Source: Mayamaea pseudoterrestris
Taxonomy: Eukaryota
Direction of reading: 5' to 3'
NCBI GenBank assembly: GCA_027923505.1
Contig: BROI01000032.1
Location: 1-64,000 of the forward strand
Length of the DNA stretch: 64,000 bases
A program made the position numbers and the translations under genes. The notes under the pieces are model-generated. The model was not told where the DNA came from and did no database searches. It worked only from the letters and a program-made list of their open reading frames with translations. Positions 1-64,000 of this stretch are shown piece after piece (position 1 is the first letter of the stretch; each line of letters opens with the position of its first letter).

Positions 1-56
1 GAGCTGAAGGCTATGAAGCCAAAGAGCGAACTGTCGCTAATCGAGTCCATTGCAAG

Positions 57-1601
57 ATGTTGAGCAAGTCGAGCCAAAAGTCGCGCCAATATGATGATAA
101 AAAGCAAGCAGACGACGCGAGGAGGAATAAGGACGATGTAACCTTCAATACAGAATTGGCGAGACGAGCGAAAAGTAGTGGCGAAAAGTTGATTTTTGAT
201 GAGGAACCAAATATTGTTGCATCAAGAATGCAACGCATGACGCGACGCATGTCCGGTGGCGGACGTATGCTTCGACGAATGTCTGGTAGCGGAAGTGTTT
301 CGAAAAGCAAGCCTCAAAAGCAAAGCGAAAATGCGGCAGACAAAGAAACTTGCTATACTGCTGCTGCCCCTATCATAAAGAGTAGGACCTCGCCGGCACA
401 TAATTTATACAGGTCGATGCGACAAAAGTCGTTTCGTGCGATGCGCCGACACTCAGTTGGTCGCAAGCCACCCACAACGCAAGCTGGCAGTAAAGACAAT
501 CAAAACGTGGAAACAGATGTCAATCTGCTGGCTGAACATGACACGGAGGAGATAATGATGCAAGGTGAAACCACGCTCAATGAGAGTTCACTCTTTCAGC
601 CGGAGCATGATGACTCGTCCTATCCTTTTCCTCATCAGTCTCAATCACTTGATCATTCACCAACTACGGACCAATCAATCTTGTTAGCCGATCAGAACAA
701 ACAAGCGAGTGATAGCGATGATTTGCTTAGCAGTAGTCACGACTCTGAAAGCCATTCGGAGGCGCAGTCGGATGAGGGTCATTACAACAGTGACGATGAC
801 GTTTATAACACGCGAAGGCAAGCTACATCACCAAGACAAAAGCTTAAACCGAAGTTAGCAGCAGCATATGAACGCTTATCTTTGATGAACGTTCTACCAA
901 GGCCAGGCTCTCCGGTCGGTCGTACTCGAAGCGTCTCAAGTTTACCGACTCCTCGAAATGAGCTCGAGGTTGATGACGAGTCTGACTATGATAACGACAC
1001 CATTTCAACCGTTTCAGAAGCATCCGACACTCCCTATTATATTATCGAGTTTGATGATTTAGAGGCAATCAACAATCAGCACTCACAGTCAGTCTCGTCG
1101 CTTTATAATGGAACCCCGACAAGGAATTCCAGGCGACAGCGTAGAACGAGTCGACCACCGCTACACTTTAACAACTCGTTCTGTTCTGATGTATCATCCG
1201 AAGTTGATGATTCTTTGATTGATTCAGTCGTCGGCAGACACCAGAGCACTGGAGTTCAGGCTAGGCGAGTAACGGCTCGACGATCATCCATAGGAACAGC
1301 AACGAGTTTTTCGTCGGAACTTGATGATTCTATTGTCGACTCGCTCGCGGATCACCAACCTCCACCACGAAGGGTTCGTCGTCCCTCAGCAGCACCTGCA
1401 AAATGTGCGACTGGATGGGAGCCAACATTTGTGTCACCAATCAAAGAGAATCGCCGACGTCGATTGTCGCTAAACAACATCCCAAACGCCTTGAACGATG
1501 GAAGCCGAGGATTGCCGAAATTTGATTCACATGGGCTCATGCTAAGCGAGCAAAGCGAGGACACTTTCATGGTTGAACAAGATGATTCATCAGAGGCATG
1601 A
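57..1601 (+). CDS. Hypothetical Ser/Arg/Asp-rich, probably disordered protein (514 aa)
   Basis: Long ATG-initiated ORF of low complexity with repeated RRxS motifs (RRMS, RRHS, RRSS, RRPS, RRLS); no recognisable domain. Confidence 0.7.
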   Translation: MLSKSSQKSRQYDDKKQADDARRNKDDVTFNTELARRAKSSGEKLIFDEEPNIVASRMQRMTRRMSGGGRMLRRMSGSGSVSKSKPQKQSENAADKETCYTAAAPIIKSRTSPAHNLYRSMRQKSFRAMRRHSVGRKPPTTQAGSKDNQNVETDVNLLAEHDTEEIMMQGETTLNESSLFQPEHDDSSYPFPHQSQSLDHSPTTDQSILLADQNKQASDSDDLLSSSHDSESHSEAQSDEGHYNSDDDVYNTRRQATSPRQKLKPKLAAAYERLSLMNVLPRPGSPVGRTRSVSSLPTPRNELEVDDESDYDNDTISTVSEASDTPYYIIEFDDLEAINNQHSQSVSSLYNGTPTRNSRRQRRTSRPPLHFNNSFCSDVSSEVDDSLIDSVVGRHQSTGVQARRVTARRSSIGTATSFSSELDDSIVDSLADHQPPPRRVRRPSAAPAKCATGWEPTFVSPIKENRRRRLSLNNIPNALNDGSRGLPKFDSHGLMLSEQSEDTFMVEQDDSSEA

Positions 1602-1939
1602 GTTGCTGCTGAAGTGGTTTGGAGCTGTAGATATGCGAGCGAACTCGTCTTTCCTCGCGAATTTATATCTTTTAATATTCTATTGTTCGTTGTTCTTGAT
1701 TTTTGTTGGCTCTTTATAGATAATCTTAAAGAGCGCTACAAAGCTGGGAATCGTTCTCATACATTTGCGGACAATTTATACGAGGATGCTGTGTTGTATT
1801 AGCGTAAAACACTTGCGATAATAACACGACGCGACAGCGGTGTGATATCTAATTACAGTTCGACATGCCGCCATGATCATTACCAAAATTCGCGCATGAA
1901 TATTCGTAGAACATAAAATAACTCGCCCATATTATCCAT

Positions 1940-3127
1940 CTAATATACCTCAACATGCCATTGATGGTTCGCCTTGAGCTCCTTCATCCTGGCCGACCAA
2001 TCAATCCCTCGCTCCACCGCTACTTGCTCCAATGCCTCCAGAATACCCGGCATCATTCCCTTTAAGCCACAAAAGTAAATGATTGCTCCAGCATCAAGGC
2101 GATGCAGCAACTCATCTACTCGCTGCGCCAGCACATCCTGCACGTATAGTTTGCCGCCATTGGCGTTGTGCATTTCTCGACTAATCGCATACGTTACTTC
2201 AAGTCTGCCATGCGCATTCTCCTGCATGACTTTCAACTCATCCGAATACAAGAGCCCAGCCGTGACGGGTACTCCCAAGACCAACCAGGCCTTGGCGGAA
2301 AACATGTGGCGAGCCACAGTATTCTCCATGAATAGCCGATGCAAAAACGCTCGAAACGGAGCAATGCCAGTTCCAGTCGCCACCATGATAATATCCTTGG
2401 TCGGGTCTTCCGGAAGTAGCATAGTCTTGCCAACAGGACCAGCCACTTTGACTTGATCACCAGGATGAAGGTCGCACAAAAAGTTGCTGCAGACACCGGC
2501 TCGGTCCGGATCCGCCAAGCCAGTGACTGGATCAAAGTACTCGGCCCGGCGTACGCACAAGCTCACCGTTGTTCCATCCAGCAAGTCACCGTAGCGAGTG
2601 GACGCAATCGAGTAGAGGCGCGGCTTGTGCGGCTTGCCATCCACTGTCTTTCCGGGTGGAATGACACTCAATGATTGGCCTTCGACGTAGTGCATGCCTT
2701 CGGGTAGCTGCAGTACGACATGCTGTATATCACCGGGCGCTTCGTTTTCAATGAGCTTGACGCGCCCCAAGACAGTCGCTGTGACTGGCTGCGTCGGCTT
2801 GGCAAAGTTGGTTGGCAGTCCAATGTCTTCGAGCCAGTGCTGGGCATCCTGCAGTTCGACTCCATCGGGAATGGATACCGTTGCTTGCGCGGGTAAGTAG
2901 TTGCGTCCCTGCTGTATTCTGACAAAGGTATCGCCAATCTTGCCTTCTACGGATGGATCGAAAAAGAGGGATCCGCTATCAACGACTGGAATGCCGCCTC
3001 CGGCCTTTTTGATGCGAGAAGCGTCGACGGCAAGTAGAGCGGAGGAGGATGAGTGGAATCCTTGTCGCGGCTGGACAACAAAGGCGCTTGTCGCAGTGCA
3101 GAGAATGAAAAAGAGCAACATCCTCAT
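1940..3127 (-). CDS. petH: Ferredoxin-NADP+ reductase, plastid-type, with bipartite targeting presequence
   Basis: FNR motifs YVEGQSLSVIPPG, KPRLYSIAS, SLCVRR, GVCSNFLC, GPVGK, MVATGTGIAPFR, KLYVQD, YFCGLKGM and C-terminal HVEVY. N-terminus MRMLLFFILCTATSA-FVVQP fits a signal peptide plus ASAFAP-like motif. Confidence 0.95.
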   Translation of the reverse strand: MRMLLFFILCTATSAFVVQPRQGFHSSSSALLAVDASRIKKAGGGIPVVDSGSLFFDPSVEGKIGDTFVRIQQGRNYLPAQATVSIPDGVELQDAQHWLEDIGLPTNFAKPTQPVTATVLGRVKLIENEAPGDIQHVVLQLPEGMHYVEGQSLSVIPPGKTVDGKPHKPRLYSIASTRYGDLLDGTTVSLCVRRAEYFDPVTGLADPDRAGVCSNFLCDLHPGDQVKVAGPVGKTMLLPEDPTKDIIMVATGTGIAPFRAFLHRLFMENTVARHMFSAKAWLVLGVPVTAGLLYSDELKVMQENAHGRLEVTYAISREMHNANGGKLYVQDVLAQRVDELLHRLDAGAIIYFCGLKGMMPGILEALEQVAVERGIDWSARMKELKANHQWHVEVY

Positions 3128-3291
3128 TTCGTCGTAACGTTTCTATTGGATTAATGCAGTCTCTTATCTGTAATGATGAAGGACCGGGCAGGAGAGATCG
3201 AGCATTCGAAAAGGATTCGGTGGATGTGTGCGTCGGCGCGGCGCACCATCTGCTGGCTATTCATTCCCGCTACGAGCATGATAATGAATAG

Positions 3292-3447
3292 ATGTACACT
3301 TTAATTCACAGTGCCAAAAACTTTGATTTTCAAATGTACACTTTGATTCACAGTGCCAAAAACTTTGATTTTCAAAGTTATTGGACTACACTCTGACTTA
3401 TAGTGCCAAAAACTTTGATTTTTGGTACCACACTATGAAGCACAGTG
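3292..3447. repeat. Short tandem repeat (about 42 bp unit; 2 near-exact and 2 degenerate copies) between divergent genes
   Basis: atgtacacttt(a/g)attcacagtgccaaaaactttgattttcaa at 3292 and 3334; degenerate copies near 3387 and 3429. Confidence 0.9.
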
Positions 3448-3534
3448 ATGTTTTGTCGCACAAAGACACGTTCAAGGACCAAGCTGCACATCCAAGCACC
3501 GTCCGTCAACCTAAACTCTGCAGTCTAATCTGCC

Positions 3535-5619
3535 ATGGAGGATGCGATACCAGGGAGATCAAGCATTACAGTAGTAGTTGGAATGTCTCATGGTGGAGCT
3601 TCGATTCGATGTCAGCGACGAAGGCAGTCAAATCACACGACGATTGCATTGTTTCGACTGATGAGCATGCTCGTGTCAACAATGATGCTAGCCGACCACG
3701 CATGCGCATGGAATGCTCCACAACATCATCAATGTCGAGCTCGGACGTTAATTAGATTACAGCTTAGCAGTCAAAGGTCTGATCAAGACGAAACGACGAG
3801 CATTTTGGAAGATATACAACGAAAACTGGATCAGCAGCAGCGTCAAATCGAACAGCTTTTGAATGTTGTCATTTCCCAACAGCAATCTACAGCAGCCTCC
3901 GTACACTCTACAATTGAACAATCTCCACGCTCTTCAGTCTCTTCTTCTCAGCATCAGCAATTACAACTTACGCCCATCAAGGCCATGCTCTTTATAGACG
4001 GCACTTGGCTTTACTACTCCATTTTTCAAAGGCAAAGTGACAATACTTGCGCAATATCCTCGCGGTTTGGACCGCTTTGGCCGCTCACGCATCGGGTAGA
4101 CTGGCAGGCATTGACGCGCATTGTATCAAGATGTCTCATGGAGCAGCATCAGTCATCCGGTGTACAGTTCTTGTCAACGCCGTCTTCGTCGTCGGCACCA
4201 TCTCAGCACCAAGGCCGCGCCGTCGAGATCGTTAGATCCAGCGTCTTTACAAGCTACAAGGCCGACACACCAACCACATCGCTCCGATACAAAATGTTTG
4301 AGGAACTCCGACAAACTAATTTCGACGTACACATGATGGAAACGGTCGGCAAGTCGGAAAAGTGCGTTGACATTCAACTGGCCGTGGAAATGTTGCACTT
4401 TGCCACGGTACCGCACGCGTACGATGTCGCCGTCGTATTAACGGGCGACAAGGATTTTATGCCGGCCATGATCCGGACCCGACAAAAAGGACGGCAAGTG
4501 GCGCTTGTCTCTATGAAGCGAGGGTGCAATCAGGCGTTGGTCAAGACGGACATGCTCAAGGATTTTGACGTCATATGGTTGGACGACCATATTGAAGAGC
4601 TAATCGTTCCAAAGTCAATGGAAGAACTTCCTCATGGTCAAAGGTCACTGTCAGTTTTTACGTTTATGAAAGTGTTGAGAGACTACATTGAGCAATCGGG
4701 CGAGAAAACAGTTTCTTCGCGCGAAGTTGGTCGGTACCTAAAGACGGTTATAATTGGTTCGACAGTCATGCTCGACGAGCTGAAGAACTCTTGTGGTGGC
4801 ATTTACTTGTTTTTAAATCTCCAAGGCAAAGATGTATTTTCGGTGTCGTTCGATGACGACGCATCGGGAGACTCTTCCGTTCGTAGCTACAGGATTGGCT
4901 TGAAGCCAAAGACTGACACAATTTTGTTGGAGATGGCAGAAAGCGCCGACTTGTCGGCTGCCGAAAAGAGCTTTTTTGAAAGCTATACATTTGCGACTGA
5001 GGAGGAGCGGCCGACTTATACCAGCGCCCTCGGACTACAACAGCGAGCAACCGTGAGGCATCATTTGAGCAAGCTCCAAACGCCTGAATTGCACAAAGAC
5101 GCGGCCCCAGATTACTCGGGGTACACCTTGCAGCAACTTCGAGATTTATGTCGGATGATGGGACTGCCAGTTTCTGGGTTGAAAGCAGCGGTAATTGAAC
5201 GCTTAAATGCAACCAGGAAGGAAACGGTTGGGCAAACTAAAGAATGCGAAATGCGACTAGCGACGCAGCGGCGATTAGCGACTGGCGCAGAACAATCATC
5301 AACACAACATATACCTGATACAACCACCCGCCATCTGATTAGTCTACTCAGAGAGTATATTCAGGCTAGTGGCGGTAAAGCAAGCTCGCGAGACGTCGGG
5401 CGATATCTTGCCGCTAATCGGTCATCGCCGGAGACGAAACGAAAGCATTTAGTGTCAGCCTTGCAAGAGCTCAAGGCATACTATGGGTCCCTAGCCAACT
5501 TCGTACAGGCCTATCCCGATATCTTGCTACGACTAGATGATGTGGACCGTGCCGGGGACGATGACAAGAATTTTGCTTTCTCAATTGGGTTGAACAAAAA
5601 CGTGGGTGTGACGATGTAG
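3535..5619 (+). CDS. NYN-domain (PIN-like) ribonuclease with SAP domain and two repeated HTH-like (possibly OST-HTH/LOTUS) modules; true start may be ATG 3661
   Basis: NYN motifs MLFIDGTW, EKCVDIQLAVEML, VVLTGDKDFMP, GRQV. SAP-like YTLQQLRDLCRMMGLPVSGLKAAVIERL. Internal repeat LRDYIEQSG..SSREVGRYL / LREYIQASG..SSRDVGRYL. Confidence 0.85.
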   Translation: MEDAIPGRSSITVVVGMSHGGASIRCQRRRQSNHTTIALFRLMSMLVSTMMLADHACAWNAPQHHQCRARTLIRLQLSSQRSDQDETTSILEDIQRKLDQQQRQIEQLLNVVISQQQSTAASVHSTIEQSPRSSVSSSQHQQLQLTPIKAMLFIDGTWLYYSIFQRQSDNTCAISSRFGPLWPLTHRVDWQALTRIVSRCLMEQHQSSGVQFLSTPSSSSAPSQHQGRAVEIVRSSVFTSYKADTPTTSLRYKMFEELRQTNFDVHMMETVGKSEKCVDIQLAVEMLHFATVPHAYDVAVVLTGDKDFMPAMIRTRQKGRQVALVSMKRGCNQALVKTDMLKDFDVIWLDDHIEELIVPKSMEELPHGQRSLSVFTFMKVLRDYIEQSGEKTVSSREVGRYLKTVIIGSTVMLDELKNSCGGIYLFLNLQGKDVFSVSFDDDASGDSSVRSYRIGLKPKTDTILLEMAESADLSAAEKSFFESYTFATEEERPTYTSALGLQQRATVRHHLSKLQTPELHKDAAPDYSGYTLQQLRDLCRMMGLPVSGLKAAVIERLNATRKETVGQTKECEMRLATQRRLATGAEQSSTQHIPDTTTRHLISLLREYIQASGGKASSRDVGRYLAANRSSPETKRKHLVSALQELKAYYGSLANFVQAYPDILLRLDDVDRAGDDDKNFAFSIGLNKNVGVTM

Positions 5620-6790
5620 TCCCTCATAGTCAGCATTCTACAAGATCTATCGTACACTATTATTTCTTTGTGCAGACCATCTCGACCTGTCGTTGCTGAG
5701 TCTGCACCTTGAGAAAATTCACGTGCTCGCTGAAGAATTGCCTTGACGTCTGACCATCGCTCGGTGAGCCTGCTTGTGAAAGCAGAGTAAGACCCAGCAA
5801 GTGAATCATTACTTTCAGGTGAGCCCTCGAACGAGTCAACTGTTCGATTTCGTACAAGCATTGGAGATTCTCTTGCAGGTGCTTCGGTCTTGGCTTTTAC
5901 AGTCAGATCAGCGCATTTGATGGGACTGGGGTTGGGGTTGGTGGTACTTTGTCCGCGACAGGCGGCCAGCTATCCCGCTTGCTCGTTCTTTTAAGATTGG
6001 CTGATTTCTGACCAAGTAGACGCTTGGGTCGATTGTCGACAATTAGCTCCGGAATTTCCGAGATGAAACGACCTTGACATTCTTTGTCGGAGTCTGTATC
6101 TGTTTGCGTAAACAGTCGTCGACTTTGGTGGTTGCATCACGTCTTGGACTATACACTGCAAAGCTTGAATCATCTTTGCGGCTGAAGCCGTCATGATTTC
6201 CGTCGAGCAAAGGGCACTTTGTTCCATTGATAATGTCGATGTCACCGTGCCTTTGAAGCATTTTTTCAAGCTTGCGAGCCAATTTGATTAATGCACGGTC
6301 GCCTTCTTTTGCAACGTTCTTTAATGGGTACGCATGTATTGTGTCCTCGCACTGAAGCCCTATCAACGAGGTGTGGTGTGACTTGACCTTTGGGATCATG
6401 TCATTAATTGCAAGTGGCAGCGCGGACAGCTTTCTCACGGTGGCATGGCACTGCTGTACCATATTAACTGTCACACTATTGTGGACCATACACGCTACGG
6501 AGACGCTGCGCCCACGCGACTACCGTAACTAAGAGAGACCGATATCATAGACACGAAATTCTGTTGCTCCGTGAGTCTTGTTCCAAGCTAAAAATGTTCA
6601 CGCTAATTATAAACTCATATGCCACATTGCGACTCAAGACATAGTACCATTTTTGTGGTAAAATTGGTATTGTTGTGCTAAACGTATTCGTACAAGACCC
6701 AAGACGCTGAAGAAAACTACCGGAATACGGAAGTTAGAGATTGCTATGTATGTCCTGGTCTAGTAGGTCAATTGCGACTAATTGCGTAGC

Positions 6791-6862
6791 GTCCGCTTGG
6801 TCTAGAGGCATGATACCTGCTTTGGGTGCAGGTGGTCCGGGGTTCGATTCCCCGAGCGGACC
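6791..6862 (+). tRNA. tRNA-Pro (anticodon TGG)
   Basis: Acceptor stem GTCCGCT/AGCGGAC, D-arm TGGTCTAGAGGCATGA, anticodon arm CCTGC-TTTGGGT-GCAGG, T-arm CGGGG-TTCGATT-CCCCG, then a TTTT pol III terminator. Confidence 0.95.
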
Positions 6863-7167
6863 TTTTGCCCCCTAAAACGATACTAACAAGGGTAAAATCT
6901 TTTTTCTATGTGTAAAAAAGAACGGGAGGTCCCAAGAAACATTTTGCTGGCTGTCTAATGCATGTTGTTGCACCATGCTTGGCCCTACCGGTAGAAGTTA
7001 GAAAAGATTTGGGTACCTTTCACCAATCAGTGTTGCTTAACCTTACCGTTTTTGACCAGCAGCAGCGTGCCGCTTTGCAACTCTCTGCTTGGTTGTATCA
7101 ACGAGTTTTGGCAAGCCAGGTGCCGTAACCTTTGACAATTTCAAACCAGCAGAAGCATGTCAGATGT

Positions 7168-7500
7168 GCAGTGTGGGCCATGAAGCGCAAGCGGCGCATC
7201 ACTACCGATGGAATCTGCAAGTGAAAAGCCCAACTCAATCTGGATGGGTCCAAGCAGGTCAAGGGAGTCCACTCAAACCAGACCTATGCACCGGCCGCAT
7301 ACTGGGCCACTATCCATCTCATCATAGCCAAGGCACTCCAACTCAAATAGCATACAAGGCAGATTGACTTCGTGCAGGCCTACGGAGGCCAAGTCCAACA
7401 CTATACACGTGGAGAATCCCAAGGCATCGAGGTAACAGGCGAGCAGCCAGGGGACTCCATCCTACACGTCAAAAAAACACGTACGGGATGCGACTCAGGC
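7168..7500 (+). pseudogene. Decayed Ty1/copia reverse-transcriptase fragment (different family from the large element)
   Basis: Frame from 7168 reads AVWAMKRKRRITTDGICK*KAQLNLDGSKQVKGVHSNQTYAP..WATIHL..K*HTRQIDFVQAY. This matches copia RT blocks (KARL..G..Q..G..Y.ETYAP; Q.DF..AY) with in-frame stops. Right boundary approximate. Confidence 0.8.
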
Positions 7501-8632
7501 AGAACCTGGAACGTGACGCACGCGCCCTAACATGTTCAGGAGTCGCGCCTCTCGGCAGCAACAACATGGCCCTTGTTGGTAGGGTCTCGCTGGACAATAG
7601 AGCAGATAGCACGCATGGTACTGCGACGAGACAATGCCTTGTTCGTGTTGTTTATGTAGTAGCGGCAGCAATTCAAGGTGATTTTGTACCGCTGGCGTTC
7701 ATGTAGTCCCCACCAATCATAGCGTCGTAACAGCGCCGAGCCTTGACGAAATTGTTAAGTGTCGCAACCGTATTGCCCATCATTTTTTCTTTTGCAGTCC
7801 GAAGATCTTATACTCATTCAATTCAGTGAACATTCCATTCACTTCTTCCTCCATGCCATTATCGCCGCTTGACGCTGATGCTGACCGTGACGCCATGCCA
7901 GACGTATCTTGCTTGAGAGATGCGCCAGCTTGCGCTACCAACTATTTAAACCCCGCAAGCATTTGACTAAGCTTGACAGTTTTGTCATTTACTGGCTTCT
8001 GCGACTTGCTGGCATCATCTGCTGCGAGCGCTTTAGCAGGCTCCTCGGGCGACTTGGATGCAACCAATGGAGGCTGCGAATTCATTTTTACCCTTGCTCA
8101 GCATCTTTCTTGGCCGTGCTCTTGAGGTAAACTTGATCAAGAGGTGTGAGACTGACTCGTTTAAAATCGTCGTTGTCCGCAAGCCGTACATTCTCTTCCG
8201 AAAACTTGGGAGTTTCGGAACTCCAGCCTCGTCAAGTCCTGACTCCATTGCAAACTTTTCAATAGGCGTTATTGGAAAAATTGCAAAGTAGAGTCGATGG
8301 CATTCCCATTCGCCCTCATGGTGGGCACAATGGTTCGCGACATGCAGAGCAGAGGAGCGGATATTAGCAGTGCCGATGTTGGACACGACAAAATGCCTTG
8401 GCTATCAAATGAACAATAATGAACAAATGTAAGCGCGCGTGAGAATAGTAACGTTTATGAGTGTCAAGGCAATGCAGAACGATACTGCTACGAGCGATAT
8501 GGATGCGTCGTTATGTGAGGGGTCGCATTTGATCGTCCGTCGTCATGGTCGAATTCTCGATGGACGAAGCTGTGAGGGCAAACAATGTTTGTTAAGGTTT
8601 AGGTTTCGAAGCGGTACTGGTGAGAAATCACC

Positions 8633-8654
8633 GGTTCGATTCCCCGAGCGGACC
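8633..8654 (+). repeat. Exact 22 bp copy of the 3' end of tRNA-Pro
   Basis: ggttcgattccccgagcggacc is identical to 6841-6862. Confidence 0.9.
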
Positions 8655-8894
8655 CTTCTTTTCGTTTCGACCCATCTAGTTTGTCTATGTACTTTATTTT
8701 GCGAGCATTGGACAGAATAGTATATTTGATACAAACTACTATGTGAATGTTTTGGTATCTCATGGCATATTCATGGTTTGTTCTCAACAGTGATTTTGCA
8801 GTTAAGAATACGAGCAGTGCGTTCGCTATACATGAGACGGATCCCCAACGCTATATGAAGCCAATGGTCAGTCCGCCAGATTTACATTCGAGTG

Positions 8895-8970
8895 AGGATG
8901 TGGTATGCTCGAAGAGACGCAGAGTATGAGGCAGGATGTGGCACGCTCGAAGAGACGCAGAGTATGAGAC
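8895..8970. repeat. 38 bp tandem duplication
   Basis: aggatgtgg(t/c)a(t/c)gctcgaagagacgcagagtatgag(g/a)c at 8895 and 8933. Confidence 0.85.
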
Positions 8971-9278
8971 AAGCCTGCCCCGGAGGAAGTCATTCGCTCC
9001 GATCATCTACGGCTACATACTACATACGCGGTAATGTATGCAATCGTTCAGAGATAAATGAAGCTATTGTGCATAAATTGCAGGTGCTTGAATGCACAAG
9101 CAACATTGCCATTCCCTGAGTAGATCGATGAGCACTGAAAGTTGCTGGAAGGATATGGATAAAAATCCTCAGCAAGCCTGTGTCGGCATAAATCAGCTCA
9201 TTAGCGACGTGTTTCTTCATCTAATACGTCAGGGACTTTGAGAGCTGTGCGTCGGACTCCCAAAAAAGAGCGCGTATG

Positions 9279-9767
9279 TCACGCGGCATCAGCTGCAAGA
9301 CTGCGCCGCTGCGTCGGTAGCTGTCGAAAAGAATTCGATGACTCGTCATCTTCTTCAAAGATGGAAAGCTTGTCGAGCAACAATGCAGTGACCTCTGATG
9401 CTTCGCAGGTTGAATTAAAGTCCTCGACACTTGATCGACGTCTGGGTATTTGCGGCAGAGTTTGGCTTGATTCTGGATTGTCGATGCTGCCGCTGCTGCC
9501 TTTGGCGCGCAATGCTTGAAAAGGGAGTAGACATTTCACTTCAACGGACCGACGCCTCGAGGGCAAACGTAAGCAATCCTTGGAATGAATCGCATCAGGC
9601 GACCACCGGTTTTCCTTCACTGCAACAAGGCGCCTCTTGTTTTTGTAGCGCGGCATCGTTGGTCTTGAAAAGGCGTGCGAATGCATGTAAGCATTGTCAA
9701 ACACAACGCTTATCCGGCGCGCGTCAATCCCTTTGCTAATCAGGAGCTCATTGACGAAAGAAGGCAT
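9279..9767 (-). CDS. Small hypothetical protein with repeated PxRRxS-like motifs
   Basis: ATG ORF of 162 aa with ISVVFDNA and motifs LPSRRRSVE, IPRRRSSVE, LPTQRRSL, a pattern I recognise from diatom hypothetical proteins. Confidence 0.6.
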   Translation of the reverse strand: MPSFVNELLISKGIDARRISVVFDNAYMHSHAFSRPTMPRYKNKRRLVAVKENRWSPDAIHSKDCLRLPSRRRSVEVKCLLPFQALRAKGSSGSIDNPESSQTLPQIPRRRSSVEDFNSTCEASEVTALLLDKLSIFEEDDESSNSFRQLPTQRRSLAADAA

Positions 9768-10307
9768 GTCTCGATAATAATTTGATATCTATTTGTGCAC
9801 CGCGTGAATTATGAAATTCGTAGCTAGGCAGGTTGAATGATCATATAAATCTATTGCACTATCGAACATGAATCATCAACTGCAATCGATTTGAATCGAC
9901 TTCTTGCTTGCTCGTGAAACTCCAGTCATTGTGACTTGAAGGATAGTCCGGGACATTCTTCTTGGGCCTGTGGCTATAGCTTCTGACGCCCAAGAACTCA
10001 TCCTCAATCTTCCTCGACGTTCGCAAAAGGTAGTGACGCACGATCAACTGCCTCATTGATTGCTTTTCTTTGGTTGTTTTTCCAGGGGCAATAGGATATT
10101 GGGAGGGACAATTGACATTACTGTATCTCGAAATGCGTTCGTCTCTTTTAAGTGTCTTGCCTTGCTTGGTCGTGCGATTATGTAATTATGTACTGATCGC
10201 CTCCGATGGCGTTATGGAGCGACGGAAGCTTTTAGTGCGGATAGTATAGTACCAGTATGATCTCTTTACGTGTTTATGTTTATATGTTGTAGGCAGTGTA
10301 ATATTTA

Positions 10308-11282
10308 CTAAGAGTACAGTGTTAAACGATCGATTCTCGCCCCAACTCGTTGGTTTCCAAGTTCCCACCTGCGCAAGTCGCTAAATGTAAATCCAAGACC
10401 GACTCCGCCACCTCCTCCAAGAGCAGTTAGTTGTCCGCACGTTGGACAGAGAACATAATCCAGATTCTGAATGCTAGTCAGCTCAACCTTGCAGGCCTGG
10501 CAGGGCGACGCCTGGTAAAAGTCTCGCTGCAGGCAGCTCCACGTTTCCTGCGCACCTCGCACCTTGGCCATGACGCCGGGACGAATCTCGACAGTGCGCT
10601 GAAAGGGTAGCGAAAGGGTTGGTGCCTTGGAATCAGGTCCAAGCTTGTTTCTGCGCGGCACACTCAAGCTCATATTGTTCAGTTGCGTGTTGACACTCAC
10701 TTGGCGATGGTAGCTAGGAGGCGTGTCAATGTGACTTGTCGAATCCCAAAAGGGATTGCTGTCGCCGCGCAAGTTGCGAGTAGGCAGAGGTGCGTTTCGG
10801 GACGCAACCTCGGAAGTGAAAGCACTGAATCGAGCATTCTGGTGATGCTGTTGGCTTAAGGAGGTCGACAAAGGCGGAATGCCAGTGTTTTCTACTGAAC
10901 CTGAGCGTCGTGGGAGGGAAGGTGGAAGGTCTGTGCTGGGAATAGTTGGCGACTTTGATTGACCTCGAATCGGTGATGCAGGAGAGAGGTTGGACGGACG
11001 AAAGAAGCGGTATTGGGTTTCGTCCTGCTCGCGATTGTTGCAGGATTGGTCGACGAATCGAGGACTGAATGTTGCGTTCTTTGTGTCGTCCACTTCATTA
11101 TGGTGTCGCTCGAGGGCTATTCGGAGATCATCGAGCTTGCGCTTGCTTGCCGCTCTTGTTGTGAATCCGAGCGCCGCATTGGACTTGCGGATCATAGACG
11201 AGTGATCGAAAGGACTGAGCTTGCTGGCACTCTGTCGCTTCGTGCAAGACAGGAGCTTGCTCATGGACGAAGTCTTCTTCAT
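10308..11282 (-). CDS. Hypothetical protein with C-terminal CxxC...CPxC zinc-ribbon-like domain
   Basis: First ATG (MKKTSS) at 11282 within ORF 10308-11411. C-terminal VEIRPG..VRGAQETW..CQAC..YVLCPTC..GGVGLGF. Confidence 0.7.
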   Translation of the reverse strand: MKKTSSMSKLLSCTKRQSASKLSPFDHSSMIRKSNAALGFTTRAASKRKLDDLRIALERHHNEVDDTKNATFSPRFVDQSCNNREQDETQYRFFRPSNLSPASPIRGQSKSPTIPSTDLPPSLPRRSGSVENTGIPPLSTSLSQQHHQNARFSAFTSEVASRNAPLPTRNLRGDSNPFWDSTSHIDTPPSYHRQVSVNTQLNNMSLSVPRRNKLGPDSKAPTLSLPFQRTVEIRPGVMAKVRGAQETWSCLQRDFYQASPCQACKVELTSIQNLDYVLCPTCGQLTALGGGGGVGLGFTFSDLRRWELGNQRVGARIDRLTLYS

Positions 11283-11534
11283 AATCAATTTGTTCAGTGC
11301 AATGGAAAATGTATGAAGGCTCCGGAGGATTTGTGAGGCGCTATGGATCGGCAATTGACCAAAATGAGACGCAAGGAACTCGAACAGGAAGGCTCGAAGA
11401 AAAATTGACAAAATGCACCTTTGGAGTTTAACATGACGTCCAAACCGAACCCCGCCGAGTCGAAGATAGTCTTCAACTTGAAGTAGGCGTCAACTGAAAC
11501 AGGATGCTGATGACAACCATCTGCAATCAGCACG

Positions 11535-11731
11535 TGTGCAGATTGCCCTCCGTCGCTCGGCTGCTTCTTTCCGCGGTGCACGGCCAAGGCCGGTCTAGCT
11601 GCCCAACAGGCGGCAGCGATGTCCATGTAGGTTGCGTATGCTATGTGACCCGGAAATCCGGGTCCCTGAGCAACCACGTCATCGATGATGACTGGCAGCG
11701 AGTCCTGTCTTGACAGGAGTCGCCTCAACCC
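11535..11731. repeat. Split direct repeat B2 (197 bp, 3' terminus of the YR element)
   Basis: Identical by eye to 11990-12186. Confidence 0.95.
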
Positions 11732-11746
11732 GGGTGGGTGGGTGGG

Positions 11747-11978
11747 ACAAACAAACAAACAAGCTGGCTAGACAACAGGGTTGGCAAGCAAGCAAGCAAG
11801 AGGAATGAGAGGCATCGGATGGGGATCGGCAACTTGGTCTGTGGTTGTCGGTCCTCCATTGATGTCGCATGTGACGTGTCCCGAACCATCGATGATGTGT
11901 ATCACTCAGAGTGTACTCATAAGGTATCTTATGAGTGTCCCCAAGGCAGTCTCCTCGAAGCATCCGCCCTGAGCCGGA
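11747..11978. repeat. Split direct repeat A2
   Basis: Matches 42592-42812 apart from 3 substitutions and an 11 bp insertion (tcgaagcatcc). Confidence 0.93.
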
Positions 11979-11989
11979 CAATCTGCACT

Positions 11990-12186
11990 TGTGCAGATTG
12001 CCCTCCGTCGCTCGGCTGCTTCTTTCCGCGGTGCACGGCCAAGGCCGGTCTAGCTGCCCAACAGGCGGCAGCGATGTCCATGTAGGTTGCGTATGCTATG
12101 TGACCCGGAAATCCGGGTCCCTGAGCAACCACGTCATCGATGATGACTGGCAGCGAGTCCTGTCTTGACAGGAGTCGCCTCAACCC
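11990..12186. repeat. Split direct repeat B1 (197 bp)
   Basis: Identical by eye to 11535-11731. Confidence 0.95.
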
Positions 12187-12465
12187 ACACGACAACAGCT
12201 AGCTGGATGGACGTCCCGCCACACAACAAAGGCCGTGTGGCGAGAACCGCGAAAGAAACAAAGAAAGAAGGAACGAGAAGAGGAAGAGGCTGAAGATCTG
12301 CTCCCTGTCTCCCTCGGTAGGAGGGATGGAAGCCCAGGACGAGGAGCGCACAAGTGCTGCACAATTTGAGAATTGTGAGACTCGGATGCGAATCCTGAGC
12401 GAGCGACTCGTAGCCAACGATATGCAATAGCTATGATTTGCACAATCAATGATAATAGCTAAGGA

Positions 12466-13767
12466 TTATAATAAAACTGCGCCTTCAATGGCTTTCATAG
12501 TGAGGCGTCCCACCTCGTGAGTGCTCTCCCGTAGATAATGTTGTACGGAGGGAGGCGACCACCGGAGACGGAAGGCAATCTCCTCAATGGAGAGCCCTGC
12601 GTTTTGTAGAGCCACGGCTGCTGTGACCCTATTAGAGTGTGCCACAATCCTGGTGATGTTGCTGCGCAAGTAATGTCGTTTGTCAGGATAGGCCCCGACG
12701 ACGGCCTGGCGCATGACTTTAATAATATCGCGTGACTGGAGGTACTCATACGCTCCTGTGGCGTCTTTGCGAAAGACACCCAGTGGCTCGAGTACAGGCT
12801 GTTTATGTAGTTGTTTGGCACGCTTCAAGATAGAGAGGCTGGCCGCGATAGGGCAGATGAAGGCGTGACCAGAACGGCGGAACCGGCGGATGGTGAAATT
12901 GTTCTGGCTCTTGTCATAGCGAAAGCGCAGGCGCAGCTCAAAAGTCTGAGTGCTATTTACCAAGAGAGCCGCATGTGACAAGAGTATATTATCCTTTGTG
13001 TAAAAGGTGAAATCAATGGCGACGAACGCCAGGGGTTGGCCGGCCCACTCGCCAGCATCAGCGTTAGCTGGCACTTTGCTGAAGCATCCCCGCTTTGCCG
13101 TAGTCTGAGCGTATTCGTTGGCTCGCGAACCTGTGAAAGCCCCCAGGCAAGTCCAATCAAACACTGCAGCGTCTATGTCGAGGGCGTGGCGCACGTCCTT
13201 GGAAGTCTGTTGTTTGAGCTTGCTGAACAAGTAACTGAACATTTCGTGTGTGTAAGGCTCTCGTTTTTCCCTCGCTTGTTGCCATTTGCGGCGGCTGGCA
13301 AGGATATCTGCCAAGACAGGATGAAGGCCTGAGCCGCGAGGGTCGTCGATGGAGAAGCGGCGATGAAGAAATGTTTCAAGGAGAGCGTGAGCGGCATTCA
13401 GGTAACCTACTAGAGTTTTCACCATGAGCGTCTGGTCAGGCTGGTTTGTTTCGCCCTTGGCCTTGCGCTTGTCAATCTCGAGTGAGGTTTCGCCTGCTGC
13501 CACTGCGTACAAGTAGCTGGCAATTACCGGGATTTCCTGCCCCGGTGCGATTTTACGGAAAGACTCGTCGTTGAATCCTGCCTTGAGGCTCCATTTTCCA
13601 AAATGCGAGGCTCTCTGGTCAAACGTGCGATCGTTTCCGGACCGTACATCGCCTCTGGGGCGGTGCCGTTGATTACTGATGAGATTGTTGTAAGCAGTCT
13701 GGATTCCACAAGGAAGACTTTGCAGGTCGCCAATGCCTGCGTTTCCAGCGTGATAACGGATGCCCAC
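12466..13767 (-). CDS. Tyrosine recombinase of the YR retrotransposon (start uncertain; overlaps RT/RH ORF by at least 244 nt)
   Basis: Catalytic set R (TGSRANEY), K (RYDKSQ), HxxR (AHSNRVTAA), W (LRWS), Y (VQHYLRE), plus ICPI before the C-terminal lobe. Confidence 0.92.
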   Translation of the reverse strand: MGIRYHAGNAGIGDLQSLPCGIQTAYNNLISNQRHRPRGDVRSGNDRTFDQRASHFGKWSLKAGFNDESFRKIAPGQEIPVIASYLYAVAAGETSLEIDKRKAKGETNQPDQTLMVKTLVGYLNAAHALLETFLHRRFSIDDPRGSGLHPVLADILASRRKWQQAREKREPYTHEMFSYLFSKLKQQTSKDVRHALDIDAAVFDWTCLGAFTGSRANEYAQTTAKRGCFSKVPANADAGEWAGQPLAFVAIDFTFYTKDNILLSHAALLVNSTQTFELRLRFRYDKSQNNFTIRRFRRSGHAFICPIAASLSILKRAKQLHKQPVLEPLGVFRKDATGAYEYLQSRDIIKVMRQAVVGAYPDKRHYLRSNITRIVAHSNRVTAAVALQNAGLSIEEIAFRLRWSPPSVQHYLRESTHEVGRLTMKAIEGAVLL

Positions 13768-16562
13768 GAGGCTGTCGAGGGTGTGAAGCGAGAAAGCCGA
13801 TCCGCCTCGACATTCGTCTTGCCGGGAATGTGGTTTGCCTGAATGCGAATGAACAGAGTGCTGTAAGTGATGAGTGCATGGAAGAACCTAGCCAGGCGGC
13901 GTACATGAGGCTTGTTGCAGCGAGCCGCGTGGCGCATCCATGATAGTGCTGAGGTGTTGTCTGCCAGAACGTTCAGGATGTGATGGTGGTGCCGTCGGAT
14001 GGGGCAGTTTTTGTACACTCCAATGGTGAGGACAACGTTGATAATGATGGCTGCAAACTCCAAGACGTTTATATGGTAATCATCATCGGTGAGAGGCCCA
14101 ATTATTGGGCGGTCTTGGACGTTGCGCGTGCGAAAGCCATGGACTGATAGGTCACCGTCGTGGAGACGCCACATGAATTCGAGTTCCACATTGAACGCAC
14201 CCACGCCTTTTGTGCTGGCATCACTTTTCAAGGTATTGGTGGGTTCACGCTCGACCATGAGGCCAATGGGTTTGCGCCAGATGTGTGCCCAAGCGGGGTT
14301 GTCGAGTGTATCGTGCAGCACTTGCAAATCAGCCAGGGCGCCCTCCGAAATTGCAACTCGAGCTGTGCGCCACCACCGCCGCAGCACTCGTTCTTGGCTA
14401 GGCGTAAGCCTGGATGTGCGAATGGAATGTTTCAATTTTGCATCTGCTTTTCGAGCTTGATCAGTGAGTGATTGCTGCAATCGAATGGACAAGTAGTCGG
14501 CTAAATCAGCCACCGAGCCCCCATGGCGCATGAGCCCTAAGATGGTAGCTTTGTCGGCAACTGGAACCAGAACCGTTTTTGGATGAAAGGCAAGTGACCA
14601 ATCGTCGCGCCAGCGATGCAGCATGTGCTTCAGTTTTTGTTGTTTCAAAAGCGGGAGGCCGACTTCCATGCGGCGAGAGTCCCAGTCGAGACCGAGGTAG
14701 TGTAATTGATGCGAGATGCGAGGCTGCCATTTTGCGGCGTTGATGCAAGCGCCTCTCCATTTGTCATTGACGTCGCCAAACACAATACTTGCCGCAATGA
14801 CACTGCGGTGGACGGCCTCTCTGATGTCTGGCCCTATGGCGGCCACGCCTTGGTCGTCGACGAAACTGGAGAAACCAAACTTGTAATCGGGACCGAGTAA
14901 TTTTCGTGTGCCTTGGTTGTAGCGGTCGCGTAGGGATTGACCAAACCCAGCGGACTCTGCGGCGGACGGCGGGTCGGAGAGAATAATATTGTCTGACAAA
15001 TCCGTAGTAGCTTGGCCGATGTCAAGGGTTGCCGCAATGAGGCTGCGCAACTCTCCCATTTTCATGTACCAGCCAGGGCAAGGTACGCCACCAAAGATTT
15101 GGCCGACGGGTATCACGAGCCATTTGTCAAGAACTGTACCAAACGCTACAGCAATGTCCGGATGGTAATGCAGCCAGCGGAATGCAGCTGAAATGTCGTC
15201 CGCGGCCATGTAGATTTCTTCGTGAGGGTGGTCGAGGCGTAAGTTCCACAAGAGTTTGAGCATGCGCGGGATGACAGTGCCATAATGGACCTTTGGGTTT
15301 TGTCGTTCGTCGTGGCCCTCTTTATAGAGCTTTGGCATCTGGCGATTGACGTTGCCGCGATCATCCGGATGGAGGGGTGTGGAAGGGTCGTTGATAAGGC
15401 GGCCTTCATCACCCAGCCGGCCTTCCTTGGGTGGAATGTAGGATAGTAGAGCGAGAAAGAGCCCTGGTACGTAGGCCCAAAGGAATCGCAGAAACATGAT
15501 ATGATAAGATAGTTTTTCCTCCTTGCGATATTTTTCCATGATGTTTATCCAGTCGGCCTCGAGGCCGCGGTTGTTTTCCTTCTCACGTCGAGCCACATCC
15601 TGGAATGGGCAGGTGAAGACGCTGCGAATGGGAACTCCCTCGGCTATGATGTGTTCTACGCCGGCAAAATCGACTGGTGGGTATCTTGGCGAAATCGATT
15701 TCTTGTGGAGTGTAGCGATAGCGTCGCGCAGTAGGGAGCGATCCTCGTTCTGGTGCGTATAGATGCCGCCTAGCCAACGGAGCAAGTCGCCGTAGTTGAA
15801 ATCGCAGCGTAAAAGTGCCGCGCCCATGTCGTAAACTCTGGACTCGTTAATAGCCGACATGTCTGTCTTTGGGTAGTAGCGCGGCTCGCGGAGATGCCAC
15901 AATGGTGTAGTAACAGCGTGGTGGCGCAAGGTCGCGTATCGATGTGTTGTGTCGTCGTTCAAAGCTGTCGCAATGTTATGTCGTTCCCGTGCGGTTAAAT
16001 AGCCCCAGGCGAGGTGCGTGAGGAGGTGCGGGGACGGAGCGTCATGCGAGGAGCTGATGTCAATCGATGCCTTTCCCCAGCCAAACATCCGTCGCCAGTG
16101 TATGCGATTGTCCAGTGGCAGTATGACTGTCGAGCCGTAAATGGGGTGATTGTGAAAGGGGTTTACTTGTCGCAAATGCATGACATCGAGCGGGTCTAGG
16201 AATTTCCAGACGTTTGCGAGTAACGTAGGCCAGTATGTAGTATCGTGTCGAACGGCTGGCTTTGGCGCTCTCTTTGGTGGTTTGCGACGTCGGCAGGAGG
16301 TGGCGGTGACGGGAAATGGCGGTAATTGTTCGCGTAATGTGCGTGCGCGAGCGATTGTCTCGGATGTGTGGGTCGCGGCGAGGACCGTCGCTTGTGGGCC
16401 GACCACTGGAGGCGGTCGAGGCGGTGTGGCGGGAGATGGAACGACTGCTGCGCCAGTCGCTGAATCGCCAGATGTATCTGTCCTGGTGGTTGCGTCGGTC
16501 GGCGCGGCGAACGGCGCCGCTGGCGGGCGCGCCGTAGTTGGCGAAACAGGAGTCGAGGCGAG
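13524..16562 (-). CDS. Reverse transcriptase-RNase H of the YR retrotransposon; frame is open up to the ORF1 stop
   Basis: RT motifs ADDISAAFR, IFGGVPCP, FVDD, HYLGLDWDS. DIRS-type RNase H motifs SDASTKGVG, HINVLEFAA, ADNTSALSW, HIPGKTNVEADRLSR. No stop between 16406 and 16562. Confidence 0.92.
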   Translation of the reverse strand, partial: LASTPVSPTTARPPAAPFAAPTDATTRTDTSGDSATGAAVVPSPATPPRPPPVVGPQATVLAATHTSETIARARTLREQLPPFPVTATSCRRRKPPKRAPKPAVRHDTTYWPTLLANVWKFLDPLDVMHLRQVNPFHNHPIYGSTVILPLDNRIHWRRMFGWGKASIDISSSHDAPSPHLLTHLAWGYLTARERHNIATALNDDTTHRYATLRHHAVTTPLWHLREPRYYPKTDMSAINESRVYDMGAALLRCDFNYGDLLRWLGGIYTHQNEDRSLLRDAIATLHKKSISPRYPPVDFAGVEHIIAEGVPIRSVFTCPFQDVARREKENNRGLEADWINIMEKYRKEEKLSYHIMFLRFLWAYVPGLFLALLSYIPPKEGRLGDEGRLINDPSTPLHPDDRGNVNRQMPKLYKEGHDERQNPKVHYGTVIPRMLKLLWNLRLDHPHEEIYMAADDISAAFRWLHYHPDIAVAFGTVLDKWLVIPVGQIFGGVPCPGWYMKMGELRSLIAATLDIGQATTDLSDNIILSDPPSAAESAGFGQSLRDRYNQGTRKLLGPDYKFGFSSFVDDQGVAAIGPDIREAVHRSVIAASIVFGDVNDKWRGACINAAKWQPRISHQLHYLGLDWDSRRMEVGLPLLKQQKLKHMLHRWRDDWSLAFHPKTVLVPVADKATILGLMRHGGSVADLADYLSIRLQQSLTDQARKADAKLKHSIRTSRLTPSQERVLRRWWRTARVAISEGALADLQVLHDTLDNPAWAHIWRKPIGLMVEREPTNTLKSDASTKGVGAFNVELEFMWRLHDGDLSVHGFRTRNVQDRPIIGPLTDDDYHINVLEFAAIIINVVLTIGVYKNCPIRRHHHHILNVLADNTSALSWMRHAARCNKPHVRRLARFFHALITYSTLFIRIQANHIPGKTNVEADRLSRFTPSTASWASVITLETQALATCKVFLVESRLLTTISSVINGTAPEAMYGPETIARLTREPRILENGASRQDSTTSLSVKSHRGRKSR

Positions 16563-18575
16563 TCAAGAGCTTATGAGTCTCGTGTATGCCTCAGTTGGGA
16601 GCAGTTTTTCTTTGACTCTGTCTCGATTAAGGAAGGTTGTCACTGGAGCGAGTGAAGCTCTTGTCCACATGGTTGGATTTGCGCGAATATTGATCTCGCA
16701 ACGGCGGCATGCTGTAGCGTTGCAGCCCCTCATGCCGGCGACAATGAACGGAAAGCATATCTGTGCGTTATTAACAACTGGGACGCGGATGTCTTGTCTT
16801 GTCAAGTCATTGAGGATTTGGCGAATGCTGGCCATGGTAGGTTCGGCGTTGCCAACACAAGTTATCAAGGCAACTGGCAATTTTCGGTACGTACCGTTAT
16901 CGGGCTGTGGATGTTGCTGGGGATGTTGACGCGCCGGTTGCTGGGCTGGCTGTTGTCCACTGTGTCCTGGCAGCTGGCGTCCTGGCTGTTGGTGAGGCGG
17001 CTGGAATGGTTGCTGTCGAGCCGGCAGCACGTATGGTGGCAATGGCCGACTGTACAGAACGGAGGATGGCGGCGCTGTCGAGGTAAAGACAGTGACGTTG
17101 AACGCTGCTGTGCAGTCCTGGCGCCAAGTCGCCAACTCTTCCTTTAAAGGCTTCCAATCGCGCATCCGGATAGAACTGTCGAAGGCTGACACGTCGGATC
17201 GCTCAGGGTACGCCCATAGGAGCACAGGGACGCAGTGTTCCTCGGGGAAGTAATTCTGTGACCAGTCAATGAAGATTTTAAAGAGCCGTTGTAGTGCGAC
17301 TAGTGTAGCCTCTGTAGCGCGGAGTTTGTTTCCGGCGGGAAGGCGTGTCCACGCCTGTTGGGTCGGATGATGCGTGAGTAAATCAATTAGCCAAAACAGA
17401 TGTCCCGCCATTGGTGAGGCAAGTAGGAATGGTGACAGCTCGGAGCTGATCTCTCTGAGCTTGCGGAAGCGGGAAGGGAAGTGGAATATTAAGTGGATCC
17501 ACCAACCCATGTTTCTGATTAGCTGAGCGAGCTGGGCGGGCGCGAAACCGTCCGCCGGGAGTCGGAAGGTGCCATTGCTGGTGATAGTAGTGATGAAGTG
17601 GAATGGCGTGATGCAACTGGTAAGGTTTGAGGCGCTTAGTGTTTCGCCAGTGCCAATGGCTCCAGTTTGCAGCGCCCGCAAGTGATCATTGCCGCGGAAG
17701 AACGCATCGCTCTCGAAAGATGGGCGGAAGCAAGTTGGAAAGGTGGAATGGGATGCCGCTTCGAGCTCGTTTGCAATGTACAGGCCCGCCTGCTGTGTTT
17801 CTTGTTGCCCTTGCTTTCCAGAGAGGACGTTAACACAATAAGCCTTGCTGATGATTCCCGGCAAGAGGAGGGCGTAATTTTCGTAAACGCCCTGACTGGT
17901 GTCCTCAGACGGTGGGCCCATCCGGATTGTTGGAGGGACGGCGTATGCGCCAAAGTGGGCCAACTGGCTCATAGCCGCGGTGAGTGATCCGCCGATATAT
18001 TTTTCGCGAGAGAACATGTTTGGATCATCAATCTGGTCGACCGTGGGGATGAGGCAATGTCCGACTGGATGGCCCTTTGTAGGCTTGTTACCGGGGAAAT
18101 AGGGGCCTAGGCCCGTTCGTTCTTGCTCGTATGGCAGATATATGCCAGATGTACTGAATGGCTTATTATTAGTGTGATCCTTGTGCTGGCGCAGCTGGAC
18201 GCGCGGTGGTGTCGCCGGGTGTGTGGGCGGCTTTCTGACGTCTGTAACTTCCACCGAGCCATCGCTATCACTCCAGCGTTCATGTTGGTGATAGTGCAGC
18301 TTTTTGGCGAGGCTGGAACCCTCCGCTTTCCGTTTGCGTTCCTGGGCTATCCAATCTGGTTCCTCTCTGGGGCGGCTGTCGTGGCCGGTTTGTCCGGACG
18401 GGTGCGCGGCCTGTTGCTCGGCATGGCGCTTGACCAGTGAAGGGCTACTTGCTTGCGACTGGAAACGCTCCCGAATCATATCCGATAATAGGTCTGTAGG
18501 TGGGGGACGACGGCGCTCCTTGTCGGCAGTTGCCGGAGTCTGTCGTTGTGTTTGGCTGGTCTTGGAAACAATTTC
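16563..18575 (-). CDS. 3' part (670 aa) of the gag-like ORF1 of the YR element, cut off by the copia insertion
   Basis: Joins in frame with 41065-42531 after removing the copia dimer and one TSD (..EDLSQL|EIVSK..). Q/P-rich tract and C-terminal Cys cluster CFPF..GCNATACRRC. Confidence 0.85.
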   Translation of the reverse strand, partial: EIVSKTSQTQRQTPATADKERRRPPPTDLLSDMIRERFQSQASSPSLVKRHAEQQAAHPSGQTGHDSRPREEPDWIAQERKRKAEGSSLAKKLHYHQHERWSDSDGSVEVTDVRKPPTHPATPPRVQLRQHKDHTNNKPFSTSGIYLPYEQERTGLGPYFPGNKPTKGHPVGHCLIPTVDQIDDPNMFSREKYIGGSLTAAMSQLAHFGAYAVPPTIRMGPPSEDTSQGVYENYALLLPGIISKAYCVNVLSGKQGQQETQQAGLYIANELEAASHSTFPTCFRPSFESDAFFRGNDHLRALQTGAIGTGETLSASNLTSCITPFHFITTITSNGTFRLPADGFAPAQLAQLIRNMGWWIHLIFHFPSRFRKLREISSELSPFLLASPMAGHLFWLIDLLTHHPTQQAWTRLPAGNKLRATEATLVALQRLFKIFIDWSQNYFPEEHCVPVLLWAYPERSDVSAFDSSIRMRDWKPLKEELATWRQDCTAAFNVTVFTSTAPPSSVLYSRPLPPYVLPARQQPFQPPHQQPGRQLPGHSGQQPAQQPARQHPQQHPQPDNGTYRKLPVALITCVGNAEPTMASIRQILNDLTRQDIRVPVVNNAQICFPFIVAGMRGCNATACRRCEINIRANPTMWTRASLAPVTTFLNRDRVKEKLLPTEAYTRLISS

Positions 18576-18580
18576 CAACT
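18576..18580. repeat. Left target-site duplication CAACT
   Basis: Same 5-mer at 41065-41069, directly outside the outer LTRs. Confidence 0.95.
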
Positions 18581-19123
18581 TGCTTGAGATCCAAGATGAA
18601 GGTCCGTACGGAAGTAGGGAGAAAAGACGGTTTAAACGCTAAAAGACTGGGGAAACTTTGAATCTATTGTTAGTAGATCCTCTAGAATGAGACGAAAGTG
18701 AAGCGGTCGATTTCGCATCCAAGAGTGGCTTCTCATTCATACGTATGTATATTGTCTACCGGTCGTGTCATTTTGTACTGGCCATCCCGTAGGCGGGATG
18801 GCTCTCGTCCGTCTACAGAATTGGCAGTATAGTCTTCACTGCTGGTAGTGTTTGCACGGCTTCGCTCTGTAGAGGCCCAACATTCGCTGTGTACGCCGGT
18901 TCCGGTATTCGATGTACCTGTGGTAGTCTTTCTACGGTTGTCAGTCGTGAATTCTTCGGGTACGGTGAAGTGTGTAGGGTTTGGGCCAGTGGCTGACTTT
19001 CTACTCTCGCCGTCGTAGGAGTGTGGTCGTGAACGGGATGTTCCGTGTCTTGGTGCCGCTGAGACCGTGTCGATGTCCTTTTCAATGTTGCTTTGTTCGT
19101 CGGCCAAAACGGGGATCCCAGCA
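18581..19123 (-). repeat. 3' LTR of copia unit 1 (543 bp)
   Basis: TGCTTGAGATCC...GGATCCCAGCA; four copies in the window. Confidence 0.97.
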
Positions 19124-22100
19124 CCCTTCCCTTGGAGAGCGATGGCTTCAGGCATTGAATCCATCTTGTAGTACTCATCCTCTCCAACTAGGATCCGTGC
19201 ATGGCGATTGAAGGTAGAAAGGTCCAAGTTCTTGGTGAAGATGTCGGCAGTGTTCTTCTTGGTTTCAATGTACTTGACAAGGAGGATGCCGTGTTCTTTG
19301 AGCTCTCGAGCGAAGTTGTGGCGTACGTCAACATGGCGTGTGCGCCCTCCTGTCTTCCAGCTGTTGATGATGTCGATTGCGCCGCTGTTGTCCATTTCCA
19401 GGACCATTGGCAGTTGGACTTTGAGGCCTATTGACTGAAGAATGGCATGTGTGTGAAGCATGTCTTGTATGACGTCGGTACCTGCGGACATTTCGGACTC
19501 AGTTACTGAAAGGGAGACATGTTTCTGTAGGCGGCAAACTTCGGCGACGGGAACGCCTTCAAGGTAGGTGATGCCACCGGAATGACTCTTGTGCTTGTCG
19601 GGATCCTTGGCGTAATCTGAATCGCTTCTGGCGCTGATGATAAAGACGTGGTTTGGGCCGGTATACTCGCGGTTTGGGAGGAACAGTCTGCCTCTCTTTG
19701 GTGTTGCACACATGTAGCGGATGGCTCGGTACATGGCTTTCTCGTGGGCTTCTTCTCCCGTCTTCATGGCTCGGCATAAGTCATTTATGGCGTAGAGTGT
19801 CTCTGGTCGAGACCATCGGGCGAGGTAAAGTAGTTTGCCTAGGCCTTGTCGAAGGGTCGTCTGCTTGTTGTTGCTTAGGGCGGAAGGATCGCCTTCTTTG
19901 ACGCATGGTAGCACCGTCCCGGGTTGAGCAGGAACGCATGCCTCTTGGCGTTTCGGCGGAGGGATTGTAAACTCGTCTTGTAAGCTTTGTAGGAGGACTG
20001 GTTGCGTCCATCGCATGTAGTTTTCGCCTCGTTCAATCTTGCAACCGATGTACTCGTCCATTGGTCCACCGTCTTCGCCGTCAAAGTGCTGTAGAAGTTG
20101 TTTCTTGGTGTCTTCAATCATGTCTGGAGGGCCGCTTAACAGGAGATCGTCGATGTGCGAGACGATGTGCATGTGGCGGTCGCCATCTTGTTTGTAAAAC
20201 AGGCAAGGGTCGGCAACGCTCCGTTCAAATCCTATTTGTCGAAGTGCTTTGACCAGTTGGTCCCAGAACGCTCGCGCAGCTTGTTTAGTTCCGTATAGCG
20301 TGCGCTTGAGTAGCCAAACGTGATTGGGTGGATAGTCGTCTTGGAAACCTTCAGGTATGTGCATGTAACACTCGTGGCCTTCGTCAAACGTGCCGTAGAG
20401 GAATGCTCCGCTTATATCGAAGATGTGTGGCTCGTATCCCATCATGATGGCAAGAGTTGTGACAATCTTGATGGACGTTGGCGATGCTACTGGAGATGAG
20501 ATCTTGTTGCTGTCGTAATGGATTCCGTCTTCTTGTTCGTAGCCTCTTGCTGTGATTCGTGCTTTGTATGTGCCGTTTGACTTCTTCTTGAGCACCCACT
20601 TGCTTGTCATGCACTTTGTTCGAGGTGGTATCATGCTGCGTGAAACGACTTGGAATGTGCCGTGCTTGATGAGGTTGTCCTTCTCTTTGCGAATTGCCTT
20701 GATCCATTCGGGACGCTCTGGACTGCCCATGGCTTGCTTGAACTTGATCGTATGCAACTCTTCTGTGTTGATGAATCCGCCTCCAATGCCTGCTCCAACG
20801 CACGCAAACTCTCCGAGTGTGGGAATGGGAGACGCGTCGTAGAAGATGCTTGCACTAGACGGCGTGCTGGGCATGTCGCGGAAGAAGTATTCAAAGGTGG
20901 AATTCGTGGGCTCGTTCGGTGGTTCGCTTGTCTCGTCGAGGTTTAAATGGATTTCTGCAGGGATCAAGTCGGCGCTATGGAAGCTTTGTTGATCTTCATG
21001 GTCATTTTCTTGTTGGTATGGCGAATCATGGACGGATGTATGTGTGTCGTCGAGAATCGTTGAAGAGGGAACGTGTAGGAGATCGGCCATGATGGCAAGT
21101 TGTTCTGGCGGTAGATCGATTTGCTGGTTTGTCGACTCGTCGCTTTCGTCTTGTGTCTCGGTGACTAGTATAGATGTTTTATCTTCATGGTCATCTGGGT
21201 TGAAACCCTTCCCGAGTTGAAGAGTCGGGCTGCAAACGTTGGAGACTCGAGTCGTGATCACTGTTTCGATAGACGCTTGAGGTGCGGCTGGTTGAGGTGC
21301 GGGACGTCCATTTGCTTGGGTGAGCTCTTCTTCATATTCATCGTCGTCTGCATTAATGTCCCACAGCTCGATTGCTTGACTGTCTCCTGCACTGCTATGG
21401 TCGTCGGCTCTTGGGACTAAGTCGGGTATGGAATCATTTAATGATACGGAGTCGTCGTCGCGCTCGTGTGATGGCTCGTAGGCAGCTTCGTAACGTTGAT
21501 CTTGTGTAGGCAAACAGAAACTATCTTCGTTGCCCCATAGTTCAGGAGCTTCGCTGTCACCTGCGCTGCTGTAGTCGTCATTTCGAGGTACCAGAGGAGG
21601 TATGGACCCGTTCGATGAGACTGATTCTTCGTCTTGCTGGTCGTCATATGGTCGGTGGTGGAATTCTTGCTCGTCAGACTCGCAGTACTTGTTATATTCT
21701 GATTCAGCTGATCGGTCACTGTCATAGCCGTTGTCGCATGCGTTGTATAGTGTTGTGCGATTGCCGAATCGTTCGTCGAGTGCGGCAAGTATGGCGGCGA
21801 ATGTTGCAGGATTGGTCGGATCGAATCGAGTTGGTGTTCTTGTTTCTCGCGTGGTGCGACGCAGGCCACCAGGATTTGATCGTGTGGAGCGTGTAGATGA
21901 TCTTGAGCTTTGCGATCCTCGTGAGTGATTTGATGAGAATCGAGCGATGTGTCTTTGAATTGCGTTTGCTTGGCGATCGGCGATTGTAGTATGCGCTCTT
22001 GGAGATTGAGGCGTATTGAGTATGTCTGTTCCTTCTTCTTGCGCGCTTGTTGGTGCATTCGCATTTGGGTGGTATATTGTAAGTGCAGTTGGATTGAAGG

Positions 22101-25100
22101 TGTCGGGCGCTGATTGGATTGAGTTTGTTGGTGAGGCTTCCGATGCTTCTGGAGTGTCATGGTCAGTCAGATCAATCAGCGAGGTAGATCGTGTCAGGAT
22201 GCGCTTTGTATGGAACGTTGGTTTCTTCTTGTTCTTGTCGTCTGGAGATTTCGCGGGTGGCGGCGGCAAATTCCCATGGTGATGCGGTGAGAAAAGACTG
22301 CTGTAGTTGCTGCTGCAGGAAATGACGTCAATGAGTGGTGTAGTGACGATTTCGTGACGCGGGGGCTTAGGTTGAAAGTACGGTCGGTGAAGAAATGTGA
22401 CGTCCTTGACGTCATGTACGCGATTGGTCTCGGGATTGAAGACGCGATAGCATCTGCTCGGGTGATTTTTGCTGTAGCCGACAAAGATGCCTTGGAATCC
22501 TTTTGGTGCTAGATGAGACTTTAATCCGGATATCACGACAGTGACTGCTTCGCCGTATGGATGTAGATTCTTGATGATGGGCGACTCGGTGCCGTAGAAG
22601 TGTTTGAATCGAGTTGCTAGAGTGCTCTTGTGCTCGACGATAGCAAGATTGTCCATGTCAGTTGAGTATTCGAAGGCAGATGGTGCCAAATGAAACCGAA
22701 TTGAAGGTGGAATGTTTTGAGCTGTAAATATGGCTCGCGTGCGATTAGTGAGCGTCGGGAATCCAATTTCGACAAGACTGTTTTGTTGCGGGGTGTCTCT
22801 CGCAGTCCATTCGATCTCGATCGGCAATTTCCAAGCGGAGCTCTTCATTGACTTGGCTAATGCTTGGTTCTCTCCGGCGTTGTCCATTCGAAGGTATTTG
22901 ACTGTAATGCCGCGTTGGATGAGATAGTAGAGCATCTGGCATGTCGGCTCAACGATTTCCCCTTTGGTGCGGTACATGGCGCTGTGCTTGTAGCCTGTCG
23001 CTTCGTCGACAATGAGTTGCCATTGCGGTTGTATGGAGGAGAATCCAAGTTCTGATTTGCTCTTCATGACTCTAAATGAAGAGAGGTCCATGTAAAGTCG
23101 CTCGCCTGGCTCTGTGGCTCGGATGCGCGGCGATATTTGAGGGACCGGTTGCTTCTTGGCCTTGCCTATTGCGCAGGCAACACACTTGTTCTTGGACGAT
23201 CCGTGTATTTCCCATCTAAAGTGCTTGGCAATTGCGAGTGTCATTTGGGGGCTTTGGTGTCCACACAGTTCGTGCATTTGTTTGTAGGAGAGACGGCGTG
23301 TCGGAAGCAAGTTGGCTGCAATCATGGCGAACTCGTTACGAGGCGCTTGAACTAATGGCATTGGAATGACTCGTCTCAAGTACATGCAGTAAAGATGACC
23401 TCGCTTGGTAGGAATCAGCAAGTCGAAGACGATGGAGTGTTGGTTTTCTTTCTCTAGCCAAATCTTCTTGTTGCCGCTGCGGAGGTTCCATCCTGTCGCT
23501 AAACGTTGAGTGATGCTGAACAGATTGAAGGCGCAGTCGGGCGCGTAAGCAACGTTGTTGAGGACTCCTTGGTAGAGAGGATTGCCAAATCGATCGCAGG
23601 CGTCGACGCGAAGCTTCGCCATGGTTTGAATGTCGGCGACTGTTTGATTTCCCATTGTGATGCCTTCATTTCGTATCTGACGGGCATCGAACAGGCCTTC
23701 TGGATGAGGTGTACAGTCGACGGTTGCTGCGGTATCGCCGATGAAGATTTCAGGATGCTTCAGGATATCCAAGTTGGTTGGACACGTAATGGATTCGTGG
23801 ATAGTTGCGAGGGCGAATTCGTTGTTGTTGTTGTTTCTTCGAACCGCGTAGGCATTGGCGCTTACGTTGTATCTCAATGCATTGAATGGATTTGGGCTTT
23901 CGTGTTGCAGTTGATTTGAATTGCGAGCTGGAGGCTGGTATCTGCGTGCGCGTTGCTCTGCTGCTTCGCGTGCGTCTCTTGCCTCGCGTTCTGCAAGGAG
24001 GTCTAGTAGTTCCTGTCGTTCTGCTTCTCTCTCGCTTTCTGGAAATTGATCGAGGTAGTTGAAAGTCGTTAAGTCTTTGCTGAATTCCAAGCCGACGTTG
24101 CGGAGGTCTTCTTCTAGTGTGCTGCGCGTTCGCAATGTTCCTTCGAGTGCTCGTCTTTTGACTTCCTTGGCAATTGCATGATCGATGACGACTTTTAAAC
24201 GTTCGTCAAACAGTGCTTCCTCGTCTTCTTCATTGATTTCTTCGAACCAGAAGATGAGATCCTTGAGGAAACGCCTTTGGCTGAAACGTTCAAGCATGCA
24301 CAGTCGTGCGGCGCTTGCAGGGTTTGTCTCGATGTCTTGCTCATCCTTCTTTATTTGTTGGATGGTGGTTTCGTAGCGCGCTCGAGAAACGACATGCTCA
24401 GGCGCTTGATTGCGGTGTTCCCAGGATTGAAGAAAAGCTTGATAGCCTTCATAGGTGAAGGAGTCTGATCCGTAACTTTGACTGCTTGGGTATGCATCTG
24501 AATCGTAAGTTGCGTCGTCTGAATTGGTTTCTTCGTCGCCAGGATTGCTCATGATGATTTCGACTCGCTCTGTATCCCAGACTCGAAGACCGGTGTATTG
24601 GTAGTAGCGGTCTCGCGTTGAGTCAATTGCTTCTTGATGCGTAAAGGCGTGTGGCATGGCTATGTGCTCGAGAAAGAACTCTTGTAGATCTGCAAACATC
24701 ACTTTTACGGCGTCTGACAGCTCGTATAGTGGAGGGTTGATGAACAGGACGCTTTGCAAGACGTGGAATGGCGGTAGATCACTCGAGTTGGCTTGTGGCG
24801 GAATGTTGTTTGGAATCCTTGGAGCAAAGGTTGGATACAAGTGCTCGACTTCTTTTAGCTCGTCTGCTGTGAGGAAGTCTTTGGGTAGCCAGTCTCCTCG
24901 CCATTGCGCAAAGCTTGTCGCTACGAGTTCTTCTACACTTTCTTCTTCTTTCAATTCAATTGGAGGACTTGTTGTTGGAGTTGAATCTTTGTCGGCGCTG
25001 CAAGTTGTGACGTTGTCGGTGCGCTCATGTGTGTCGCATTCGTTGGCGTTTGTGGTTGTTGGCTCAAGATTAGTGGCTTCAGTTGTGTCGCTGCTCGTTG

Positions 25101-27129
25101 TGACGTTATTGGTGCTTTGCGTAGCGTCGTAGACGTGGTAGGAGTCGTTGAGGTTGTTTGCTTGCTCTTCAATTGATGAGTGCACTTGTTGCTCTGATTT
25201 ACTTGGCTCGTCTTGTTTGTGGAATGGCAGACCCTTCCCGTCTTCTTGCTTCGTTTGCTCAAGTGTTTCAATGTTTTGAATTAAAGTGCTGAAGTGTCTC
25301 CGTTCTTGCTCGGTTGGAGTCTTGTTGTTGACAAACTCGTCTTCAAAGTCGCTTTCTTCTTCATCACTTGTGCTTGGGTCGCCGCATATGGATGCCCAAC
25401 TGCGTCCTTTGAGATTTGACGATGGAAGATTTGGCTTTGGCTTTGGTGACTCACTCGTTGTGGACAACTTTGTTAAAGGCACCAATTCGACGGCTTGCTT
25501 CTTGTTGGTGGAGCTTGACGTTGGTCTTGCGCGTTTCGTTCGAGTTGTTGGTGGTGCTGGAGGCTGCTCGATTGATGAATCGTCTTCCGATGAATAGTCT
25601 TTAATCTGATGTGGCTGTAGACCGCGCCAGTTGGTTTGTGGGTATAAAGGCGACGGTGTTGGAGCTGCAGGAGTGCGGGTAGGGAGTGCTGGATAAGTTT
25701 CATCAACTAAGTCGGCATGTATGAAGGCAAATTCGCTCCTTGAGTTTGTAGAAGGATAACGGCGGCTTGAAGAGGAACGTTGCGAAGAGGAACGATGCGA
25801 TCGCTGAGTCAACTGAAGGGCTTCGTGTACTGCTGCAAGTCCTTGTTCGAGTAGTAATGGCGCTTGACGAGGCACTTGTTCGCGCATGATGGTTCGCGGG
25901 TGAGGCTCTTGACGATGGTTTTGATGATCAAGTTGGCGCGGTTGCTCTTGTTGATCTCGGCGACGATAATCATTGTCTCTTGGTTGGTCTCTTGCGCGCT
26001 CGTTGTTGCGATTCTGTCGATAACGACGGTCTTCTTGCTGATCATCTTGTGGAAGACGACGATCTTGCTGTCGATTTGAATTGCGAGGACGCTCTCTTGG
26101 TCGTTCTAAACCACGCTCTTGTTGCTCTCGTGCTTCTTCATCTTCCAATTGACGACGAGCTTCGATTGACAAGCGAGTGTTCCATCCTCGAGGACGACGG
26201 TGGGCGTTTTCGACTCGTTCAAAGCAGTCGGCGCTTCGATGATACGGTTGATGGCAAAGGTAGCATTTGAATGATGGTGGATTTCGCGTGTTGTTATAGT
26301 TGGTTTGCGGGCGTTCATTGCGAGTTGGCGGCGCTTGATGCTGACGAGTGTTTTGTTGGCGTGAAGTTTCTTGTTGCGGCGGTTCTGGTTGTGCTGCATA
26401 TAGAACAATCTCGTTGACTCCTTGTATTAAAGCTTCTTCATCTTCTGCTGCGTAAATCGTTTGGTAGATAGTCGACACGACGCCCTCCATTTCGGTCTTG
26501 GTCAGGGCGCGTTGCTTGGTCTTTTGCTCTTGCGCTAAAGCGAGGCAGTATTGAGGCGGCAGCTTGTTCATGAGCGTAGCCATCAGGTCTTCTGCAAGAA
26601 GCGTTTGGTTGAACTTGATGGCTTGCGATTGCATGAGGTCGATGAGGTCTTGAGGGTTTGCTGTTGGTCGTTCGAGCTTGAGATTTTGAATGCTTCGTCG
26701 GTAAAGTGTTGGCGCCATGAACTTGTCTGGAGAAAACTTGATTTCCAATGCGTTGATAACCTTCCAAGCTTCGCCTCCTGGATACTCTGTTGATTCTGCT
26801 CCGACAAGATGGTCGTTCAACTCGGGGAATGGCGACAATGCGATGGAAAGCATTTGCATGAGCGTTTCATTCTGCTTGCGTTCCGCTTGTTTGTTTCGAA
26901 TGATTTGGATTTCGTCTGCTGTTGCGTTAGCTGCGGGATCAGTAATGACTTCATTTTGAGTAGCTGGTAAGTGCTCGGGTCGACTGCCTCTTATAGGACG
27001 GCGGCAGCCTGCAATTCTTGCATGATTCTTGAACTGGTTGAACCATGATGGAAAGGCTTCGATGGTGTTGGTTATCTTTGGCGTTTTGTAGAGCGCATTC
27101 ATAGTGATGTCTTCTTGTTGGTCGGTCAT
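18733..27129 (-). CDS. Copia Gag-Pol polyprotein (2798 aa), unit 1
   Basis: Zinc knuckle CYLCHQPYHRSADC; protease IGDTAAT; integrase HELCGH..CVAC, YMD, RMDNAGE, PQQNSLVE, GIFVGYS; RT KARITARGYEQ, FDISGAFL, LYGTKQAAR, HIDD; RNase H DSDYA, TESE, DNSGA, ADIFTK. Confidence 0.97.
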   Translation of the reverse strand: MTDQQEDITMNALYKTPKITNTIEAFPSWFNQFKNHARIAGCRRPIRGSRPEHLPATQNEVITDPAANATADEIQIIRNKQAERKQNETLMQMLSIALSPFPELNDHLVGAESTEYPGGEAWKVINALEIKFSPDKFMAPTLYRRSIQNLKLERPTANPQDLIDLMQSQAIKFNQTLLAEDLMATLMNKLPPQYCLALAQEQKTKQRALTKTEMEGVVSTIYQTIYAAEDEEALIQGVNEIVLYAAQPEPPQQETSRQQNTRQHQAPPTRNERPQTNYNNTRNPPSFKCYLCHQPYHRSADCFERVENAHRRPRGWNTRLSIEARRQLEDEEAREQQERGLERPRERPRNSNRQQDRRLPQDDQQEDRRYRQNRNNERARDQPRDNDYRRRDQQEQPRQLDHQNHRQEPHPRTIMREQVPRQAPLLLEQGLAAVHEALQLTQRSHRSSSQRSSSSRRYPSTNSRSEFAFIHADLVDETYPALPTRTPAAPTPSPLYPQTNWRGLQPHQIKDYSSEDDSSIEQPPAPPTTRTKRARPTSSSTNKKQAVELVPLTKLSTTSESPKPKPNLPSSNLKGRSWASICGDPSTSDEEESDFEDEFVNNKTPTEQERRHFSTLIQNIETLEQTKQEDGKGLPFHKQDEPSKSEQQVHSSIEEQANNLNDSYHVYDATQSTNNVTTSSDTTEATNLEPTTTNANECDTHERTDNVTTCSADKDSTPTTSPPIELKEEESVEELVATSFAQWRGDWLPKDFLTADELKEVEHLYPTFAPRIPNNIPPQANSSDLPPFHVLQSVLFINPPLYELSDAVKVMFADLQEFFLEHIAMPHAFTHQEAIDSTRDRYYQYTGLRVWDTERVEIIMSNPGDEETNSDDATYDSDAYPSSQSYGSDSFTYEGYQAFLQSWEHRNQAPEHVVSRARYETTIQQIKKDEQDIETNPASAARLCMLERFSQRRFLKDLIFWFEEINEEDEEALFDERLKVVIDHAIAKEVKRRALEGTLRTRSTLEEDLRNVGLEFSKDLTTFNYLDQFPESEREAERQELLDLLAEREARDAREAAEQRARRYQPPARNSNQLQHESPNPFNALRYNVSANAYAVRRNNNNNEFALATIHESITCPTNLDILKHPEIFIGDTAATVDCTPHPEGLFDARQIRNEGITMGNQTVADIQTMAKLRVDACDRFGNPLYQGVLNNVAYAPDCAFNLFSITQRLATGWNLRSGNKKIWLEKENQHSIVFDLLIPTKRGHLYCMYLRRVIPMPLVQAPRNEFAMIAANLLPTRRLSYKQMHELCGHQSPQMTLAIAKHFRWEIHGSSKNKCVACAIGKAKKQPVPQISPRIRATEPGERLYMDLSSFRVMKSKSELGFSSIQPQWQLIVDEATGYKHSAMYRTKGEIVEPTCQMLYYLIQRGITVKYLRMDNAGENQALAKSMKSSAWKLPIEIEWTARDTPQQNSLVEIGFPTLTNRTRAIFTAQNIPPSIRFHLAPSAFEYSTDMDNLAIVEHKSTLATRFKHFYGTESPIIKNLHPYGEAVTVVISGLKSHLAPKGFQGIFVGYSKNHPSRCYRVFNPETNRVHDVKDVTFLHRPYFQPKPPRHEIVTTPLIDVISCSSNYSSLFSPHHHGNLPPPPAKSPDDKNKKKPTFHTKRILTRSTSLIDLTDHDTPEASEASPTNSIQSAPDTFNPTALTIYHPNANAPTSAQEEGTDILNTPQSPRAHTTIADRQANAIQRHIARFSSNHSRGSQSSRSSTRSTRSNPGGLRRTTRETRTPTRFDPTNPATFAAILAALDERFGNRTTLYNACDNGYDSDRSAESEYNKYCESDEQEFHHRPYDDQQDEESVSSNGSIPPLVPRNDDYSSAGDSEAPELWGNEDSFCLPTQDQRYEAAYEPSHERDDDSVSLNDSIPDLVPRADDHSSAGDSQAIELWDINADDDEYEEELTQANGRPAPQPAAPQASIETVITTRVSNVCSPTLQLGKGFNPDDHEDKTSILVTETQDESDESTNQQIDLPPEQLAIMADLLHVPSSTILDDTHTSVHDSPYQQENDHEDQQSFHSADLIPAEIHLNLDETSEPPNEPTNSTFEYFFRDMPSTPSSASIFYDASPIPTLGEFACVGAGIGGGFINTEELHTIKFKQAMGSPERPEWIKAIRKEKDNLIKHGTFQVVSRSMIPPRTKCMTSKWVLKKKSNGTYKARITARGYEQEDGIHYDSNKISSPVASPTSIKIVTTLAIMMGYEPHIFDISGAFLYGTFDEGHECYMHIPEGFQDDYPPNHVWLLKRTLYGTKQAARAFWDQLVKALRQIGFERSVADPCLFYKQDGDRHMHIVSHIDDLLLSGPPDMIEDTKKQLLQHFDGEDGGPMDEYIGCKIERGENYMRWTQPVLLQSLQDEFTIPPPKRQEACVPAQPGTVLPCVKEGDPSALSNNKQTTLRQGLGKLLYLARWSRPETLYAINDLCRAMKTGEEAHEKAMYRAIRYMCATPKRGRLFLPNREYTGPNHVFIISARSDSDYAKDPDKHKSHSGGITYLEGVPVAEVCRLQKHVSLSVTESEMSAGTDVIQDMLHTHAILQSIGLKVQLPMVLEMDNSGAIDIINSWKTGGRTRHVDVRHNFARELKEHGILLVKYIETKKNTADIFTKNLDLSTFNRHARILVGEDEYYKMDSMPEAIALQGKGAGIPVLADEQSNIEKDIDTVSAAPRHGTSRSRPHSYDGESRKSATGPNPTHFTVPEEFTTDNRRKTTTGTSNTGTGVHSECWASTERSRANTTSSEDYTANSVDGREPSRLRDGQYKMTRPVDNIHTYE
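19124..19133 (-). other. Polypurine tract (AAGGGAAGGG) abutting the 3' LTR; second copy at 30366-30375
   Basis: cccttccctt on the plus strand directly next to the LTR boundary. Confidence 0.85.
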
Positions 27130-27137
27130 GGTTGCGA

Positions 27138-29141
27138 TTAGAATGTGTAGTAAAAGTTTTGGCTATTGGTCGGACGTTGATAGCTAACGTTGTTGTCGGC
27201 GAATGGAGATTGACGGTTTGGGGTAGCTAAACGTTGCTGACGTGGCCAATTGAGTTGCTGATGTGACGGAGTTTGAAAACGTGAACGAGCGTGGAACTGC
27301 TGAGCGTGTTGATCGCGACGATGGACACGTTGTTGATTTGTCACTTGTCGATTTCGTTGAGCTTGTAAGTGCAGCTGTCGTTGTTGTTGATTAAGAAGAT
27401 GATTTAAACGAGTTACTTGAGCTTGAAGACTGTTTATATCGCGTGTATGATGAGTTGTAGTGTTGCGCGTGTCGTTGATGCGAGGCTGGACTCGAAGGGT
27501 TGGATTGGAGGTTCGGTTTTGCTGTCGGGTTGGCGTGACGATTCGATTCGCTTGTTGCTGTCTTAAACGCTGCTGGTAAGGACGATTGCTGTTCGTTTCG
27601 TTGCGTCGTTGATTGCGTCTTTGACTAACAGTGATTCGATTGCGTTGAAGATTGATCGAAGCTTGTTGCGTTGTTGATGCGCGCTCTTGACTTGCTTGTC
27701 GCTGTCCGTTTCGTTGTTGAAAGAGTGCTTGACGACGGTCTTCGACGCTTTGAACTGCTGCGATGCGAGGTGCTTCTTGGTAAGTGCTTGAAACGTTCTG
27801 TGAGCGAAGAGTTTGTTGCGATGGTCTCGTGTCTTGGCGATGCGCTTGTCTAACTGGCGCTTGATTTGCTTCTTGTTGGCGAATTGAATTGATTGATCGG
27901 CAAGTATGCGTCGTGCTTGTTGGCGATGTCTCTAATTGCTCGTTGACTGGCGATGAGTTGCTGCTTGGCGAGGGTACGTGTGTTTGCGTATTGGCGATGC
28001 ACACAGAACAAGCGCACGTCGTCTCTGTGTTTATATCTGGTACTTCAGAAAGTCTTTGCAAGTCTTGACGTCTGTTTTCTTCGTCCTTTTGAAGCAGGAA
28101 ACGAGTCTTCTTGAGGAAGTAAAGAGTTACTGGATGCGATAGGTCTTTTGCTTCGAATTCGTCTCGCTCGTTGCGCAAAGTGTCTTCTAGTAGAAGAATC
28201 TCCTTCTCTTCGGGCGTGAAAGGATTGTTCGGTCGGCAAAGATCAAGGCTCTTGTAAAAGTCTGCTCGCTTTTCGTCAAGGAAGATTAATGACTTTGGAG
28301 AAAAGATGAAGGCTTTGAGAAAGGGTACGTTGCTGTCGATGTAACTTGTTTCGACGCCTGATTGTGCGGTTGACTCGGCAACTTTTGCTAATCCTTCTTC
28401 TTTGAATTCTTCCGCAATGTGACTGTAAAACACTTCGTTGTTGGCAAGGTCTTTAAACTGATTGAAGCGCTGCTCACAAGCTTGTTCCGGGTCGATTGGC
28501 TTTGATGAAGGCGGCGGTAGAATGCCTCGAAAGATCCAGGCGAAACGCTTGTCTTCTTCGTCCCAAGTCCAAGGGGTTGGAGGAGAGACGCGCGGGTCGT
28601 AACGATACCAGCCGTATCGAACGTTCGGGTGGTTGTAAACTGCTTTCTCTTCGTCAGTGGCGGGTCGTCCAGTTAGATGCCAGTCTTCGGGGTTGTTTGG
28701 TGAAAGACGACGAAGGCTGTCGCGTGGGTTGTACTCGGTTGGAAGTCGCTCTCGTTCTTGATTGCTTGCAATTTGATCGGCGGCGGTAAGTCGGATTACT
28801 GGGCGGCCTTCTGGAGCGACCGATTGAGGACTTGAAGGGTTGAACTCGTGTAAAGTAATGTTGGTGAAGAGGACGACGACTTGTAGAAGGCGTCGTGAAG
28901 AATTAAAGACTTGGCGGCTTGTGTTGAAGCGGCGAAGGAAACTGTAAAGAAGGCGCGTGACTTGTGGAGTGAGAGGCGACTTGAAAAGAGTGCTCGGCAG
29001 ACTAGGTAAAGTAGTTCTGCTCAACTGATGGAGACTTGAAATCTGCTCGACGACGTTGGCCTTGATCAAACGCTTGATCCGACTCGAGGTAAACTGAAAG
29101 ATAAAGGCAAAAGGGTCGCTTGTAGGCTTGCTCTTGCTCAC
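27138..29141 (-). CDS. Extra upstream ORF0 of the copia element (667 codons, no AUG; non-AUG start unknown), unit 1
   Basis: 2004 nt open frame ending 8 nt before the gag ATG; no Met codon. Aromatic/charged central region, CxCxxC, and a Q/R/N-rich basic C-terminal part. Confidence 0.7.
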   Translation of the reverse strand: MSKSKPTSDPFAFIFQFTSSRIKRLIKANVVEQISSLHQLSRTTLPSLPSTLFKSPLTPQVTRLLYSFLRRFNTSRQVFNSSRRLLQVVVLFTNITLHEFNPSSPQSVAPEGRPVIRLTAADQIASNQERERLPTEYNPRDSLRRLSPNNPEDWHLTGRPATDEEKAVYNHPNVRYGWYRYDPRVSPPTPWTWDEEDKRFAWIFRGILPPPSSKPIDPEQACEQRFNQFKDLANNEVFYSHIAEEFKEEGLAKVAESTAQSGVETSYIDSNVPFLKAFIFSPKSLIFLDEKRADFYKSLDLCRPNNPFTPEEKEILLLEDTLRNERDEFEAKDLSHPVTLYFLKKTRFLLQKDEENRRQDLQRLSEVPDINTETTCACSVCIANTQTHVPSPSSNSSPVNEQLETSPTSTTHTCRSINSIRQQEANQAPVRQAHRQDTRPSQQTLRSQNVSSTYQEAPRIAAVQSVEDRRQALFQQRNGQRQASQERASTTQQASINLQRNRITVSQRRNQRRNETNSNRPYQQRLRQQQANRIVTPTRQQNRTSNPTLRVQPRINDTRNTTTHHTRDINSLQAQVTRLNHLLNQQQRQLHLQAQRNRQVTNQQRVHRRDQHAQQFHARSRFQTPSHQQLNWPRQQRLATPNRQSPFADNNVSYQRPTNSQNFYYTF

Positions 29142-29279
29142 TCAATACTCCGCTTGTTGCTGCAGAGCTTTGGAAATTCGAGGTTGACAGAAAGGGCTTG
29201 AAGAAATCCGCGTCCGGTTTTGTTCAATGCTTTGGAAACTTGGTAAAAAGATCTTGGTTCAATCGGCAAGTAATTACTT

Positions 29280-29822
29280 TGCTTGAGATCCAAGATGAAG
29301 GTCCGTACGGAAGTAGGGAGAAAAGACGGTTTAAACGCTAAAAGACTGGGGAAACTTTGAATCTATTGTTAGTAGATCCTCTAGAATGAGACGAAAGTGA
29401 AGCGGTCGATTTCGCATCCAAGAGTGGCTTCTCATTCATACGTATGTATATTGTCTACCGGTCGTGTCATTTTGTACTGGCCATCCCGTAGGCGGGATGG
29501 CTCTCGTCCGTCTACAGAATTGGCAGTATAGTCTTCACTGCTGGTAGTGTTTGCACGGCTTCGCTCTGTAGAGGCCCAACATTCGCTGTGTACGCCGGTT
29601 CCGGTATTCGATGTACCTGTGGTAGTCTTTCTACGGTTGTCAGTCGTGAATTCTTCGGGTACGGTGAAGTGTGTAGGGTTTGGGCCAGTGGCTGACTTTC
29701 TACTCTCGCCATCGTAGGAGTGTGGTCGTGAACGGGATGTTCCGTGTCTTGGTGCCGCTGAGACCGTGTCGATGTCCTTTTCAATGTTGCTTTGTTCGTC
29801 GGCCAAAACGGGGATCCCAGCA
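29280..29822 (-). repeat. 5' LTR of copia unit 1
   Basis: 543 bp; differs from the 3' LTR at one site I could see (A at 29711 versus G at 19012). Confidence 0.97.
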
Positions 29823-30365
29823 TGCTTGAGATCCAAGATGAAGGTCCGTACGGAAGTAGGGAGAAAAGACGGTTTAAACGCTAAAAGACTGGGGAAACTT
29901 TGAATCTATTGTTAGTAGATCCTCTAGAATGAGACGAAAGTGAAGCGGTCGATTTCGCATCCAAGAGTGGCTTCTCATTCATACGTATGTATATTGTCTA
30001 CCGGTCGTGTCATTTTGTACTGGCCATCCCGTAGGCGGGATGGCTCTCGTCCGTCTACAGAATTGGCAGTATAGTCTTCACTGCTGGTAGTGTTTGCACG
30101 GCTTCGCTCTGTAGAGGCCCAACATTCGCTGTGTACGCCGGTTCCGGTATTCGATGTACCTGTGGTAGTCTTTCTACGGTTGTCAGTCGTGAATTCTTCG
30201 GGTACGGTGAAGTGTGTAGGGTTTGGGCCAGTGGCTGACTTTCTACTCTCGCCGTCGTAGGAGTGTGGTCGTGAACGGGATGTTCCGTGTCTTGGTGCCG
30301 CTGAGACCGTGTCGATGTCCTTTTCAATGTTGCTTTGTTCGTCGGCCAAAACGGGGATCCCAGCA
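29823..30365 (-). repeat. 3' LTR of copia unit 2
   Basis: Begins immediately after the previous LTR (..cccagCA|TGcttgag..). Confidence 0.97.
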
Positions 30366-33300
30366 CCCTTCCCTTGGAGAGCGATGGCTTCAGGCATTGA
30401 ATCCATCTTGTAGTACTCATCCTCTCCAACTAGGATCCGTGCATGGCGATTGAAGGTAGAAAGGTCCAAGTTCTTGGTGAAGATGTCGGCAGTGTTCTTC
30501 TTGGTTTCAATGTACTTGACAAGGAGGATGCCGTGTTCTTTGAGCTCTCGAGCGAAGTTGTGGCGTACGTCAACATGGCGTGTGCGCCCTCCTGTCTTCC
30601 AGCTGTTGATGATGTCGATTGCGCCGCTGTTGTCCATTTCCAGGACCATTGGCAGTTGGACTTTGAGGCCTATTGACTGAAGAATGGCATGTGTGTGAAG
30701 CATGTCTTGTATGACGTCGGTACCTGCGGACATTTCGGACTCAGTTACTGAAAGGGAGACATGTTTCTGTAGGCGGCAAACTTCGGCGACGGGAACGCCT
30801 TCAAGGTAGGTGATGCCACCGGAATGACTCTTGTGCTTGTCGGGATCCTTGGCGTAATCTGAATCGCTTCTGGCGCTGATGATAAAGACGTGGTTTGGGC
30901 CGGTATACTCGCGGTTTGGGAGGAACAGTCTGCCTCTCTTTGGTGTTGCACACATGTAGCGGATGGCTCGGTACATGGCTTTCTCGTGGGCTTCTTCTCC
31001 CGTCTTCATGGCTCGGCATAAGTCATTTATGGCGTAGAGTGTCTCTGGTCGAGACCATCGGGCGAGGTAAAGTAGTTTGCCTAGGCCTTGTCGAAGGGTC
31101 GTCTGCTTGTTGTTGCTTAGGGCGGAAGGATCGCCTTCTTTGACGCATGGTAGCACCGTCCCGGGTTGAGCAGGAACGCATGCCTCTTGGCGTTTCGGCG
31201 GAGGGATTGTAAACTCGTCTTGTAAGCTTTGTAGGAGGACTGGTTGCGTCCATCGCATGTAGTTTTCGCCTCGTTCAATCTTGCAACCGATGTACTCGTC
31301 CATTGGTCCACCGTCTTCGCCGTCAAAGTGCTGTAGAAGTTGTTTCTTGGTGTCTTCAATCATGTCTGGAGGGCCGCTTAACAGGAGATCGTCGATGTGC
31401 GAGACGATGTGCATGTGGCGGTCGCCATCTTGTTTGTAAAACAGGCAAGGGTCGGCAACGCTCCGTTCAAATCCTATTTGTCGAAGTGCTTTGACCAGTT
31501 GGTCCCAGAACGCTCGCGCAGCTTGTTTAGTTCCGTATAGCGTGCGCTTGAGTAGCCAAACGTGATTGGGTGGATAGTCGTCTTGGAAACCTTCAGGTAT
31601 GTGCATGTAACACTCGTGGCCTTCGTCAAACGTGCCGTAGAGGAATGCTCCGCTTATATCGAAGATGTGTGGCTCGTATCCCATCATGATGGCAAGAGTT
31701 GTGACAATCTTGATGGACGTTGGCGATGCTACTGGAGATGAGATCTTGTTGCTGTCGTAATGGATTCCGTCTTCTTGTTCGTAGCCTCTTGCTGTGATTC
31801 GTGCTTTGTATGTGCCGTTTGACTTCTTCTTGAGCACCCACTTGCTTGTCATGCACTTTGTTCGAGGTGGTATCATGCTGCGTGAAACGACTTGGAATGT
31901 GCCGTGCTTGATGAGGTTGTCCTTCTCTTTGCGAATTGCCTTGATCCATTCGGGACGCTCTGGACTGCCCATGGCTTGCTTGAACTTGATCGTATGCAAC
32001 TCTTCTGTGTTGATGAATCCGCCTCCAATGCCTGCTCCAACGCACGCAAACTCTCCGAGTGTGGGAATGGGAGACGCGTCGTAGAAGATGCTTGCACTAG
32101 ACGGCGTGCTGGGCATGTCGCGGAAGAAGTATTCAAAGGTGGAATTCGTGGGCTCGTTCGGTGGTTCGCTTGTCTCGTCGAGGTTTAAATGGATTTCTGC
32201 AGGGATCAAGTCGGCGCTATGGAAGCTTTGTTGATCTTCATGGTCATTTTCTTGTTGGTATGGCGAATCATGGACGGATGTATGTGTGTCGTCGAGAATC
32301 GTTGAAGAGGGAACGTGTAGGAGATCGGCCATGATGGCAAGTTGTTCTGGCGGTAGATCGATTTGCTGGTTTGTCGACTCGTCGCTTTCGTCTTGTGTCT
32401 CGGTGACTAGTATAGATGTTTTATCTTCATGGTCATCTGGGTTGAAACCCTTCCCGAGTTGAAGAGTCGGGCTGCAAACGTTGGAGACTCGAGTCGTGAT
32501 CACTGTTTCGATAGACGCTTGAGGTGCGGCTGGTTGAGGTGCGGGACGTCCATTTGCTTGGGTGAGCTCTTCTTCATATTCATCGTCGTCTGCATTAATG
32601 TCCCACAGCTCGATTGCTTGACTGTCTCCTGCACTGCTATGGTCGTCGGCTCTTGGGACTAAGTCGGGTATGGAATCATTTAATGATACGGAGTCGTCGT
32701 CGCGCTCGTGTGATGGCTCGTAGGCAGCTTCGTAACGTTGATCTTGTGTAGGCAAACAGAAACTATCTTCGTTGCCCCATAGTTCAGGAGCTTCGCTGTC
32801 ACCTGCGCTGCTGTAGTCGTCATTTCGAGGTACCAGAGGAGGTATGGACCCGTTCGATGAGACTGATTCTTCGTCTTGCTGGTCGTCATATGGTCGGTGG
32901 TGGAATTCTTGCTCGTCAGACTCGCAGTACTTGTTATATTCTGATTCAGCTGATCGGTCACTGTCATAGCCGTTGTCGCATGCGTTGTATAGTGTTGTGC
33001 GATTGCCGAATCGTTCGTCGAGTGCGGCAAGTATGGCGGCGAATGTTGCAGGATTGGTCGGATCGAATCGAGTTGGTGTTCTTGTTTCTCGCGTGGTGCG
33101 ACGCAGGCCACCAGGATTTGATCGTGTGGAGCGTGTAGATGATCTTGAGCTTTGCGATCCTCGTGAGTGATTTGATGAGAATCGAGCGATGTGTCTTTGA
33201 ATTGCGTTTGCTTGGCGATCGGCGATTGTAGTATGCGCTCTTGGAGATTGAGGCGTATTGAGTATGTCTGTTCCTTCTTCTTGCGCGCTTGTTGGTGCAT

Positions 33301-36300
33301 TCGCATTTGGGTGGTATATTGTAAGTGCAGTTGGATTGAAGGTGTCGGGCGCTGATTGGATTGAGTTTGTTGGTGAGGCTTCCGATGCTTCTGGAGTGTC
33401 ATGGTCAGTCAGATCAATCAGCGAGGTAGATCGTGTCAGGATGCGCTTTGTATGGAACGTTGGTTTCTTCTTGTTCTTGTCGTCTGGAGATTTCGCGGGT
33501 GGCGGCGGCAAATTCCCATGGTGATGCGGTGAGAAAAGACTGCTGTAGTTGCTGCTGCAGGAAATGACGTCAATGAGTGGTGTAGTGACGATTTCGTGAC
33601 GCGGGGGCTTAGGTTGAAAGTACGGTCGGTGAAGAAATGTGACGTCCTTGACGTCATGTACGCGATTGGTCTCGGGATTGAAGACGCGATAGCATCTGCT
33701 CGGGTGATTTTTGCTGTAGCCGACAAAGATGCCTTGGAATCCTTTTGGTGCTAGATGAGACTTTAATCCGGATATCACGACAGTGACTGCTTCGCCGTAT
33801 GGATGTAGATTCTTGATGATGGGCGACTCGGTGCCGTAGAAGTGTTTGAATCGAGTTGCTAGAGTGCTCTTGTGCTCGACGATAGCAAGATTGTCCATGT
33901 CAGTTGAGTATTCGAAGGCAGATGGTGCCAAATGAAACCGAATTGAAGGTGGAATGTTTTGAGCTGTAAATATGGCTCGCGTGCGATTAGTGAGCGTCGG
34001 GAATCCAATTTCGACAAGACTGTTTTGTTGCGGGGTGTCTCTCGCAGTCCATTCGATCTCGATCGGCAATTTCCAAGCGGAGCTCTTCATTGACTTGGCT
34101 AATGCTTGGTTCTCTCCGGCGTTGTCCATTCGAAGGTATTTGACTGTAATGCCGCGTTGGATGAGATAGTAGAGCATCTGGCATGTCGGCTCAACGATTT
34201 CCCCTTTGGTGCGGTACATGGCGCTGTGCTTGTAGCCTGTCGCTTCGTCGACAATGAGTTGCCATTGCGGTTGTATGGAGGAGAATCCAAGTTCTGATTT
34301 GCTCTTCATGACTCTAAATGAAGAGAGGTCCATGTAAAGTCGCTCGCCTGGCTCTGTGGCTCGGATGCGCGGCGATATTTGAGGGACCGGTTGCTTCTTG
34401 GCCTTGCCTATTGCGCAGGCAACACACTTGTTCTTGGACGATCCGTGTATTTCCCATCTAAAGTGCTTGGCAATTGCGAGTGTCATTTGGGGGCTTTGGT
34501 GTCCACACAGTTCGTGCATTTGTTTGTAGGAGAGACGGCGTGTCGGAAGCAAGTTGGCTGCAATCATGGCGAACTCGTTACGAGGCGCTTGAACTAATGG
34601 CATTGGAATGACTCGTCTCAAGTACATGCAGTAAAGATGACCTCGCTTGGTAGGAATCAGCAAGTCGAAGACGATGGAGTGTTGGTTTTCTTTCTCTAGC
34701 CAAATCTTCTTGTTGCCGCTGCGGAGGTTCCATCCTGTCGCTAAACGTTGAGTGATGCTGAACAGATTGAAGGCGCAGTCGGGCGCGTAAGCAACGTTGT
34801 TGAGGACTCCTTGGTAGAGAGGATTGCCAAATCGATCGCAGGCGTCGACGCGAAGCTTCGCCATGGTTTGAATGTCGGCGACTGTTTGATTTCCCATTGT
34901 GATGCCTTCATTTCGTATCTGACGGGCATCGAACAGGCCTTCTGGATGAGGTGTACAGTCGACGGTTGCTGCGGTATCGCCGATGAAGATTTCAGGATGC
35001 TTCAGGATATCCAAGTTGGTTGGACACGTAATGGATTCGTGGATAGTTGCGAGGGCGAATTCGTTGTTGTTGTTGTTTCTTCGAACCGCGTAGGCATTGG
35101 CGCTTACGTTGTATCTCAATGCATTGAATGGATTTGGGCTTTCGTGTTGCAGTTGATTTGAATTGCGAGCTGGAGGCTGGTATCTGCGTGCGCGTTGCTC
35201 TGCTGCTTCGCGTGCGTCTCTTGCCTCGCGTTCTGCAAGGAGGTCTAGTAGTTCCTGTCGTTCTGCTTCTCTCTCGCTTTCTGGAAATTGATCGAGGTAG
35301 TTGAAAGTCGTTAAGTCTTTGCTGAATTCCAAGCCGACGTTGCGGAGGTCTTCTTCTAGTGTGCTGCGCGTTCGCAATGTTCCTTCGAGTGCTCGTCTTT
35401 TGACTTCCTTGGCAATTGCATGATCGATGACGACTTTTAAACGTTCGTCAAACAGTGCTTCCTCGTCTTCTTCATTGATTTCTTCGAACCAGAAGATGAG
35501 ATCCTTGAGGAAACGCCTTTGGCTGAAACGTTCAAGCATGCACAGTCGTGCGGCGCTTGCAGGGTTTGTCTCGATGTCTTGCTCATCCTTCTTTATTTGT
35601 TGGATGGTGGTTTCGTAGCGCGCTCGAGAAACGACATGCTCAGGCGCTTGATTGCGGTGTTCCCAGGATTGAAGAAAAGCTTGATAGCCTTCATAGGTGA
35701 AGGAGTCTGATCCGTAACTTTGACTGCTTGGGTATGCATCTGAATCGTAAGTTGCGTCGTCTGAATTGGTTTCTTCGTCGCCAGGATTGCTCATGATGAT
35801 TTCGACTCGCTCTGTATCCCAGACTCGAAGACCGGTGTATTGGTAGTAGCGGTCTCGCGTTGAGTCAATTGCTTCTTGATGCGTAAAGGCGTGTGGCATG
35901 GCTATGTGCTCGAGAAAGAACTCTTGTAGATCTGCAAACATCACTTTTACGGCGTCTGACAGCTCGTATAGTGGAGGGTTGATGAACAGGACGCTTTGCA
36001 AGACGTGGAATGGCGGTAGATCACTCGAGTTGGCTTGTGGCGGAATGTTGTTTGGAATCCTTGGAGCAAAGGTTGGATACAAGTGCTCGACTTCTTTTAG
36101 CTCGTCTGCTGTGAGGAAGTCTTTGGGTAGCCAGTCTCCTCGCCATTGCGCAAAGCTTGTCGCTACGAGTTCTTCTACACTTTCTTCTTCTTTCAATTCA
36201 ATTGGAGGACTTGTTGTTGGAGTTGAATCTTTGTCGGCGCTGCAAGTTGTGACGTTGTCGGTGCGCTCATGTGTGTCGCATTCGTTGGCGTTTGTGGTTG

Positions 36301-38371
36301 TTGGCTCAAGATTAGTGGCTTCAGTTGTGTCGCTGCTCGTTGTGACGTTATTGGTGCTTTGCGTAGCGTCGTAGACGTGGTAGGAGTCGTTGAGGTTGTT
36401 TGCTTGCTCTTCAATTGATGAGTGCACTTGTTGCTCTGATTTACTTGGCTCGTCTTGTTTGTGGAATGGCAGACCCTTCCCGTCTTCTTGCTTCGTTTGC
36501 TCAAGTGTTTCAATGTTTTGAATTAAAGTGCTGAAGTGTCTCCGTTCTTGCTCGGTTGGAGTCTTGTTGTTGACAAACTCGTCTTCAAAGTCGCTTTCTT
36601 CTTCATCACTTGTGCTTGGGTCGCCGCATATGGATGCCCAACTGCGTCCTTTGAGATTTGACGATGGAAGATTTGGCTTTGGCTTTGGTGACTCACTCGT
36701 TGTGGACAACTTTGTTAAAGGCACCAATTCGACGGCTTGCTTCTTGTTGGTGGAGCTTGACGTTGGTCTTGCGCGTTTCGTTCGAGTTGTTGGTGGTGCT
36801 GGAGGCTGCTCGATTGATGAATCGTCTTCCGATGAATAGTCTTTAATCTGATGTGGCTGTAGACCGCGCCAGTTGGTTTGTGGGTATAAAGGCGACGGTG
36901 TTGGAGCTGCAGGAGTGCGGGTAGGGAGTGCTGGATAAGTTTCATCAACTAAGTCGGCATGTATGAAGGCAAATTCGCTCCTTGAGTTTGTAGAAGGATA
37001 ACGGCGGCTTGAAGAGGAACGTTGCGAAGAGGAACGATGCGATCGCTGAGTCAACTGAAGGGCTTCGTGTACTGCTGCAAGTCCTTGTTCGAGTAGTAAT
37101 GGCGCTTGACGAGGCACTTGTTCGCGCATGATGGTTCGCGGGTGAGGCTCTTGACGATGGTTTTGATGATCAAGTTGGCGCGGTTGCTCTTGTTGATCTC
37201 GGCGACGATAATCATTGTCTCTTGGTTGGTCTCTTGCGCGCTCGTTGTTGCGATTCTGTCGATAACGACGGTCTTCTTGCTGATCATCTTGTGGAAGACG
37301 ACGATCTTGCTGTCGATTTGAATTGCGAGGACGCTCTCTTGGTCGTTCTAAACCACGCTCTTGTTGCTCTCGTGCTTCTTCATCTTCCAATTGACGACGA
37401 GCTTCGATTGACAAGCGAGTGTTCCATCCTCGAGGACGACGGTGGGCGTTTTCGACTCGTTCAAAGCAGTCGGCGCTTCGATGATACGGTTGATGGCAAA
37501 GGTAGCATTTGAATGATGGTGGATTTCGCGTGTTGTTATAGTTGGTTTGCGGGCGTTCATTGCGAGTTGGCGGCGCTTGATGCTGACGAGTGTTTTGTTG
37601 GCGTGAAGTTTCTTGTTGCGGCGGTTCTGGTTGTGCTGCATATAGAACAATCTCGTTGACTCCTTGTATTAAAGCTTCTTCATCTTCTGCTGCGTAAATC
37701 GTTTGGTAGATAGTCGACACGACGCCCTCCATTTCGGTCTTGGTCAGGGCGCGTTGCTTGGTCTTTTGCTCTTGCGCTAAAGCGAGGCAGTATTGAGGCG
37801 GCAGCTTGTTCATGAGCGTAGCCATCAGGTCTTCTGCAAGAAGCGTTTGGTTGAACTTGATGGCTTGCGATTGCATGAGGTCGATGAGGTCTTGAGGGTT
37901 TGCTGTTGGTCGTTCGAGCTTGAGATTTTGAATGCTTCGTCGGTAAAGTGTTGGCGCCATGAACTTGTCTGGAGAAAACTTGATTTCCAATGCGTTGATA
38001 ACCTTCCAAGCTTCGCCTCCTGGATACTCTGTTGATTCTGCTCCGACAAGATGGTCGTTCAACTCGGGGAATGGCGACAATGCGATGGAAAGCATTTGCA
38101 TGAGCGTTTCATTCTGCTTGCGTTCCGCTTGTTTGTTTCGAATGATTTGGATTTCGTCTGCTGTTGCGTTAGCTGCGGGATCAGTAATGACTTCATTTTG
38201 AGTAGCTGGTAAGTGCTCGGGTCGACTGCCTCTTATAGGACGGCGGCAGCCTGCAATTCTTGCATGATTCTTGAACTGGTTGAACCATGATGGAAAGGCT
38301 TCGATGGTGTTGGTTATCTTTGGCGTTTTGTAGAGCGCATTCATAGTGATGTCTTCTTGTTGGTCGGTCAT
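29975..38371 (-). CDS. Copia Gag-Pol polyprotein (2798 aa), unit 2
   Basis: Translation appears identical to 18733-27129. Confidence 0.95.
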   Translation of the reverse strand: MTDQQEDITMNALYKTPKITNTIEAFPSWFNQFKNHARIAGCRRPIRGSRPEHLPATQNEVITDPAANATADEIQIIRNKQAERKQNETLMQMLSIALSPFPELNDHLVGAESTEYPGGEAWKVINALEIKFSPDKFMAPTLYRRSIQNLKLERPTANPQDLIDLMQSQAIKFNQTLLAEDLMATLMNKLPPQYCLALAQEQKTKQRALTKTEMEGVVSTIYQTIYAAEDEEALIQGVNEIVLYAAQPEPPQQETSRQQNTRQHQAPPTRNERPQTNYNNTRNPPSFKCYLCHQPYHRSADCFERVENAHRRPRGWNTRLSIEARRQLEDEEAREQQERGLERPRERPRNSNRQQDRRLPQDDQQEDRRYRQNRNNERARDQPRDNDYRRRDQQEQPRQLDHQNHRQEPHPRTIMREQVPRQAPLLLEQGLAAVHEALQLTQRSHRSSSQRSSSSRRYPSTNSRSEFAFIHADLVDETYPALPTRTPAAPTPSPLYPQTNWRGLQPHQIKDYSSEDDSSIEQPPAPPTTRTKRARPTSSSTNKKQAVELVPLTKLSTTSESPKPKPNLPSSNLKGRSWASICGDPSTSDEEESDFEDEFVNNKTPTEQERRHFSTLIQNIETLEQTKQEDGKGLPFHKQDEPSKSEQQVHSSIEEQANNLNDSYHVYDATQSTNNVTTSSDTTEATNLEPTTTNANECDTHERTDNVTTCSADKDSTPTTSPPIELKEEESVEELVATSFAQWRGDWLPKDFLTADELKEVEHLYPTFAPRIPNNIPPQANSSDLPPFHVLQSVLFINPPLYELSDAVKVMFADLQEFFLEHIAMPHAFTHQEAIDSTRDRYYQYTGLRVWDTERVEIIMSNPGDEETNSDDATYDSDAYPSSQSYGSDSFTYEGYQAFLQSWEHRNQAPEHVVSRARYETTIQQIKKDEQDIETNPASAARLCMLERFSQRRFLKDLIFWFEEINEEDEEALFDERLKVVIDHAIAKEVKRRALEGTLRTRSTLEEDLRNVGLEFSKDLTTFNYLDQFPESEREAERQELLDLLAEREARDAREAAEQRARRYQPPARNSNQLQHESPNPFNALRYNVSANAYAVRRNNNNNEFALATIHESITCPTNLDILKHPEIFIGDTAATVDCTPHPEGLFDARQIRNEGITMGNQTVADIQTMAKLRVDACDRFGNPLYQGVLNNVAYAPDCAFNLFSITQRLATGWNLRSGNKKIWLEKENQHSIVFDLLIPTKRGHLYCMYLRRVIPMPLVQAPRNEFAMIAANLLPTRRLSYKQMHELCGHQSPQMTLAIAKHFRWEIHGSSKNKCVACAIGKAKKQPVPQISPRIRATEPGERLYMDLSSFRVMKSKSELGFSSIQPQWQLIVDEATGYKHSAMYRTKGEIVEPTCQMLYYLIQRGITVKYLRMDNAGENQALAKSMKSSAWKLPIEIEWTARDTPQQNSLVEIGFPTLTNRTRAIFTAQNIPPSIRFHLAPSAFEYSTDMDNLAIVEHKSTLATRFKHFYGTESPIIKNLHPYGEAVTVVISGLKSHLAPKGFQGIFVGYSKNHPSRCYRVFNPETNRVHDVKDVTFLHRPYFQPKPPRHEIVTTPLIDVISCSSNYSSLFSPHHHGNLPPPPAKSPDDKNKKKPTFHTKRILTRSTSLIDLTDHDTPEASEASPTNSIQSAPDTFNPTALTIYHPNANAPTSAQEEGTDILNTPQSPRAHTTIADRQANAIQRHIARFSSNHSRGSQSSRSSTRSTRSNPGGLRRTTRETRTPTRFDPTNPATFAAILAALDERFGNRTTLYNACDNGYDSDRSAESEYNKYCESDEQEFHHRPYDDQQDEESVSSNGSIPPLVPRNDDYSSAGDSEAPELWGNEDSFCLPTQDQRYEAAYEPSHERDDDSVSLNDSIPDLVPRADDHSSAGDSQAIELWDINADDDEYEEELTQANGRPAPQPAAPQASIETVITTRVSNVCSPTLQLGKGFNPDDHEDKTSILVTETQDESDESTNQQIDLPPEQLAIMADLLHVPSSTILDDTHTSVHDSPYQQENDHEDQQSFHSADLIPAEIHLNLDETSEPPNEPTNSTFEYFFRDMPSTPSSASIFYDASPIPTLGEFACVGAGIGGGFINTEELHTIKFKQAMGSPERPEWIKAIRKEKDNLIKHGTFQVVSRSMIPPRTKCMTSKWVLKKKSNGTYKARITARGYEQEDGIHYDSNKISSPVASPTSIKIVTTLAIMMGYEPHIFDISGAFLYGTFDEGHECYMHIPEGFQDDYPPNHVWLLKRTLYGTKQAARAFWDQLVKALRQIGFERSVADPCLFYKQDGDRHMHIVSHIDDLLLSGPPDMIEDTKKQLLQHFDGEDGGPMDEYIGCKIERGENYMRWTQPVLLQSLQDEFTIPPPKRQEACVPAQPGTVLPCVKEGDPSALSNNKQTTLRQGLGKLLYLARWSRPETLYAINDLCRAMKTGEEAHEKAMYRAIRYMCATPKRGRLFLPNREYTGPNHVFIISARSDSDYAKDPDKHKSHSGGITYLEGVPVAEVCRLQKHVSLSVTESEMSAGTDVIQDMLHTHAILQSIGLKVQLPMVLEMDNSGAIDIINSWKTGGRTRHVDVRHNFARELKEHGILLVKYIETKKNTADIFTKNLDLSTFNRHARILVGEDEYYKMDSMPEAIALQGKGAGIPVLADEQSNIEKDIDTVSAAPRHGTSRSRPHSYDGESRKSATGPNPTHFTVPEEFTTDNRRKTTTGTSNTGTGVHSECWASTERSRANTTSSEDYTANSVDGREPSRLRDGQYKMTRPVDNIHTYE

Positions 38372-38379
38372 GGTTGCGA

Positions 38380-40383
38380 TTAGAATGTGTAGTAAAAGTT
38401 TTGGCTATTGGTCGGACGTTGATAGCTAACGTTGTTGTCGGCGAATGGAGATTGACGGTTTGGGGTAGCTAAACGTTGCTGACGTGGCCAATTGAGTTGC
38501 TGATGTGACGGAGTTTGAAAACGTGAACGAGCGTGGAACTGCTGAGCGTGTTGATCGCGACGATGGACACGTTGTTGATTTGTCACTTGTCGATTTCGTT
38601 GAGCTTGTAAGTGCAGCTGTCGTTGTTGTTGATTAAGAAGATGATTTAAACGAGTTACTTGAGCTTGAAGACTGTTTATATCGCGTGTATGATGAGTTGT
38701 AGTGTTGCGCGTGTCGTTGATGCGAGGCTGGACTCGAAGGGTTGGATTGGAGGTTCGGTTTTGCTGTCGGGTTGGCGTGACGATTCGATTCGCTTGTTGC
38801 TGTCTTAAACGCTGCTGGTAAGGACGATTGCTGTTCGTTTCGTTGCGTCGTTGATTGCGTCTTTGACTAACAGTGATTCGATTGCGTTGAAGATTGATCG
38901 AAGCTTGTTGCGTTGTTGATGCGCGCTCTTGACTTGCTTGTCGCTGTCCGTTTCGTTGTTGAAAGAGTGCTTGACGACGGTCTTCGACGCTTTGAACTGC
39001 TGCGATGCGAGGTGCTTCTTGGTAAGTGCTTGAAACGTTCTGTGAGCGAAGAGTTTGTTGCGATGGTCTCGTGTCTTGGCGATGCGCTTGTCTAACTGGC
39101 GCTTGATTTGCTTCTTGTTGGCGAATTGAATTGATTGATCGGCAAGTATGCGTCGTGCTTGTTGGCGATGTCTCTAATTGCTCGTTGACTGGCGATGAGT
39201 TGCTGCTTGGCGAGGGTACGTGTGTTTGCGTATTGGCGATGCACACAGAACAAGCGCACGTCGTCTCTGTGTTTATATCTGGTACTTCAGAAAGTCTTTG
39301 CAAGTCTTGACGTCTGTTTTCTTCGTCCTTTTGAAGCAGGAAACGAGTCTTCTTGAGGAAGTAAAGAGTTACTGGATGCGATAGGTCTTTTGCTTCGAAT
39401 TCGTCTCGCTCGTTGCGCAAAGTGTCTTCTAGTAGAAGAATCTCCTTCTCTTCGGGCGTGAAAGGATTGTTCGGTCGGCAAAGATCAAGGCTCTTGTAAA
39501 AGTCTGCTCGCTTTTCGTCAAGGAAGATTAATGACTTTGGAGAAAAGATGAAGGCTTTGAGAAAGGGTACGTTGCTGTCGATGTAACTTGTTTCGACGCC
39601 TGATTGTGCGGTTGACTCGGCAACTTTTGCTAATCCTTCTTCTTTGAATTCTTCCGCAATGTGACTGTAAAACACTTCGTTGTTGGCAAGGTCTTTAAAC
39701 TGATTGAAGCGCTGCTCACAAGCTTGTTCCGGGTCGATTGGCTTTGATGAAGGCGGCGGTAGAATGCCTCGAAAGATCCAGGCGAAACGCTTGTCTTCTT
39801 CGTCCCAAGTCCAAGGGGTTGGAGGAGAGACGCGCGGGTCGTAACGATACCAGCCGTATCGAACGTTCGGGTGGTTGTAAACTGCTTTCTCTTCGTCAGT
39901 GGCGGGTCGTCCAGTTAGATGCCAGTCTTCGGGGTTGTTTGGTGAAAGACGACGAAGGCTGTCGCGTGGGTTGTACTCGGTTGGAAGTCGCTCTCGTTCT
40001 TGATTGCTTGCAATTTGATCGGCGGCGGTAAGTCGGATTACTGGGCGGCCTTCTGGAGCGACCAATTGAGGACTTGAAGGGTTGAACTCGTGTAAAGTAA
40101 TGTTGGTGAAGAGGACGACGACTTGTAGAAGGCGTCGTGAAGAATTAAAGACTTGGCGGCTTGTGTTGAAGCGGCGAAGGAAACTGTAAAGAAGGCGCGT
40201 GACTTGTGGAGTGAGAGGCGACTTGAAAAGAGTGCTCGGCAGACTAGGTAAAGTAGTTCTGCTCAACTGATGGAGACTTGAAATCTGCTCGACGACGTTG
40301 GCCTTGATCAAACGCTTGATCCGACTCGAGGTAAACTGAAAGATAAAGGCAAAAGGGTCGCTTGTAGGCTTGCTCTTGCTCAC
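38380..40383 (-). CDS. Extra upstream ORF0, unit 2
   Basis: Same as 27138-29141 except one S-to-L change (G28822 versus A40064). Confidence 0.7.
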   Translation of the reverse strand: MSKSKPTSDPFAFIFQFTSSRIKRLIKANVVEQISSLHQLSRTTLPSLPSTLFKSPLTPQVTRLLYSFLRRFNTSRQVFNSSRRLLQVVVLFTNITLHEFNPSSPQLVAPEGRPVIRLTAADQIASNQERERLPTEYNPRDSLRRLSPNNPEDWHLTGRPATDEEKAVYNHPNVRYGWYRYDPRVSPPTPWTWDEEDKRFAWIFRGILPPPSSKPIDPEQACEQRFNQFKDLANNEVFYSHIAEEFKEEGLAKVAESTAQSGVETSYIDSNVPFLKAFIFSPKSLIFLDEKRADFYKSLDLCRPNNPFTPEEKEILLLEDTLRNERDEFEAKDLSHPVTLYFLKKTRFLLQKDEENRRQDLQRLSEVPDINTETTCACSVCIANTQTHVPSPSSNSSPVNEQLETSPTSTTHTCRSINSIRQQEANQAPVRQAHRQDTRPSQQTLRSQNVSSTYQEAPRIAAVQSVEDRRQALFQQRNGQRQASQERASTTQQASINLQRNRITVSQRRNQRRNETNSNRPYQQRLRQQQANRIVTPTRQQNRTSNPTLRVQPRINDTRNTTTHHTRDINSLQAQVTRLNHLLNQQQRQLHLQAQRNRQVTNQQRVHRRDQHAQQFHARSRFQTPSHQQLNWPRQQRLATPNRQSPFADNNVSYQRPTNSQNFYYTF

Positions 40384-40521
40384 TCAATACTCCGCTTGTT
40401 GCTGCAGAGCTTTGGAAATTCGAGGTTGACAGAAAGGGCTTGAAGAAATCCGCGTCCGGTTTTGTTCAATGCTTTGGAAACTTGGTAAAAAGATCTTGGT
40501 TCAATCGGCAAGTAATTACTT

Positions 40522-41064
40522 TGCTTGAGATCCAAGATGAAGGTCCGTACGGAAGTAGGGAGAAAAGACGGTTTAAACGCTAAAAGACTGGGGAAACTTT
40601 GAATCTATTGTTAGTAGATCCTCTAGAATGAGACGAAAGTGAAGCGGTCGATTTCGCATCCAAGAGTGGCTTCTCATTCATACGTATGTATATTGTCTAC
40701 CGGTCGTGTCATTTTGTACTGGCCATCCCGTAGGCGGGATGGCTCTCGTCCGTCTACAGAATTGGCAGTATAGTCTTCACTGCTGGTAGTGTTTGCACGG
40801 CTTCGCTCTGTAGAGGCCCAACATTCGCTGTGTACGCCGGTTCCGGTATTCGATGTACCTGTGGTAGTCTTTCTACGGTTGTCAGTCGTGAATTCTTCGG
40901 GTACGGTGAAGTGTGTAGGGTTTGGGCCAGTGGCTGACTTTCTACTCTCGCCATCGTAGGAGTGTGGTCGTGAACGGGATGTTCCGTGTCTTGGTGCCGC
41001 TGAGACCGTGTCGATGTCCTTTTCAATGTTGCTTTGTTCGTCGGCCAAAACGGGGATCCCAGCA
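40522..41064 (-). repeat. 5' LTR of copia unit 2
   Basis: 543 bp, followed on the plus strand by TSD CAACT. Confidence 0.97.
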
Positions 41065-42531
41065 CAACTGCGACAAGTCCTCTGCTGAGAGAGAGGCTGT
41101 GATGTCCACCCGCGCGTACTCCTCTAACAACGTAGGGAGCTCTGTTTTCTGGAACTGTATTTCGAAGTGTTTCACCCAACTGTTTGTTTTAACGTTGATG
41201 AGTGCTGGGAGATACCACATATCGTCGATGCGCGACGTGTGGAAACGTGCAATGTCTGGCGAGCGGTCGAAAATGGTCAGTGCATGTGCTCCCAGCTGCT
41301 TCAGTTTTTCTGGCCAGGTTCCTTCCAAGGTATGCAAGAGATGGTCCCATAGCAGGCGACTGCGCAGAACCAAATCAGGATGGTTAAATGTGTCGAAGGA
41401 AGCCCTTGTGTGTAGCGATTTGAAGTCGCTCCAAGTTTCCGTCGCTTGCGACATGAAGACTGTGTCCACTCGGAGTAACGCTGGACTAACGCGGCAGCCT
41501 GTTAACCACATATCCAAGAGTGGATTATCAATCATCCACGTGTATACCTCTTCGTCGAGGCCGGTGAACGCCACGCAATGGCTGCGCAACTCGGCGCCCG
41601 AGCGACAAGTACCTGGGTTGAAACCGACAGCGAGTGGAACGCCGTGATTTTTGGGAAGAAAGAAGCACCGTCCCATGGGGGCTAGCCAAGTACTCTCGGG
41701 TGTCAAGTCGCTATCCGTTGCGTAGGCAAGTAGGGCTGTTTCACCATGAGGATAGAGCAATGGTTCCTGCATGGTCGCCGTCAGCGTGCCCTTGCCTCCA
41801 AGGATGCAGGCTTCCATCGCATCGTCTGGCGGCGCCTCGTCCTGATGAAAGACAAGGACTACTGGCTGCATAACTTCGTCTCCCCTTGGAAAGAGGATAT
41901 GGTCGCTGCTAATCGCCTTGTACCACTCGTCAATCTTGGCGTTTCTTGGGGCCCTCGTCTGACACGAGGCTGCGGCCAAAATCGGGTTTACTGCTTTGGG
42001 TATCGGAAAGCCGCTTGGTTTAAAGCGCTGCGTGTCCGAGTTGTTGCTATCACTGTCGGCTAAGTGTTCGTCAGAACGCAGGAGGAACTTGCTTCCATCC
42101 TTTGTGCCAGCCGGTCGAGCGGAGCAGATGATGACCGTCTGCTCGTGCGTCGCCAATGGGTCTTCAGGTTTGGGCTGGTCCCCAAGATACTTGCTTTGGA
42201 AAACAGAGAGCGTCATGATGCCTCCAATATCCTGCACGTTCAGCTGATGGAGGCGATCGGGTGTACCGAGCCAGAGCTGCTTGTCGCTGGCCATCGGGTC
42301 GCTGGCCAAGATCATCCTCTTGTTCAATGCGAACACTTCCTCCTTGGTGAGGACTTCTTGTCCTTCTGTCCAACCGTCAATCTGAAACGCCATGGCTTCA
42401 GCACGCTCTTCCTGCTTTGTCATCTCCTCGCCCAACCAAGTAGTCGAGGCTGAGGTTTGGATCGGCAAACGGAAAGCTGGCGAAGCGCCTCCAAACTCTT
42501 TGAGAGCACCTGGAAAACGGACGAGCGTCAT
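41065..42531 (-). CDS. 5' part (489 aa) of the gag-like ORF1 of the YR element
   Basis: ATG (MTLVRFPG) at 42531, 60 nt after repeat A1; open to the TSD. Reconstructed ORF1 is 1159 aa. Confidence 0.85.
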
Positions 42532-42591
42532 GATCGAATGGAAGTGAGAGAATAAGTGGCAGAAAACGCGGTTCGAGCAACAAAGGCAAGA

Positions 42592-42812
42592 ACAAACAAA
42601 CAAACAAGCTGGCTAGACAACAGGGTTGGCAAGCAAGCAAGCAAGAGGAATGAGAGGCATCGGATGGGGATCGGCAACTCGGTCTGTGGTTGTCGGTCCT
42701 CCATTGATGCCGCATCTGACGTGTCCCGAACCATCGATGATGTGTATCACTCAGAGTGTACTCATAAGGTATCTTATGAGTGTCCCCAAGGCAGTCTCCG
42801 CCCTGAGCCGGA
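42592..42812. repeat. Split direct repeat A1 (5' terminus of the YR element)
   Basis: Near-identical to 11747-11978. Confidence 0.93.
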
Positions 42813-43087
42813 TTATTGTGTCGATTGGAGGAACCATTGGAAGCCAAATCTAATCCAAAAGCAACTTGGCGGGATCGTCAAGCTATGCCCCCAGGCTATT
42901 GCGATGCCAGAGGCATTCTTTCAAATGGCATTGGAACAACCGGCCGTTCAGGAGGATCCTTTCCAAAACTAAACTACTCCGCATAGCACATGCATAGTTC
43001 TCCGTCATTGGCTAACCTACGAGTCTACATGATCCTCCTACAAATGCGTCCAAATGTTACTAGCACGTGGTTGCTGCATTGAAGTCT

Positions 43088-46000
43088 TTACTGCTCTAAC
43101 TGTGAGTTATCCGAAAATGGCAATGGATCGCAAGGGCCTTCCATTACTTCTCCGTCAAGAACTGGTCCCATGCCAAGCTTTGTTGATGCTTCCTCGTCCT
43201 TCCCATTCACCGCAGCAACTTCACTAACTAGTTCTTCGTCGCAAAATCCATCAGATACATCATTAGCCGCATTGTCAGTATTCCACCGCCGTCGAGCGGC
43301 GAACCAGCGACGAGCACCGTTGACGATGAAGTATTCCCAGGCAGATACTGCAATCGCGTTGGCAATCATAATGCCCAGCAAACCTCGACGAAAGTCCGCG
43401 GGCATAAATGTCGTATTAAACGAGTTTTGAATTGGAACAGGCTCTGTTGATGTGACTGCAGCAACTGCCCAATCATTCATGCAATTGACGCGCCAAATGC
43501 AGCTGAAATGTCCCGGCACGAGCGTGATATAGAATTGCATGACAGTAAAAGCCGTCACAAAAGCCATAAACACATAGTTGCGAAACCAATGTTGGCGCCA
43601 TTCGTAGCCAAAGTTAAAAGCAAAAGCGGAGCTAATGTACTGGTACCCAGTGACCAGAAAGATAACTTCAGACTCGTAGTTGTCCCCGATAACCTGAACG
43701 TTCGACACATCCTGCCCATCCCACTTGCGGCACTGCGTTCGGGGAAGGAATGAAAGTATGTGTGAGAAATATCTCGTGCGAAAGAAAGTCTGAATGACGA
43801 TGTACGTACTTGAAACCAATCCTGAGAAAACAGGTATGCGAGCGCACCGACGAGAAAGAGAAAGTTCAAACCTAGCACTCCCAGCACACTAGTCATGGTG
43901 GCAGATCCAAACAACGACGCCGTTGGCCGTGTTTTTGATAGCTTCGACGCGCATCGAGCTAATGGGAGGGAGAACGCCATGGTAATGACCCACACCCCAT
44001 CCTGGAAGCATGAGAAAGAAAATCTTAGTTGTAAAGGGTTAGGTGATTGAGCATGGTGCGTTCAACGAATGACCTTACATAGAAAACCCAGCAATATTCA
44101 GTGAAGGTGATAAGCAGACTTGCATTGATCAGCTGGTTGATAGTTTCAATGTTCCCGTATATCATCATGTATCTATAAGCCGCCAAGCTGTTCGTCAAGC
44201 TGCAGCGGCCTTCAAGAAGGACGTCGACCACTGATGTGATGGCCTTGTCGAGCGATGTGAACGGAGCTACCGTGCTGGCTTCCGCGTCGCTTAAGGCAAC
44301 CCCAACATGTGCGGTCTTTAGCGCTCCACAATCGTTACCTGTAAAGTACTTTGTGAATACAAATAGATGCTACAACATCGCGGCAAAGGCAACCAAAGAA
44401 GTCGCAACTTACCGCCATCGCCGCACATGAGCGTAACGCGACCCAGCTCGTTGTACGCGCTCACGACGGACACTTTGTCGTAGGGGGTGCAGCGTCCATA
44501 CACTCGTATGACATCCATTAAGCGAGCTGCCTCCTTCGGATCTGCTGTCCTGAGTACGTCAAATGCCTGCCCAGAGATAGCAAGCTCCGTCCCGGAACGT
44601 AGGAGTTCTTCAATTGAGGGACGGGTGCATTGCTCTCCTAGCGAGTTCGACCAATATAATGATCCGGACTCGTCGCAGCTCCCGATAATAATGTCACAAT
44701 CGGACCCCACAATCCCAGCTTCTCTGCCAATGCAAATGCCTGTCAAGACACTGTCGCCTGTGAGCATAACTGTCTTCACCCTACCGCTGTGCAAGTGACT
44801 AATCACGCCGGCTGTTTCAGGGCGTATAATGTTTTTGAAATCGACAGTCCCAATGAAGGAAAGGGAATTTTCAATCTCGTCTCGAGTAACAGTAAGCGCG
44901 TCAATGGTTGCAGGTAGTTTCTTCATCGCCACGGAAATTTGGTAGAGGCCAGCCATGGCAGCGTGTTGTAGAGCTTCGTCAAAATCGATTGGAAGGTCGT
45001 CCTGCATACACAGCTTTTTGATACTTTCTCCGCTACCCTTTACAAACGCAATGAGTGAATTATCCGAATCCTTTCGCACAAGAACAGATTGTGTCATGCG
45101 ATGATGGTCGAAATCAAAATGGCGGACAATTTTAGCTGACTGTCCATTGCGATCAGTCACTTTCTCAACTTGTCCGCTACTTGAGTTAACAACTGAACCA
45201 CTCTTTTCAAACATTTCTTGATCGACGGGGTTGCCCGCAAGTTTCCCGTCTTTTGTCATGCTCAACGTATGGCAGCTTCCCATCGCCAAGAAAAATTCAG
45301 ACTCGACCCCGCTCCGAGCACTTGCAGCAACAAATTCCAACCCTTGTTTGGTCAAAGTGCCCGTCTTGTCAAAACAGGCAGTGTCGCACTTGCCGCAAAC
45401 AAGAATAGCTTCAGCATTGGTGCAGCTAATGCGCTTGCCAGCCAGTCTGTCGCTTGAGATGCCAACCGATACGGTAAACACTGTGGGAAGCAAGGGCGGC
45501 AACGCGGACGCGACGACAAACATGCCGTAGAACCAGCTGTAGATGATCGTGTCCTTGATGAAGAAAACAACCATAGCAAAGCCGAAAATGGCATAGAAAC
45601 ATAAAATTGAAATGACAATTGGCACTTCGACGTCAAACTTGAATTGGTGCCGCTTGTAGGAGTAAATGTCGCGAATGAGCTCACCGCGAGCCGTGTAAGA
45701 AGCAGTTTGGGTGACGACAGCAACAGTTTTCTCTGTCTCGAGCACATTGGTGCCCGCCAAAATAGTGTGGCGCTTAAATCGGTTGGCATTGTAAACATTT
45801 TTACCATCTGCTTGATCGACAGGAGTCTTGAGCATTGGCGTTGCTTCGCCAGTCAGAGCACTCTCGTCCATTAGTATCGTTGAAGAGGCCACGACAACCA
45901 TATCGCAATACGTCAATCCTGGAGAGACTTCAACTACATCACCTGGTACGAGTTCTCTCGGTGACACCTGGATGACCTGGCCATCGCGGCGGATGCAGAC

Positions 46001-47452
46001 TTCGCCGGTAATGTTGGTTATTTCGTACAGTTTGCGTTCGTTGCGATATTGAAAGTAGCAAACTGTAAGTCCCCCCGTTGTGATGACAACTGTCCAAGTG
46101 AACGCCATGTAATAGTAGTACAATGGGACCCAAGTCCAAACCATGAACAGCTGATAAGTGTAAAAGGGCTTCAAAAATTCCTTGGTGATGATTTTGATGA
46201 GGTTTGGTTTGTCCATCTCGATCGCATTCGGGCCGACAATTTGACGCCGCGCGTCGGCTTCTACATTCGTCAAACCGCCTGGGACTGTACCAGCTGTCAC
46301 AATCTCGGAAATAGTCGCTCCAATCGAGTATACTCCTGGTTTAAAGCGACCATCATCCGCGTCAAAGTTGTAGTGCCGAAACCCAAAGACAAAGTAGCGC
46401 GAGCCCTCCAAGTTCGTCTGGATTACGCAAAAACGATAGGTGCCATTCTTTCCCTTCTTTTGACCAAAGTCGTCGACGTCAGAAAAGATCATCGACATGA
46501 TGCGCCCCATGGTGAGACGGACGTTAGCAAAGAGTAATCGCAGAAACGACATGTAACCAGAGTTGAAAGTTTCCTCCGACTCGGTGGCCGCCTTGTGAAT
46601 GCAAACGGCCACATGCGTTGCTCGATGCAGCTCACATCGTCGAAGGAACAAGCTCTTGATTGAGTAAGGCCATTTGAGAGCAAACGAAAAGACAAAGGAA
46701 ACCATCCACAGAATTTCAAAGACTTTAAGCAGGTTTTCTTCGTCCTCAAACTTTCCGCCAACGACTTCAGTCAGCAGCTCCTGCTGAATGTAGTACTGCA
46801 CCGAGAGCCATCCGAGCAATGCGTGCATGCCCAAGAGAGTCAAGCAGGTCCACCCATACAACAGGGATCCGATTGGATGACGCCGATATCCAGTTTGCCA
46901 GCTCGTCGCTTCCTCCTTGTCGACTTGCACATTGAGCGGCTGCACCGATCCCGATACAGGAGCAATTCTTTGATTGTAGGCGCACCACGCAACGATACAA
47001 AGCGTCAAAAGGCTGATCCAAACGTAGAGAATGACAAAGACTGGTTCGCGCATGCTCCACTTGTGCAGCAGCTCCTCCTCCGTCTCGCCGCATGTGGTTT
47101 CGTTATTGTACCAAGGCCCGTACGTACTGAGGCATGAATCATAGTAAGCATCCACCTTGTGGCACGCCACGGGCGCACAATCGTACTGGCAAGGACTCTC
47201 GAGCGAAGCATCGCAAGTGCCAACGCTGCTGCAGCTTCCATCCTTGCAGAGCGTTTGATTCGCAGGGCAAAGCATTTCGTCTGGGCAATCTTGAGCCTTG
47301 GCGACGCAAACTTGCTTGCAGGTGGTGAACGCTGGACAGTTAAAGGTTGGATCGACGGCATCTCCAAAGTCCGCGTTGACAACAACTGAGCGAGACGCTG
47401 TCAGTAGAATCAGCATCCAACCGATCGACGGCTTGAGCGGCGAAAGCATCAT
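43088..47452 (-). CDS. P5-type (P5B-like) P-type ATPase, 4 exons: 47452-44413, 44338-44079, 44001-43810, 43732-43088
   Basis: Motifs DESALTGEATP, ALPPLLP, CFDKTGTLT, FVKGSGE, MLTGDS; MCGDGG|NDCGAL is restored by splicing. Three GT-AG introns (74, 77, 77 bp) keep the frame. Confidence 0.92.
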
Positions 47453-48093
47453 GTCGGACGAGTCTCTTGTCTCTTGCGTCTCTTGCTCTCTGACTTTGAT
47501 AAATCTGTCTCTTGCTCTTTAATCGCAAATCAACCAACGACTCAGGTTGTAGCTGCGTTATAGCAGCGTGAAGATGTCGTGAAGGATTGGAGCGACAAGA
47601 TGCGACCGTTTTGCCCTGTCAACAAGCTTCACTTCGCAGAATGACCTGAATCAATCTACGCCCGACGAATGTATCCGAGCTTCAACGGAAGTTTGTTGTC
47701 TGCATGGCGAAAGTCGTTCAACGAATGGCGGCATGCAAAAAATGCTTTCGCGGTCGTGCCAAATCGGATTGGCCATAATTAAAATGTGAATGCCAGCTGC
47801 AGCCGGATTAAGCCTCATGACTCGATTCGCACATTCGCTGTCATACTTGCCGGTACTGTCACAAAAAGCAATGCATTGCTGCTTCACTGTACCACTTTAG
47901 CTCTATGCGAGTACGCTAACTCAAGCCATATCTCAAATCTACAATATGTAAAGCTAGATCTAAATTGTCAGTGACTCTTCTTTGTGCCTAGCATTGCTAG
48001 GTAGAATGCAAGAGAACATTGGAACAAATTTCGGGGACAAAATCTTGTCGATTCTGTGAATATTGCAACCTATAATTGGAAACTTCAGGTTAA

Positions 48094-51000
48094 TTTAAAA
48101 GTATCACTTGCTACTTGAGGTGCACCACTAGCAGATCCAACAAGTTGTTGGATCTGCTCAGTCCTGTGGCATACATGGTGATGGATACTGAGGTGCAACT
48201 GACCAACTTATGGCCCATCATGACAACAAACATGATATGAAAGATATAGGAGGGCTCACCAGGCAAGGCTGGTGATCCCTGCAGCCAAAATGGGAGCAGG
48301 GCTGGCACATTCAACCAGTTGTTGAATGTGCGGAGTTTCAGGGCATAGTGATGGCTTCCTCACCTAAATGGACAAGTCTATGAGTCCCATGCACTGTTCC
48401 AGTCCATGTTTGTTGTATTGTGGGGTCTGCAGGCCATTTTGGAGGTCTCACTTGCCACTTGAGGTGCATTGCTAGCAGATCCAACAAGTTGTTGAATCTG
48501 CTCAGTCTCACCTAGGCGTACATGGTGATGGATACTATGGTGCAACTGACCCACTTATGGCCCATCATGACAACAAACATGATATGAAAGATATGGGAGG
48601 GCTCACCAGGCAAGGCTGGTGATCCAAAAAGGGAGCTGTGCTGGCACATTCAACCAGTTGTTGAATGTGCGGAGTTTCAGGGGCGTAGTGATGGCTTCCA
48701 TACCCCTAAGAACAAGTCTATGCGTCCCATTCACTGTTCTAGTACATGTTTGTTGTATTGTGGGTCTGCAGGCCATTTTGAAAGTCTCACTTGCCACTTG
48801 AGGTGCTATCTGCTCAGTCTCACCTTGGCGTACATGGTGATGGATACTATGGTGCAACTGACCCACTTATGGCCCATCATGACAACAAACATGATATGAA
48901 AGATATAGGAGGGCTCACCAGGCAAGGCTGGTGATCCCTGCAGCCAAAATGGGAGCAGGGCTGGCACATTCAACCAGTTGTTGAATGTGCAGAGTTTCAG
49001 GGCATAGTGATGGCTTCCTCACCTAAATGGACAAGTCTATGAGTCCCATGCACTGTTCCAGTCCATGTTTGTTGTATTGTGGGGTCTGCAGGCCATTTTG
49101 GAGGTCTCACTTGCCACTTGAGGTGCATTGCTAGCAGATCCAACAAAGTTGTTGAATCTGCTCAGTCTCACCATGGTGTACATGGTGATGGATACTATGG
49201 TGCAACTGACCCACTTATGGCCCATCATGACAACAAACATGATATGAAAGATATTGGGAGGGCTCAGCAGGCAATGCTGATGATCTCTGCAGCCAAAAAG
49301 GGAGCTGTGCTGGCACATTCAACCAGTTGTTGAATGTGCCGAGTCTCAGGGCATAGTGATGGCTTCCACACCCAAATGGACAAGTCTTTGAGTCCCATTC
49401 ACTGTTCAAGTCCATGTTTGTTGTATTGTGGGGTCTGCAGGCCATTTTGGAAGTCTCACTTGCCACTTGAGGTGCATTGCTAGCAGATCCAACAAAGTTG
49501 TTGAATCTGCTCAGTCTCACCATGGTGTACATGGTGATGGATACTATGGTGCAACTGACCCACTTATGGCCCATCATGACAACAAACATGATATGAAAGA
49601 TATGGGAGGGCTCAGCAGGCAATGCTGATGATCTCTGCAGCCAAAAAGAGCAGGGCTGGCACATTCAACCAGTTGTTGAATGTGCGGGGTTTCAGGGCAT
49701 AGTGATGGCTTCCACACCCAAATGGACAAGTCTTTGAGTCCCATTCACTGTTAAAGTCCATGTTTGTTGTATTATGGGGTCTGCAGGCCATTTTGGAAGT
49801 CTCACTTGCCACTTGAGGTGCACCGCTGGCAGATCCAACAAGTTGTTGGATCTGCTCAGTCTCACCATTGCACAGGTGGCAATGGATACTGAGGTGCAAC
49901 TGACCCACTTATGGCCCATCATGACAACAAACATGATATGAAAGATATGGGAGGGCTGTCCAAGGCCCAAGGAGGGCTGTGCTGGCACATTCAACCAGTT
50001 AATGAATGTGCGGAGTTTCAGGGCATAGTGATGGTTCTACACCCCAAAGAACAAGTCCATGAGTCCCATTCACTGTTCCAGTCCATGTTTGTTGTATTAT
50101 GGGGTCTGCAGGCCATTTTTAAAGTCTCACTTGCCACTTGAGGTGCATTGCTGGCAGATACAACAAGTTGTTGAATCTGCTCAGTCTCACCATGGCGTAC
50201 ATGGTGATGGATACTATGGTGCAACTGACCCACTTGTGGCCCATCATGACAAAAAACAGGTTATGAAAGATATTGGGAGGGCTTAGCAGGCAATGCTGAT
50301 GATTCCTGCAGCCAAAAAGGGAGCAGGGCTGGCACACATTCAACCAGTTGTTAAATGTGCCGAGTTTCAGGGCATAGTGATGGCTTCCACACCCCAAAGA
50401 ACAAGTCTATGAGTCCCATTCACTGTTCAAGTCCATGTTTGTTGTATTATGGGGTCTGCAGGCCATTTTGGAAGTCTCACTTGCCACTTGAGGTGCACCG
50501 CTGGCAGATCCAACAAGTTGTTGAATCTGCTCAGTCTCACCATGGCGTACATGGTGATGGATACTATTGTGAAACTCACCCACCTATGGCCCATCATGAC
50601 AACAAACATGATATGAAAGATATTGGAGGGCTCACCAGGCAATGCTGGTGATCCCTGCAGCCAAAAAGGGAGCAGGGCTGGCACATTCAACCAGTTGTTG
50701 AATGTGCGGAGTCTCAGGGCATAGTGATGGCTTCCACACCCCAAAGAACAAGTCTATGAGTCCCATTCACTATTCAAGTCCATGTTTGTTGTATTATGGG
50801 GTCTGCAGCCCATTTTGGAAGTCTCACTTGCCATTTGAGGTGCACCACTGGCAGATCCAACAAGTTGTTGAATCTGCTCAGTCTCACCATGGCGTACATG
50901 GTGATGGATACTATGGTGAAACTGACCCACTTATGGCCCATCATGACAACAAACATGATATGAAAGATATTGGGAGGGCTCAGCAGGCAATGCTGATGAT

Positions 51001-54000
51001 CCCTGCAGCCACAAAGGGAGCAGGGCTGGCACATTCAACCAGTTGTTGAATGTGCTGAGTCTCAGGGCATAGTGATGGCTTCCACACCAAAAAAAACAAG
51101 TCTATGAGTCCCATGCACTGTTAAAGTCCATGTTTATTGTATTATGGGGTCTGGAGGCCATTTTGGAAGTCTCACTTGCCACTTGAGGTGCACCGCTGGC
51201 AGATCCAACAAGTTGTTGGATCTGCTCAGTTTCACCTTGGCGTACATGGTGATGGATACTGAGGTGCAACTGACCCACTTATGGCCCATCATGACAACAA
51301 ACATGATATGAAAGATATTGGAGGGCTCAGCAGGCAATGCTGGTGATCCCTGCAGCCAAAAAGGGAGCAGGGCTGGCACATTCAACCAGTTGTTGAATGT
51401 GCGGAGTCTCAGGGCATAGTGATGGCCTCCACACCCAAAAGAACAAGTCTATGAGTCCCATTCTCTGTTCAAGTCCATGTTTGTTGTATTATGGGGTTTG
51501 CAGGCCATTTTAGAAGTCTCACTTGCCACTTGAGGTGCACCACTGGCAGATCCAACAAGTTGTTGAATCTGCTCAGTCTCACCATGGTGTACATGGTGAT
51601 GGATACTATGGTGCAACTGACCCACTTATGGCCCATCATGACAATAGACATGATATGAAAGATATTGGAGGGCTCAGCAGGCAATGCTGATGATCTCTGC
51701 AGCCAAAAAGAGCAGGGCTGGCACATTCAACCAGTTGTTGAAAGTGCGGGGTTTCAGGGCACAGTGATGGCTTCCACACCCAAATGGACAAGTCTTTGAG
51801 TCCCATTCACTGTTAAAGTCCATGTTTGTTGTATTATGGGGTCTGCAGGCCATTTTGGAAGTCTCACTTGCCACTTGAGGTGCACCGCTGGCAGATCCAA
51901 CAAGTTGTTGGATCTGCTCAGTCTCACCATTGCACAGGTGGCAATGGATACTGAGGTGCAACTGACCCACTTATGGCCCATCATGACAACAAACATGATA
52001 TGAAAGATATGGGAGGGCTCACCAGGCAAGGCTGGTGATCCCTGCAGCCAAAAAGGGAGCTGTGCTGGCACATTCAACCAGTTAATGAATGTGCGGAGTT
52101 TCAGGGCATAGTGATGGTTCTACACCCCAAAGAACAAGTCCATGAGTCCCATTCACTGTTCCAGTCCATGTTTGTTGTATTATGGGGTCTGCAGGCCATT
52201 TTTAAAGTCTCACTTGCCACTTGAGGTGCATTGCTGGCAGATACAACAAGTTGTTGAATCTGCTCAGTCTCACCATGGCGTACATGGTGATGGATACTAT
52301 GGTGCAACTGACCCACTTGTGGCCCATCATGACAAAAAACAGGTTATGAAAGATATTGGGAGGGCTTAGCAGGCAATGCTGATGATTCCTGCAGCCAAAA
52401 AGGGAGCAGGGCTGGCACACATTCAACCAGTTGTTAAATGTGCCGAGTTTCAGGGCATAGTGATGGCTTCCACACCCCAAAGAACAAGTCTATGAGTCCC
52501 ATTCACTGTTCAAGTCCATGTTTGTTGTATTATGGGGTCTGCAGGCCAATTTGGAAGTCTCACTTGCCAATTGAGGTGCACCGCTGGCAGATACAACAAG
52601 TTGTTGAATCTGCTCAGTCTCACCATGGCGTACATGGTGATGGATACTATTGTGAAACTCACCCACCTATGGCCCATCATGACAACAAACATGATATGAA
52701 AGATATTGGAGGGCTCACCAGGCAATGCTGGTGATCCCTGCAGCCAAAAAGGGAGCAGGGCTGGCACATTCAACTAGTTGTTGAATGTGCGGAGTCTCAG
52801 GGCATAGTGATGGCTTCCACACCCCAAAGAACAAGTCTATGAGTCCCATTCACTGTTCCAGTCCATGTTTGTTGTATTATGGGGTTGCAGGCCATTTGGA
52901 AGTCTCACTTGCCACTTGAGGTGCACCGCTGGCAGATCCAACAAGTTGTTGAATCTGCTCAGTCTCACCATGGCGTACATGGTGATGGATACTATGGTGC
53001 AACTGACCCACTTATGGCCCATCATGACAACAAACATGATATGAAAGATATTGGAGGGCTCAGCAGGCAATGCTGGTGATCCCTGCAGCCAAAAAGGGAG
53101 CAGGGCTGGCACATTCTACCAGTTGTTGAATGTGCGGAGTCTCAGGGCATAGTGATGGCTTCCACACCCCAAAGAACAAGTCTATGAGTCCCATTCACTG
53201 TTCCAGTCCATGTTGGTTGTATAGTGGGGTCTGCAGGCCATTTTGGAAGTCTCACTTGCCACTTGAGGTGCATTGCTACCAGATCCAACAAGTTGTTGAA
53301 TCTGCTCAGTCTCACCATGGCGTACATGGTGATAGATACTATGGTGCAACTGACCCACTTATGGCCCATCATGACAACAAACATGATATGAAAGATATTG
53401 GAGGGCTCAGCAGGCAATGCTGGTGATCCCTGCAGCCAAAAAGGGAGCAGGGCTGGCACATTTAACCAGTTGTTGAATGTGCGGAGTCTCAGGGCATAGT
53501 GATGGCTTCCACACCCCAAAGAACAAGTATATGAGTCCCATTCACTGTTCCAGTCCATGTTTGTTGTATTTTTGGGTATGCAGGCCATTTTGGAAGTCTC
53601 ACTTGCCACTTGAGGTGCATTGCTAGCAGATCCAACAAGTTGTTGAATCTGCTCAGTCTCACCATGGCATACATGGTGATGGATACTATGGTGCAACTGA
53701 CCAACCTATGGCCCATCATGACAATAACAATGATATGAAAGATATGGGAGGGCTCATCAGGCAATGCTGGTGATCCCTGCAGCCAAAAAGGGAGCAGGGT
53801 TGGCACATTCAACCAGTTGTTGAATGTGCCGATTCTTAGGGCATAGTGATGGCTTCCACACCCCAAAGAACAAGTCTATGAGTCCCATTCACTGTTTCAG
53901 TCCATGTTTGTTGTATTGTTGGATTGTTGGGTCTGCAGGCCATTTTGAAAGTCTCACTTGCCACTTGAGGTGCACCGCTGGCAGATTTAACAAGTTGTTG

Positions 54001-54406
54001 GATCTGCTCAGTCTCACCATTGCACAGGTGGCAATAGATACTGAGGTGCAACTGACCAACCTATGGCCCATCATGACAATAAACATGATATGAAAGATAT
54101 TGGAGGGCTCAGCAGGCAATGCTGATGATCTCTGCAGCCAAAAAGGGAGCAGGGCTGGCACATTCAACCAGTTGTTCAATGTGCAGAGTCTAAGGGCATA
54201 GTGATGGCTTCCACACCCAAATGGACAAGTCTTTGAGTCCCATTCACTGTTCAAGTCCATGTTTGTTGTATGGTGGGGTGTGGAGGCCATTTTGGAAGTC
54301 TCACTTGCCACTTGAGGTGCACCGCTGGCAGATTCAATTAGTTGTTTAATCTGCTCAGTCTCACAATGGCATATATGGTGATGGATGCTGAGGTGAAACT
54401 GACCAA
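48094..54406. repeat. Tandem satellite array, about 347 bp monomer, about 18 copies
   Basis: Landmark cacttgaggtgc (or a close variant) recurs 19 times at about 347 bp spacing; copies differ by substitutions and small indels. Confidence 0.97.
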
Positions 54407-55152
54407 GTTGTAGTATCTTGCGCAAATGGGAGACAAACGCCACTAACAATCACGACTGGGTCCAATGGGTGGACTGGATGGGCTGTGGCAAATGCACATG
54501 CACTCTGAATTTAAATGACCTTTTGTGGTGGAGAGAGCCAAGTGATGCAGTAATGAAAGCATGTAGTTAGAGCAGCAGTTGAATGCACCCGGCGTCGCAA
54601 ATGCCAAGATCCCGAATTGGCGTCACGGGATTCGTGACGCGCCGCGCCAGCGCGCGCACAAGTTGGAATAGCCAAGCTAATGTCCCAGGAAAGAGCCACC
54701 GCATAATGACACCAAAAATGACCTCAATCGTGGTTCTAGGTGGCGAAACTAATGTTAGGCCGCTTGTATGATCATTGAGGCCTTGACATGAGCCACCATA
54801 TAGAGCGAAGCGGAGATGTAGAGTAATCGTACAGGTAAGTAAGTTATACGCGATAAGAAGTAATTCTAGATGTAGAATATTATATAGTGAAAGCAAACCA
54901 CGTCGTCGAACTTTGTGATTTGTAAAAACAAAATGACAAAGGCAAGACGAGTGGTATACATTTTGTGGAGTTGCAATTGTATAACTGAAAAGCATGTAGG
55001 GGGCTCAAAATAGCGATGCGCGTACTGTTACGAGTCTGTACAGACAGCATCGACTTCTTCTGGAAAGTTGCCTTCCAAGCTGATAGCTTGAACACACTTT
55101 TCAGCATCATAACTCGTCAAGAGCTGTGAACGTAATCGACAACTAGAAGTTT

Positions 55153-55878
55153 TTAATCATCGTAGGACGGCCGCCGAATATGCCCCTTGTCCCCCTTTTG
55201 CCAAACAGCCTGCCGTCTTGTCGGTTTGATGCGCTTGTCCAGCAATCCCGAAGTAGGTGCTGCTACCCGGAGCTCGAGCTGCTGCAACTCATCTCGACCA
55301 AGGGCTGGCATGAACTCAAGAACGCGTTCGCGGCGCTCGTCGGTTGAAAGGTACTTGGCCAGCTTGTTCGATGGCAGCCACAGGGAGCAATCCCCATCGT
55401 CGATGCTTTCATTAATGTTGTTTACATCATTATAGTCAACGACTTGAGTTTCCGTATGGGACCAATCCAGCGTGAGCGCGCATGGACCATGGCAGCTTGG
55501 ATTATCGCCAATCGTGACGGCGTATTCCCTTTGCTCCACTGCGTCGGCAAAGCGGATCCGTTGGCGCAAATGCTTGTTCTCTGGCACTGGAAACTGCGGA
55601 ACGTAAAGCCATGTGCCGGAAGATTCTGGATCAAAAGCAGAACAAAGGCTTGCTTCGTCGGGACAAGAACGCTTATCGTATGCAGTCTCTAGTGCCTTTT
55701 CGTCGTCGCTACTCATTGTCAAGGCCAGCTCGTCACCTCCAAAGCAAGGCATGGAGATGGAAGGTCGTCGCTTTGGTACCTTGAGCAACAAAACTTCTCG
55801 ATCACTCTTCTCCCAACGGTCGCAAGAATTGAGCAATGTGTTCAAGCTAGTGGTGCTGCCATCGAATGATCGATTCAT
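55153..55878 (-). CDS. Hypothetical protein with an RIRF..V..REY..TIGDNP..G..LTLDW motif
   Basis: ATG ORF of 241 aa; motif typical of an expanded diatom hypothetical family; also contains VPKRRPS. Confidence 0.7.
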   Translation of the reverse strand: MNRSFDGSTTSLNTLLNSCDRWEKSDREVLLLKVPKRRPSISMPCFGGDELALTMSSDDEKALETAYDKRSCPDEASLCSAFDPESSGTWLYVPQFPVPENKHLRQRIRFADAVEQREYAVTIGDNPSCHGPCALTLDWSHTETQVVDYNDVNNINESIDDGDCSLWLPSNKLAKYLSTDERRERVLEFMPALGRDELQQLELRVAAPTSGLLDKRIKPTRRQAVWQKGDKGHIRRPSYDD

Positions 55879-56671
55879 GGTTGGCCAGTGCGTTTGAGCA
55901 AGTTTGAGCTGTGGGCATGTAGAGCTAATGATTGTATGACAATATTGAGATCACAGTTGCACAGATGTCGTAGAGTATGAGGAAACCGAGGTGCTGGCGT
56001 GCTTCTTCTGTGGCTTCGTCCGAGGGCAGTCGAGCTTTCGGCCTGACCAGATCTGAGTCTCCAAAGCGGTTTTTACTCGGGCTATCGAAGCCGAAGGAAG
56101 TGCCTACGCCACGTGCTGAATCGTTGTTCGTTCCGACAGTCACTCAGAAGTTGATTCGATTGACAGTCGGCATATGTAATATCTTGTTCCACGGTGAGCC
56201 TATTTCTTCCATCGCGACCCAGCCCCAAGCGTGCTGAATAAAAGATTTTCCGTGTTGATGACTCATTCGCTTCCACCTCCTGCTTCGACTTATCGACCAC
56301 CTGCGACCAAGACTAGTTTATTTGCGCCCCAAGGTCGCGGTTACATGTGGCAAGCAGTGTCAATGCTTTTGATATGGACGTATTGTTCCGAAGAAACGAC
56401 AATGAATGCTGGTCGTCAATGCCAGTTGAGATTGATTCACCGCGACCACCTTTGGTCGTCCTGCGACCCGAATCACTTCTGCGCTTCGATGATGCTTTTC
56501 AAAGTGACTGATGAGTCATTTCATGAAATGCAGCTGATGCACGAGCACAAATATTGATGACGTCATTGATGAATGGCGCGTGACTCGTGACTCGTGAAAC
56601 TGCATCTCATCCATTGCGACGCTACGAGCGTCTCGCCTTTCGTCCATTCGCTCATTCGCTCAAAAGAAGCA

Positions 56672-59600
56672 ATGAAGGGCCCGACGAGTTGCCATCAAGA
56701 CCATGGTGACATGTACTTGGGCACAAGCAGCAGCATGTTTATCAAGCTTCTCGTCTGTTACGTGCTTTGTGGCGCCATTCACGAACTGACGCATGTAGCG
56801 ACAGCAACCATTTTCCACGGGTGGAGCCTCGTCATTCCATCCAACGATATTTCCTTTTGGTGTCACGTTTTGCTTGGCCGACAGACGCGACTCTTGCAAG
56901 ATGAAGATTTACATTATCTGGTTCGACATGCAGGATGGATGATGAGTGTGTTGCTTGCCTTGTTTCTCATGAATCATTGTCGGACCTCGGCATTATCCGG
57001 CATGATGCGAATCGCATCTGCCTTGACGGCTCTCGAGGCCATTTCCACCGACTTGCTTGGTTTCCCAACTATTCCATTTGCTCCGATTGGTACCAATACT
57101 TTACTTTGCGGTAATTTCGGCATTATTGTCTTGCACCAAGCCTGGTTAGCGCACAATGGAAAGGCCGCCTTGGACGTGCTGGAAAAGATGATTGAAGTCA
57201 CCATGATGCGAGGCGCGCAGTCGGGCGGAGTTGTAACGCTTGACAAGGACGGCCGCTTCACGAGGACTCGCGTTGTGAACCAGAAACGAACTGCACTGAG
57301 TCGCAAACTCCGAAAGAAATTGGAGGCAAACGTTAACTTTGCCAATCTACCAATCACTGGAACGGCCTTGAGCGGACACACGCGATTTGCTACAAGCTCC
57401 AAGGCAACCATGGATGGAACGCACCCGCAGCAATGGTCCCCCAAGACGATGCGCAAGATATTTATTGAGAATGAAAGTGGAGGTAGCTTTGTCGATACTT
57501 TGGTCGAGAATTTCGTCACGCACAATGGCGATTTTGAATTCTATACTCTTGGAGGGAAAACCTGCGATTTGCACATTGTGCAGCAGTTTCTGAGTCATGT
57601 TACAGAGGTTCAGACGCCCGCGGTGGTTGATTCGTGCGCCGTTGCGGGTATGCTGGACGTTTTACGTACAAAGGGGTGCTTTGGGCTGTCGATTCGCGGC
57701 GTCTTGGCCTTGAACATGCCGAATAGTGCTATGACAATCACCAGCTTTCCCACCTACAAGCAACTCGATGCGATTGCCTCTGTCTTTGAGCACGTACTAC
57801 TAGAAATGTTAAAAACAACGTTGTTTCAGCGTCTTGAAGAGGAGAAAGGTTTGCGACACTCGTACGCGCTTCGGGTTGTTTCCAAACTAAAAGTTCGCTA
57901 CGACGAACTCTTTGGGAATCAAGGGATCGACAAGTACGTTACATCTATTGACGACGAAGAGCAAAGCGACTCGCTGCTTACTTTTGCGTTAAAGGTAATG
58001 AATTCCTTTCTTGACGGGGACTTGTTTTTCGCCATGAAGACGTTTCTGCATCACGCCAAGGGATCTTTTGGGCTTTGTTTTACGTCGTCGCTGGATGCCA
58101 AACACCAAGTCTGCCTAGCCGCTCGTGGACAAACCATGTCAGTGGCATTTTACCCTTCCAAAGGACTTATCTGTTACGGTTCTGAGCAAGCAGCCGTCAA
58201 AGCTGGCATGTCATTTGACTTTCCTGGTCGAACGGCCGACAGTTTAGGTCGATCGCGAGGAGAAATTGACAATGAAGCACTGCGACTAGATTTGGATGAC
58301 CTTGGCGGCGAAGTTATACTACTGGATTGGAGCAAACCCAAAGCGGCTCATCCTGTATCGTTTCCAAGTCGCAATTTGGAGGTGTACGAGCTAATGAATG
58401 GCGCAGTTTCGGCTGTGATATACCAGGAGAGCAAAGGCTCAACGACCAATAAGATTTTGTACCACCGACTCACGCGACTATCTAATAATCCTTTCATTCG
58501 GCCATTGGAGGAAGAGCCCAAAGATCTCATTCTGGATGACATTATGGACATTCCAAATGCTTTGCAAACTATCCAAGATGACTTTGGGGTTGAAAAGGCA
58601 TCCTCGAGTCTTAATCGTTTGACTGCATTTCACCTTTCGCGCTGCCTTCGCAAGAGATTGGAAGCGCGCATTGCTGGAACGCTGCCCACGCAGTCTATCG
58701 ATATTTTGTTGACAGGATGTGAAGTCTCATTGTGGGTGGCGGAGCAATTTGCGAGTGACCTTAAAAATTCTTTTCCTGGATTAATAATCCATGCGATCAG
58801 CAGCAACAAAATCTTAGGGTCCTTTGGACAGGAGATCGCTATACCGGCCACTGGATTTCCGTACTCGCGGAAAACATATTCATTACATGATTCGATTGTT
58901 ATCATTGTGAGCCACAGGTACGAACAATAACGCGCGACGCCGTTGCTTGAAACTCATTGCGTTAAGTATCTCATGTCGTTGCTCGATATTCATGATGATT
59001 ATGAGATTAGTGGCGGTACCTTTGCTCCCTTAGCCTGCTCCAATCTACTGCAAAGTGCGACCAGGAACCTGTTTGTAGTTACCTCGGAATGGGACACGCA
59101 AATTTCGAAACAGCTTCGTGCGATGGACGCTATGGACGGGAAGATCGCCCAGCTGTGCGCGAGTCGAATATTTTCCACTGAAGTGGGGATGCGTCCGGCG
59201 GAACCATGCTCCATCTCAGTCGCAGCTACGCATCAATTACTGACTAACTTGCTTCAGTATTTAGCCGTCGTCATTCTCAGCGAAGAGCGATTTCGCAAAT
59301 TTACGCAAGCCATAATCACAGAATATGACATTCAGATTCTTGAGAAGTGTAACCAAATGAATATCCAGGCCCTAGAAGACATTGTTGGGGCGGATCGCTT
59401 CCAGCAGTCGATGGATTACGAAGAGGATCGAGCTGAACTAGCGCTGCGCATCGTTGGCGACCTGTGGGCTAATCACATACTTGAAAATGCAAAGGCATAC
59501 ATCATGTCTTTCATATACATTTTCGCTACCGTCATTAGCGGGTATCCATTGTTTTTTGGTATTGCAGTGGCTGCTGGTTTAGATAGGACGAGTCGGTTCG

Positions 59601-61290
59601 CATTTTTAAGTAAGTTTTGTTCTGCTATCGCAAACGTTTGTTAGGATACGACACTAATTGCATTTGCTTTTTGGAAATTCAAAGTCCGAGTTCTTGATGC
59701 GGCGACCTACTTTTGGATACCTCAGATCAACATCACGATTATTCGGTTGGTAGAAGGACGCAATGTGCGACACCGAATGGTCGGACGTACCGTAGTAATA
59801 GGTGACATTCCTTGGGTTGCGCAGAGTGCCGAGGCATTTCTCAGCAAGGCAAGTACAAAAAGCAAATTAAAAATGAGACAGTGCTTTCAACTCACATCGC
59901 CTTCTCTCGATAGATATTTGCCGTCTCGTACTCGATCGCTGGACTTAACGTCCACAGCGGAAATCCTACCGACCATTTTGTTCATCGCCACACTCATCGT
60001 GTCGTACGAGGATCGCTGGTTGTTTGCGGACGACCTGACGGACGACTGTCGGCTCTGTCGACGGCTGAAGCTGCTGTTTGCCTATCTGTTAATCAAGCCA
60101 GCAGCATTCAGAGTTTAGGTGGCACCTGCGAAAGCATCACTATTGGCCATAATCCTTTCACGCTTCCATTGACTGAGGCAGCCATTTTCTTGAAACGAAA
60201 ACGTCCCCTCTTCTTGTGCGAGCGCATGCTCATTGAAGGTGATGCTAAGGCGGAGAAAACAGCAGAGTCGTCGACGTCGGGAGAGTCTCGCTCTCAGCCA
60301 CTTGAACGAGGATTTTTCGCGGCAGTAAGGCGGCTTTTGCGCGGCAAGAAGTCTTCTGACGTTTTAAACAGATCCCTATCAAAGAGCATGCATGATCCAA
60401 GCATCCGCCCTCGTGTGCACAAGTATCGATCTGCTGCGGCCCTCATTGGCGCGTACACGAGTCCTGTTGAAGGTGATGAAGAAAAGACAGCTGAAGATTT
60501 ATCCGAAGAAAAGGGAGAAGAAGAATTATTGCTCGACCTTGTCGTCGAAGAGGCCATTTTGGAAAAGAAGTTTGGGGACAAGACTCGCAAGCTGTTCGCA
60601 GCTTTTGAAGTGGACAAGGATGGTTTACTGAAGGAAGATGAGTTTGTTGATGGTGCACGAAAGCTGAACACTGACATGAACGAGGAGGAATTGAGGGCTT
60701 TGTTTCGATTATATGACGCAGATGGCGTGGGTGTGGATTATCATGAGTTCCTCGATCTGATCAAGAGCTCTCGAATTGAATCTGATTTGAAGCTTCCGCC
60801 GAGCAATAGGGACGCACGTGGGGTTATTAAAATCGAGCCAAGTCGAGAAAAATACTTTGGAGAAATCGTCCGAAAACTCAACATGGGCGCGGGCGACCTT
60901 GACTTTCGTGCTGCAAGGAATCAGCACTTTGCGCAGGAATTGTACGAATCTCGAATCGCTTCGCTGCAGCGATTTGTGGCCATGACGGTCATGTTCCACC
61001 AAATTGGGAAGCGAGTTGAGCGATTCTTTGCCAAAATAAGTTTTGGTCTCTTGGCATACCGGATGGATCGCACGCACAGCATTATGCGCATTGCTACAAC
61101 TGCATCCCCCGTCAGTGGAGCTGATGTCAAGCAGCAGATGCGTCACTTGCAGCTGCTGAAGAGAATTCAGCATTCGGTCCATGTTATTTCGGTAGCGTAT
61201 GCGAACTACAAGTCTAGGAAAGAGCTACCAAAGCCTCACAGCACCGAGCAGGACTTTGTGGCGCGCGAAGAAGTAAAAACTGCTGGTTAA
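56672..61290 (+). CDS. Multidomain protein: N-terminal HExxH membrane domain, class II (Ntn) glutamine amidotransferase-like domain, SIS-like domain(s), TM segment, EF-hands; exons 56672-58917, 59011-59609, 59685-59848, 59914-61290
   Basis: Motifs CGNFG, MRGAQSGG, GHTRFAT, HP, THNGDF. SIS-like TGCEVS and IIVSHSGGT (across intron 1). EF-hand-like EVDKDGLLKEDEF and DADGVGVDYHEF. Introns of 93, 75 and 65 bp restore one frame. Confidence 0.8.
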
Positions 61291-61533
61291 AGCACAGCCA
61301 GGTTACACAAAGGTTGGGATTGGGAGTTTTGCCAGTCAATCGCTTGGCTGCTACAAGTGCAAGCTCAGATATATGATCAACTATAAACACACTAACTGAT
61401 AATTGATTAGTATTGGAACATGGATGACACATTATTGTTTTTTAAGCGAGAAAGAGCATAGCTAAAGCTACTGACGTCATCGATCCTTGGTCACGCATCG
61501 ATCCGTTTCCCACTCACTTTTTCGTTCGCCACC

Positions 61534-62700
61534 ATGAGACTTCCCTGGATCGTCGCGGCTCTAGCAGTGCCTCCACCACCGGAGCAGCATGTAATAACAA
61601 CTTTTCGTACGTCGTCTGACATGCAAGCAGCAACGAATGTACACTCGCTGCACCAGGCATCTTCAGTTTGGCTCGCCGCATCAACACCCGCCTCGCCACC
61701 CTCCAAGGACGATGTCATTTTGCTGCGACAAGCATTCGCCGAGTTCTATGGCGTCGATCGCGATCTTGCCAAAAGTGAACAGCTTCTCAGTGATGCTATC
61801 GGCCGATGGCAGAACCAACCTCCGGATGAGCTTGCCGGCCTCTACCGAGTGAGAGGTGATTGCTACATGCTACAAGCAGATGCATTGAAAGCAGCAAGCG
61901 ACTACGATCAAGCCGTCAAGTTACTACAAGAACCTGGTGGAGACAAGGCTGATCCATCGGAGCTACAAGCATCGCTACTGGGAAGGGCGCGTGCCGTTCG
62001 GTCACAGCGTGGTATCAGCGCTTTTCAAGCAAAGCAAAGCGCCAATGATTACAAACTGGCTCTGCAATTATCTAGTCGAGAAGAATGGGAAACAGAGCAG
62101 GAGCTTATTGAAGATGGGGCTACCAGAAACCCGTACGCTGCATGGGAATGGGGAAGCATGCTGCGTCAATCGGGTCAGCTAAAGGAGGCAGCAACCGCGC
62201 ACCTTTTGGCGTCACAGGCGTTTGACGAGGTGGGAGATAAAGCTCGCTCAGTCATGAGTCTCATTGATGCCGGCGTTGACCTCGCTGCTGCTGAGCAAAT
62301 AGATGAAGCCGAGTCTTTGTTGGAGAAGGCTGTGCAAAAGACAAAAGGTGTTGAAGGCCGTGACACGGCGTTGTTGCAGCGCGTCATTGCCAAGGAAGGC
62401 GAAGGTCGCATGGCATTGGCAGCCACATTGTGGAACGATGGCAATCGAGCAAAAGCAGAACAGATACTAGGTGATGCATGCATTCGCATGGAGCAGCTCC
62501 AGGCCGATGCTGCTCGACGTGTTCCTGCCAAAAGTGACGATGTTGCAGCGCCCAAGGCACTGGCGTATAGCATTGATGACTCGATTCGACCACTGGAATA
62601 TTCATGTCCCAGGTTTAAGAATGAGGCCTTTCTCTCCGAGCAGCTTGGATGGCCCGAGAGCTTGCAAAAGAAGGTGCGAAAACTACAACTACTCCAATAG
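61534..62700 (+). CDS. TPR-like helical repeat protein (388 aa), possibly organelle-targeted
   Basis: TPR-like segments AGLYRVRGDCY..AASDYDQAVKL, SLLGRARA..ANDYKLALQL, NPYAAWEWGSMLRQSGQLKEA. Confidence 0.7.
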   Translation: MRLPWIVAALAVPPPPEQHVITTFRTSSDMQAATNVHSLHQASSVWLAASTPASPPSKDDVILLRQAFAEFYGVDRDLAKSEQLLSDAIGRWQNQPPDELAGLYRVRGDCYMLQADALKAASDYDQAVKLLQEPGGDKADPSELQASLLGRARAVRSQRGISAFQAKQSANDYKLALQLSSREEWETEQELIEDGATRNPYAAWEWGSMLRQSGQLKEAATAHLLASQAFDEVGDKARSVMSLIDAGVDLAAAEQIDEAESLLEKAVQKTKGVEGRDTALLQRVIAKEGEGRMALAATLWNDGNRAKAEQILGDACIRMEQLQADAARRVPAKSDDVAAPKALAYSIDDSIRPLEYSCPRFKNEAFLSEQLGWPESLQKKVRKLQLLQ

Positions 62701-63081
62701 CGGCCGATTGAGCATTACAAATTTTCGTGCACGCTAGTAGATAGAGCCAAGATAGATCAATCTTGTTTACAGCATATTCTTACTATTCGTGCATTCATGG
62801 ATATTGCGCGAAGATGAGATGCGGCAAGCATTCATGCCTTTGTTGCGCTGCGGCTCAGCATGTGAGCATGTTGCGCAGTTTTAGTTGATAGTGATTCTTG
62901 CCGACTGGTTTCGGCACTGCTGGTAATTTTAGTTTCAGGAAGCTGCCTACTATGGACATAAACAACTACTCCTAGCATAATTAAGAATTTATGAATTACA
63001 TTCACCTTCCCATTAGCATCATACTGTGATGAACTGCAATCAAGAGAGCCAAGCCAAGCTTGACATAATATAGTCACTTCG

Positions 63082-63759
63082 TTACGCCACACTTGATGGC
63101 TCCATGCTGCCTTCCAATATCTTGCTGATACGCGTTCCACTCGGTTTTAGCAGCGGGACCACCAATGGTTCCACGACAAGAGGTTGGTCGGATCTGCCTG
63201 CTGGGACAGTCACGCCATCTTGCAAGCGTTGCTGCCAAGTTGATCCCCAGTACTCGTTCCGATCCAATGACACCAATGCAGAGCGCACCTGGAGCGTTGG
63301 ATCAGTTTTTAACTGTTGATCTGGCTTAGAGTCGCCACTGGAAGCCCCAGCAAGAGCCTCTTTTTTGTGCAACTGCTCTTCAACCTGCTCCAGCACGGTT
63401 CGCGACATGGTGGATGTAGCCTTTGGATAGTCGGGGAAGAAGCATGGTATGAACAAACGATCCTCCGATGCAGCCTCGTCAGTAGCAGAGCTGGCGTTAT
63501 CCTTGTCAAAGCGAAGCTTCTTCGGAGAAGGACCATCTTCGTTGTCCACATCCATCTCATCTGTTGATCGTTTCTTGCTATTCAGAGTGCCCCATTCACT
63601 TGTAAACAAGGCATCAGGAGTTGTGTCCAGCTTATTTGCTTCATCAGTTCCTTTCTCTTCTTCCATTGCATCCATCACTAATGACTGTCCCACATGCTCC
63701 GGAAGCGCGTGAGGATTGGCAACGGGCGCGTCGCCCAGGACGACTGGAAATCGAGGCAC
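63082..63759 (-). CDS. 3' portion of a hypothetical protein; 5' end probably further right or beyond the window
   Basis: 225-codon open frame with an NLS-like PSPKKLRF; the track start is a GTG, so the true start is not resolved. Confidence 0.55.
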   Translation of the reverse strand: MPRFPVVLGDAPVANPHALPEHVGQSLVMDAMEEEKGTDEANKLDTTPDALFTSEWGTLNSKKRSTDEMDVDNEDGPSPKKLRFDKDNASSATDEAASEDRLFIPCFFPDYPKATSTMSRTVLEQVEEQLHKKEALAGASSGDSKPDQQLKTDPTLQVRSALVSLDRNEYWGSTWQQRLQDGVTVPAGRSDQPLVVEPLVVPLLKPSGTRISKILEGSMEPSSVA

Positions 63760-64000
63760 TTCGTCCGGATATGGAGCGTTCCATCCTCGAAACGTAGATT
63801 GTGAAGCATTGCATTGTAACGTAGACGACGGACCAAGCTTGCCGCCTCTGGCGCTGCCTAAAGTGGCGGATGACGATGCATGAGCTAACGATAGCTGAAC
63901 TTCATTATCTGCAGCATCAAATGATTCCGTCTGCCAGTCGGGCCCAAAGCAAAAAGCAGCTAGCCCCTTCCAAGATTTGTCTTGTGCTGCTGCATTACAA

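Follow-up and report, generated by a model that had tools for sequence, protein, structure and literature searches.

A probable Ngaro-like tyrosine-recombinase retrotransposon in a diatom, with a precise insertion, a later Copia disruption and a candidate gag-UGA-pol readthrough junction

Retrotransposons encoding a tyrosine recombinase (YR) between split direct repeats have already been described from stramenopiles. According to their published descriptions, Ngaro-2a_Ec32 of Ectocarpus is an 8,726 bp element with three ORFs, a zinc finger in ORF1 and no target-site duplication (PMC12477816), while Ngaro 1-4 of Cafeteria burkhardae are arranged as A1-[ORFs]-B1A2B2, with solo AB repeats and family-specific insertion preferences (PMC8547959). 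Both the expression of the ORFs of YR retrotransposons and their choice of targets are almost untested. We compared these systems with an element in the window, a 64,000-nt stretch of contig BROI01000032.1 from Mayamaea pseudoterrestris; its organisation is the one already known from Cafeteria and from Ectocarpus Ngaro-2a.

The element is a minus-strand YR retrotransposon with the order A1-ORF1-RT/RNaseH-YR-B1-A2-B2 at positions 11524-42812, and consists of 8,800 nt of its own and a pair of Copia elements, 22,489 nt in length, within ORF1; all of its ORFs, and all element features given below, are on this strand. The initial annotation had recognised the layout with its nested insert, the size of 8.8 kb and the separation of the two halves by about 22.5 kb, all of which follow from the sequence and its coordinates, although the proposed span of 11535-42820 had to be replaced by exact ends at 11524 and 42812. 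The 5' terminal repeat A1 (42592..42812) carries three substitutions and an 11-nt deletion relative to A2 (11747..11978), and B1 (11979..12186) differs from the 3' terminal repeat B2 (11524..11731, preceded by a 15-nt spacer at 11732-11746) at 2/208 sites, so that, contrary to the initial annotation, the B repeats fall short of identity and the copy is not wholly intact. B1 ends in a hairpin and adjoins A2 without a spacer, an abutment presumed to be a copy of the end-to-end junction, and a second covarying hairpin lies about 40 nt from the start of A2. The terminal hairpins covary among relatives, the end motifs gave 32 A-start and 31 B-end matches which each stop at the identical base, and four solo AB repeats were found in this genome.

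ORF2 (13524..16562, 1012 codons) consists of a variable linker, a conserved N-terminal block, RT and RNase H, and shares 364 nt with ORF3, the tyrosine recombinase (12466..13887, 473 codons from stop to stop), which overlaps it in the -1 frame. The catalytic motifs reported as intact are indeed present (DDISAAF, FVDD, the four acidic residues of RNase H, and R-K-HxxR-W-Y), and RT and RNase H structures were the top matches of the ORF2 fold model, all of them weak (best E 5e-3); the RT profile found no match among PDB sequences. A DPPY-type methyltransferase motif was absent in 20/20 ORF2s, and the tail of 72-88 residues past RNase H (19/20 ORF2s) leaves no space for a methyltransferase; there is no hydrolase ORF either, in agreement with the initial annotation, and no DDE integrase. 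The YR ORF has no conserved AUG, and its conserved part begins at G-x-R-Y, about 110 codons ahead of the first AUG; our best guess is that YR starts by its own initiation near G-x-R-Y. Neither a conserved splice donor or acceptor nor a slippery heptamer for its expression was seen across 20 aligned families, a search which donors within the unalignable linker could escape. The split direct repeats, whose internal pair lies downstream of YR, the order RT/RNase H then YR, and the lack of a methyltransferase and a target-site duplication classify the element as Ngaro-like (order DIRS), an assignment made on these structural characters. Its ends are direct repeats only, which sets it apart from DIRS1-like elements. 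VIPER has the order Gag-YR-RT/RH, whereas the order here is ORF1, RT/RH, YR.

ORF1 is 1159 aa once the insert is removed, as initially annotated. Its first 489 codons from the ATG (41065..42531) are Gag-like by position only, and the last 670 codons plus stop (16563..18575) comprise a helical domain and a C-terminal Cys/His zinc-finger-like motif, conserved among relatives; position and this motif make ORF1 a candidate Gag. A structure model of its C-terminal part (mean pLDDT 68) could not be clearly matched to any fold in searches of PDB, viral and wide sets (best Z 4.5), results with which a capsid fold would still be compatible.

The most interesting feature is the boundary of ORF1 and ORF2, which are separated by a single in-frame UGA (16563..16565, context UGA-CUC), a candidate readthrough stop. 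The same arrangement, one frame with one stop between the ORFs, was found in 11/14 diverged families and 20/24 loci with intact ORF2, with UGA-C at the junction in nine of the ten own-genome copies inspected, and ORF1 ends at the homologous place in 15/15 aligned in-frame ORF1s. Across 17 families the ORF1 stop is UGA in 15, UAG in two and UAA in none, against six UAA, six UAG and two UGA for the YR stop in 14 families (p 5e-5); such p values overstate independence, since the families share ancestry. Readthrough stops are described as UAG or UGA and rarely UAA (PMC8310308). The first AUG of ORF2 lies anywhere between codons 19 and 406 across families (codon 128 in the window), in several of them downstream of conserved blocks, and pN is far below pS upstream of it (p<1e-16 for L174/L175/L181, p 6e-4 for the window element/L021), which indicates that codons ahead of this AUG are under purifying selection. 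Together the pattern points to stop-codon readthrough: ORF1 would be made as an abundant structural protein, and RT/RNase H as an ORF1-ORF2 fusion through occasional readthrough of UGA, or of UAG in some families, a joint reading which we consider probable from these sequence comparisons. Selenocysteine at the UGA is disfavoured because some families use UAG.

It is unlikely, in our view, that RT/RNase H comes instead from a separate mRNA, subgenomic or spliced, or from a non-AUG start or re-initiation immediately past the ORF1 stop, with the shared frame an inherited history. The YR ORF, being without a conserved AUG, implies that a non-standard start exists in these elements anyway, and Candida Tca2, with the same gag-UGA-pol layout, is described as having a minor promoter where gag and pol meet and as directing no readthrough in a reporter (PMC2194720). 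Three of the 14 families whose ORF2 is intact also break the single-stop rule: there are two in-frame stops in L133, the ORFs of L136 lie in different frames, and L135, whose sister is in frame, has a frameshift; among loci with broken or split ORF2, 10/19 are not in frame. Separate expression does not account for the absence of UAA, however. The linker past the stop, which differs in length from family to family and defies alignment among them, is nevertheless kept open and in frame, and the 20 aligned ORF2s have no conserved donor or acceptor column beyond Val and Trp codons. No conserved 3' stimulatory hairpin or pseudoknot was seen past the stop in the window's clade. We found no description of an in-frame ORF1 stop in YR retrotransposons in the literature searched; if the reading holds, it would provide an instance of stop-codon readthrough for both diatoms and the order DIRS, neither of which turned up there, and the conserved junction allows a direct reporter test of expression.

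With regard to the insertion itself, the two flanks stand joined, with zero bases gained or lost, at an empty site in another part of the assembly, and comparison with this site shows a single precise insertion without target duplication, probably heterozygous, which was later disabled by the Copia pair in ORF1. This pair consists of two complete Ty1/Copia elements, head to tail: element 1 (29823..41064, LTRs 40522-41064 and 29823-30365), which encodes a 667-aa ORF and a 2809-aa polyprotein, and element 2 (18581..29822, LTRs 29280-29822 and 18581-19123). Because they differ at only 1 of 11,242 sites, the tandem could be a mis-assembly, and this lends some substance to the suspicion that A1 and B2 stem from different insertions, a concern raised in the initial annotation, or that the whole structure is an assembly artefact. 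For the YR element this is refuted, and we regard the reading as a whole as highly improbable: the empty site exactly abuts both flanks, so A1 and B2 are one insertion, the ORF1 halves align contiguously with an uninterrupted copy, at its residues 73-567 and 568-1222, one 5-bp duplication (41065..41069, other copy at 18576-18580) brackets the whole insert, and positions 13559-18609 are matched gap-free by a 5,051-nt contig from an independent assembly. In satellite-embedded copies the repeat unit resumes within 0-1 nt (2/2 tested), and target positions -4/-3 are AT in 13/20 flanks. Under the family model, a transcript without the outermost ends would be reverse transcribed, A2 and B1 would serve as templates to restore the missing ends, the joint of B end and A start, of which B1|A2 is a copy, would then form, and YR would recombine this joint into a target sharing the AT at -4/-3. 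A fixed double-stranded YR site with a central crossover is disfavoured, as the right arm ends 3 nt from the cut and the length of the loop ranges between 2 and 7+ nt; the single-stranded cDNA of DIRS-1 is a precedent for hairpin ends (PMC7192593). The exact filled/empty pair and the 20 flanks define the target rule of the recombinase, and scarless integration of low specificity is of interest for genome tools.

The window copy is intergenic, 5.3 kb from a satellite array, whereas 13/19 insertions of its subfamily for which an end is precisely placed lie directly against a satellite, compared to 3/40 sampled genome points (p 2.5e-6). This enrichment is real, though survival in silent chromatin may explain it as well as targeting does. 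Active targeting of satellite chromatin by the subfamily, by way of ORF1, is a tentative reading, which has a precedent in what has been suggested for virophage DNA and the Cafeteria Ngaros (PMC8547959), and is favoured by the lower counts in the sister subfamily (0/4, or 1/5 with a mixed copy included) and in other YR families (3/21 loci, by a laxer test). The subfamily contrast is weak, however (p 0.02-0.12), the window copy itself lies outside the arrays, no reader domain was recognised in ORF1, and the nested Copia family is enriched as well (5/10, p 0.43 for the difference from the YR subfamily), so the arrays are general sinks. At least four unrelated satellites are hit at different positions of the unit, so any aim would be at chromatin rather than sequence, and sequence-specific targeting of a satellite palindrome was rejected.

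The family needs no reconstruction, contrary to the initial annotation, because the search for uninterrupted copies which it had proposed yielded six relatives of 8.1-8.8 kb. Its suggestion of a diatom host agrees with the closest named proteins, which are diatom gene models, and that of a poorly characterised lineage with the Pfam searches, in which neither ORF1, ORF2 and YR of the window nor 26 related proteins gave a match at threshold; the ESM Atlas returned unnamed clusters only. Gene callers do not so much miss the element as mis-annotate it, with a public 1864-aa hypothetical model fusing ORF1b with RT. The RT lineage is large (705 clusters at E<1e-30) and present in at least two diatoms, while word-based homologue searches, which underestimate the family, returned 17, 18 and 2 proteins. 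A lineage of hundreds of clusters eludes Pfam, and annotation turns its members into false host genes. Could it simply belong to a Ngaro family that has been curated before, with only the host being new? Ectocarpus Ngaro-2a equals it in layout and size (PMC12477816), and RepeatModeler has automatically applied the label LTR/Ngaro in the diatom Chaetoceros; on the other hand, the ORFs of Xenopus Ngaro all overlap one another and differ in frame, no description of the in-frame stop was found, and the Cafeteria Ngaros match PF00078, PF17919 and PF00589 (PMC8547959) where the RTs of this lineage match none. We think such membership rather doubtful. More speculative, and improbable as a whole, is an unrecognised, species-rich algal YR clade apart from Ngaro proper, in which UGA readthrough would throttle RT, a hairpin-folded single-stranded end joint would be recombined scarlessly into AT-bearing targets, and a capsid-unlike ORF1 of 1,100-1,250 residues would steer some subfamilies into satellite chromatin. 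Overall, a Ngaro-like YR retrotransposon with a precise insertion, a later Copia disruption and a candidate gag-UGA-pol readthrough is the reading we favour with good though not full confidence.

Compared with known systems, Ectocarpus Ngaro-2a_Ec32 shares a stramenopile host, the A-int-BAB repeats, RNase H in ORF2 and YR in ORF3 with the window element, and its supplements, compared here by description, note no in-frame stop or readthrough (PMC12477816). The Cafeteria elements differ in their size of ~6 kb and their preference for virophage DNA, and recoding goes unmentioned in their description (PMC8547959). The junction resembles that of MuLV (PMC8310308) and Candida Tca2 (PMC2194720), in which gag and pol also share one frame with one UAG or UGA between them, but both are LTR elements with a DDE integrase, and MuLV readthrough requires a pseudoknot, of which none is conserved in the window's clade (PMC8310308). 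DIRS-1 of Dictyostelium has RT/RH and YR, heterochromatin enrichment and a short sequence common to end junction and target, as here, and differs in its inverted terminal repeats, internal complementary region and methyltransferase (PMC7192593). PAT, TOC and kangaroo have split direct repeats, and some of them a zinc-finger Gag, but carry the methyltransferase domain that is absent here, and while the YR of kangaroo is inverted, that of the window element is on the same strand as its other ORFs (PMC4157794).

The Ngaro-like tyrosine-recombinase (YR) element lies on the minus strand and runs from repeat A1 (42592-42812) through ORF1 (Gag-like by position; ATG at 42531, then broken by an insert, with the remainder extending to 16563), ORF2 (RT/RNase H, 16562-13524) and ORF3 (YR, 13887-12466) to B1, A2 and B2, which follow in that order down to 11524. 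Coordinate subtraction of the 22,489 nt insert leaves an ORF1 of 1159 codons and an element of 8,800 nt (after a one-base correction of the 5' end), in agreement with the 1159 aa, 8.8 kb and 22.5 kb separation of the initial annotation, and the ORF1 halves align with residues 73-567 and 568-1222 of one uninterrupted copy. The catalytic residues of RT, RNase H and YR are all intact, as had been read from the motifs, while the B repeats, previously described as identical, differ at 2 of 208 sites, and A1 differs from A2 by three substitutions and an 11-nt deletion in A1. None of the window RT, RNase H or YR had a Pfam match at threshold; the top matches of an ORF2 fold model (mean pLDDT 58) were reverse transcriptases and RNases H (best E 5e-3). 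It is virtually certain that this is a real, single copy of a Ngaro-like element, dead as it stands.

Both flanks of the element match the genome at one further place each, and these two matches are adjacent on contig C15 (710871-711343, 97% identity; 711344-711828, 94% identity), where the empty site reads base for base as the left flank followed directly by the right flank, with zero bases gained or lost. Because the empty site joins the flanks exactly, A1 and B2 belong together, ruling out the separate insertions that the initial annotation had allowed for, and there was no target duplication. The exact empty site also indicates that the insertion is probably carried by a single haplotype. 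Contigs from a public run, which may be the source sample, are in loose agreement: a flank contig (depth 28) extends for 160 letters unlike the element, versus a depth of about 15 for the element body. The haplotypes are 3-6% apart here, and therefore heterozygosity alone cannot date the insertion, while the 1% repeat divergence makes it young, yet not brand new. The window contig itself appears to represent a second haplotype for a section of C15 (G000:C15:710871-711828 vs window 11050-11523 and 42813-43300), and one flank is also common to C33:144839 and C10:470192.

The insert in ORF1 consists of two full Copia elements (window 18581-41064; RVT_2 Pfam match, E 4e-42), joined LTR-to-LTR with zero bases between them and surrounded by a single 5-bp duplication, and the same lone 5'/3' LTR difference is present in both. 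This arrangement fits a two-LTR circle recombined into a resident copy, integration of a dimer, or mis-assembly. The Copia carries a 667-codon ORF (27138-29141, 38380-40383), blank in Pfam, upstream of and slightly overlapping a 2809-codon polyprotein. Two of ten Copia insertions sit in this YR family; at locus L026 (G000:C15:726600-732200), near the region holding the empty site, another copy has its RT interrupted by the same Copia family.

ORF2 shares the frame of ORF1 and opens at the base directly following its stop codon. In nine of ten own-genome copies inspected this codon is UGA with a C after it, one of the nine being frameshifted just downstream, and the tenth has a frameshift upstream of the junction. 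We surveyed this junction in 89 loci (80 metagenomic, 9 own-genome), of which 46 were dropped because 200 upstream codons or the ORF2 start were missing. A long ORF1 in frame behind a single stop was found in 20/24 loci with ORF2 matched in one piece, or 11/14 families (<70% identical), and 9/19 loci in which the ORF2 match was broken or split were in frame. The exceptions are L133 (in frame with two stops), L136 (out of frame) and L135 (frameshifted, with its sister L142 in frame). Over 17 families the ORF1 stop is UGA in 15, UAG in two and never UAA, with UGA-C in ten, versus six UAA, six UAG and two UGA for the YR stops of the same elements (p 5e-5, which overstates independence as the families are related). 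All 15 aligned in-frame ORF1s stop at most a few residues from a single conserved motif, past a Cys/His cluster, and the linker after the stop is unalignable across families, yet open throughout. The first ORF2 AUG lies anywhere between codons 19 and 406, preceded by conserved blocks in L021, L121, L174, L175 and L181, and pN was well below pS in the codons ahead of it in 6/6 pairs tested. Ribosomes reading through the ORF1 stop into ORF2 would account for the in-frame stop, the stop-codon bias, the ORF1 end, the open linker and the codon constraint, and on these sequence comparisons such readthrough is likely.

Among 20 families examined, a downstream ORF was detected in 18, and in 17 of these ORF3 overlaps ORF2 in the -1 frame. 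ORF3 conservation begins at G-x-R-Y, with many families having an AUG at this motif or within the next few codons; the window element, L021, L121 and L128 have GUG or UUG in this region and are AUG-free for >100 codons. No conserved splice donor, acceptor or slippery heptamer for YR expression was found among the families compared in this clade.

The split-repeat model predicts element ends exactly at the B1/A2 joint, and the genomic ends coincide exactly with this joint, at which B1 adjoins A2 with zero spacer. Of 20 outer 5' flanks, 13, against about 1.4 expected, carry AT at -4/-3, the same positions that AT occupies at the joint (one inner joint was reassigned, and the window offset was adjusted manually), resembling the short motif common to junction and target in DIRS elements, as described in the sections consulted of PMC7192593. 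There are two hairpins, one of 13 pairs across the joint and one of 9 pairs inside A; over nine copies 91% of cells pair and seven pairs are changed on both sides, although these represent about three independent subfamilies and the structure was drawn from the same sequences. The variable hairpin loop suggests a single-stranded structure; the same sections describe DIRS-1 cDNA as single-stranded.

Among named proteins, the nearest come from the pennate diatom Mayamaea pseudoterrestris, as hypothetical gene models, with a more distant relative in Nitzschia inconspicua. Gene callers had been expected to miss the element, but one public model is 100% identical to ORF1b (the ORF1 part downstream of the Copia insert) over 80% of the query, so it was not simply missed but mis-built, with ORF1b fused to RT. 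The 3' end has 55 genome matches, and there are 32 exact A-start motifs, 31 exact B-end motifs, four solo AB repeats and, as the proposed search for uninterrupted copies revealed, six of these (8,068-8,802 nt, several with frameshifts). The RT DNA of the closest full-length copy is only ~70% identical to the window element, which indicates several subfamilies, each of low copy number. A search with an RT profile gave 705 clusters at E<1e-30, against 7,196 at the looser 1e-3, where other YR families are expected. In an arbitrarily rooted RT tree, composed of rows spanning the core and without curated references, 108/113 core sequences form one clade with the window element (support 0.999), with two same-genome YR families outside.

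Two further split-repeat YR families are present in the genome (L033 2360-8860; L054, L056, L057 and L058; RT ~19% identical or long-branched), one of them inserted within a window-family A2 repeat. They too have ORF1-stop-ORF2 in frame (UAG-G or UGA-G), with a strong hairpin 2-7 nt downstream of the stop. Locus L055 (G000:C5:41092 onward) runs from a sister-subfamily A1 into internal sequence of the unrelated L056-type family, as a chimera or nested insertion, YR-B1-A2 is duplicated in tandem (1,380 nt) at L032/L033 (G000:C9:15600-18400), and L031 has 146-nt tandem expansions of B. Host genes in the window (1940-5619, 44318-47518, 56591-62700) encode by Pfam an FAD/NAD oxidoreductase, an NYN + SAP protein and a P-type ATPase; a glutamine-amidotransferase-like + EF-hand gene and a TPR-like gene were recognised by eye.

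Counting only copies with a precise end, 13/19 window-type insertions adjoin a tandem array of 169-371 nt, versus 3/40 evenly spaced genome samples (p 2.5e-6). The corresponding counts are 0/4 for the sister subfamily (1/5 with a mixed copy), 3/21 loci for other YR families under a laxer test, and 5/10 for the nested Copia family. The enrichment is real, and fits targeting as well as survival; active satellite targeting is possible but somewhat doubtful. In Cafeteria, ORF1 has been linked to target choice (Hackl et al., PMC8547959). Window 48083-54404 holds a 347-bp satellite made of 170/177-bp halves, each with a palindrome, and a 169-bp satellite numbers at least 7,312 units, ~4% of the genome.

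The window element matches Ngaro in repeat layout, in RT/RNase H followed by YR, and in lacking both a methyltransferase domain and a target-site duplication, with ORF1 a putative Gag, and departs in one feature each from PAT, kangaroo, DIRS1 and VIPER. Formal Ngaro membership is quite likely, assigned by structure, which PMC4157794, in the portion consulted, cautions is homoplastic. No diatom YR element appears in the PMC6681497 reference list, and neither a curated diatom YR retrotransposon nor readthrough in the DIRS order was found in the literature searched, which lay outside Repbase, Dfam, Goodwin and Poulter 2004 and Poulter and Butler 2015, sources that could alter either negative; the parts consulted of PMC9210276 and PMC3783388 describe overlapping or frameshifted ORFs and do not mention readthrough. 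The organisation is already known in stramenopiles according to the excerpts consulted: in Cafeteria (PMC8547959), in Ectocarpus with 15 Ngaro families (PMC12477816; also PMC3145265), and in the diatom Chaetoceros through an automatically assigned Ngaro label (preprint). Class and layout are thus already known, and what this copy adds is the conserved in-frame stop together with an exact pair of filled and empty sites, which bring two open questions within reach of direct test.

Follow-up and report, generated by a model that had tools for sequence, protein, structure and literature searches.

Compact retroelements rely on recoding signals to set the ratios of their proteins. In gammaretroviruses such as murine leukaemia virus, and in some LTR retrotransposons, one in-frame stop codon lies between the structural gene and a polymerase that has no separate start, an arrangement whose presumed purpose is a low ratio of polymerase to structural protein. 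The retroviral readthrough site is a UAG followed by G, with a pseudoknot 8 nt downstream. Type II UGA-C readthrough sites (UGA-CGG and UGA-CUA) are used by alphaviruses and tobraviruses, cellular sites carry UGA-CUAG, and termination is leakiest at a UGA with C as the next base. To our knowledge, recoding has been well mapped in retroviruses and LTR elements and hardly at all in retrotransposons with a gene for a tyrosine recombinase (YR).

Within the latter, fungal Ngaro elements can have YR and reverse transcriptase (RT) frames that overlap in another phase, as described in PMC3783388. In the passages of PMC8547959, PMC3783388, PMC6681497, PMC3266345 and PMC3537659 covered by a full-text search, no readthrough was found for YR retrotransposons, nor, in the first four of these papers, a conserved in-phase UGA-C between ORF1 and RT; the original Ngaro papers, which may describe such a site, lay outside the scope of this search, and the 'read-through' of PMC12440569 refers only to transcripts. 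Here, we describe a YR element in a 64,000-nt stretch of Mayamaea pseudoterrestris DNA (contig BROI01000032.1, positions 1 to 64,000, hereafter the window), in which ORF1 and the RT/RNase H frame are separated by a single UGA-C, and we compare this junction with those of related elements. All features of the element given below lie on the minus strand.

A probable Ngaro-type element split by Copia insertions

Self-comparison of the window revealed the layout A1 - ORF1 - RT/RH - YR - B1 A2 B2, with the split direct repeats of Ngaro elements. In this diatom-like genome the element is a tyrosine-recombinase retrotransposon, probably of the Ngaro type. The terminal repeat A1 (42592-42799) forms its 5' end and is 98.6% identical over 208 nt to A2 (11954-11747), which is flanked in the 3' repeat block (11524-12186) by B1 (12186-11979) and B2 (11731-11524), themselves 99% identical to each other.

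ORF1 is present in two pieces. Its 5' part (41065-42531) begins with an ATG at 42531 and stays open for 489 codons up to the Copia insertion site, and its 3' part (16566-18575, 670 codons) ends in a conserved Cys-rich C-terminal module; the 5' part follows the homologue P0003 colinearly over the insertion junction, and its phase matches that of the 3' part. Between them (18581-41064, same strand) lie two tandem Copia LTR retrotransposons that do not belong to the YR element, as indicated by self-BLAST, in which 18575-29822 matched 29817-41064 at 99.97% and four 544-nt LTR copies were seen. This 22.5-kb insert retains an intact 2809-codon gag-IN-RT-RH frame and is bordered by the target duplication AGTTG at 41069-41065 and 18580-18576. 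Because the two insertions split ORF1, this YR copy is dead; the candidate readthrough site itself is intact. The fusion protein of about 2170 aa that had been predicted from the sequence alone is thus correct in length once the Copia DNA is discounted (489 + 670 = 1159 codons of ORF1, the stop and 1012 further codons, 2172 in all), but with its split ORF1 the present copy cannot make it.

The description of ORF1 as 'Gag-like' had position as its sole basis and is not supported. We found no significant Pfam family (at E cut-offs of 0.01 and 10) and no usable match in a protein atlas search, and the structure model, of low confidence (pLDDT 60), yielded only generic helical matches (best E 0.8 with Foldseek; best Z 5.2 with VIA-align, at an rmsd of 6.3 over 135 aligned residues). 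The Cys-rich module is not of the CCHC type. The ORF1 families of the relatives described below are linked by a profile-profile match (97% probability, E 4e-11), pairwise BLASTP of the window ORF1 against distant families being weak (L026, E 0.001 in the C-terminal module only; L019, not significant). The junction of this module with the stop reads ..P[ST]xAF....[L]-stop-L in the window's group and ..KALTPSTxW[STP]-stop in one other.

The downstream frame (13524-16562, 1012 codons and a TAA) encodes an LTR-retroelement-type RT with RNase H, since its AlphaFold model (pLDDT 78.8) was matched by Foldseek to foamy virus PR-RT and to the RTs of CaMV, Ty3 and MMLV (probability 1.00, E 1.6e-7 to 1e-6). 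No significant Pfam match was obtained for the RT (E up to 0.01 and 10), and searching PDB sequences with the RT profile returned 0 matches. The frame ends about 140 residues past the DNTSA motif of RNase H. No Pfam family that would mark a methyltransferase-like domain was matched between RNase H and YR, a missing match which is not proof of absence, and neither a protease nor a DDE integrase was matched by Pfam in the element.

The recombinase frame (12466-13887) is in the -1 phase and shares an overlap of 361 nt with the RT frame. Its catalytic set (R255, H417-x-x-R420, W443 and Y451) is invariant in 12 sequences, and the YR profile matches residues 269-317 of Cre recombinase (E 0.0011); the single sequence searched against Pfam gave Phage_integrase at E 0.067, which is below threshold.

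A single UGA-C between two in-phase frames

At the end of ORF1 the minus strand reads ..ATA AGC TCT TGA CTC GCC TCG.., with the TGA at 16563-16565 and the next base, a C, at 16562. Upstream, the frame is open from 16566 to 18638 (691 codons from stop to stop, the top 21 of which are Copia LTR and duplication); downstream, it is open from 16562 to 13527 (1012 codons) and is closed by the TAA at 13526-13524. The ORF1 and RT/RNase H frames are therefore in phase with a single TGA between them, as the sequence-only reading had stated, and its further statement that the first in-frame ATG is the 128th codon past the stop (16181-16179) likewise holds. Among contigs of four sequencing runs, one of 5051 nt in each of two runs spans 13559-18575 with 24 differences, none of which, among the differences listed, falls at 16563-16565, and a 183-nt contig of a run labelled as another organism is identical to 16494-16676.

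The stop is conserved among related elements

Using an 8-sequence alignment as query, we collected 57 loci from metagenome contigs whose RT is 29-40% identical to that of the window; as they were gathered via two RT motifs, they represent one clade and not all YR elements. Ten loci were excluded because the RT match begins at most 125 nt from the contig end or because the N-terminal part is missing (L047). The remaining 47, with usable upstream DNA, were clustered together with the window at 80% nucleotide identity, which gave 33 clusters.

Reading upstream from the RT homology, the first stop encountered in frame is TGA in 43 of the 47 loci (TGA-C in 34), corresponding to 31/33 clusters with TGA and 24/33 with TGA-C. 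It occupies a homologous position, immediately behind the conserved module at the ORF1 C terminus. In 23 of the 33 clusters (all 23 with TGA, 19 with TGA-C), it is preceded in the same frame by at least 100 open codons; this upstream frame is open for 1050-1219 codons in 8/33 clusters and to the contig start in three more. Among the 30 informative clusters, 23 keep the phase, against an expectation of one third (p = 1.5e-6). Because the pattern recurs in relatives, the single in-frame stop seen in the window is far beyond chance. The codon after the stop varies (in 31 clusters CTC 6, CAT 5, CAG 3, CTA 2, CGC 2, CGG 1 and others), the window having CUC.

Departures from the pattern occur in 7/33 clusters. 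L001/L002 carry TAG-C, five codons and then TAA; the ORF1 of L008 terminates with TAA in a different phase; and L016, L027 and L052 have decayed or are of insufficient length. When four exceptions were re-read, two (L012 and L038) were found to have the canonical in-phase TGA-C as well, together with a later indel or nonsense codon.

As a control, we determined the terminators of the RT frames in 27 loci, which are TAG in 17, TAA in seven and TGA in three. As 24 of the 27 RT frames end in TAG or TAA, the TGA at the junction does not simply reflect the terminator that these elements commonly use. No fused or sense-codon form was encountered: the best 150 of 1149 representative matches were all at most 1203 aa long, and none of these 150 had an RT match starting beyond residue 457. 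The alignment of related families, which the sequence-only reading had proposed as a check, thus favours readthrough.

The linker and other routes to the polymerase

The stop is followed by a linker of about 114 codons (16221-16562) that is rich in Pro, Ala and Thr, predicted to be disordered and devoid of ATG; in the AlphaFold model, residues 1-112 of the RT frame have a pLDDT of about 30. Homology of the relatives, as determined by tblastn, extends to residues 78-113 of the window RT frame. In 14 of the 33 clusters, including the window (127 versus 114 codons), no ATG occurs until after the RT homology has begun. Over 2331 linker codons from 23 clusters, frame 0 contains no stop and the other two frames contain 50 and 78, although the stop-free state of frame 0 is in part a consequence of the definition used for the junction stop.

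Linker substitutions tend to fall at third codon positions (22/16/58 for L005/L053 and 14/14/30 for L019/L016). One group shows 60% third-position changes within the first 60 nt past the stop, and two of four groups show no third-position bias in the first 120 nt (32-40%), so that coding constraint just past the stop is weak or not measurable in these two. This lack of bias fits a disordered linker, but it would also fit untranslated sequence.

The fast evolution of the linker and its little third-position bias in two of the four groups would also fit an RT/RNase H frame with separate expression, through internal or non-AUG initiation, through reinitiation or from a subgenomic or spliced RNA, in which case the shared phase would be a functionless leftover. 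In L006, L026, L030, L040 and L041 the stop is indeed closely followed by an ATG (+5 to +20 codons), and the output of gene callers includes RT proteins of about 850-950 aa that stand alone. However, separately expressed frames need not keep the phase that most informative clusters do keep, the clusters with no ATG ahead of the conserved residues offer no such start, and the preference for TGA-C, which is absent at the RT terminators, would be left unexplained. We consider separate expression unlikely on these grounds.

Even less probable is removal of the stop within an intron. The public gene model P0007, which is the annotated model of this very locus, contains such an intron, joining ..PQPDN to AAPFAAP.. 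and skipping about 120 codons around the TGA, and a second intron of the same model bridges the phase change from RT to YR. Yet the part that is skipped is the most conserved module of ORF1, matching L026 (BLASTP E 0.001) and showing conserved columns in A3 and A7, and third-position-biased substitution continues right up to the stop. An intron would, moreover, require neither a kept phase nor the absence of further frame-0 stops, and P0007 resembles the output of a gene predictor that steps over a stop.

The one point in favour of a specific decoding of UGA, either as selenocysteine or through a host-specific reassignment instead of leaky termination, is that the codon is always UGA. No SECIS was found, an Rfam search of 11000-19000 on both strands returning 0 families at E up to 1, and TGA acts as a stop in this genome because exactly one occurs across the 2172 codons of the element and none in the neighbouring 2809-codon Copia frame. 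The site also lies at a domain boundary adjoining a disordered linker, and we regard specific decoding as highly improbable.

A nonsense mutation private to this copy, such as the CGA-to-TGA change that the sequence-only reading had named as its alternative, would suit a copy already killed by Copia insertions and a preceding T and following A that fit C-to-T at a CpG, but it is refuted by the TGA at the same place in 31/33 clusters of such diverged relatives and by the identical 183-nt contig.

RNA structure downstream of the stop

A GC-rich inverted repeat (16500-16534), previously noted as a possible 3' stimulatory structure, does exist downstream of the stop, and its arms (CGGCGCG at 16534-16528 and CGCGCCG at 16506-16500) are paired in the minimum-energy fold. 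This fold is, however, no better than those of shuffled sequences: for the 129 nt from the stop we obtained a z of -0.78, 41 of 200 dinucleotide shuffles folding as well, and for the 100 nt after the stop, the segment whose folding had been suggested, a z of -0.63. As shuffles fold equally well, the repeat is no more than expected by chance in a GC-rich stretch, and the analogy with the gammaretroviral 3' structure fails for the window element.

Among the families as a whole, a stable fold (z below -2) in the 100 nt after the stop was found in 7/33, compared with 1/65 control segments (Fisher p = 0.002), and several of the hairpins in these seven families begin 7-17 nt past the stop. A conserved 3' structure common to the families was considered and rejected, since three families in which hairpins are strong gave a weak consensus fold (-10.6 kcal/mol).

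The recombinase frame lacks an initial AUG

The YR frame keeps its -1 phase among the relatives and has no AUG to start from, its first Met in the window being at about residue 155, a pattern which hints at a second recoding step. Slippery heptamers of the form X XXY YYZ that could serve a -1 shift are absent in 9 of the 16 families examined, including that of the window; where they occur in these 16 families, they are scattered and share no common position.

Discussion

Taken together, the conserved place, identity, +4 base and phase of the stop, the different terminators of the RT frames and the absence of an AUG ahead of the conserved RT residues support programmed stop-codon readthrough as a strategy of this family, and we consider readthrough of the UGA-C at the end of ORF1 to be probably its route to the polymerase. 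That readthrough takes place, how efficiently it does so and which residue enters at the UGA are inferences. According to this model, the majority of ribosomes initiating at the ORF1 AUG would stop at the UGA and release an ORF1 protein of roughly 1160 aa, and a minority would decode the UGA with a near-cognate tRNA. The latter would then cross the AUG-less disordered linker of about 110 residues into RT/RNase H, producing an ORF1-RT/RH fusion of about 2170 aa, and the outcome would be a high ratio of ORF1 protein to polymerase, as in retroviral Gag-Pol.

More tentatively, these elements may form a large, so far undescribed YR clade of diatoms and other aquatic protists, in which one RNA would give all three proteins through mostly structure-independent UGA-C readthrough after a giant, non-Gag-like ORF1 and then through a -1 shift that needs no canonical slippery heptamer and takes place about 120-240 nt upstream of the RT stop, with an ORF1-RT/RH-YR polyprotein as the product; where a family lacks the +4 C, a strong hairpin shortly past the stop would compensate. 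This extended scheme is a possibility that we put forward with considerable reserve.

The occurrence of UGA-C across dozens of families, with RTs about 30-40% identical to that of the window, amounts to a natural set of candidate readthrough contexts, some with a 3' hairpin and some lacking one, which is open to direct testing in a diatom. There are also consequences for annotation: P0007 bridges both the stop and the phase change by introns and thereby removes the most conserved part of ORF1, and related copies are listed as separate genes. The conserved, AUG-less -1 recombinase frame, in turn, points to a second, so far unexplained expression step.

With regard to known systems, the element shares with Ngaro elements the gene order ORF1, RT/RNase H and YR, the A1 ... 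B1 A2 B2 split direct repeats and a YR frame that overlaps the RT frame in a different phase, along with the lack of any match to a protease or DDE integrase. It differs from them in its very long ORF1 (about 1050-1220 aa in the window family), in which no Gag, capsid or CCHC fold could be recognised, and in an RT too diverged for the Pfam RVT models. Like type II sites, the junction has a UGA with a +4 C and in most families needs no large structure, whereas the codon after the stop is variable in the window family. As in gammaretroviruses, a single in-frame stop precedes a polymerase without a start of its own; in contrast to the gammaretroviral site, however, the stop in the window is UGA-C and is followed by no significant 3' structure, the stable folds seen in a minority of families not being common between them, and the integrating enzyme is a tyrosine recombinase that is reached by a further -1 phase change.

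A conserved UGA separates ORF1 from the RT/RH frame

The single in-frame UGA-C that the sequence-only reading had placed between ORF1 and the reverse transcriptase/RNase H (RT/RH) frame of the tyrosine-recombinase (YR) element is present in the window, where the minus strand reads ATA AGC TCT TGA CTC GCC TCG, with the TGA at 16565-16563 and the +4 base, C, at 16562. On the same strand, the frame above this junction stop is open as far as 18638 (691 codons, stop to stop), and the frame below it remains open for 1012 codons and ends with TAA at 13526-13524. As had also been claimed, no AUG is encountered until 128 codons past the stop, the first in-frame ATG (codon 128) being located at 16181. 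Over the stop region (16494-16676), a 183-nt contig of run X3, a run that the same study lists under another organism label, matches the window without any difference; this could stem from an element common to both, from a close relative or from carry-over.

The closest proteins are annotated as hypothetical and assigned by their source to the diatom Mayamaea pseudoterrestris. An 8-sequence RT alignment, used to scan metagenome contigs, yielded 285 pattern matches, 57 of which encode relatives (29-40% identity, best segment). We analyzed the 47 of these 57 loci with DNA upstream of the RT match, leaving out those with the RT match <125 nt from the contig end (L009, L010, L021, L034, L035, L039, L043, L048 and L051) and L047, whose N-terminal part is missing. 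At 80% nucleotide identity over the junction, and with the window counted in, they form 33 clusters. The first in-frame stop upstream of the RT homology is TGA in 43/47 loci (TGA-C in 34/47) and in 31/33 clusters (TGA-C in 24/33). In 23 of the 33 clusters this stop is preceded, in the same frame, by at least 100 open codons; all 23 carry TGA, and 19 carry TGA-C. The upstream frame is open for 1050-1219 codons in eight clusters (L004, L019, L026, L030, L033, L040, L041 and L057) and up to a truncated contig start in three. Overall, ORF1 and RT are in phase in 23/30 clusters, compared to an expected one third (p = 1.5e-6). The RT frames' own terminators, determined in 27 loci, are mostly TAG (17) or TAA (7) and only in three cases TGA, indicating that TGA at the junction is not the ordinary stop preference of these elements. 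The junction stop keeps a constant place in relation to the protein sequence, which is ..KALTPSTxW[S/T/P]* in one group, ..P[S/T]xAF...L*L in the window's group and ..PTEAYTRLISS*LASTP in the window.

Seven clusters fall outside this pattern, and four of them were re-read (L012, L038, L008 and L001/L002). In L012 and L038 the ORF1 module does lead into the canonical in-phase TGA-C, with an indel or an additional nonsense codon further along, and in L008 a TAA terminates ORF1 and the phase is different; L016, L027 and L052 are either decayed copies or of insufficient length. At the L001/L002 junction (L001 572-593, L002 3472-3493), ORF1 (1118 codons) ends with TAG-C and an in-frame TAA follows five codons on, before the RT frame; this may be a double stop, or the copy may be decayed.

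Proteins encoded by the three frames

A Pfam search with all frames of the YR element gave nothing significant, and a PDB sequence search with the RT profile gave zero matches. In the AlphaFold model of the 1012-aa RT/RH frame (pLDDT 78.8), residues 1-112 are disordered and the fold begins at ~residue 113; the model is matched in Foldseek by the reverse transcriptases of foamy virus, CaMV, Ty3 and MMLV (E about 1e-7, probability 1.00). For the ORF1 model (pLDDT 60), the top Foldseek match reached only E 0.8, the top VIA-align match (Z 5.2, rmsd 6.3, 135 aligned residues) is generic helical, and a protein atlas search returned no usable match. Since ORF1 is thus without match to anything known in these searches and in Pfam, the designation 'Gag-like' given to it in the sequence-only reading describes its position only. 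ORF1 does possess a conserved helical core, the group of the window and the metagenome families matching in a profile-profile comparison (97% probability, E 4e-11, 241 columns). The C-terminal end of ORF1 (window 16566-16900; L002, L004, L019, L026 and others) is a conserved module rich in Cys, approximately C-F-x-S-C ... C-x4-C ... R-L-H-I-D-L-S ... W ... P-E-x-Y-W, that has no match in Pfam or PDB; outside it, ORF1, which totals roughly 1100 aa, is fast-evolving.

The third frame (YR; 13887-12466, minus strand, 473 codons) lies in -1 phase and overlaps the end of the RT/RH frame. Its catalytic residues R255, H417-x-x-R420, W443 and Y451 are invariant in twelve sequences, and its profile matches Cre recombinase at the catalytic end (E 0.0011). 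In 23/27 loci (within L001-L033) the YR frame is shifted by -1 with respect to RT/RH and overlaps it by about 300-500 nt, and the codon-position signal moves from RT phase to YR phase at a point about 120-240 nt upstream of the RT stop. The first ATG of the YR frame often follows conserved residues (first Met near residue 155 in the window). No shared slippery heptamer was found for this frame, none being present in 9/16 families examined, including the window, and the frame may be reached by a second recoding or splicing step.

Alternative routes to RT/RH

Across clusters, the first ATG after the junction stop is found at +5 to +233 codons, and RT/RH may be separately initiated in families with an early ATG. 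In 14/33 clusters, among them the window, the first ATG is located past the start of the RT homology, and tblastn homology to the window's RT frame extends to residues 78-113, upstream of the first Met; separate initiation accounts for neither the phase, the codon choice nor the ATG-less families. Over the linker that joins the ORF1 terminator to the RT homology (23 clusters, 2331 codons), frame-0 stops number 0, which is partly built into the definition of the junction stop, and the other two frames contain 50 and 78. Linker substitutions by codon position lean to the third in protein-guided pairs (22/16/58, 14/14/30 and 23/28/63); in nucleotide alignments, one group shows a clear bias of this kind directly past the stop (60%), and two others show none over the first 120 nt (32-40%). 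Of 1149 representative proteins, the 150 best included no fused ORF1-RT protein; the longest of these 150 has 1203 aa, and the RT match begins by residue 457 at the latest.

The public gene model of the window's own locus (P0007; 1864 aa, window 12466-18480) begins within ORF1 just past a Copia insertion and has the junction stop spliced out, one predicted intron spanning the TGA and a second the RT to YR phase change. However, the conserved C-terminal module of ORF1 would be lost through such a splice, which also leaves the phase conservation unexplained. Annotation splits related copies into distinct adjacent genes; this splitting and the P0007 introns are probably prediction artefacts. Decoding of the UGA as selenocysteine or by reassignment is unlikely: an Rfam search found nothing, TGA occurs just once in 2172 codons and is absent from the adjacent 2809-codon Copia frame, and the site is located at a disordered linker. 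The CGA-to-TGA alternative, a nonsense mutation private to the window copy, is excluded by the retention of TGA in 31/33 clusters.

RNA structure downstream of the stop

The GC-rich inverted repeat pointed out downstream of the stop exists (16534-16528 with 16506-16500) and pairs in the minimum-energy fold, although the region after the stop folds no better than shuffles (z -0.78 and -0.63). Folding of the 100 nt that follow the stop gave a mean z of -0.86 over all 33 cluster representatives, with values below -2 in seven (L003, L017, L022, L028, L044, L046 and L054; z -2.2 to -5.0), as compared to 0/32 upstream and 1/33 far-downstream control segments (Fisher p = 0.002). A strong hairpin begins 7-17 nt past the stop in several of these seven families, and no consensus structure common to three related hairpin families was found. 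Folding is stronger in the six TGA families with a +4 base other than C (mean z -2.45) than in the 25 that have C (mean z -0.50; one-sided Mann-Whitney p = 0.015), which in this small sample hints that stop context and RNA structure can substitute for one another.

State of the window copy

Self-comparison of the window revealed a 544-nt LTR in four copies, two in each of two Copia LTR retrotransposons in direct tandem (18581-41064), each with an intact 2809-codon gag-IN-RT-RH frame. Bordered by the target duplication AGTTG, both are inserted inside ORF1 of the YR element and are 99.97% identical to each other; the arrangement could have arisen by tandem duplication very recently or be an artefact of assembly. 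Beyond Copia, the same phase resumes at 41065 and runs up to an ATG at 42531 (489 codons), and P0003, a 1035-aa homologue, is colinear with ORF1 across the Copia junction, from which ORF1 originally comprised 489 + 670 = 1159 codons. The arithmetic of the proposed ~2170-aa Gag-Pol product therefore holds when Copia is discounted (1159 + 1 + 1012), but in the present DNA ORF1 is split by Copia, and this copy, as its DNA stands, cannot make the protein. Without Copia, the YR element measures ~8.8 kb and is bounded by split direct repeats of 98.6-99% identity, also identified by self-comparison: A1 (42592-42799), B1 (11979-12186), A2 (11747-11954) and B2 (11524-11731). Elsewhere, the window contains a tandem satellite (48083-54460; period ~347 nt, 17-18 copies, 64-99% identity to reference copies).

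Probable readthrough and comparison with known systems

With the anatomy, conservation and domain identities of the element established, we infer that the junction UGA-C is most likely read through. Ribosomes starting at the ORF1 AUG would mostly terminate at the UGA-C, and a small share would pass the UGA to generate an ORF1-RT/RH product. The full-text literature searched, which covers the primary Ngaro literature incompletely, contained no mention of readthrough in YR elements, and an earlier description in print may exist.

In layout, the window's element fits Ngaro-type elements. The readthrough site of retroviral Gag-Pol consists of UAG-G plus a pseudoknot. The proposed readthrough follows the same logic and may be regarded as a variation on it, in which the stop is instead UGA-C and ORF1 is not a recognisable Gag.

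What the first reader, a model, noticed from the sequence alone, without database searches (positions are those of the whole stretch)
27130..29414. Copia element with a 2.3 kb AUG-free leader that contains a 667-codon Met-less ORF: candidate non-AUG / leaky-scanning bicistronic system
Seen: I scanned the plus strand for CAT and found none between the gag start (27127-27129) and 29415-29417 inside the 5' LTR. That is 2285 nt with no sense AUG in any frame, where about 35 would be expected at 1/64. The same stretch holds a 2004 nt open frame ending 8 nt before the gag AUG, which has good context (caaccATGa). Known: rice tungro bacilliform virus starts ORF I at AUU and keeps upstream ORFs AUG-poor so scanning ribosomes reach the polyprotein. 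Inference: ORF0 starts inefficiently at a near-cognate codon (for example ATT at 28859-28857 in accaacATTa, or GTG at 29141), while most ribosomes scan on to gag-pol. The transcript start should then lie in the last 135 nt of the LTR, where Inr-like TCACTT/TCATTC occur at 29400-29384. I do not know of this arrangement in Ty1/copia elements.
Basis: partly seen in the sequence, partly recalled or inferred. Interest (0 to 1): 0.92.

Follow-up and report, generated by a model that had tools for sequence, protein, structure and literature searches.

The report
Copia retrotransposon with AUG-free upstream gene
A jumping gene of the copia type carries an extra 667-codon gene in front of its normal genes, and 2.3 kb of its RNA has been cleared of every AUG start codon, which suggests that ribosomes slide through the extra gene to reach the main one, as in some plant viruses.

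Summary
On the minus (sense) strand there is no ATG from 29414 down to the gag ATG at 27129-27127 (2285 nt). A second, tandem copy of the element shows the same gap. Composition predicts 26.7 ATGs. Dinucleotide-preserving shuffles give a mean of 8.4, and 0 of 1000 reach zero. The antisense strand has 29. ATG is the only trinucleotide that is absent. ORF0 (29141-27138, 667 codons, no Met) looks coding. Its frame has no internal stop, against 17 and 13 in the other two frames. Its codon-usage score is +136 bits, against -42 and -89. Out-of-frame ATGs are avoided by synonymous codon choice (0 of 22 against 36 of 85, p = 6e-5). The gag-pol ORF starts where the polyproteins of relatives start, so ORF0 is an added gene. 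It has no detectable homologue. In 79 related copia loci the longest ATG-free leader is 324 nt. The best reading is leaky scanning of the badnavirus or RTBV type. A minority of ribosomes would start ORF0 at a near-cognate codon (CUG 29000, ACG 28958 or AUU 28859), and the rest would scan on to gag. No transcript, ribosome or cross-copy conservation data could be obtained, so the mechanism remains inferred. This is a new variant of a known kind.

The parts
18581..29822 (-). Copia element, copy 1 (11,242 bp): 5' LTR, leader with ORF0, gag-pol, 3' LTR
   Evidence: Self-BLAST; LTR and copy comparison; Pfam RVT_2, SH3_retrovirus and Pol_BBD in the order IN before RT
29823..41064 (-). Copia element, copy 2. 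It abuts copy 1 head to tail and differs from it at 1 of 11,242 positions (w28822, ORF0 codon 107, Ser/Leu)
29280..29822 (-). 5' LTR of copy 1 (543 bp, TG...CA). Sense ATGs at LTR positions 111, 241, 339, 353, 384, 388 and 406; none in the last 135 nt
29443..29450 (-). TATA-like TATACATA, 33 nt upstream of the last LTR ATG. Suggests a transcript start at about 29425-29410 (inference)
   Evidence: Sequence read
29415..29417 (-). Last ATG before the purge (LTR position 406); upstream limit of the AUG-free tract
27130..29414 (-). AUG-free tract, 2285 nt, no ATG in any sense frame
27138..29141 (-). ORF0: 667 codons stop to stop, no Met, codon usage like a gene. Acidic core (residues 95-400, pI 5.1) and Q/R/N-rich basic tail (401-667, pI 12)
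28998..29000 (-). Candidate ORF0 start: in-frame CUG (codon 48), A at -3
28956..28958 (-). Candidate ORF0 start: in-frame ACG (codon 62), G at -3
28857..28859 (-).
27127..27129 (-). gag-pol start codon: first ATG after the LTR, context caaccATGa (A at -3), 8 nt after the ORF0 stop
   Evidence: collinear with the N-terminus of relative P0006
18733..27129 (-). gag-pol ORF, 2799 codons. Gag with a CCHC knuckle, then PR, IN, RT and RNase H. The frame runs about 390 nt into the 3' LTR
18581..19123 (-). 3' LTR of copy 1
19124..19133 (-). Polypurine tract AAGGGAAGGG next to the 3' LTR
38372..40656 (-). AUG-free tract of copy 2 (ORF0 copy at 38380-40383)
18576..18580 (.). CAACT, one half of the 5-bp target-site duplication that flanks the whole two-element block (the other half is at 41065-41069)

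Best explanation
This is an 11.2-kb Ty1/copia LTR retrotransposon, present as a tandem pair, that has gained an accessory gene (ORF0) between the 5' LTR and gag. Its full-length RNA probably starts in the last ~135 nt of the LTR. From there to the gag start codon, about 2.25 kb, every AUG in every frame has been removed. Scanning 40S subunits that load at the cap can therefore pass through the whole of ORF0 and start at gag, the first AUG, which has A at -3. ORF0 has no AUG of its own. It would be translated by the minority of scanning ribosomes that start at an in-frame near-cognate codon with a purine at -3: CUG at 29000, ACG at 28958 or AUU at 28859. That would give a Met-free protein of 570-620 residues at a low, fixed ratio to Gag-Pol. 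Shown here: the purge, its restriction to the sense strand, its implementation through synonymous codons, the coding character of ORF0, and the conventional position of the gag start. Inferred: the transcript start, the absence of splicing, non-AUG initiation, and the function of ORF0. Its basic Q/R/N-rich tail suggests nucleic-acid binding.
For: (1) There are 0 ATG in 2285 nt, against 26.7 expected from composition. Zero is reached by 0 of 1000 dinucleotide shuffles, 0 of 2000 codon shuffles and 0 of 2000 recodings. The antisense strand has 29 ATG, and gag-pol has 123 in 8397 nt. (2) The purge covers out-of-frame positions and is made at the synonymous level. NAY codons before a G-starting codon are T-ending in 0 of 22 cases, against 36 of 85 elsewhere (Fisher p = 6e-5). 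Codons before TGN are A-ending in 0 of 12 cases, against 201 of 654 (p = 0.02). The gag-pol control shows neither effect (p = 0.61 and 0.58). Elongating ribosomes ignore internal AUGs and only scanning ones see them, so the pattern points to scanning through ORF0. (3) ORF0 looks coding. Its frame has no internal stop, against 17 and 13 in the other sense frames and 32 to 45 in antisense. Its 667 codons compare with a mean of 178 and a maximum of 463 in shuffles. The codon-usage log-likelihood is +136 bits against -42 and -89 when trained on gag-pol, and +61 against -47 and -101 when trained on six host ORFs of the window. The signal is steadily positive from about e=800, just where the CUG, ACG and AUU candidates lie. 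(4) The purge begins 15 nt after the pol stop inside the LTR and 33 nt after a TATA-like motif. (5) The first 330 residues from the ATG at 27129 align collinearly with the Gag N-terminus of relative P0006 (query 15-323 to subject 11-322, E = 2e-15). ORF0 matches nothing in it. (6) The sense RNA is weakly structured: -23 kcal/mol per 150 nt, against -39 to -44 for host genes and -39 for its own antisense. This favours long-range scanning. (7) Precedent: the RTBV pregenomic RNA is translated by leaky scanning over 900 nt kept free of AUGs, with an AUU start used by about 10% of ribosomes; badnaviruses are similar (PMC5902531, section 10 passages). Upstream ORFs poor in AUG also mark green-algal and Drosophila bicistrons (PMC11291117 passages).
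Against: There is no direct evidence of expression. No listed sequencing run is on record as RNA, so the transcript start, splicing and translation are untested. ORF0 has no homologue anywhere searched, and a single-sequence AlphaFold model was not confident (mean pLDDT 34), so its reality as a protein rests on statistics from one sequence. The only visible differences from other copies in the leader were 10 substitutions, 5 synonymous and 5 non-synonymous in ORF0. That is only a weak excess of silent changes. None of the ten creates an ATG, but only about 0.4 would be expected to. A minority copy carries a 1-nt deletion in ORF0. Scanning over 2.25 kb with many near-cognate codons (13 CUG, 55 ACG, 59 AUC and others, none depleted) has not been shown for any mRNA I could find. 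The two copies in the window are near-identical, so they count as one observation. No primer-binding site was recognised.
Confidence: 0.55

Rival explanations
1. The stretch is a long untranslated AUG-free leader. It is kept free of AUGs so that ribosomes reach gag, but ORF0 is not translated. It would be a relic of a captured gene, or an open frame left by the low TA and TG content.
For: TA and TG are each about half as frequent as expected in the leader (observed/expected 0.48 and 0.50), which lowers stop density. Dinucleotide shuffles reach open frames of up to 463 codons. ORF0 has no homologue, domain or confident fold.
Against: None of 1000 shuffles reaches 667 codons. The two other frames carry 17 and 13 stops over the same span. 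Codon usage favours the ORF0 frame by about 180 to 225 bits with gag-pol training and about 110 to 160 bits with host training. A 2-kb sequence with no function would be costly for an element that must be reverse-transcribed and packaged.
Confidence: 0.17
2. ORF0 and gag-pol are expressed from different RNAs. ORF0 would gain an AUG through splicing or an upstream start in the LTR. For example, the ATG at 29417 is in the ORF0 frame but is separated from it by stops. Gag-pol would come from an RNA with the leader spliced out; a GTAATT donor-like site lies just after the LTR.
For: The LTR ATG at position 406 shares the ORF0 frame. A donor-like AAA|GTAATT lies at about 29278-29273. From memory, with no call behind it, some copia elements use splicing to set the Gag:Pol ratio.
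Against: Splicing would remove any need to purge AUGs from all three frames across the 2.3 kb, so the main observation stays unexplained. No acceptor with a pyrimidine tract is evident before gag. Contig joints in the laid runs show none in the leader, but no listed run is on record as RNA, so this says little.
Confidence: 0.12
3. Ribosomes translate ORF0 and then reach gag-pol by termination-reinitiation, since the ORF0 stop is 8 nt before the gag AUG. Alternatively they reach it by a -1 frameshift in the 25-nt overlap of the two open frames, giving an ORF0-Gag-Pol fusion.
For: The stop and the start are 8 nt apart. The gag-pol frame is -1 relative to ORF0 and is open for 25 nt before the ORF0 stop. 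Termination-reinitiation is known in non-LTR retrotransposons and caliciviruses (PMC5902531 passages).
Against: Neither route needs internal AUGs to be removed from ORF0. No X XXY YYZ slippery heptamer lies in the overlap in the ORF0 frame (read). Reinitiation after a 600-codon ORF normally needs a dedicated signal or factor (PMC5902531). Both routes still need a non-AUG start for ORF0, and gag-pol output would then be limited by it.
Confidence: 0.08
4. The gap is a compositional or mutational artefact, such as hypermutation or low-complexity sequence, with no selection on AUG.
For: The sense strand is G-poor (17.6% G) and GG is depleted (observed/expected 0.38). The second half of ORF0 is low-complexity and Q/R/N-rich.
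Against: Shuffles that keep the dinucleotide content never reach zero (0 of 1000). ATG is the only missing trinucleotide. ATA, the product of G-to-A change at ATG, is not enriched (10 against 13.6 expected). The rest of the element has similar composition yet carries 123 ATGs. The leader has 281 trinucleotides one substitution away from ATG, including 55 ACG, so the AUG-free state needs active maintenance.
Confidence: 0.02

Closest known systems
Rice tungro bacilliform virus and badnaviruses (Caulimoviridae): leaky scanning through ORFs I and II of the pregenomic RNA
   Same: Both are reverse-transcribing elements whose full-length RNA carries accessory ORF(s) upstream of the polyprotein ORF. 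The accessory ORFs are cleared of internal AUGs. In RTBV the first ORF starts at a non-AUG codon (AUU, about 10% of ribosomes). The ORFs are closely abutted (PMC5902531, section 10 passages).
   Different: The AUG-free distance here is 2285 nt, against 900 nt. The element is an LTR retrotransposon of the Ty1/copia (RVT_2) type, not a pararetrovirus. No structured shunt leader with short ORFs precedes the tract. There is one accessory ORF, not two. There is no sequence similarity. The mechanism is experimentally shown for RTBV and only inferred here.
LTR retrotransposons with an extra ORF upstream of gag-pol (rice Retrosat2, RIRE3, RIRE8, FRetro3; Ty3/gypsy)
   Same: These are large elements (over 12 kb) with a lineage-specific ORF0 of unknown function between the 5' LTR and gag-pol. 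Their ORF0 evolves faster than gag-pol (PMC3485330 passages).
   Different: They belong to Ty3/gypsy, not Ty1/copia. That paper does not discuss how ORF0 is translated: the terms 'start codon', 'translation' and 'ATG' each occur 0 times in its main text. No AUG purge is reported there. ORF0 here has no detectable similarity to any protein.
Diatom Ty1/copia elements (CoDi groups; Maumus et al. 2009)
   Same: Both are Ty1/copia elements with TG/CA LTRs and a CCHC Gag. One named RT relative among the hits is from the diatom Skeletonema (P0121, 41% identity). The paper's methods mention a search for an 'ORF1' upstream of the polyprotein ORF (PMC2806351 section 17 passage).
   Different: CoDi elements measure 5182-8062 bp (PMC2806351, section 18), against 11,242 bp here. 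The polyprotein here has 2799 codons, against about 1450-1520 in relatives. The table that lists ORF1 (Additional file 1) is an image and was not seen, so I cannot say what ORF1 is in those elements. Membership of a CoDi group was not tested.
Cellular bicistronic mRNAs translated by leaky scanning (green algae; Drosophila stoned and Snapin)
   Same: Start codons are under-represented before ORF 2, and the upstream ORFs are poor in AUGs (PMC11291117 abstract and passages).
   Different: Those upstream ORFs start with a weak-context AUG and are short. Here ORF0 has no AUG at all and spans 2 kb, and the unit is a mobile element.

Membership tests
Ty1/copia (Pseudoviridae) LTR retrotransposon | RVT_2-type reverse transcriptase, with integrase placed before RT in the polyprotein | tested here: met
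   Pfam hits: Pol_BBD at 1141-1221, SH3_retrovirus (integrase C-terminal domain) at 1527-1592, and RVT_2 at 2170-2397 with E = 4e-42. RT-RH is 40-48% identical to copia polyproteins.
Ty1/copia (Pseudoviridae) LTR retrotransposon | Direct LTRs ending in TG...CA, a polypurine tract and a 5-bp target-site duplication | tested here: met
   The LTRs are 543 bp and differ from each other by 1 nt. The PPT is AAGGGAAGGG. The CAACT duplication flanks the two-element block.
Ty1/copia (Pseudoviridae) LTR retrotransposon | Primer-binding site complementary to a tRNA next to the 5' LTR | tested here: inconclusive
   The sequence after the LTR (AAGTAATTACTTGCC...) has no TGG-type PBS that I could recognise. 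The only tRNA gene in the window is tRNA-Pro. It was not compared with a tRNA set.
Ty1/copia (Pseudoviridae) LTR retrotransposon | Gag with a CCHC zinc knuckle at the N-terminus of the polyprotein | tested here: met
   C-x2-C-x4-H-x4-C was read in the translation. Residues 15-323 from the ATG align with the Gag of P0006 at E = 2e-15. No Pfam gag family reached threshold.
RTBV/badnavirus-type leaky-scanning polycistronic RNA | Upstream ORF(s) free of AUG in all frames up to the start of the polyprotein ORF | tested here: met
   0 ATG in 2285 nt; 0 of 1000 dinucleotide shuffles reach zero.
RTBV/badnavirus-type leaky-scanning polycistronic RNA | First ORF starts at a non-AUG or weak-context codon | not testable with these tools
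   ORF0 has no AUG. In-frame CUG, ACG and AUU with a purine at -3 exist, but whether they are used needs initiation-site profiling or N-terminal proteomics.
RTBV/badnavirus-type leaky-scanning polycistronic RNA | A single full-length RNA carries both ORFs (no splicing, no internal promoter) | not testable with these tools
   No listed run is on record as RNA.
RTBV/badnavirus-type leaky-scanning polycistronic RNA | Membership of Caulimoviridae (pararetrovirus genome, movement protein, shunt leader) | tested here: not met
   The element has LTRs, an integrase and RVT_2. It works like RTBV but is not a member of that family.
Extra-ORF LTR retrotransposons of the Retrosat2/RIRE type | Ty3/gypsy polyprotein, and an ORF0 homologous within the group | tested here: not met
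   The domain order is that of copia. ORF0 has no homologue in 1.84 billion representative proteins.
CoDi (diatom copia) groups | RT domain clusters with a CoDi group in a phylogeny | not tested
The element is longer than the published size range.

The most novel reading that the evidence does not exclude
A Ty1/copia retrotransposon has independently evolved the pararetrovirus way of making two proteins from one capped RNA. A 570-620-residue, methionine-free accessory protein would start at a CUG, ACG or AUU codon. A 2.3-kb tract scrubbed of AUGs lets most ribosomes scan on to Gag-Pol. That would be the longest leaky-scanning tract I could find for any eukaryotic mRNA, and the first in an LTR retrotransposon.
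Probability: 0.45. Interest if true: 0.82.

Novelty: new variant of a known kind. Interest (0 to 1): 0.7.

Why it matters
If it holds, LTR retrotransposons can add accessory genes upstream of gag without frameshifting, splicing or an IRES, simply by removing AUGs. This is the solution badnaviruses and RTBV use, so it would be a clear case of convergence within reverse-transcribing elements. It would also set a new practical limit, about 2.3 kb, on how far a 43S complex can scan productively. It would supply a natural, long, Met-free protein that starts at a non-AUG codon. The accessory protein is an orphan with an acidic core and a long basic Q/R/N-rich tail. Its role in the element's life cycle, or against host silencing, would be a new question. 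In practice, gene finders that require ATG will never annotate such ORFs. The gag-pol polyprotein from the ATG is absent from the 15-billion-protein collection by exact look-up, although neighbouring host genes are present. ORF0 drew no hit, not even itself, in the similarity searches. A simple scan for strand-specific ATG-free runs could find more cases.

Tried and rejected
Homologue searches with the ORF0 core:
- The word-indexed search of 5.8 billion proteins found no hit among lengths 366-1168.
- The full HMMER search of 1.84 billion representatives gave one hit, P0003. It is a protein with many tandem copies of a ~110-residue repeat that scores by summing a weak 29%-identical match over 9 repeats. 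I reject it as spurious.
- Pfam found nothing at E <= 0.01 and only DUF6769 at E = 0.41.
- The ESM Atlas gave no usable hit.
- tblastn-confirmed scans found no relative in metagenome contigs, viral contigs or prokaryote genome contigs.

Other searches:
- Gag and RT-RH as single queries found nothing in viral contigs.
- The gag region found nothing among 1544-4916-residue proteins.
- The single-sequence AlphaFold2 model of ORF0 residues 95-400 had mean pLDDT 34 and was not usable, so no fold search was run.
- ORF0 shows no similarity to the element's own gag-pol (best E = 4.6).
- Rfam gave no match at the gathering threshold on 18500-30400.
- No whole genome is held for the window, so other copies could not be collected.

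Sequencing runs:
- No RNA holder was listed.
- In run X7 no contig covered the leader between 26978 and 29119, and run X4 left some bins empty. These gaps show nothing.

A -1 frameshift was considered because of the 25-nt overlap of the two frames. I set it aside because no slippery heptamer lies there.

Earlier notes of this scan held nothing on this genome or on this sequence.

The exact look-up of two host proteins found them in NCBI without names. The host taxon was not pursued further.
Full report
ANATOMY

Self-comparison of the window shows an 11,242-bp unit present twice, head to tail, on the minus strand: 18581-29822 and 29823-41064. Each unit has 543-bp LTRs that begin TG and end CA. 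The LTRs lie at 18581-19123, 29280-29822, 29823-30365 and 40522-41064. A polypurine tract, AAGGGAAGGG, sits next to the 3' LTR.

The two units differ at one position, w28822. In both units the 5' and 3' LTRs differ by the same single base. One 5-bp duplication, CAACT, flanks the whole block.

The long ORF (27162..18733, first ATG at 27129, 2799 codons) carries three Pfam domains in the copia order:
- Pol_BBD
- the integrase SH3-like domain
- RVT_2 (E = 4e-42)

The ORF also contains a C-x2-C-x4-H-x4-C knuckle. Its first 330 residues align collinearly with the Gag N-terminus of a relative: query residues 15-323 match P0006 residues 11-322 with E = 2e-15. The ATG at 27129 is therefore the conventional gag start, and everything upstream of it is extra.

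The pol frame continues about 390 nt into the 3' LTR and stops at LTR positions 389-391.

THE OBSERVATION

It is confirmed to the base. On the + strand, CAT at 27127 is followed by the next CAT at 29415, so 27130-29414 (2285 nt) has no sense ATG. The second copy shows the same gap at 38372-40656. The next largest gap in the window is 484 nt.

Expected ATG counts:
- 26.7 from base composition
- 8.3 from a first-order Markov model
- mean 8.4, minimum 1, in 1000 dinucleotide-preserving shuffles, of which 0 reach zero

ATG is the only trinucleotide that is absent. The same stretch has 29 CAT on the sense strand, so the effect is strand-specific. The rest of the element has similar composition and carries 123 ATGs in 8397 nt. 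The LTR has seven ATGs in its first 408 nt and none in its last 135 nt.

ORF0

The frame 29141..27138 is open for 667 codons and has no Met. Over the same span the other two sense frames have 17 and 13 stops, and the antisense frames have 32 to 45. Dinucleotide shuffles give a longest open frame of 178 codons on average and 463 at most.

A codon-usage log-likelihood gives these scores for the ORF0 frame and the two other frames:
- trained on gag-pol: +136 bits, against -42 and -89
- trained on six host ORFs of the window: +61, against -47 and -101

In 40-codon windows the signal is steadily positive from about element position 800, which is w~29020.

Out-of-frame ATGs are avoided through codon choice while the dipeptides that could create them are kept:
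- Asn, Asp, His and Tyr codons before a G-starting codon are never T-ending (0 of 22). Elsewhere 36 of 85 are (p = 6e-5).
- No codon before TGN ends in A (0 of 12). Elsewhere 201 of 654 do (p = 0.02).
- gag-pol shows neither bias.

The protein has a basic N-terminal stretch, an acidic core (residues 95-400, pI 5.1) and a Q/R/N-rich tail (401-667, pI 12). It has no Pfam domain, no homologue in any collection searched, and no similarity to gag-pol. The single hit, P0003, is a repeat artefact.

WHAT THE PURGE MEANS

Translating ribosomes ignore internal AUGs. Only scanning 43S complexes respond to them. Removal of AUGs from all three frames across an entire 2-kb ORF, plus the 273 nt before it where 3.5 would be expected, is therefore the signature of ribosomes scanning from the cap through ORF0 to the first AUG. 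That AUG is gag's, and it has A at -3.

Three further points fit this reading:
- The purge starts 33 nt downstream of a TATA-like TATACATA (29450-29443) and 15 nt after the pol stop. The R-U5 part of the LTR can thus be AUG-free while U3 still encodes the end of pol. This step is inference.
- The sense RNA is weakly structured: -23 kcal/mol per 150 nt. Host genes give -39 to -44, and the leader's own antisense gives -39.
- In-frame near-cognate codons with a purine at -3 near the onset of the coding signal are CUG 29000, ACG 28958, AUU 28859 and AUC 28796. The GTG at 29141 has T at -3 and lies before the signal.

Other near-cognate codons are not depleted.

COMPARATIVE EVIDENCE

No genome is held for the window.

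Public runs of several coded organisms hold the family. Contigs of runs X1 and X2 cover all 30 bins of the laid stretch and fall into identity classes from over 99% to under 90%. Only 40 of 541 differences were shown.

The ten substitutions shown in the leader split 5 synonymous to 5 non-synonymous in ORF0, and none creates an ATG. Only about 0.4 would be expected to, because 4.1% of possible substitutions create one.

Indels shown in ORF0 are one in-frame AAG insertion and one 1-nt deletion in a minority contig. The gag-pol indels shown are a 9-nt deletion and a TCG insertion (both in-frame), a compensating pair (a 1-nt deletion and a T insertion two bases on) and three frameshifting ones (an AA insertion, a 25-nt deletion and a 1-nt deletion). 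This evidence is too thin to settle conservation.

The nearest RT-RH relatives are 40-48% identical and are ordinary polyproteins of about 1450-1520 residues. An alignment-based scan returned 79 metagenome loci at 35-48% identity:
- Among the 11 loci with a polyprotein ORF of at least 1400 codons that is closed at its 5' end, the ATG-free run before the first ATG is 52 to 324 nt. In two of them that run is cut short by the contig start.
- Across all 341 kb of these loci the longest sense ATG-free run is 617 nt.

The arrangement is thus specific to this lineage.

RIVALS

- Untranslated AUG-free leader with a fortuitous or relic frame. This fits the lack of homologues but not the frame and codon statistics.
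- Separate or spliced RNAs. These would leave the purge unexplained.
- Termination-reinitiation (stop 8 nt before the AUG) or a -1 frameshift (the frames overlap by 25 nt and gag-pol is in the -1 frame). Neither needs the purge, and there is no slippery heptamer.
- A purely compositional cause. This is excluded by the shuffles.

KNOWN SYSTEMS

RTBV and badnaviruses translate upstream accessory ORFs and the polyprotein from one RNA by leaky scanning. In RTBV this runs over 900 nt kept free of AUGs, and ORF I starts at AUU in about 10% of ribosomes (PMC5902531, section 10 passages). The present element works like that but is a copia LTR retrotransposon and not a caulimovirid.

Extra ORFs upstream of gag-pol are known in the Ty3/gypsy elements Retrosat2, RIRE3 and RIRE8. 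The paper I read does not address their translation (PMC3485330 passages).

AUG-poor upstream ORFs also mark green-algal and Drosophila bicistrons (PMC11291117 passages).

Published diatom copia elements are 5.2-8.1 kb (PMC2806351, section 18). Their 'ORF1' table is an image I could not read.

Full-text searches found no LTR retrotransposon described with an AUG-free upstream ORF. This is judged from titles and abstract openings only. The searches were:
- 'leaky scanning' with retrotransposon, non-AUG, upstream ORF and LTR terms
- 'LTR retrotransposon' with 'leaky scanning': 8 papers, none on this by title
- copia with additional or extra ORF terms

VERDICT

ORF0 is very probably a gene, and the purge is very probably selected to allow scanning. 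Translation of ORF0 from a non-AUG codon on the same RNA is the best-supported mechanism (confidence about 0.55), but it rests on inference. It is a new variant of a known kind, leaky-scanning polycistronic retroelement RNA, in a family where I found no report of it, and with a tract 2.5 times the RTBV distance.

Noticed in passing
window 18576-41069: The two complete elements abut LTR to LTR (CA|TG at 29822/29823) with nothing between them. They share the same single 5'/3' LTR difference and are flanked by one CAACT target duplication. The whole element, both LTRs included, was therefore duplicated in tandem or integrated as a dimer. It is not the usual LTR-sharing tandem. An assembly artefact was not excluded.
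   Followed up: partly
window 18733-19123 (and 29432-29822): The pol reading frame runs about 390 nt into the LTR, so most of U3 is also coding sequence for the C-terminal tail of the polyprotein. The frame stops 15 nt before the last LTR ATG.
   Followed up: partly
window 18733-27129: The polyprotein has 2799 codons, nearly twice the roughly 1450-1520 of its RT relatives. About 800 residues between Gag and protease, and about 570 between integrase and RT, have no Pfam match and are largely low-complexity (S/T/D/E/Q-rich).
   Followed up: partly
window 28881: Contigs of runs X1 and X4 follow the element from the LTR down to 28881 and then continue into unrelated sequence (loose ends). This could be a truncated copy, an insertion, or a chimeric relative that shares the LTR and the first part of the leader.
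   Followed up: no
window 12466-18638, minus strand: Three long ORFs (473, 1012 and 691 codons) lie directly beside the copia pair. By eye they look like another retroelement, with RT/RNase H-like and recombinase-like stretches. They were not scanned against any library.
   Followed up: no
window 11524-12186 and 42592-42799: 208-bp repeats of 98.6-99% identity lie on both sides of the block of mobile elements. They may be ends of a larger composite insertion.
   Followed up: no
window 48094-54411: A tandem array with a unit of about 345 bp and about 87-92% identity between copies spans 6.3 kb (offsets).
   Followed up: no
window 1943-3127, minus strand: A ferredoxin-NADP reductase-like ORF begins MRMLLFFILCTATSAF|VVQP. 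From memory, this resembles the signal-peptide cleavage motif of plastid-targeted proteins in algae with complex red plastids. It is the only hint here to the host group. The exact protein is in NCBI without a name shown.
   Followed up: partly
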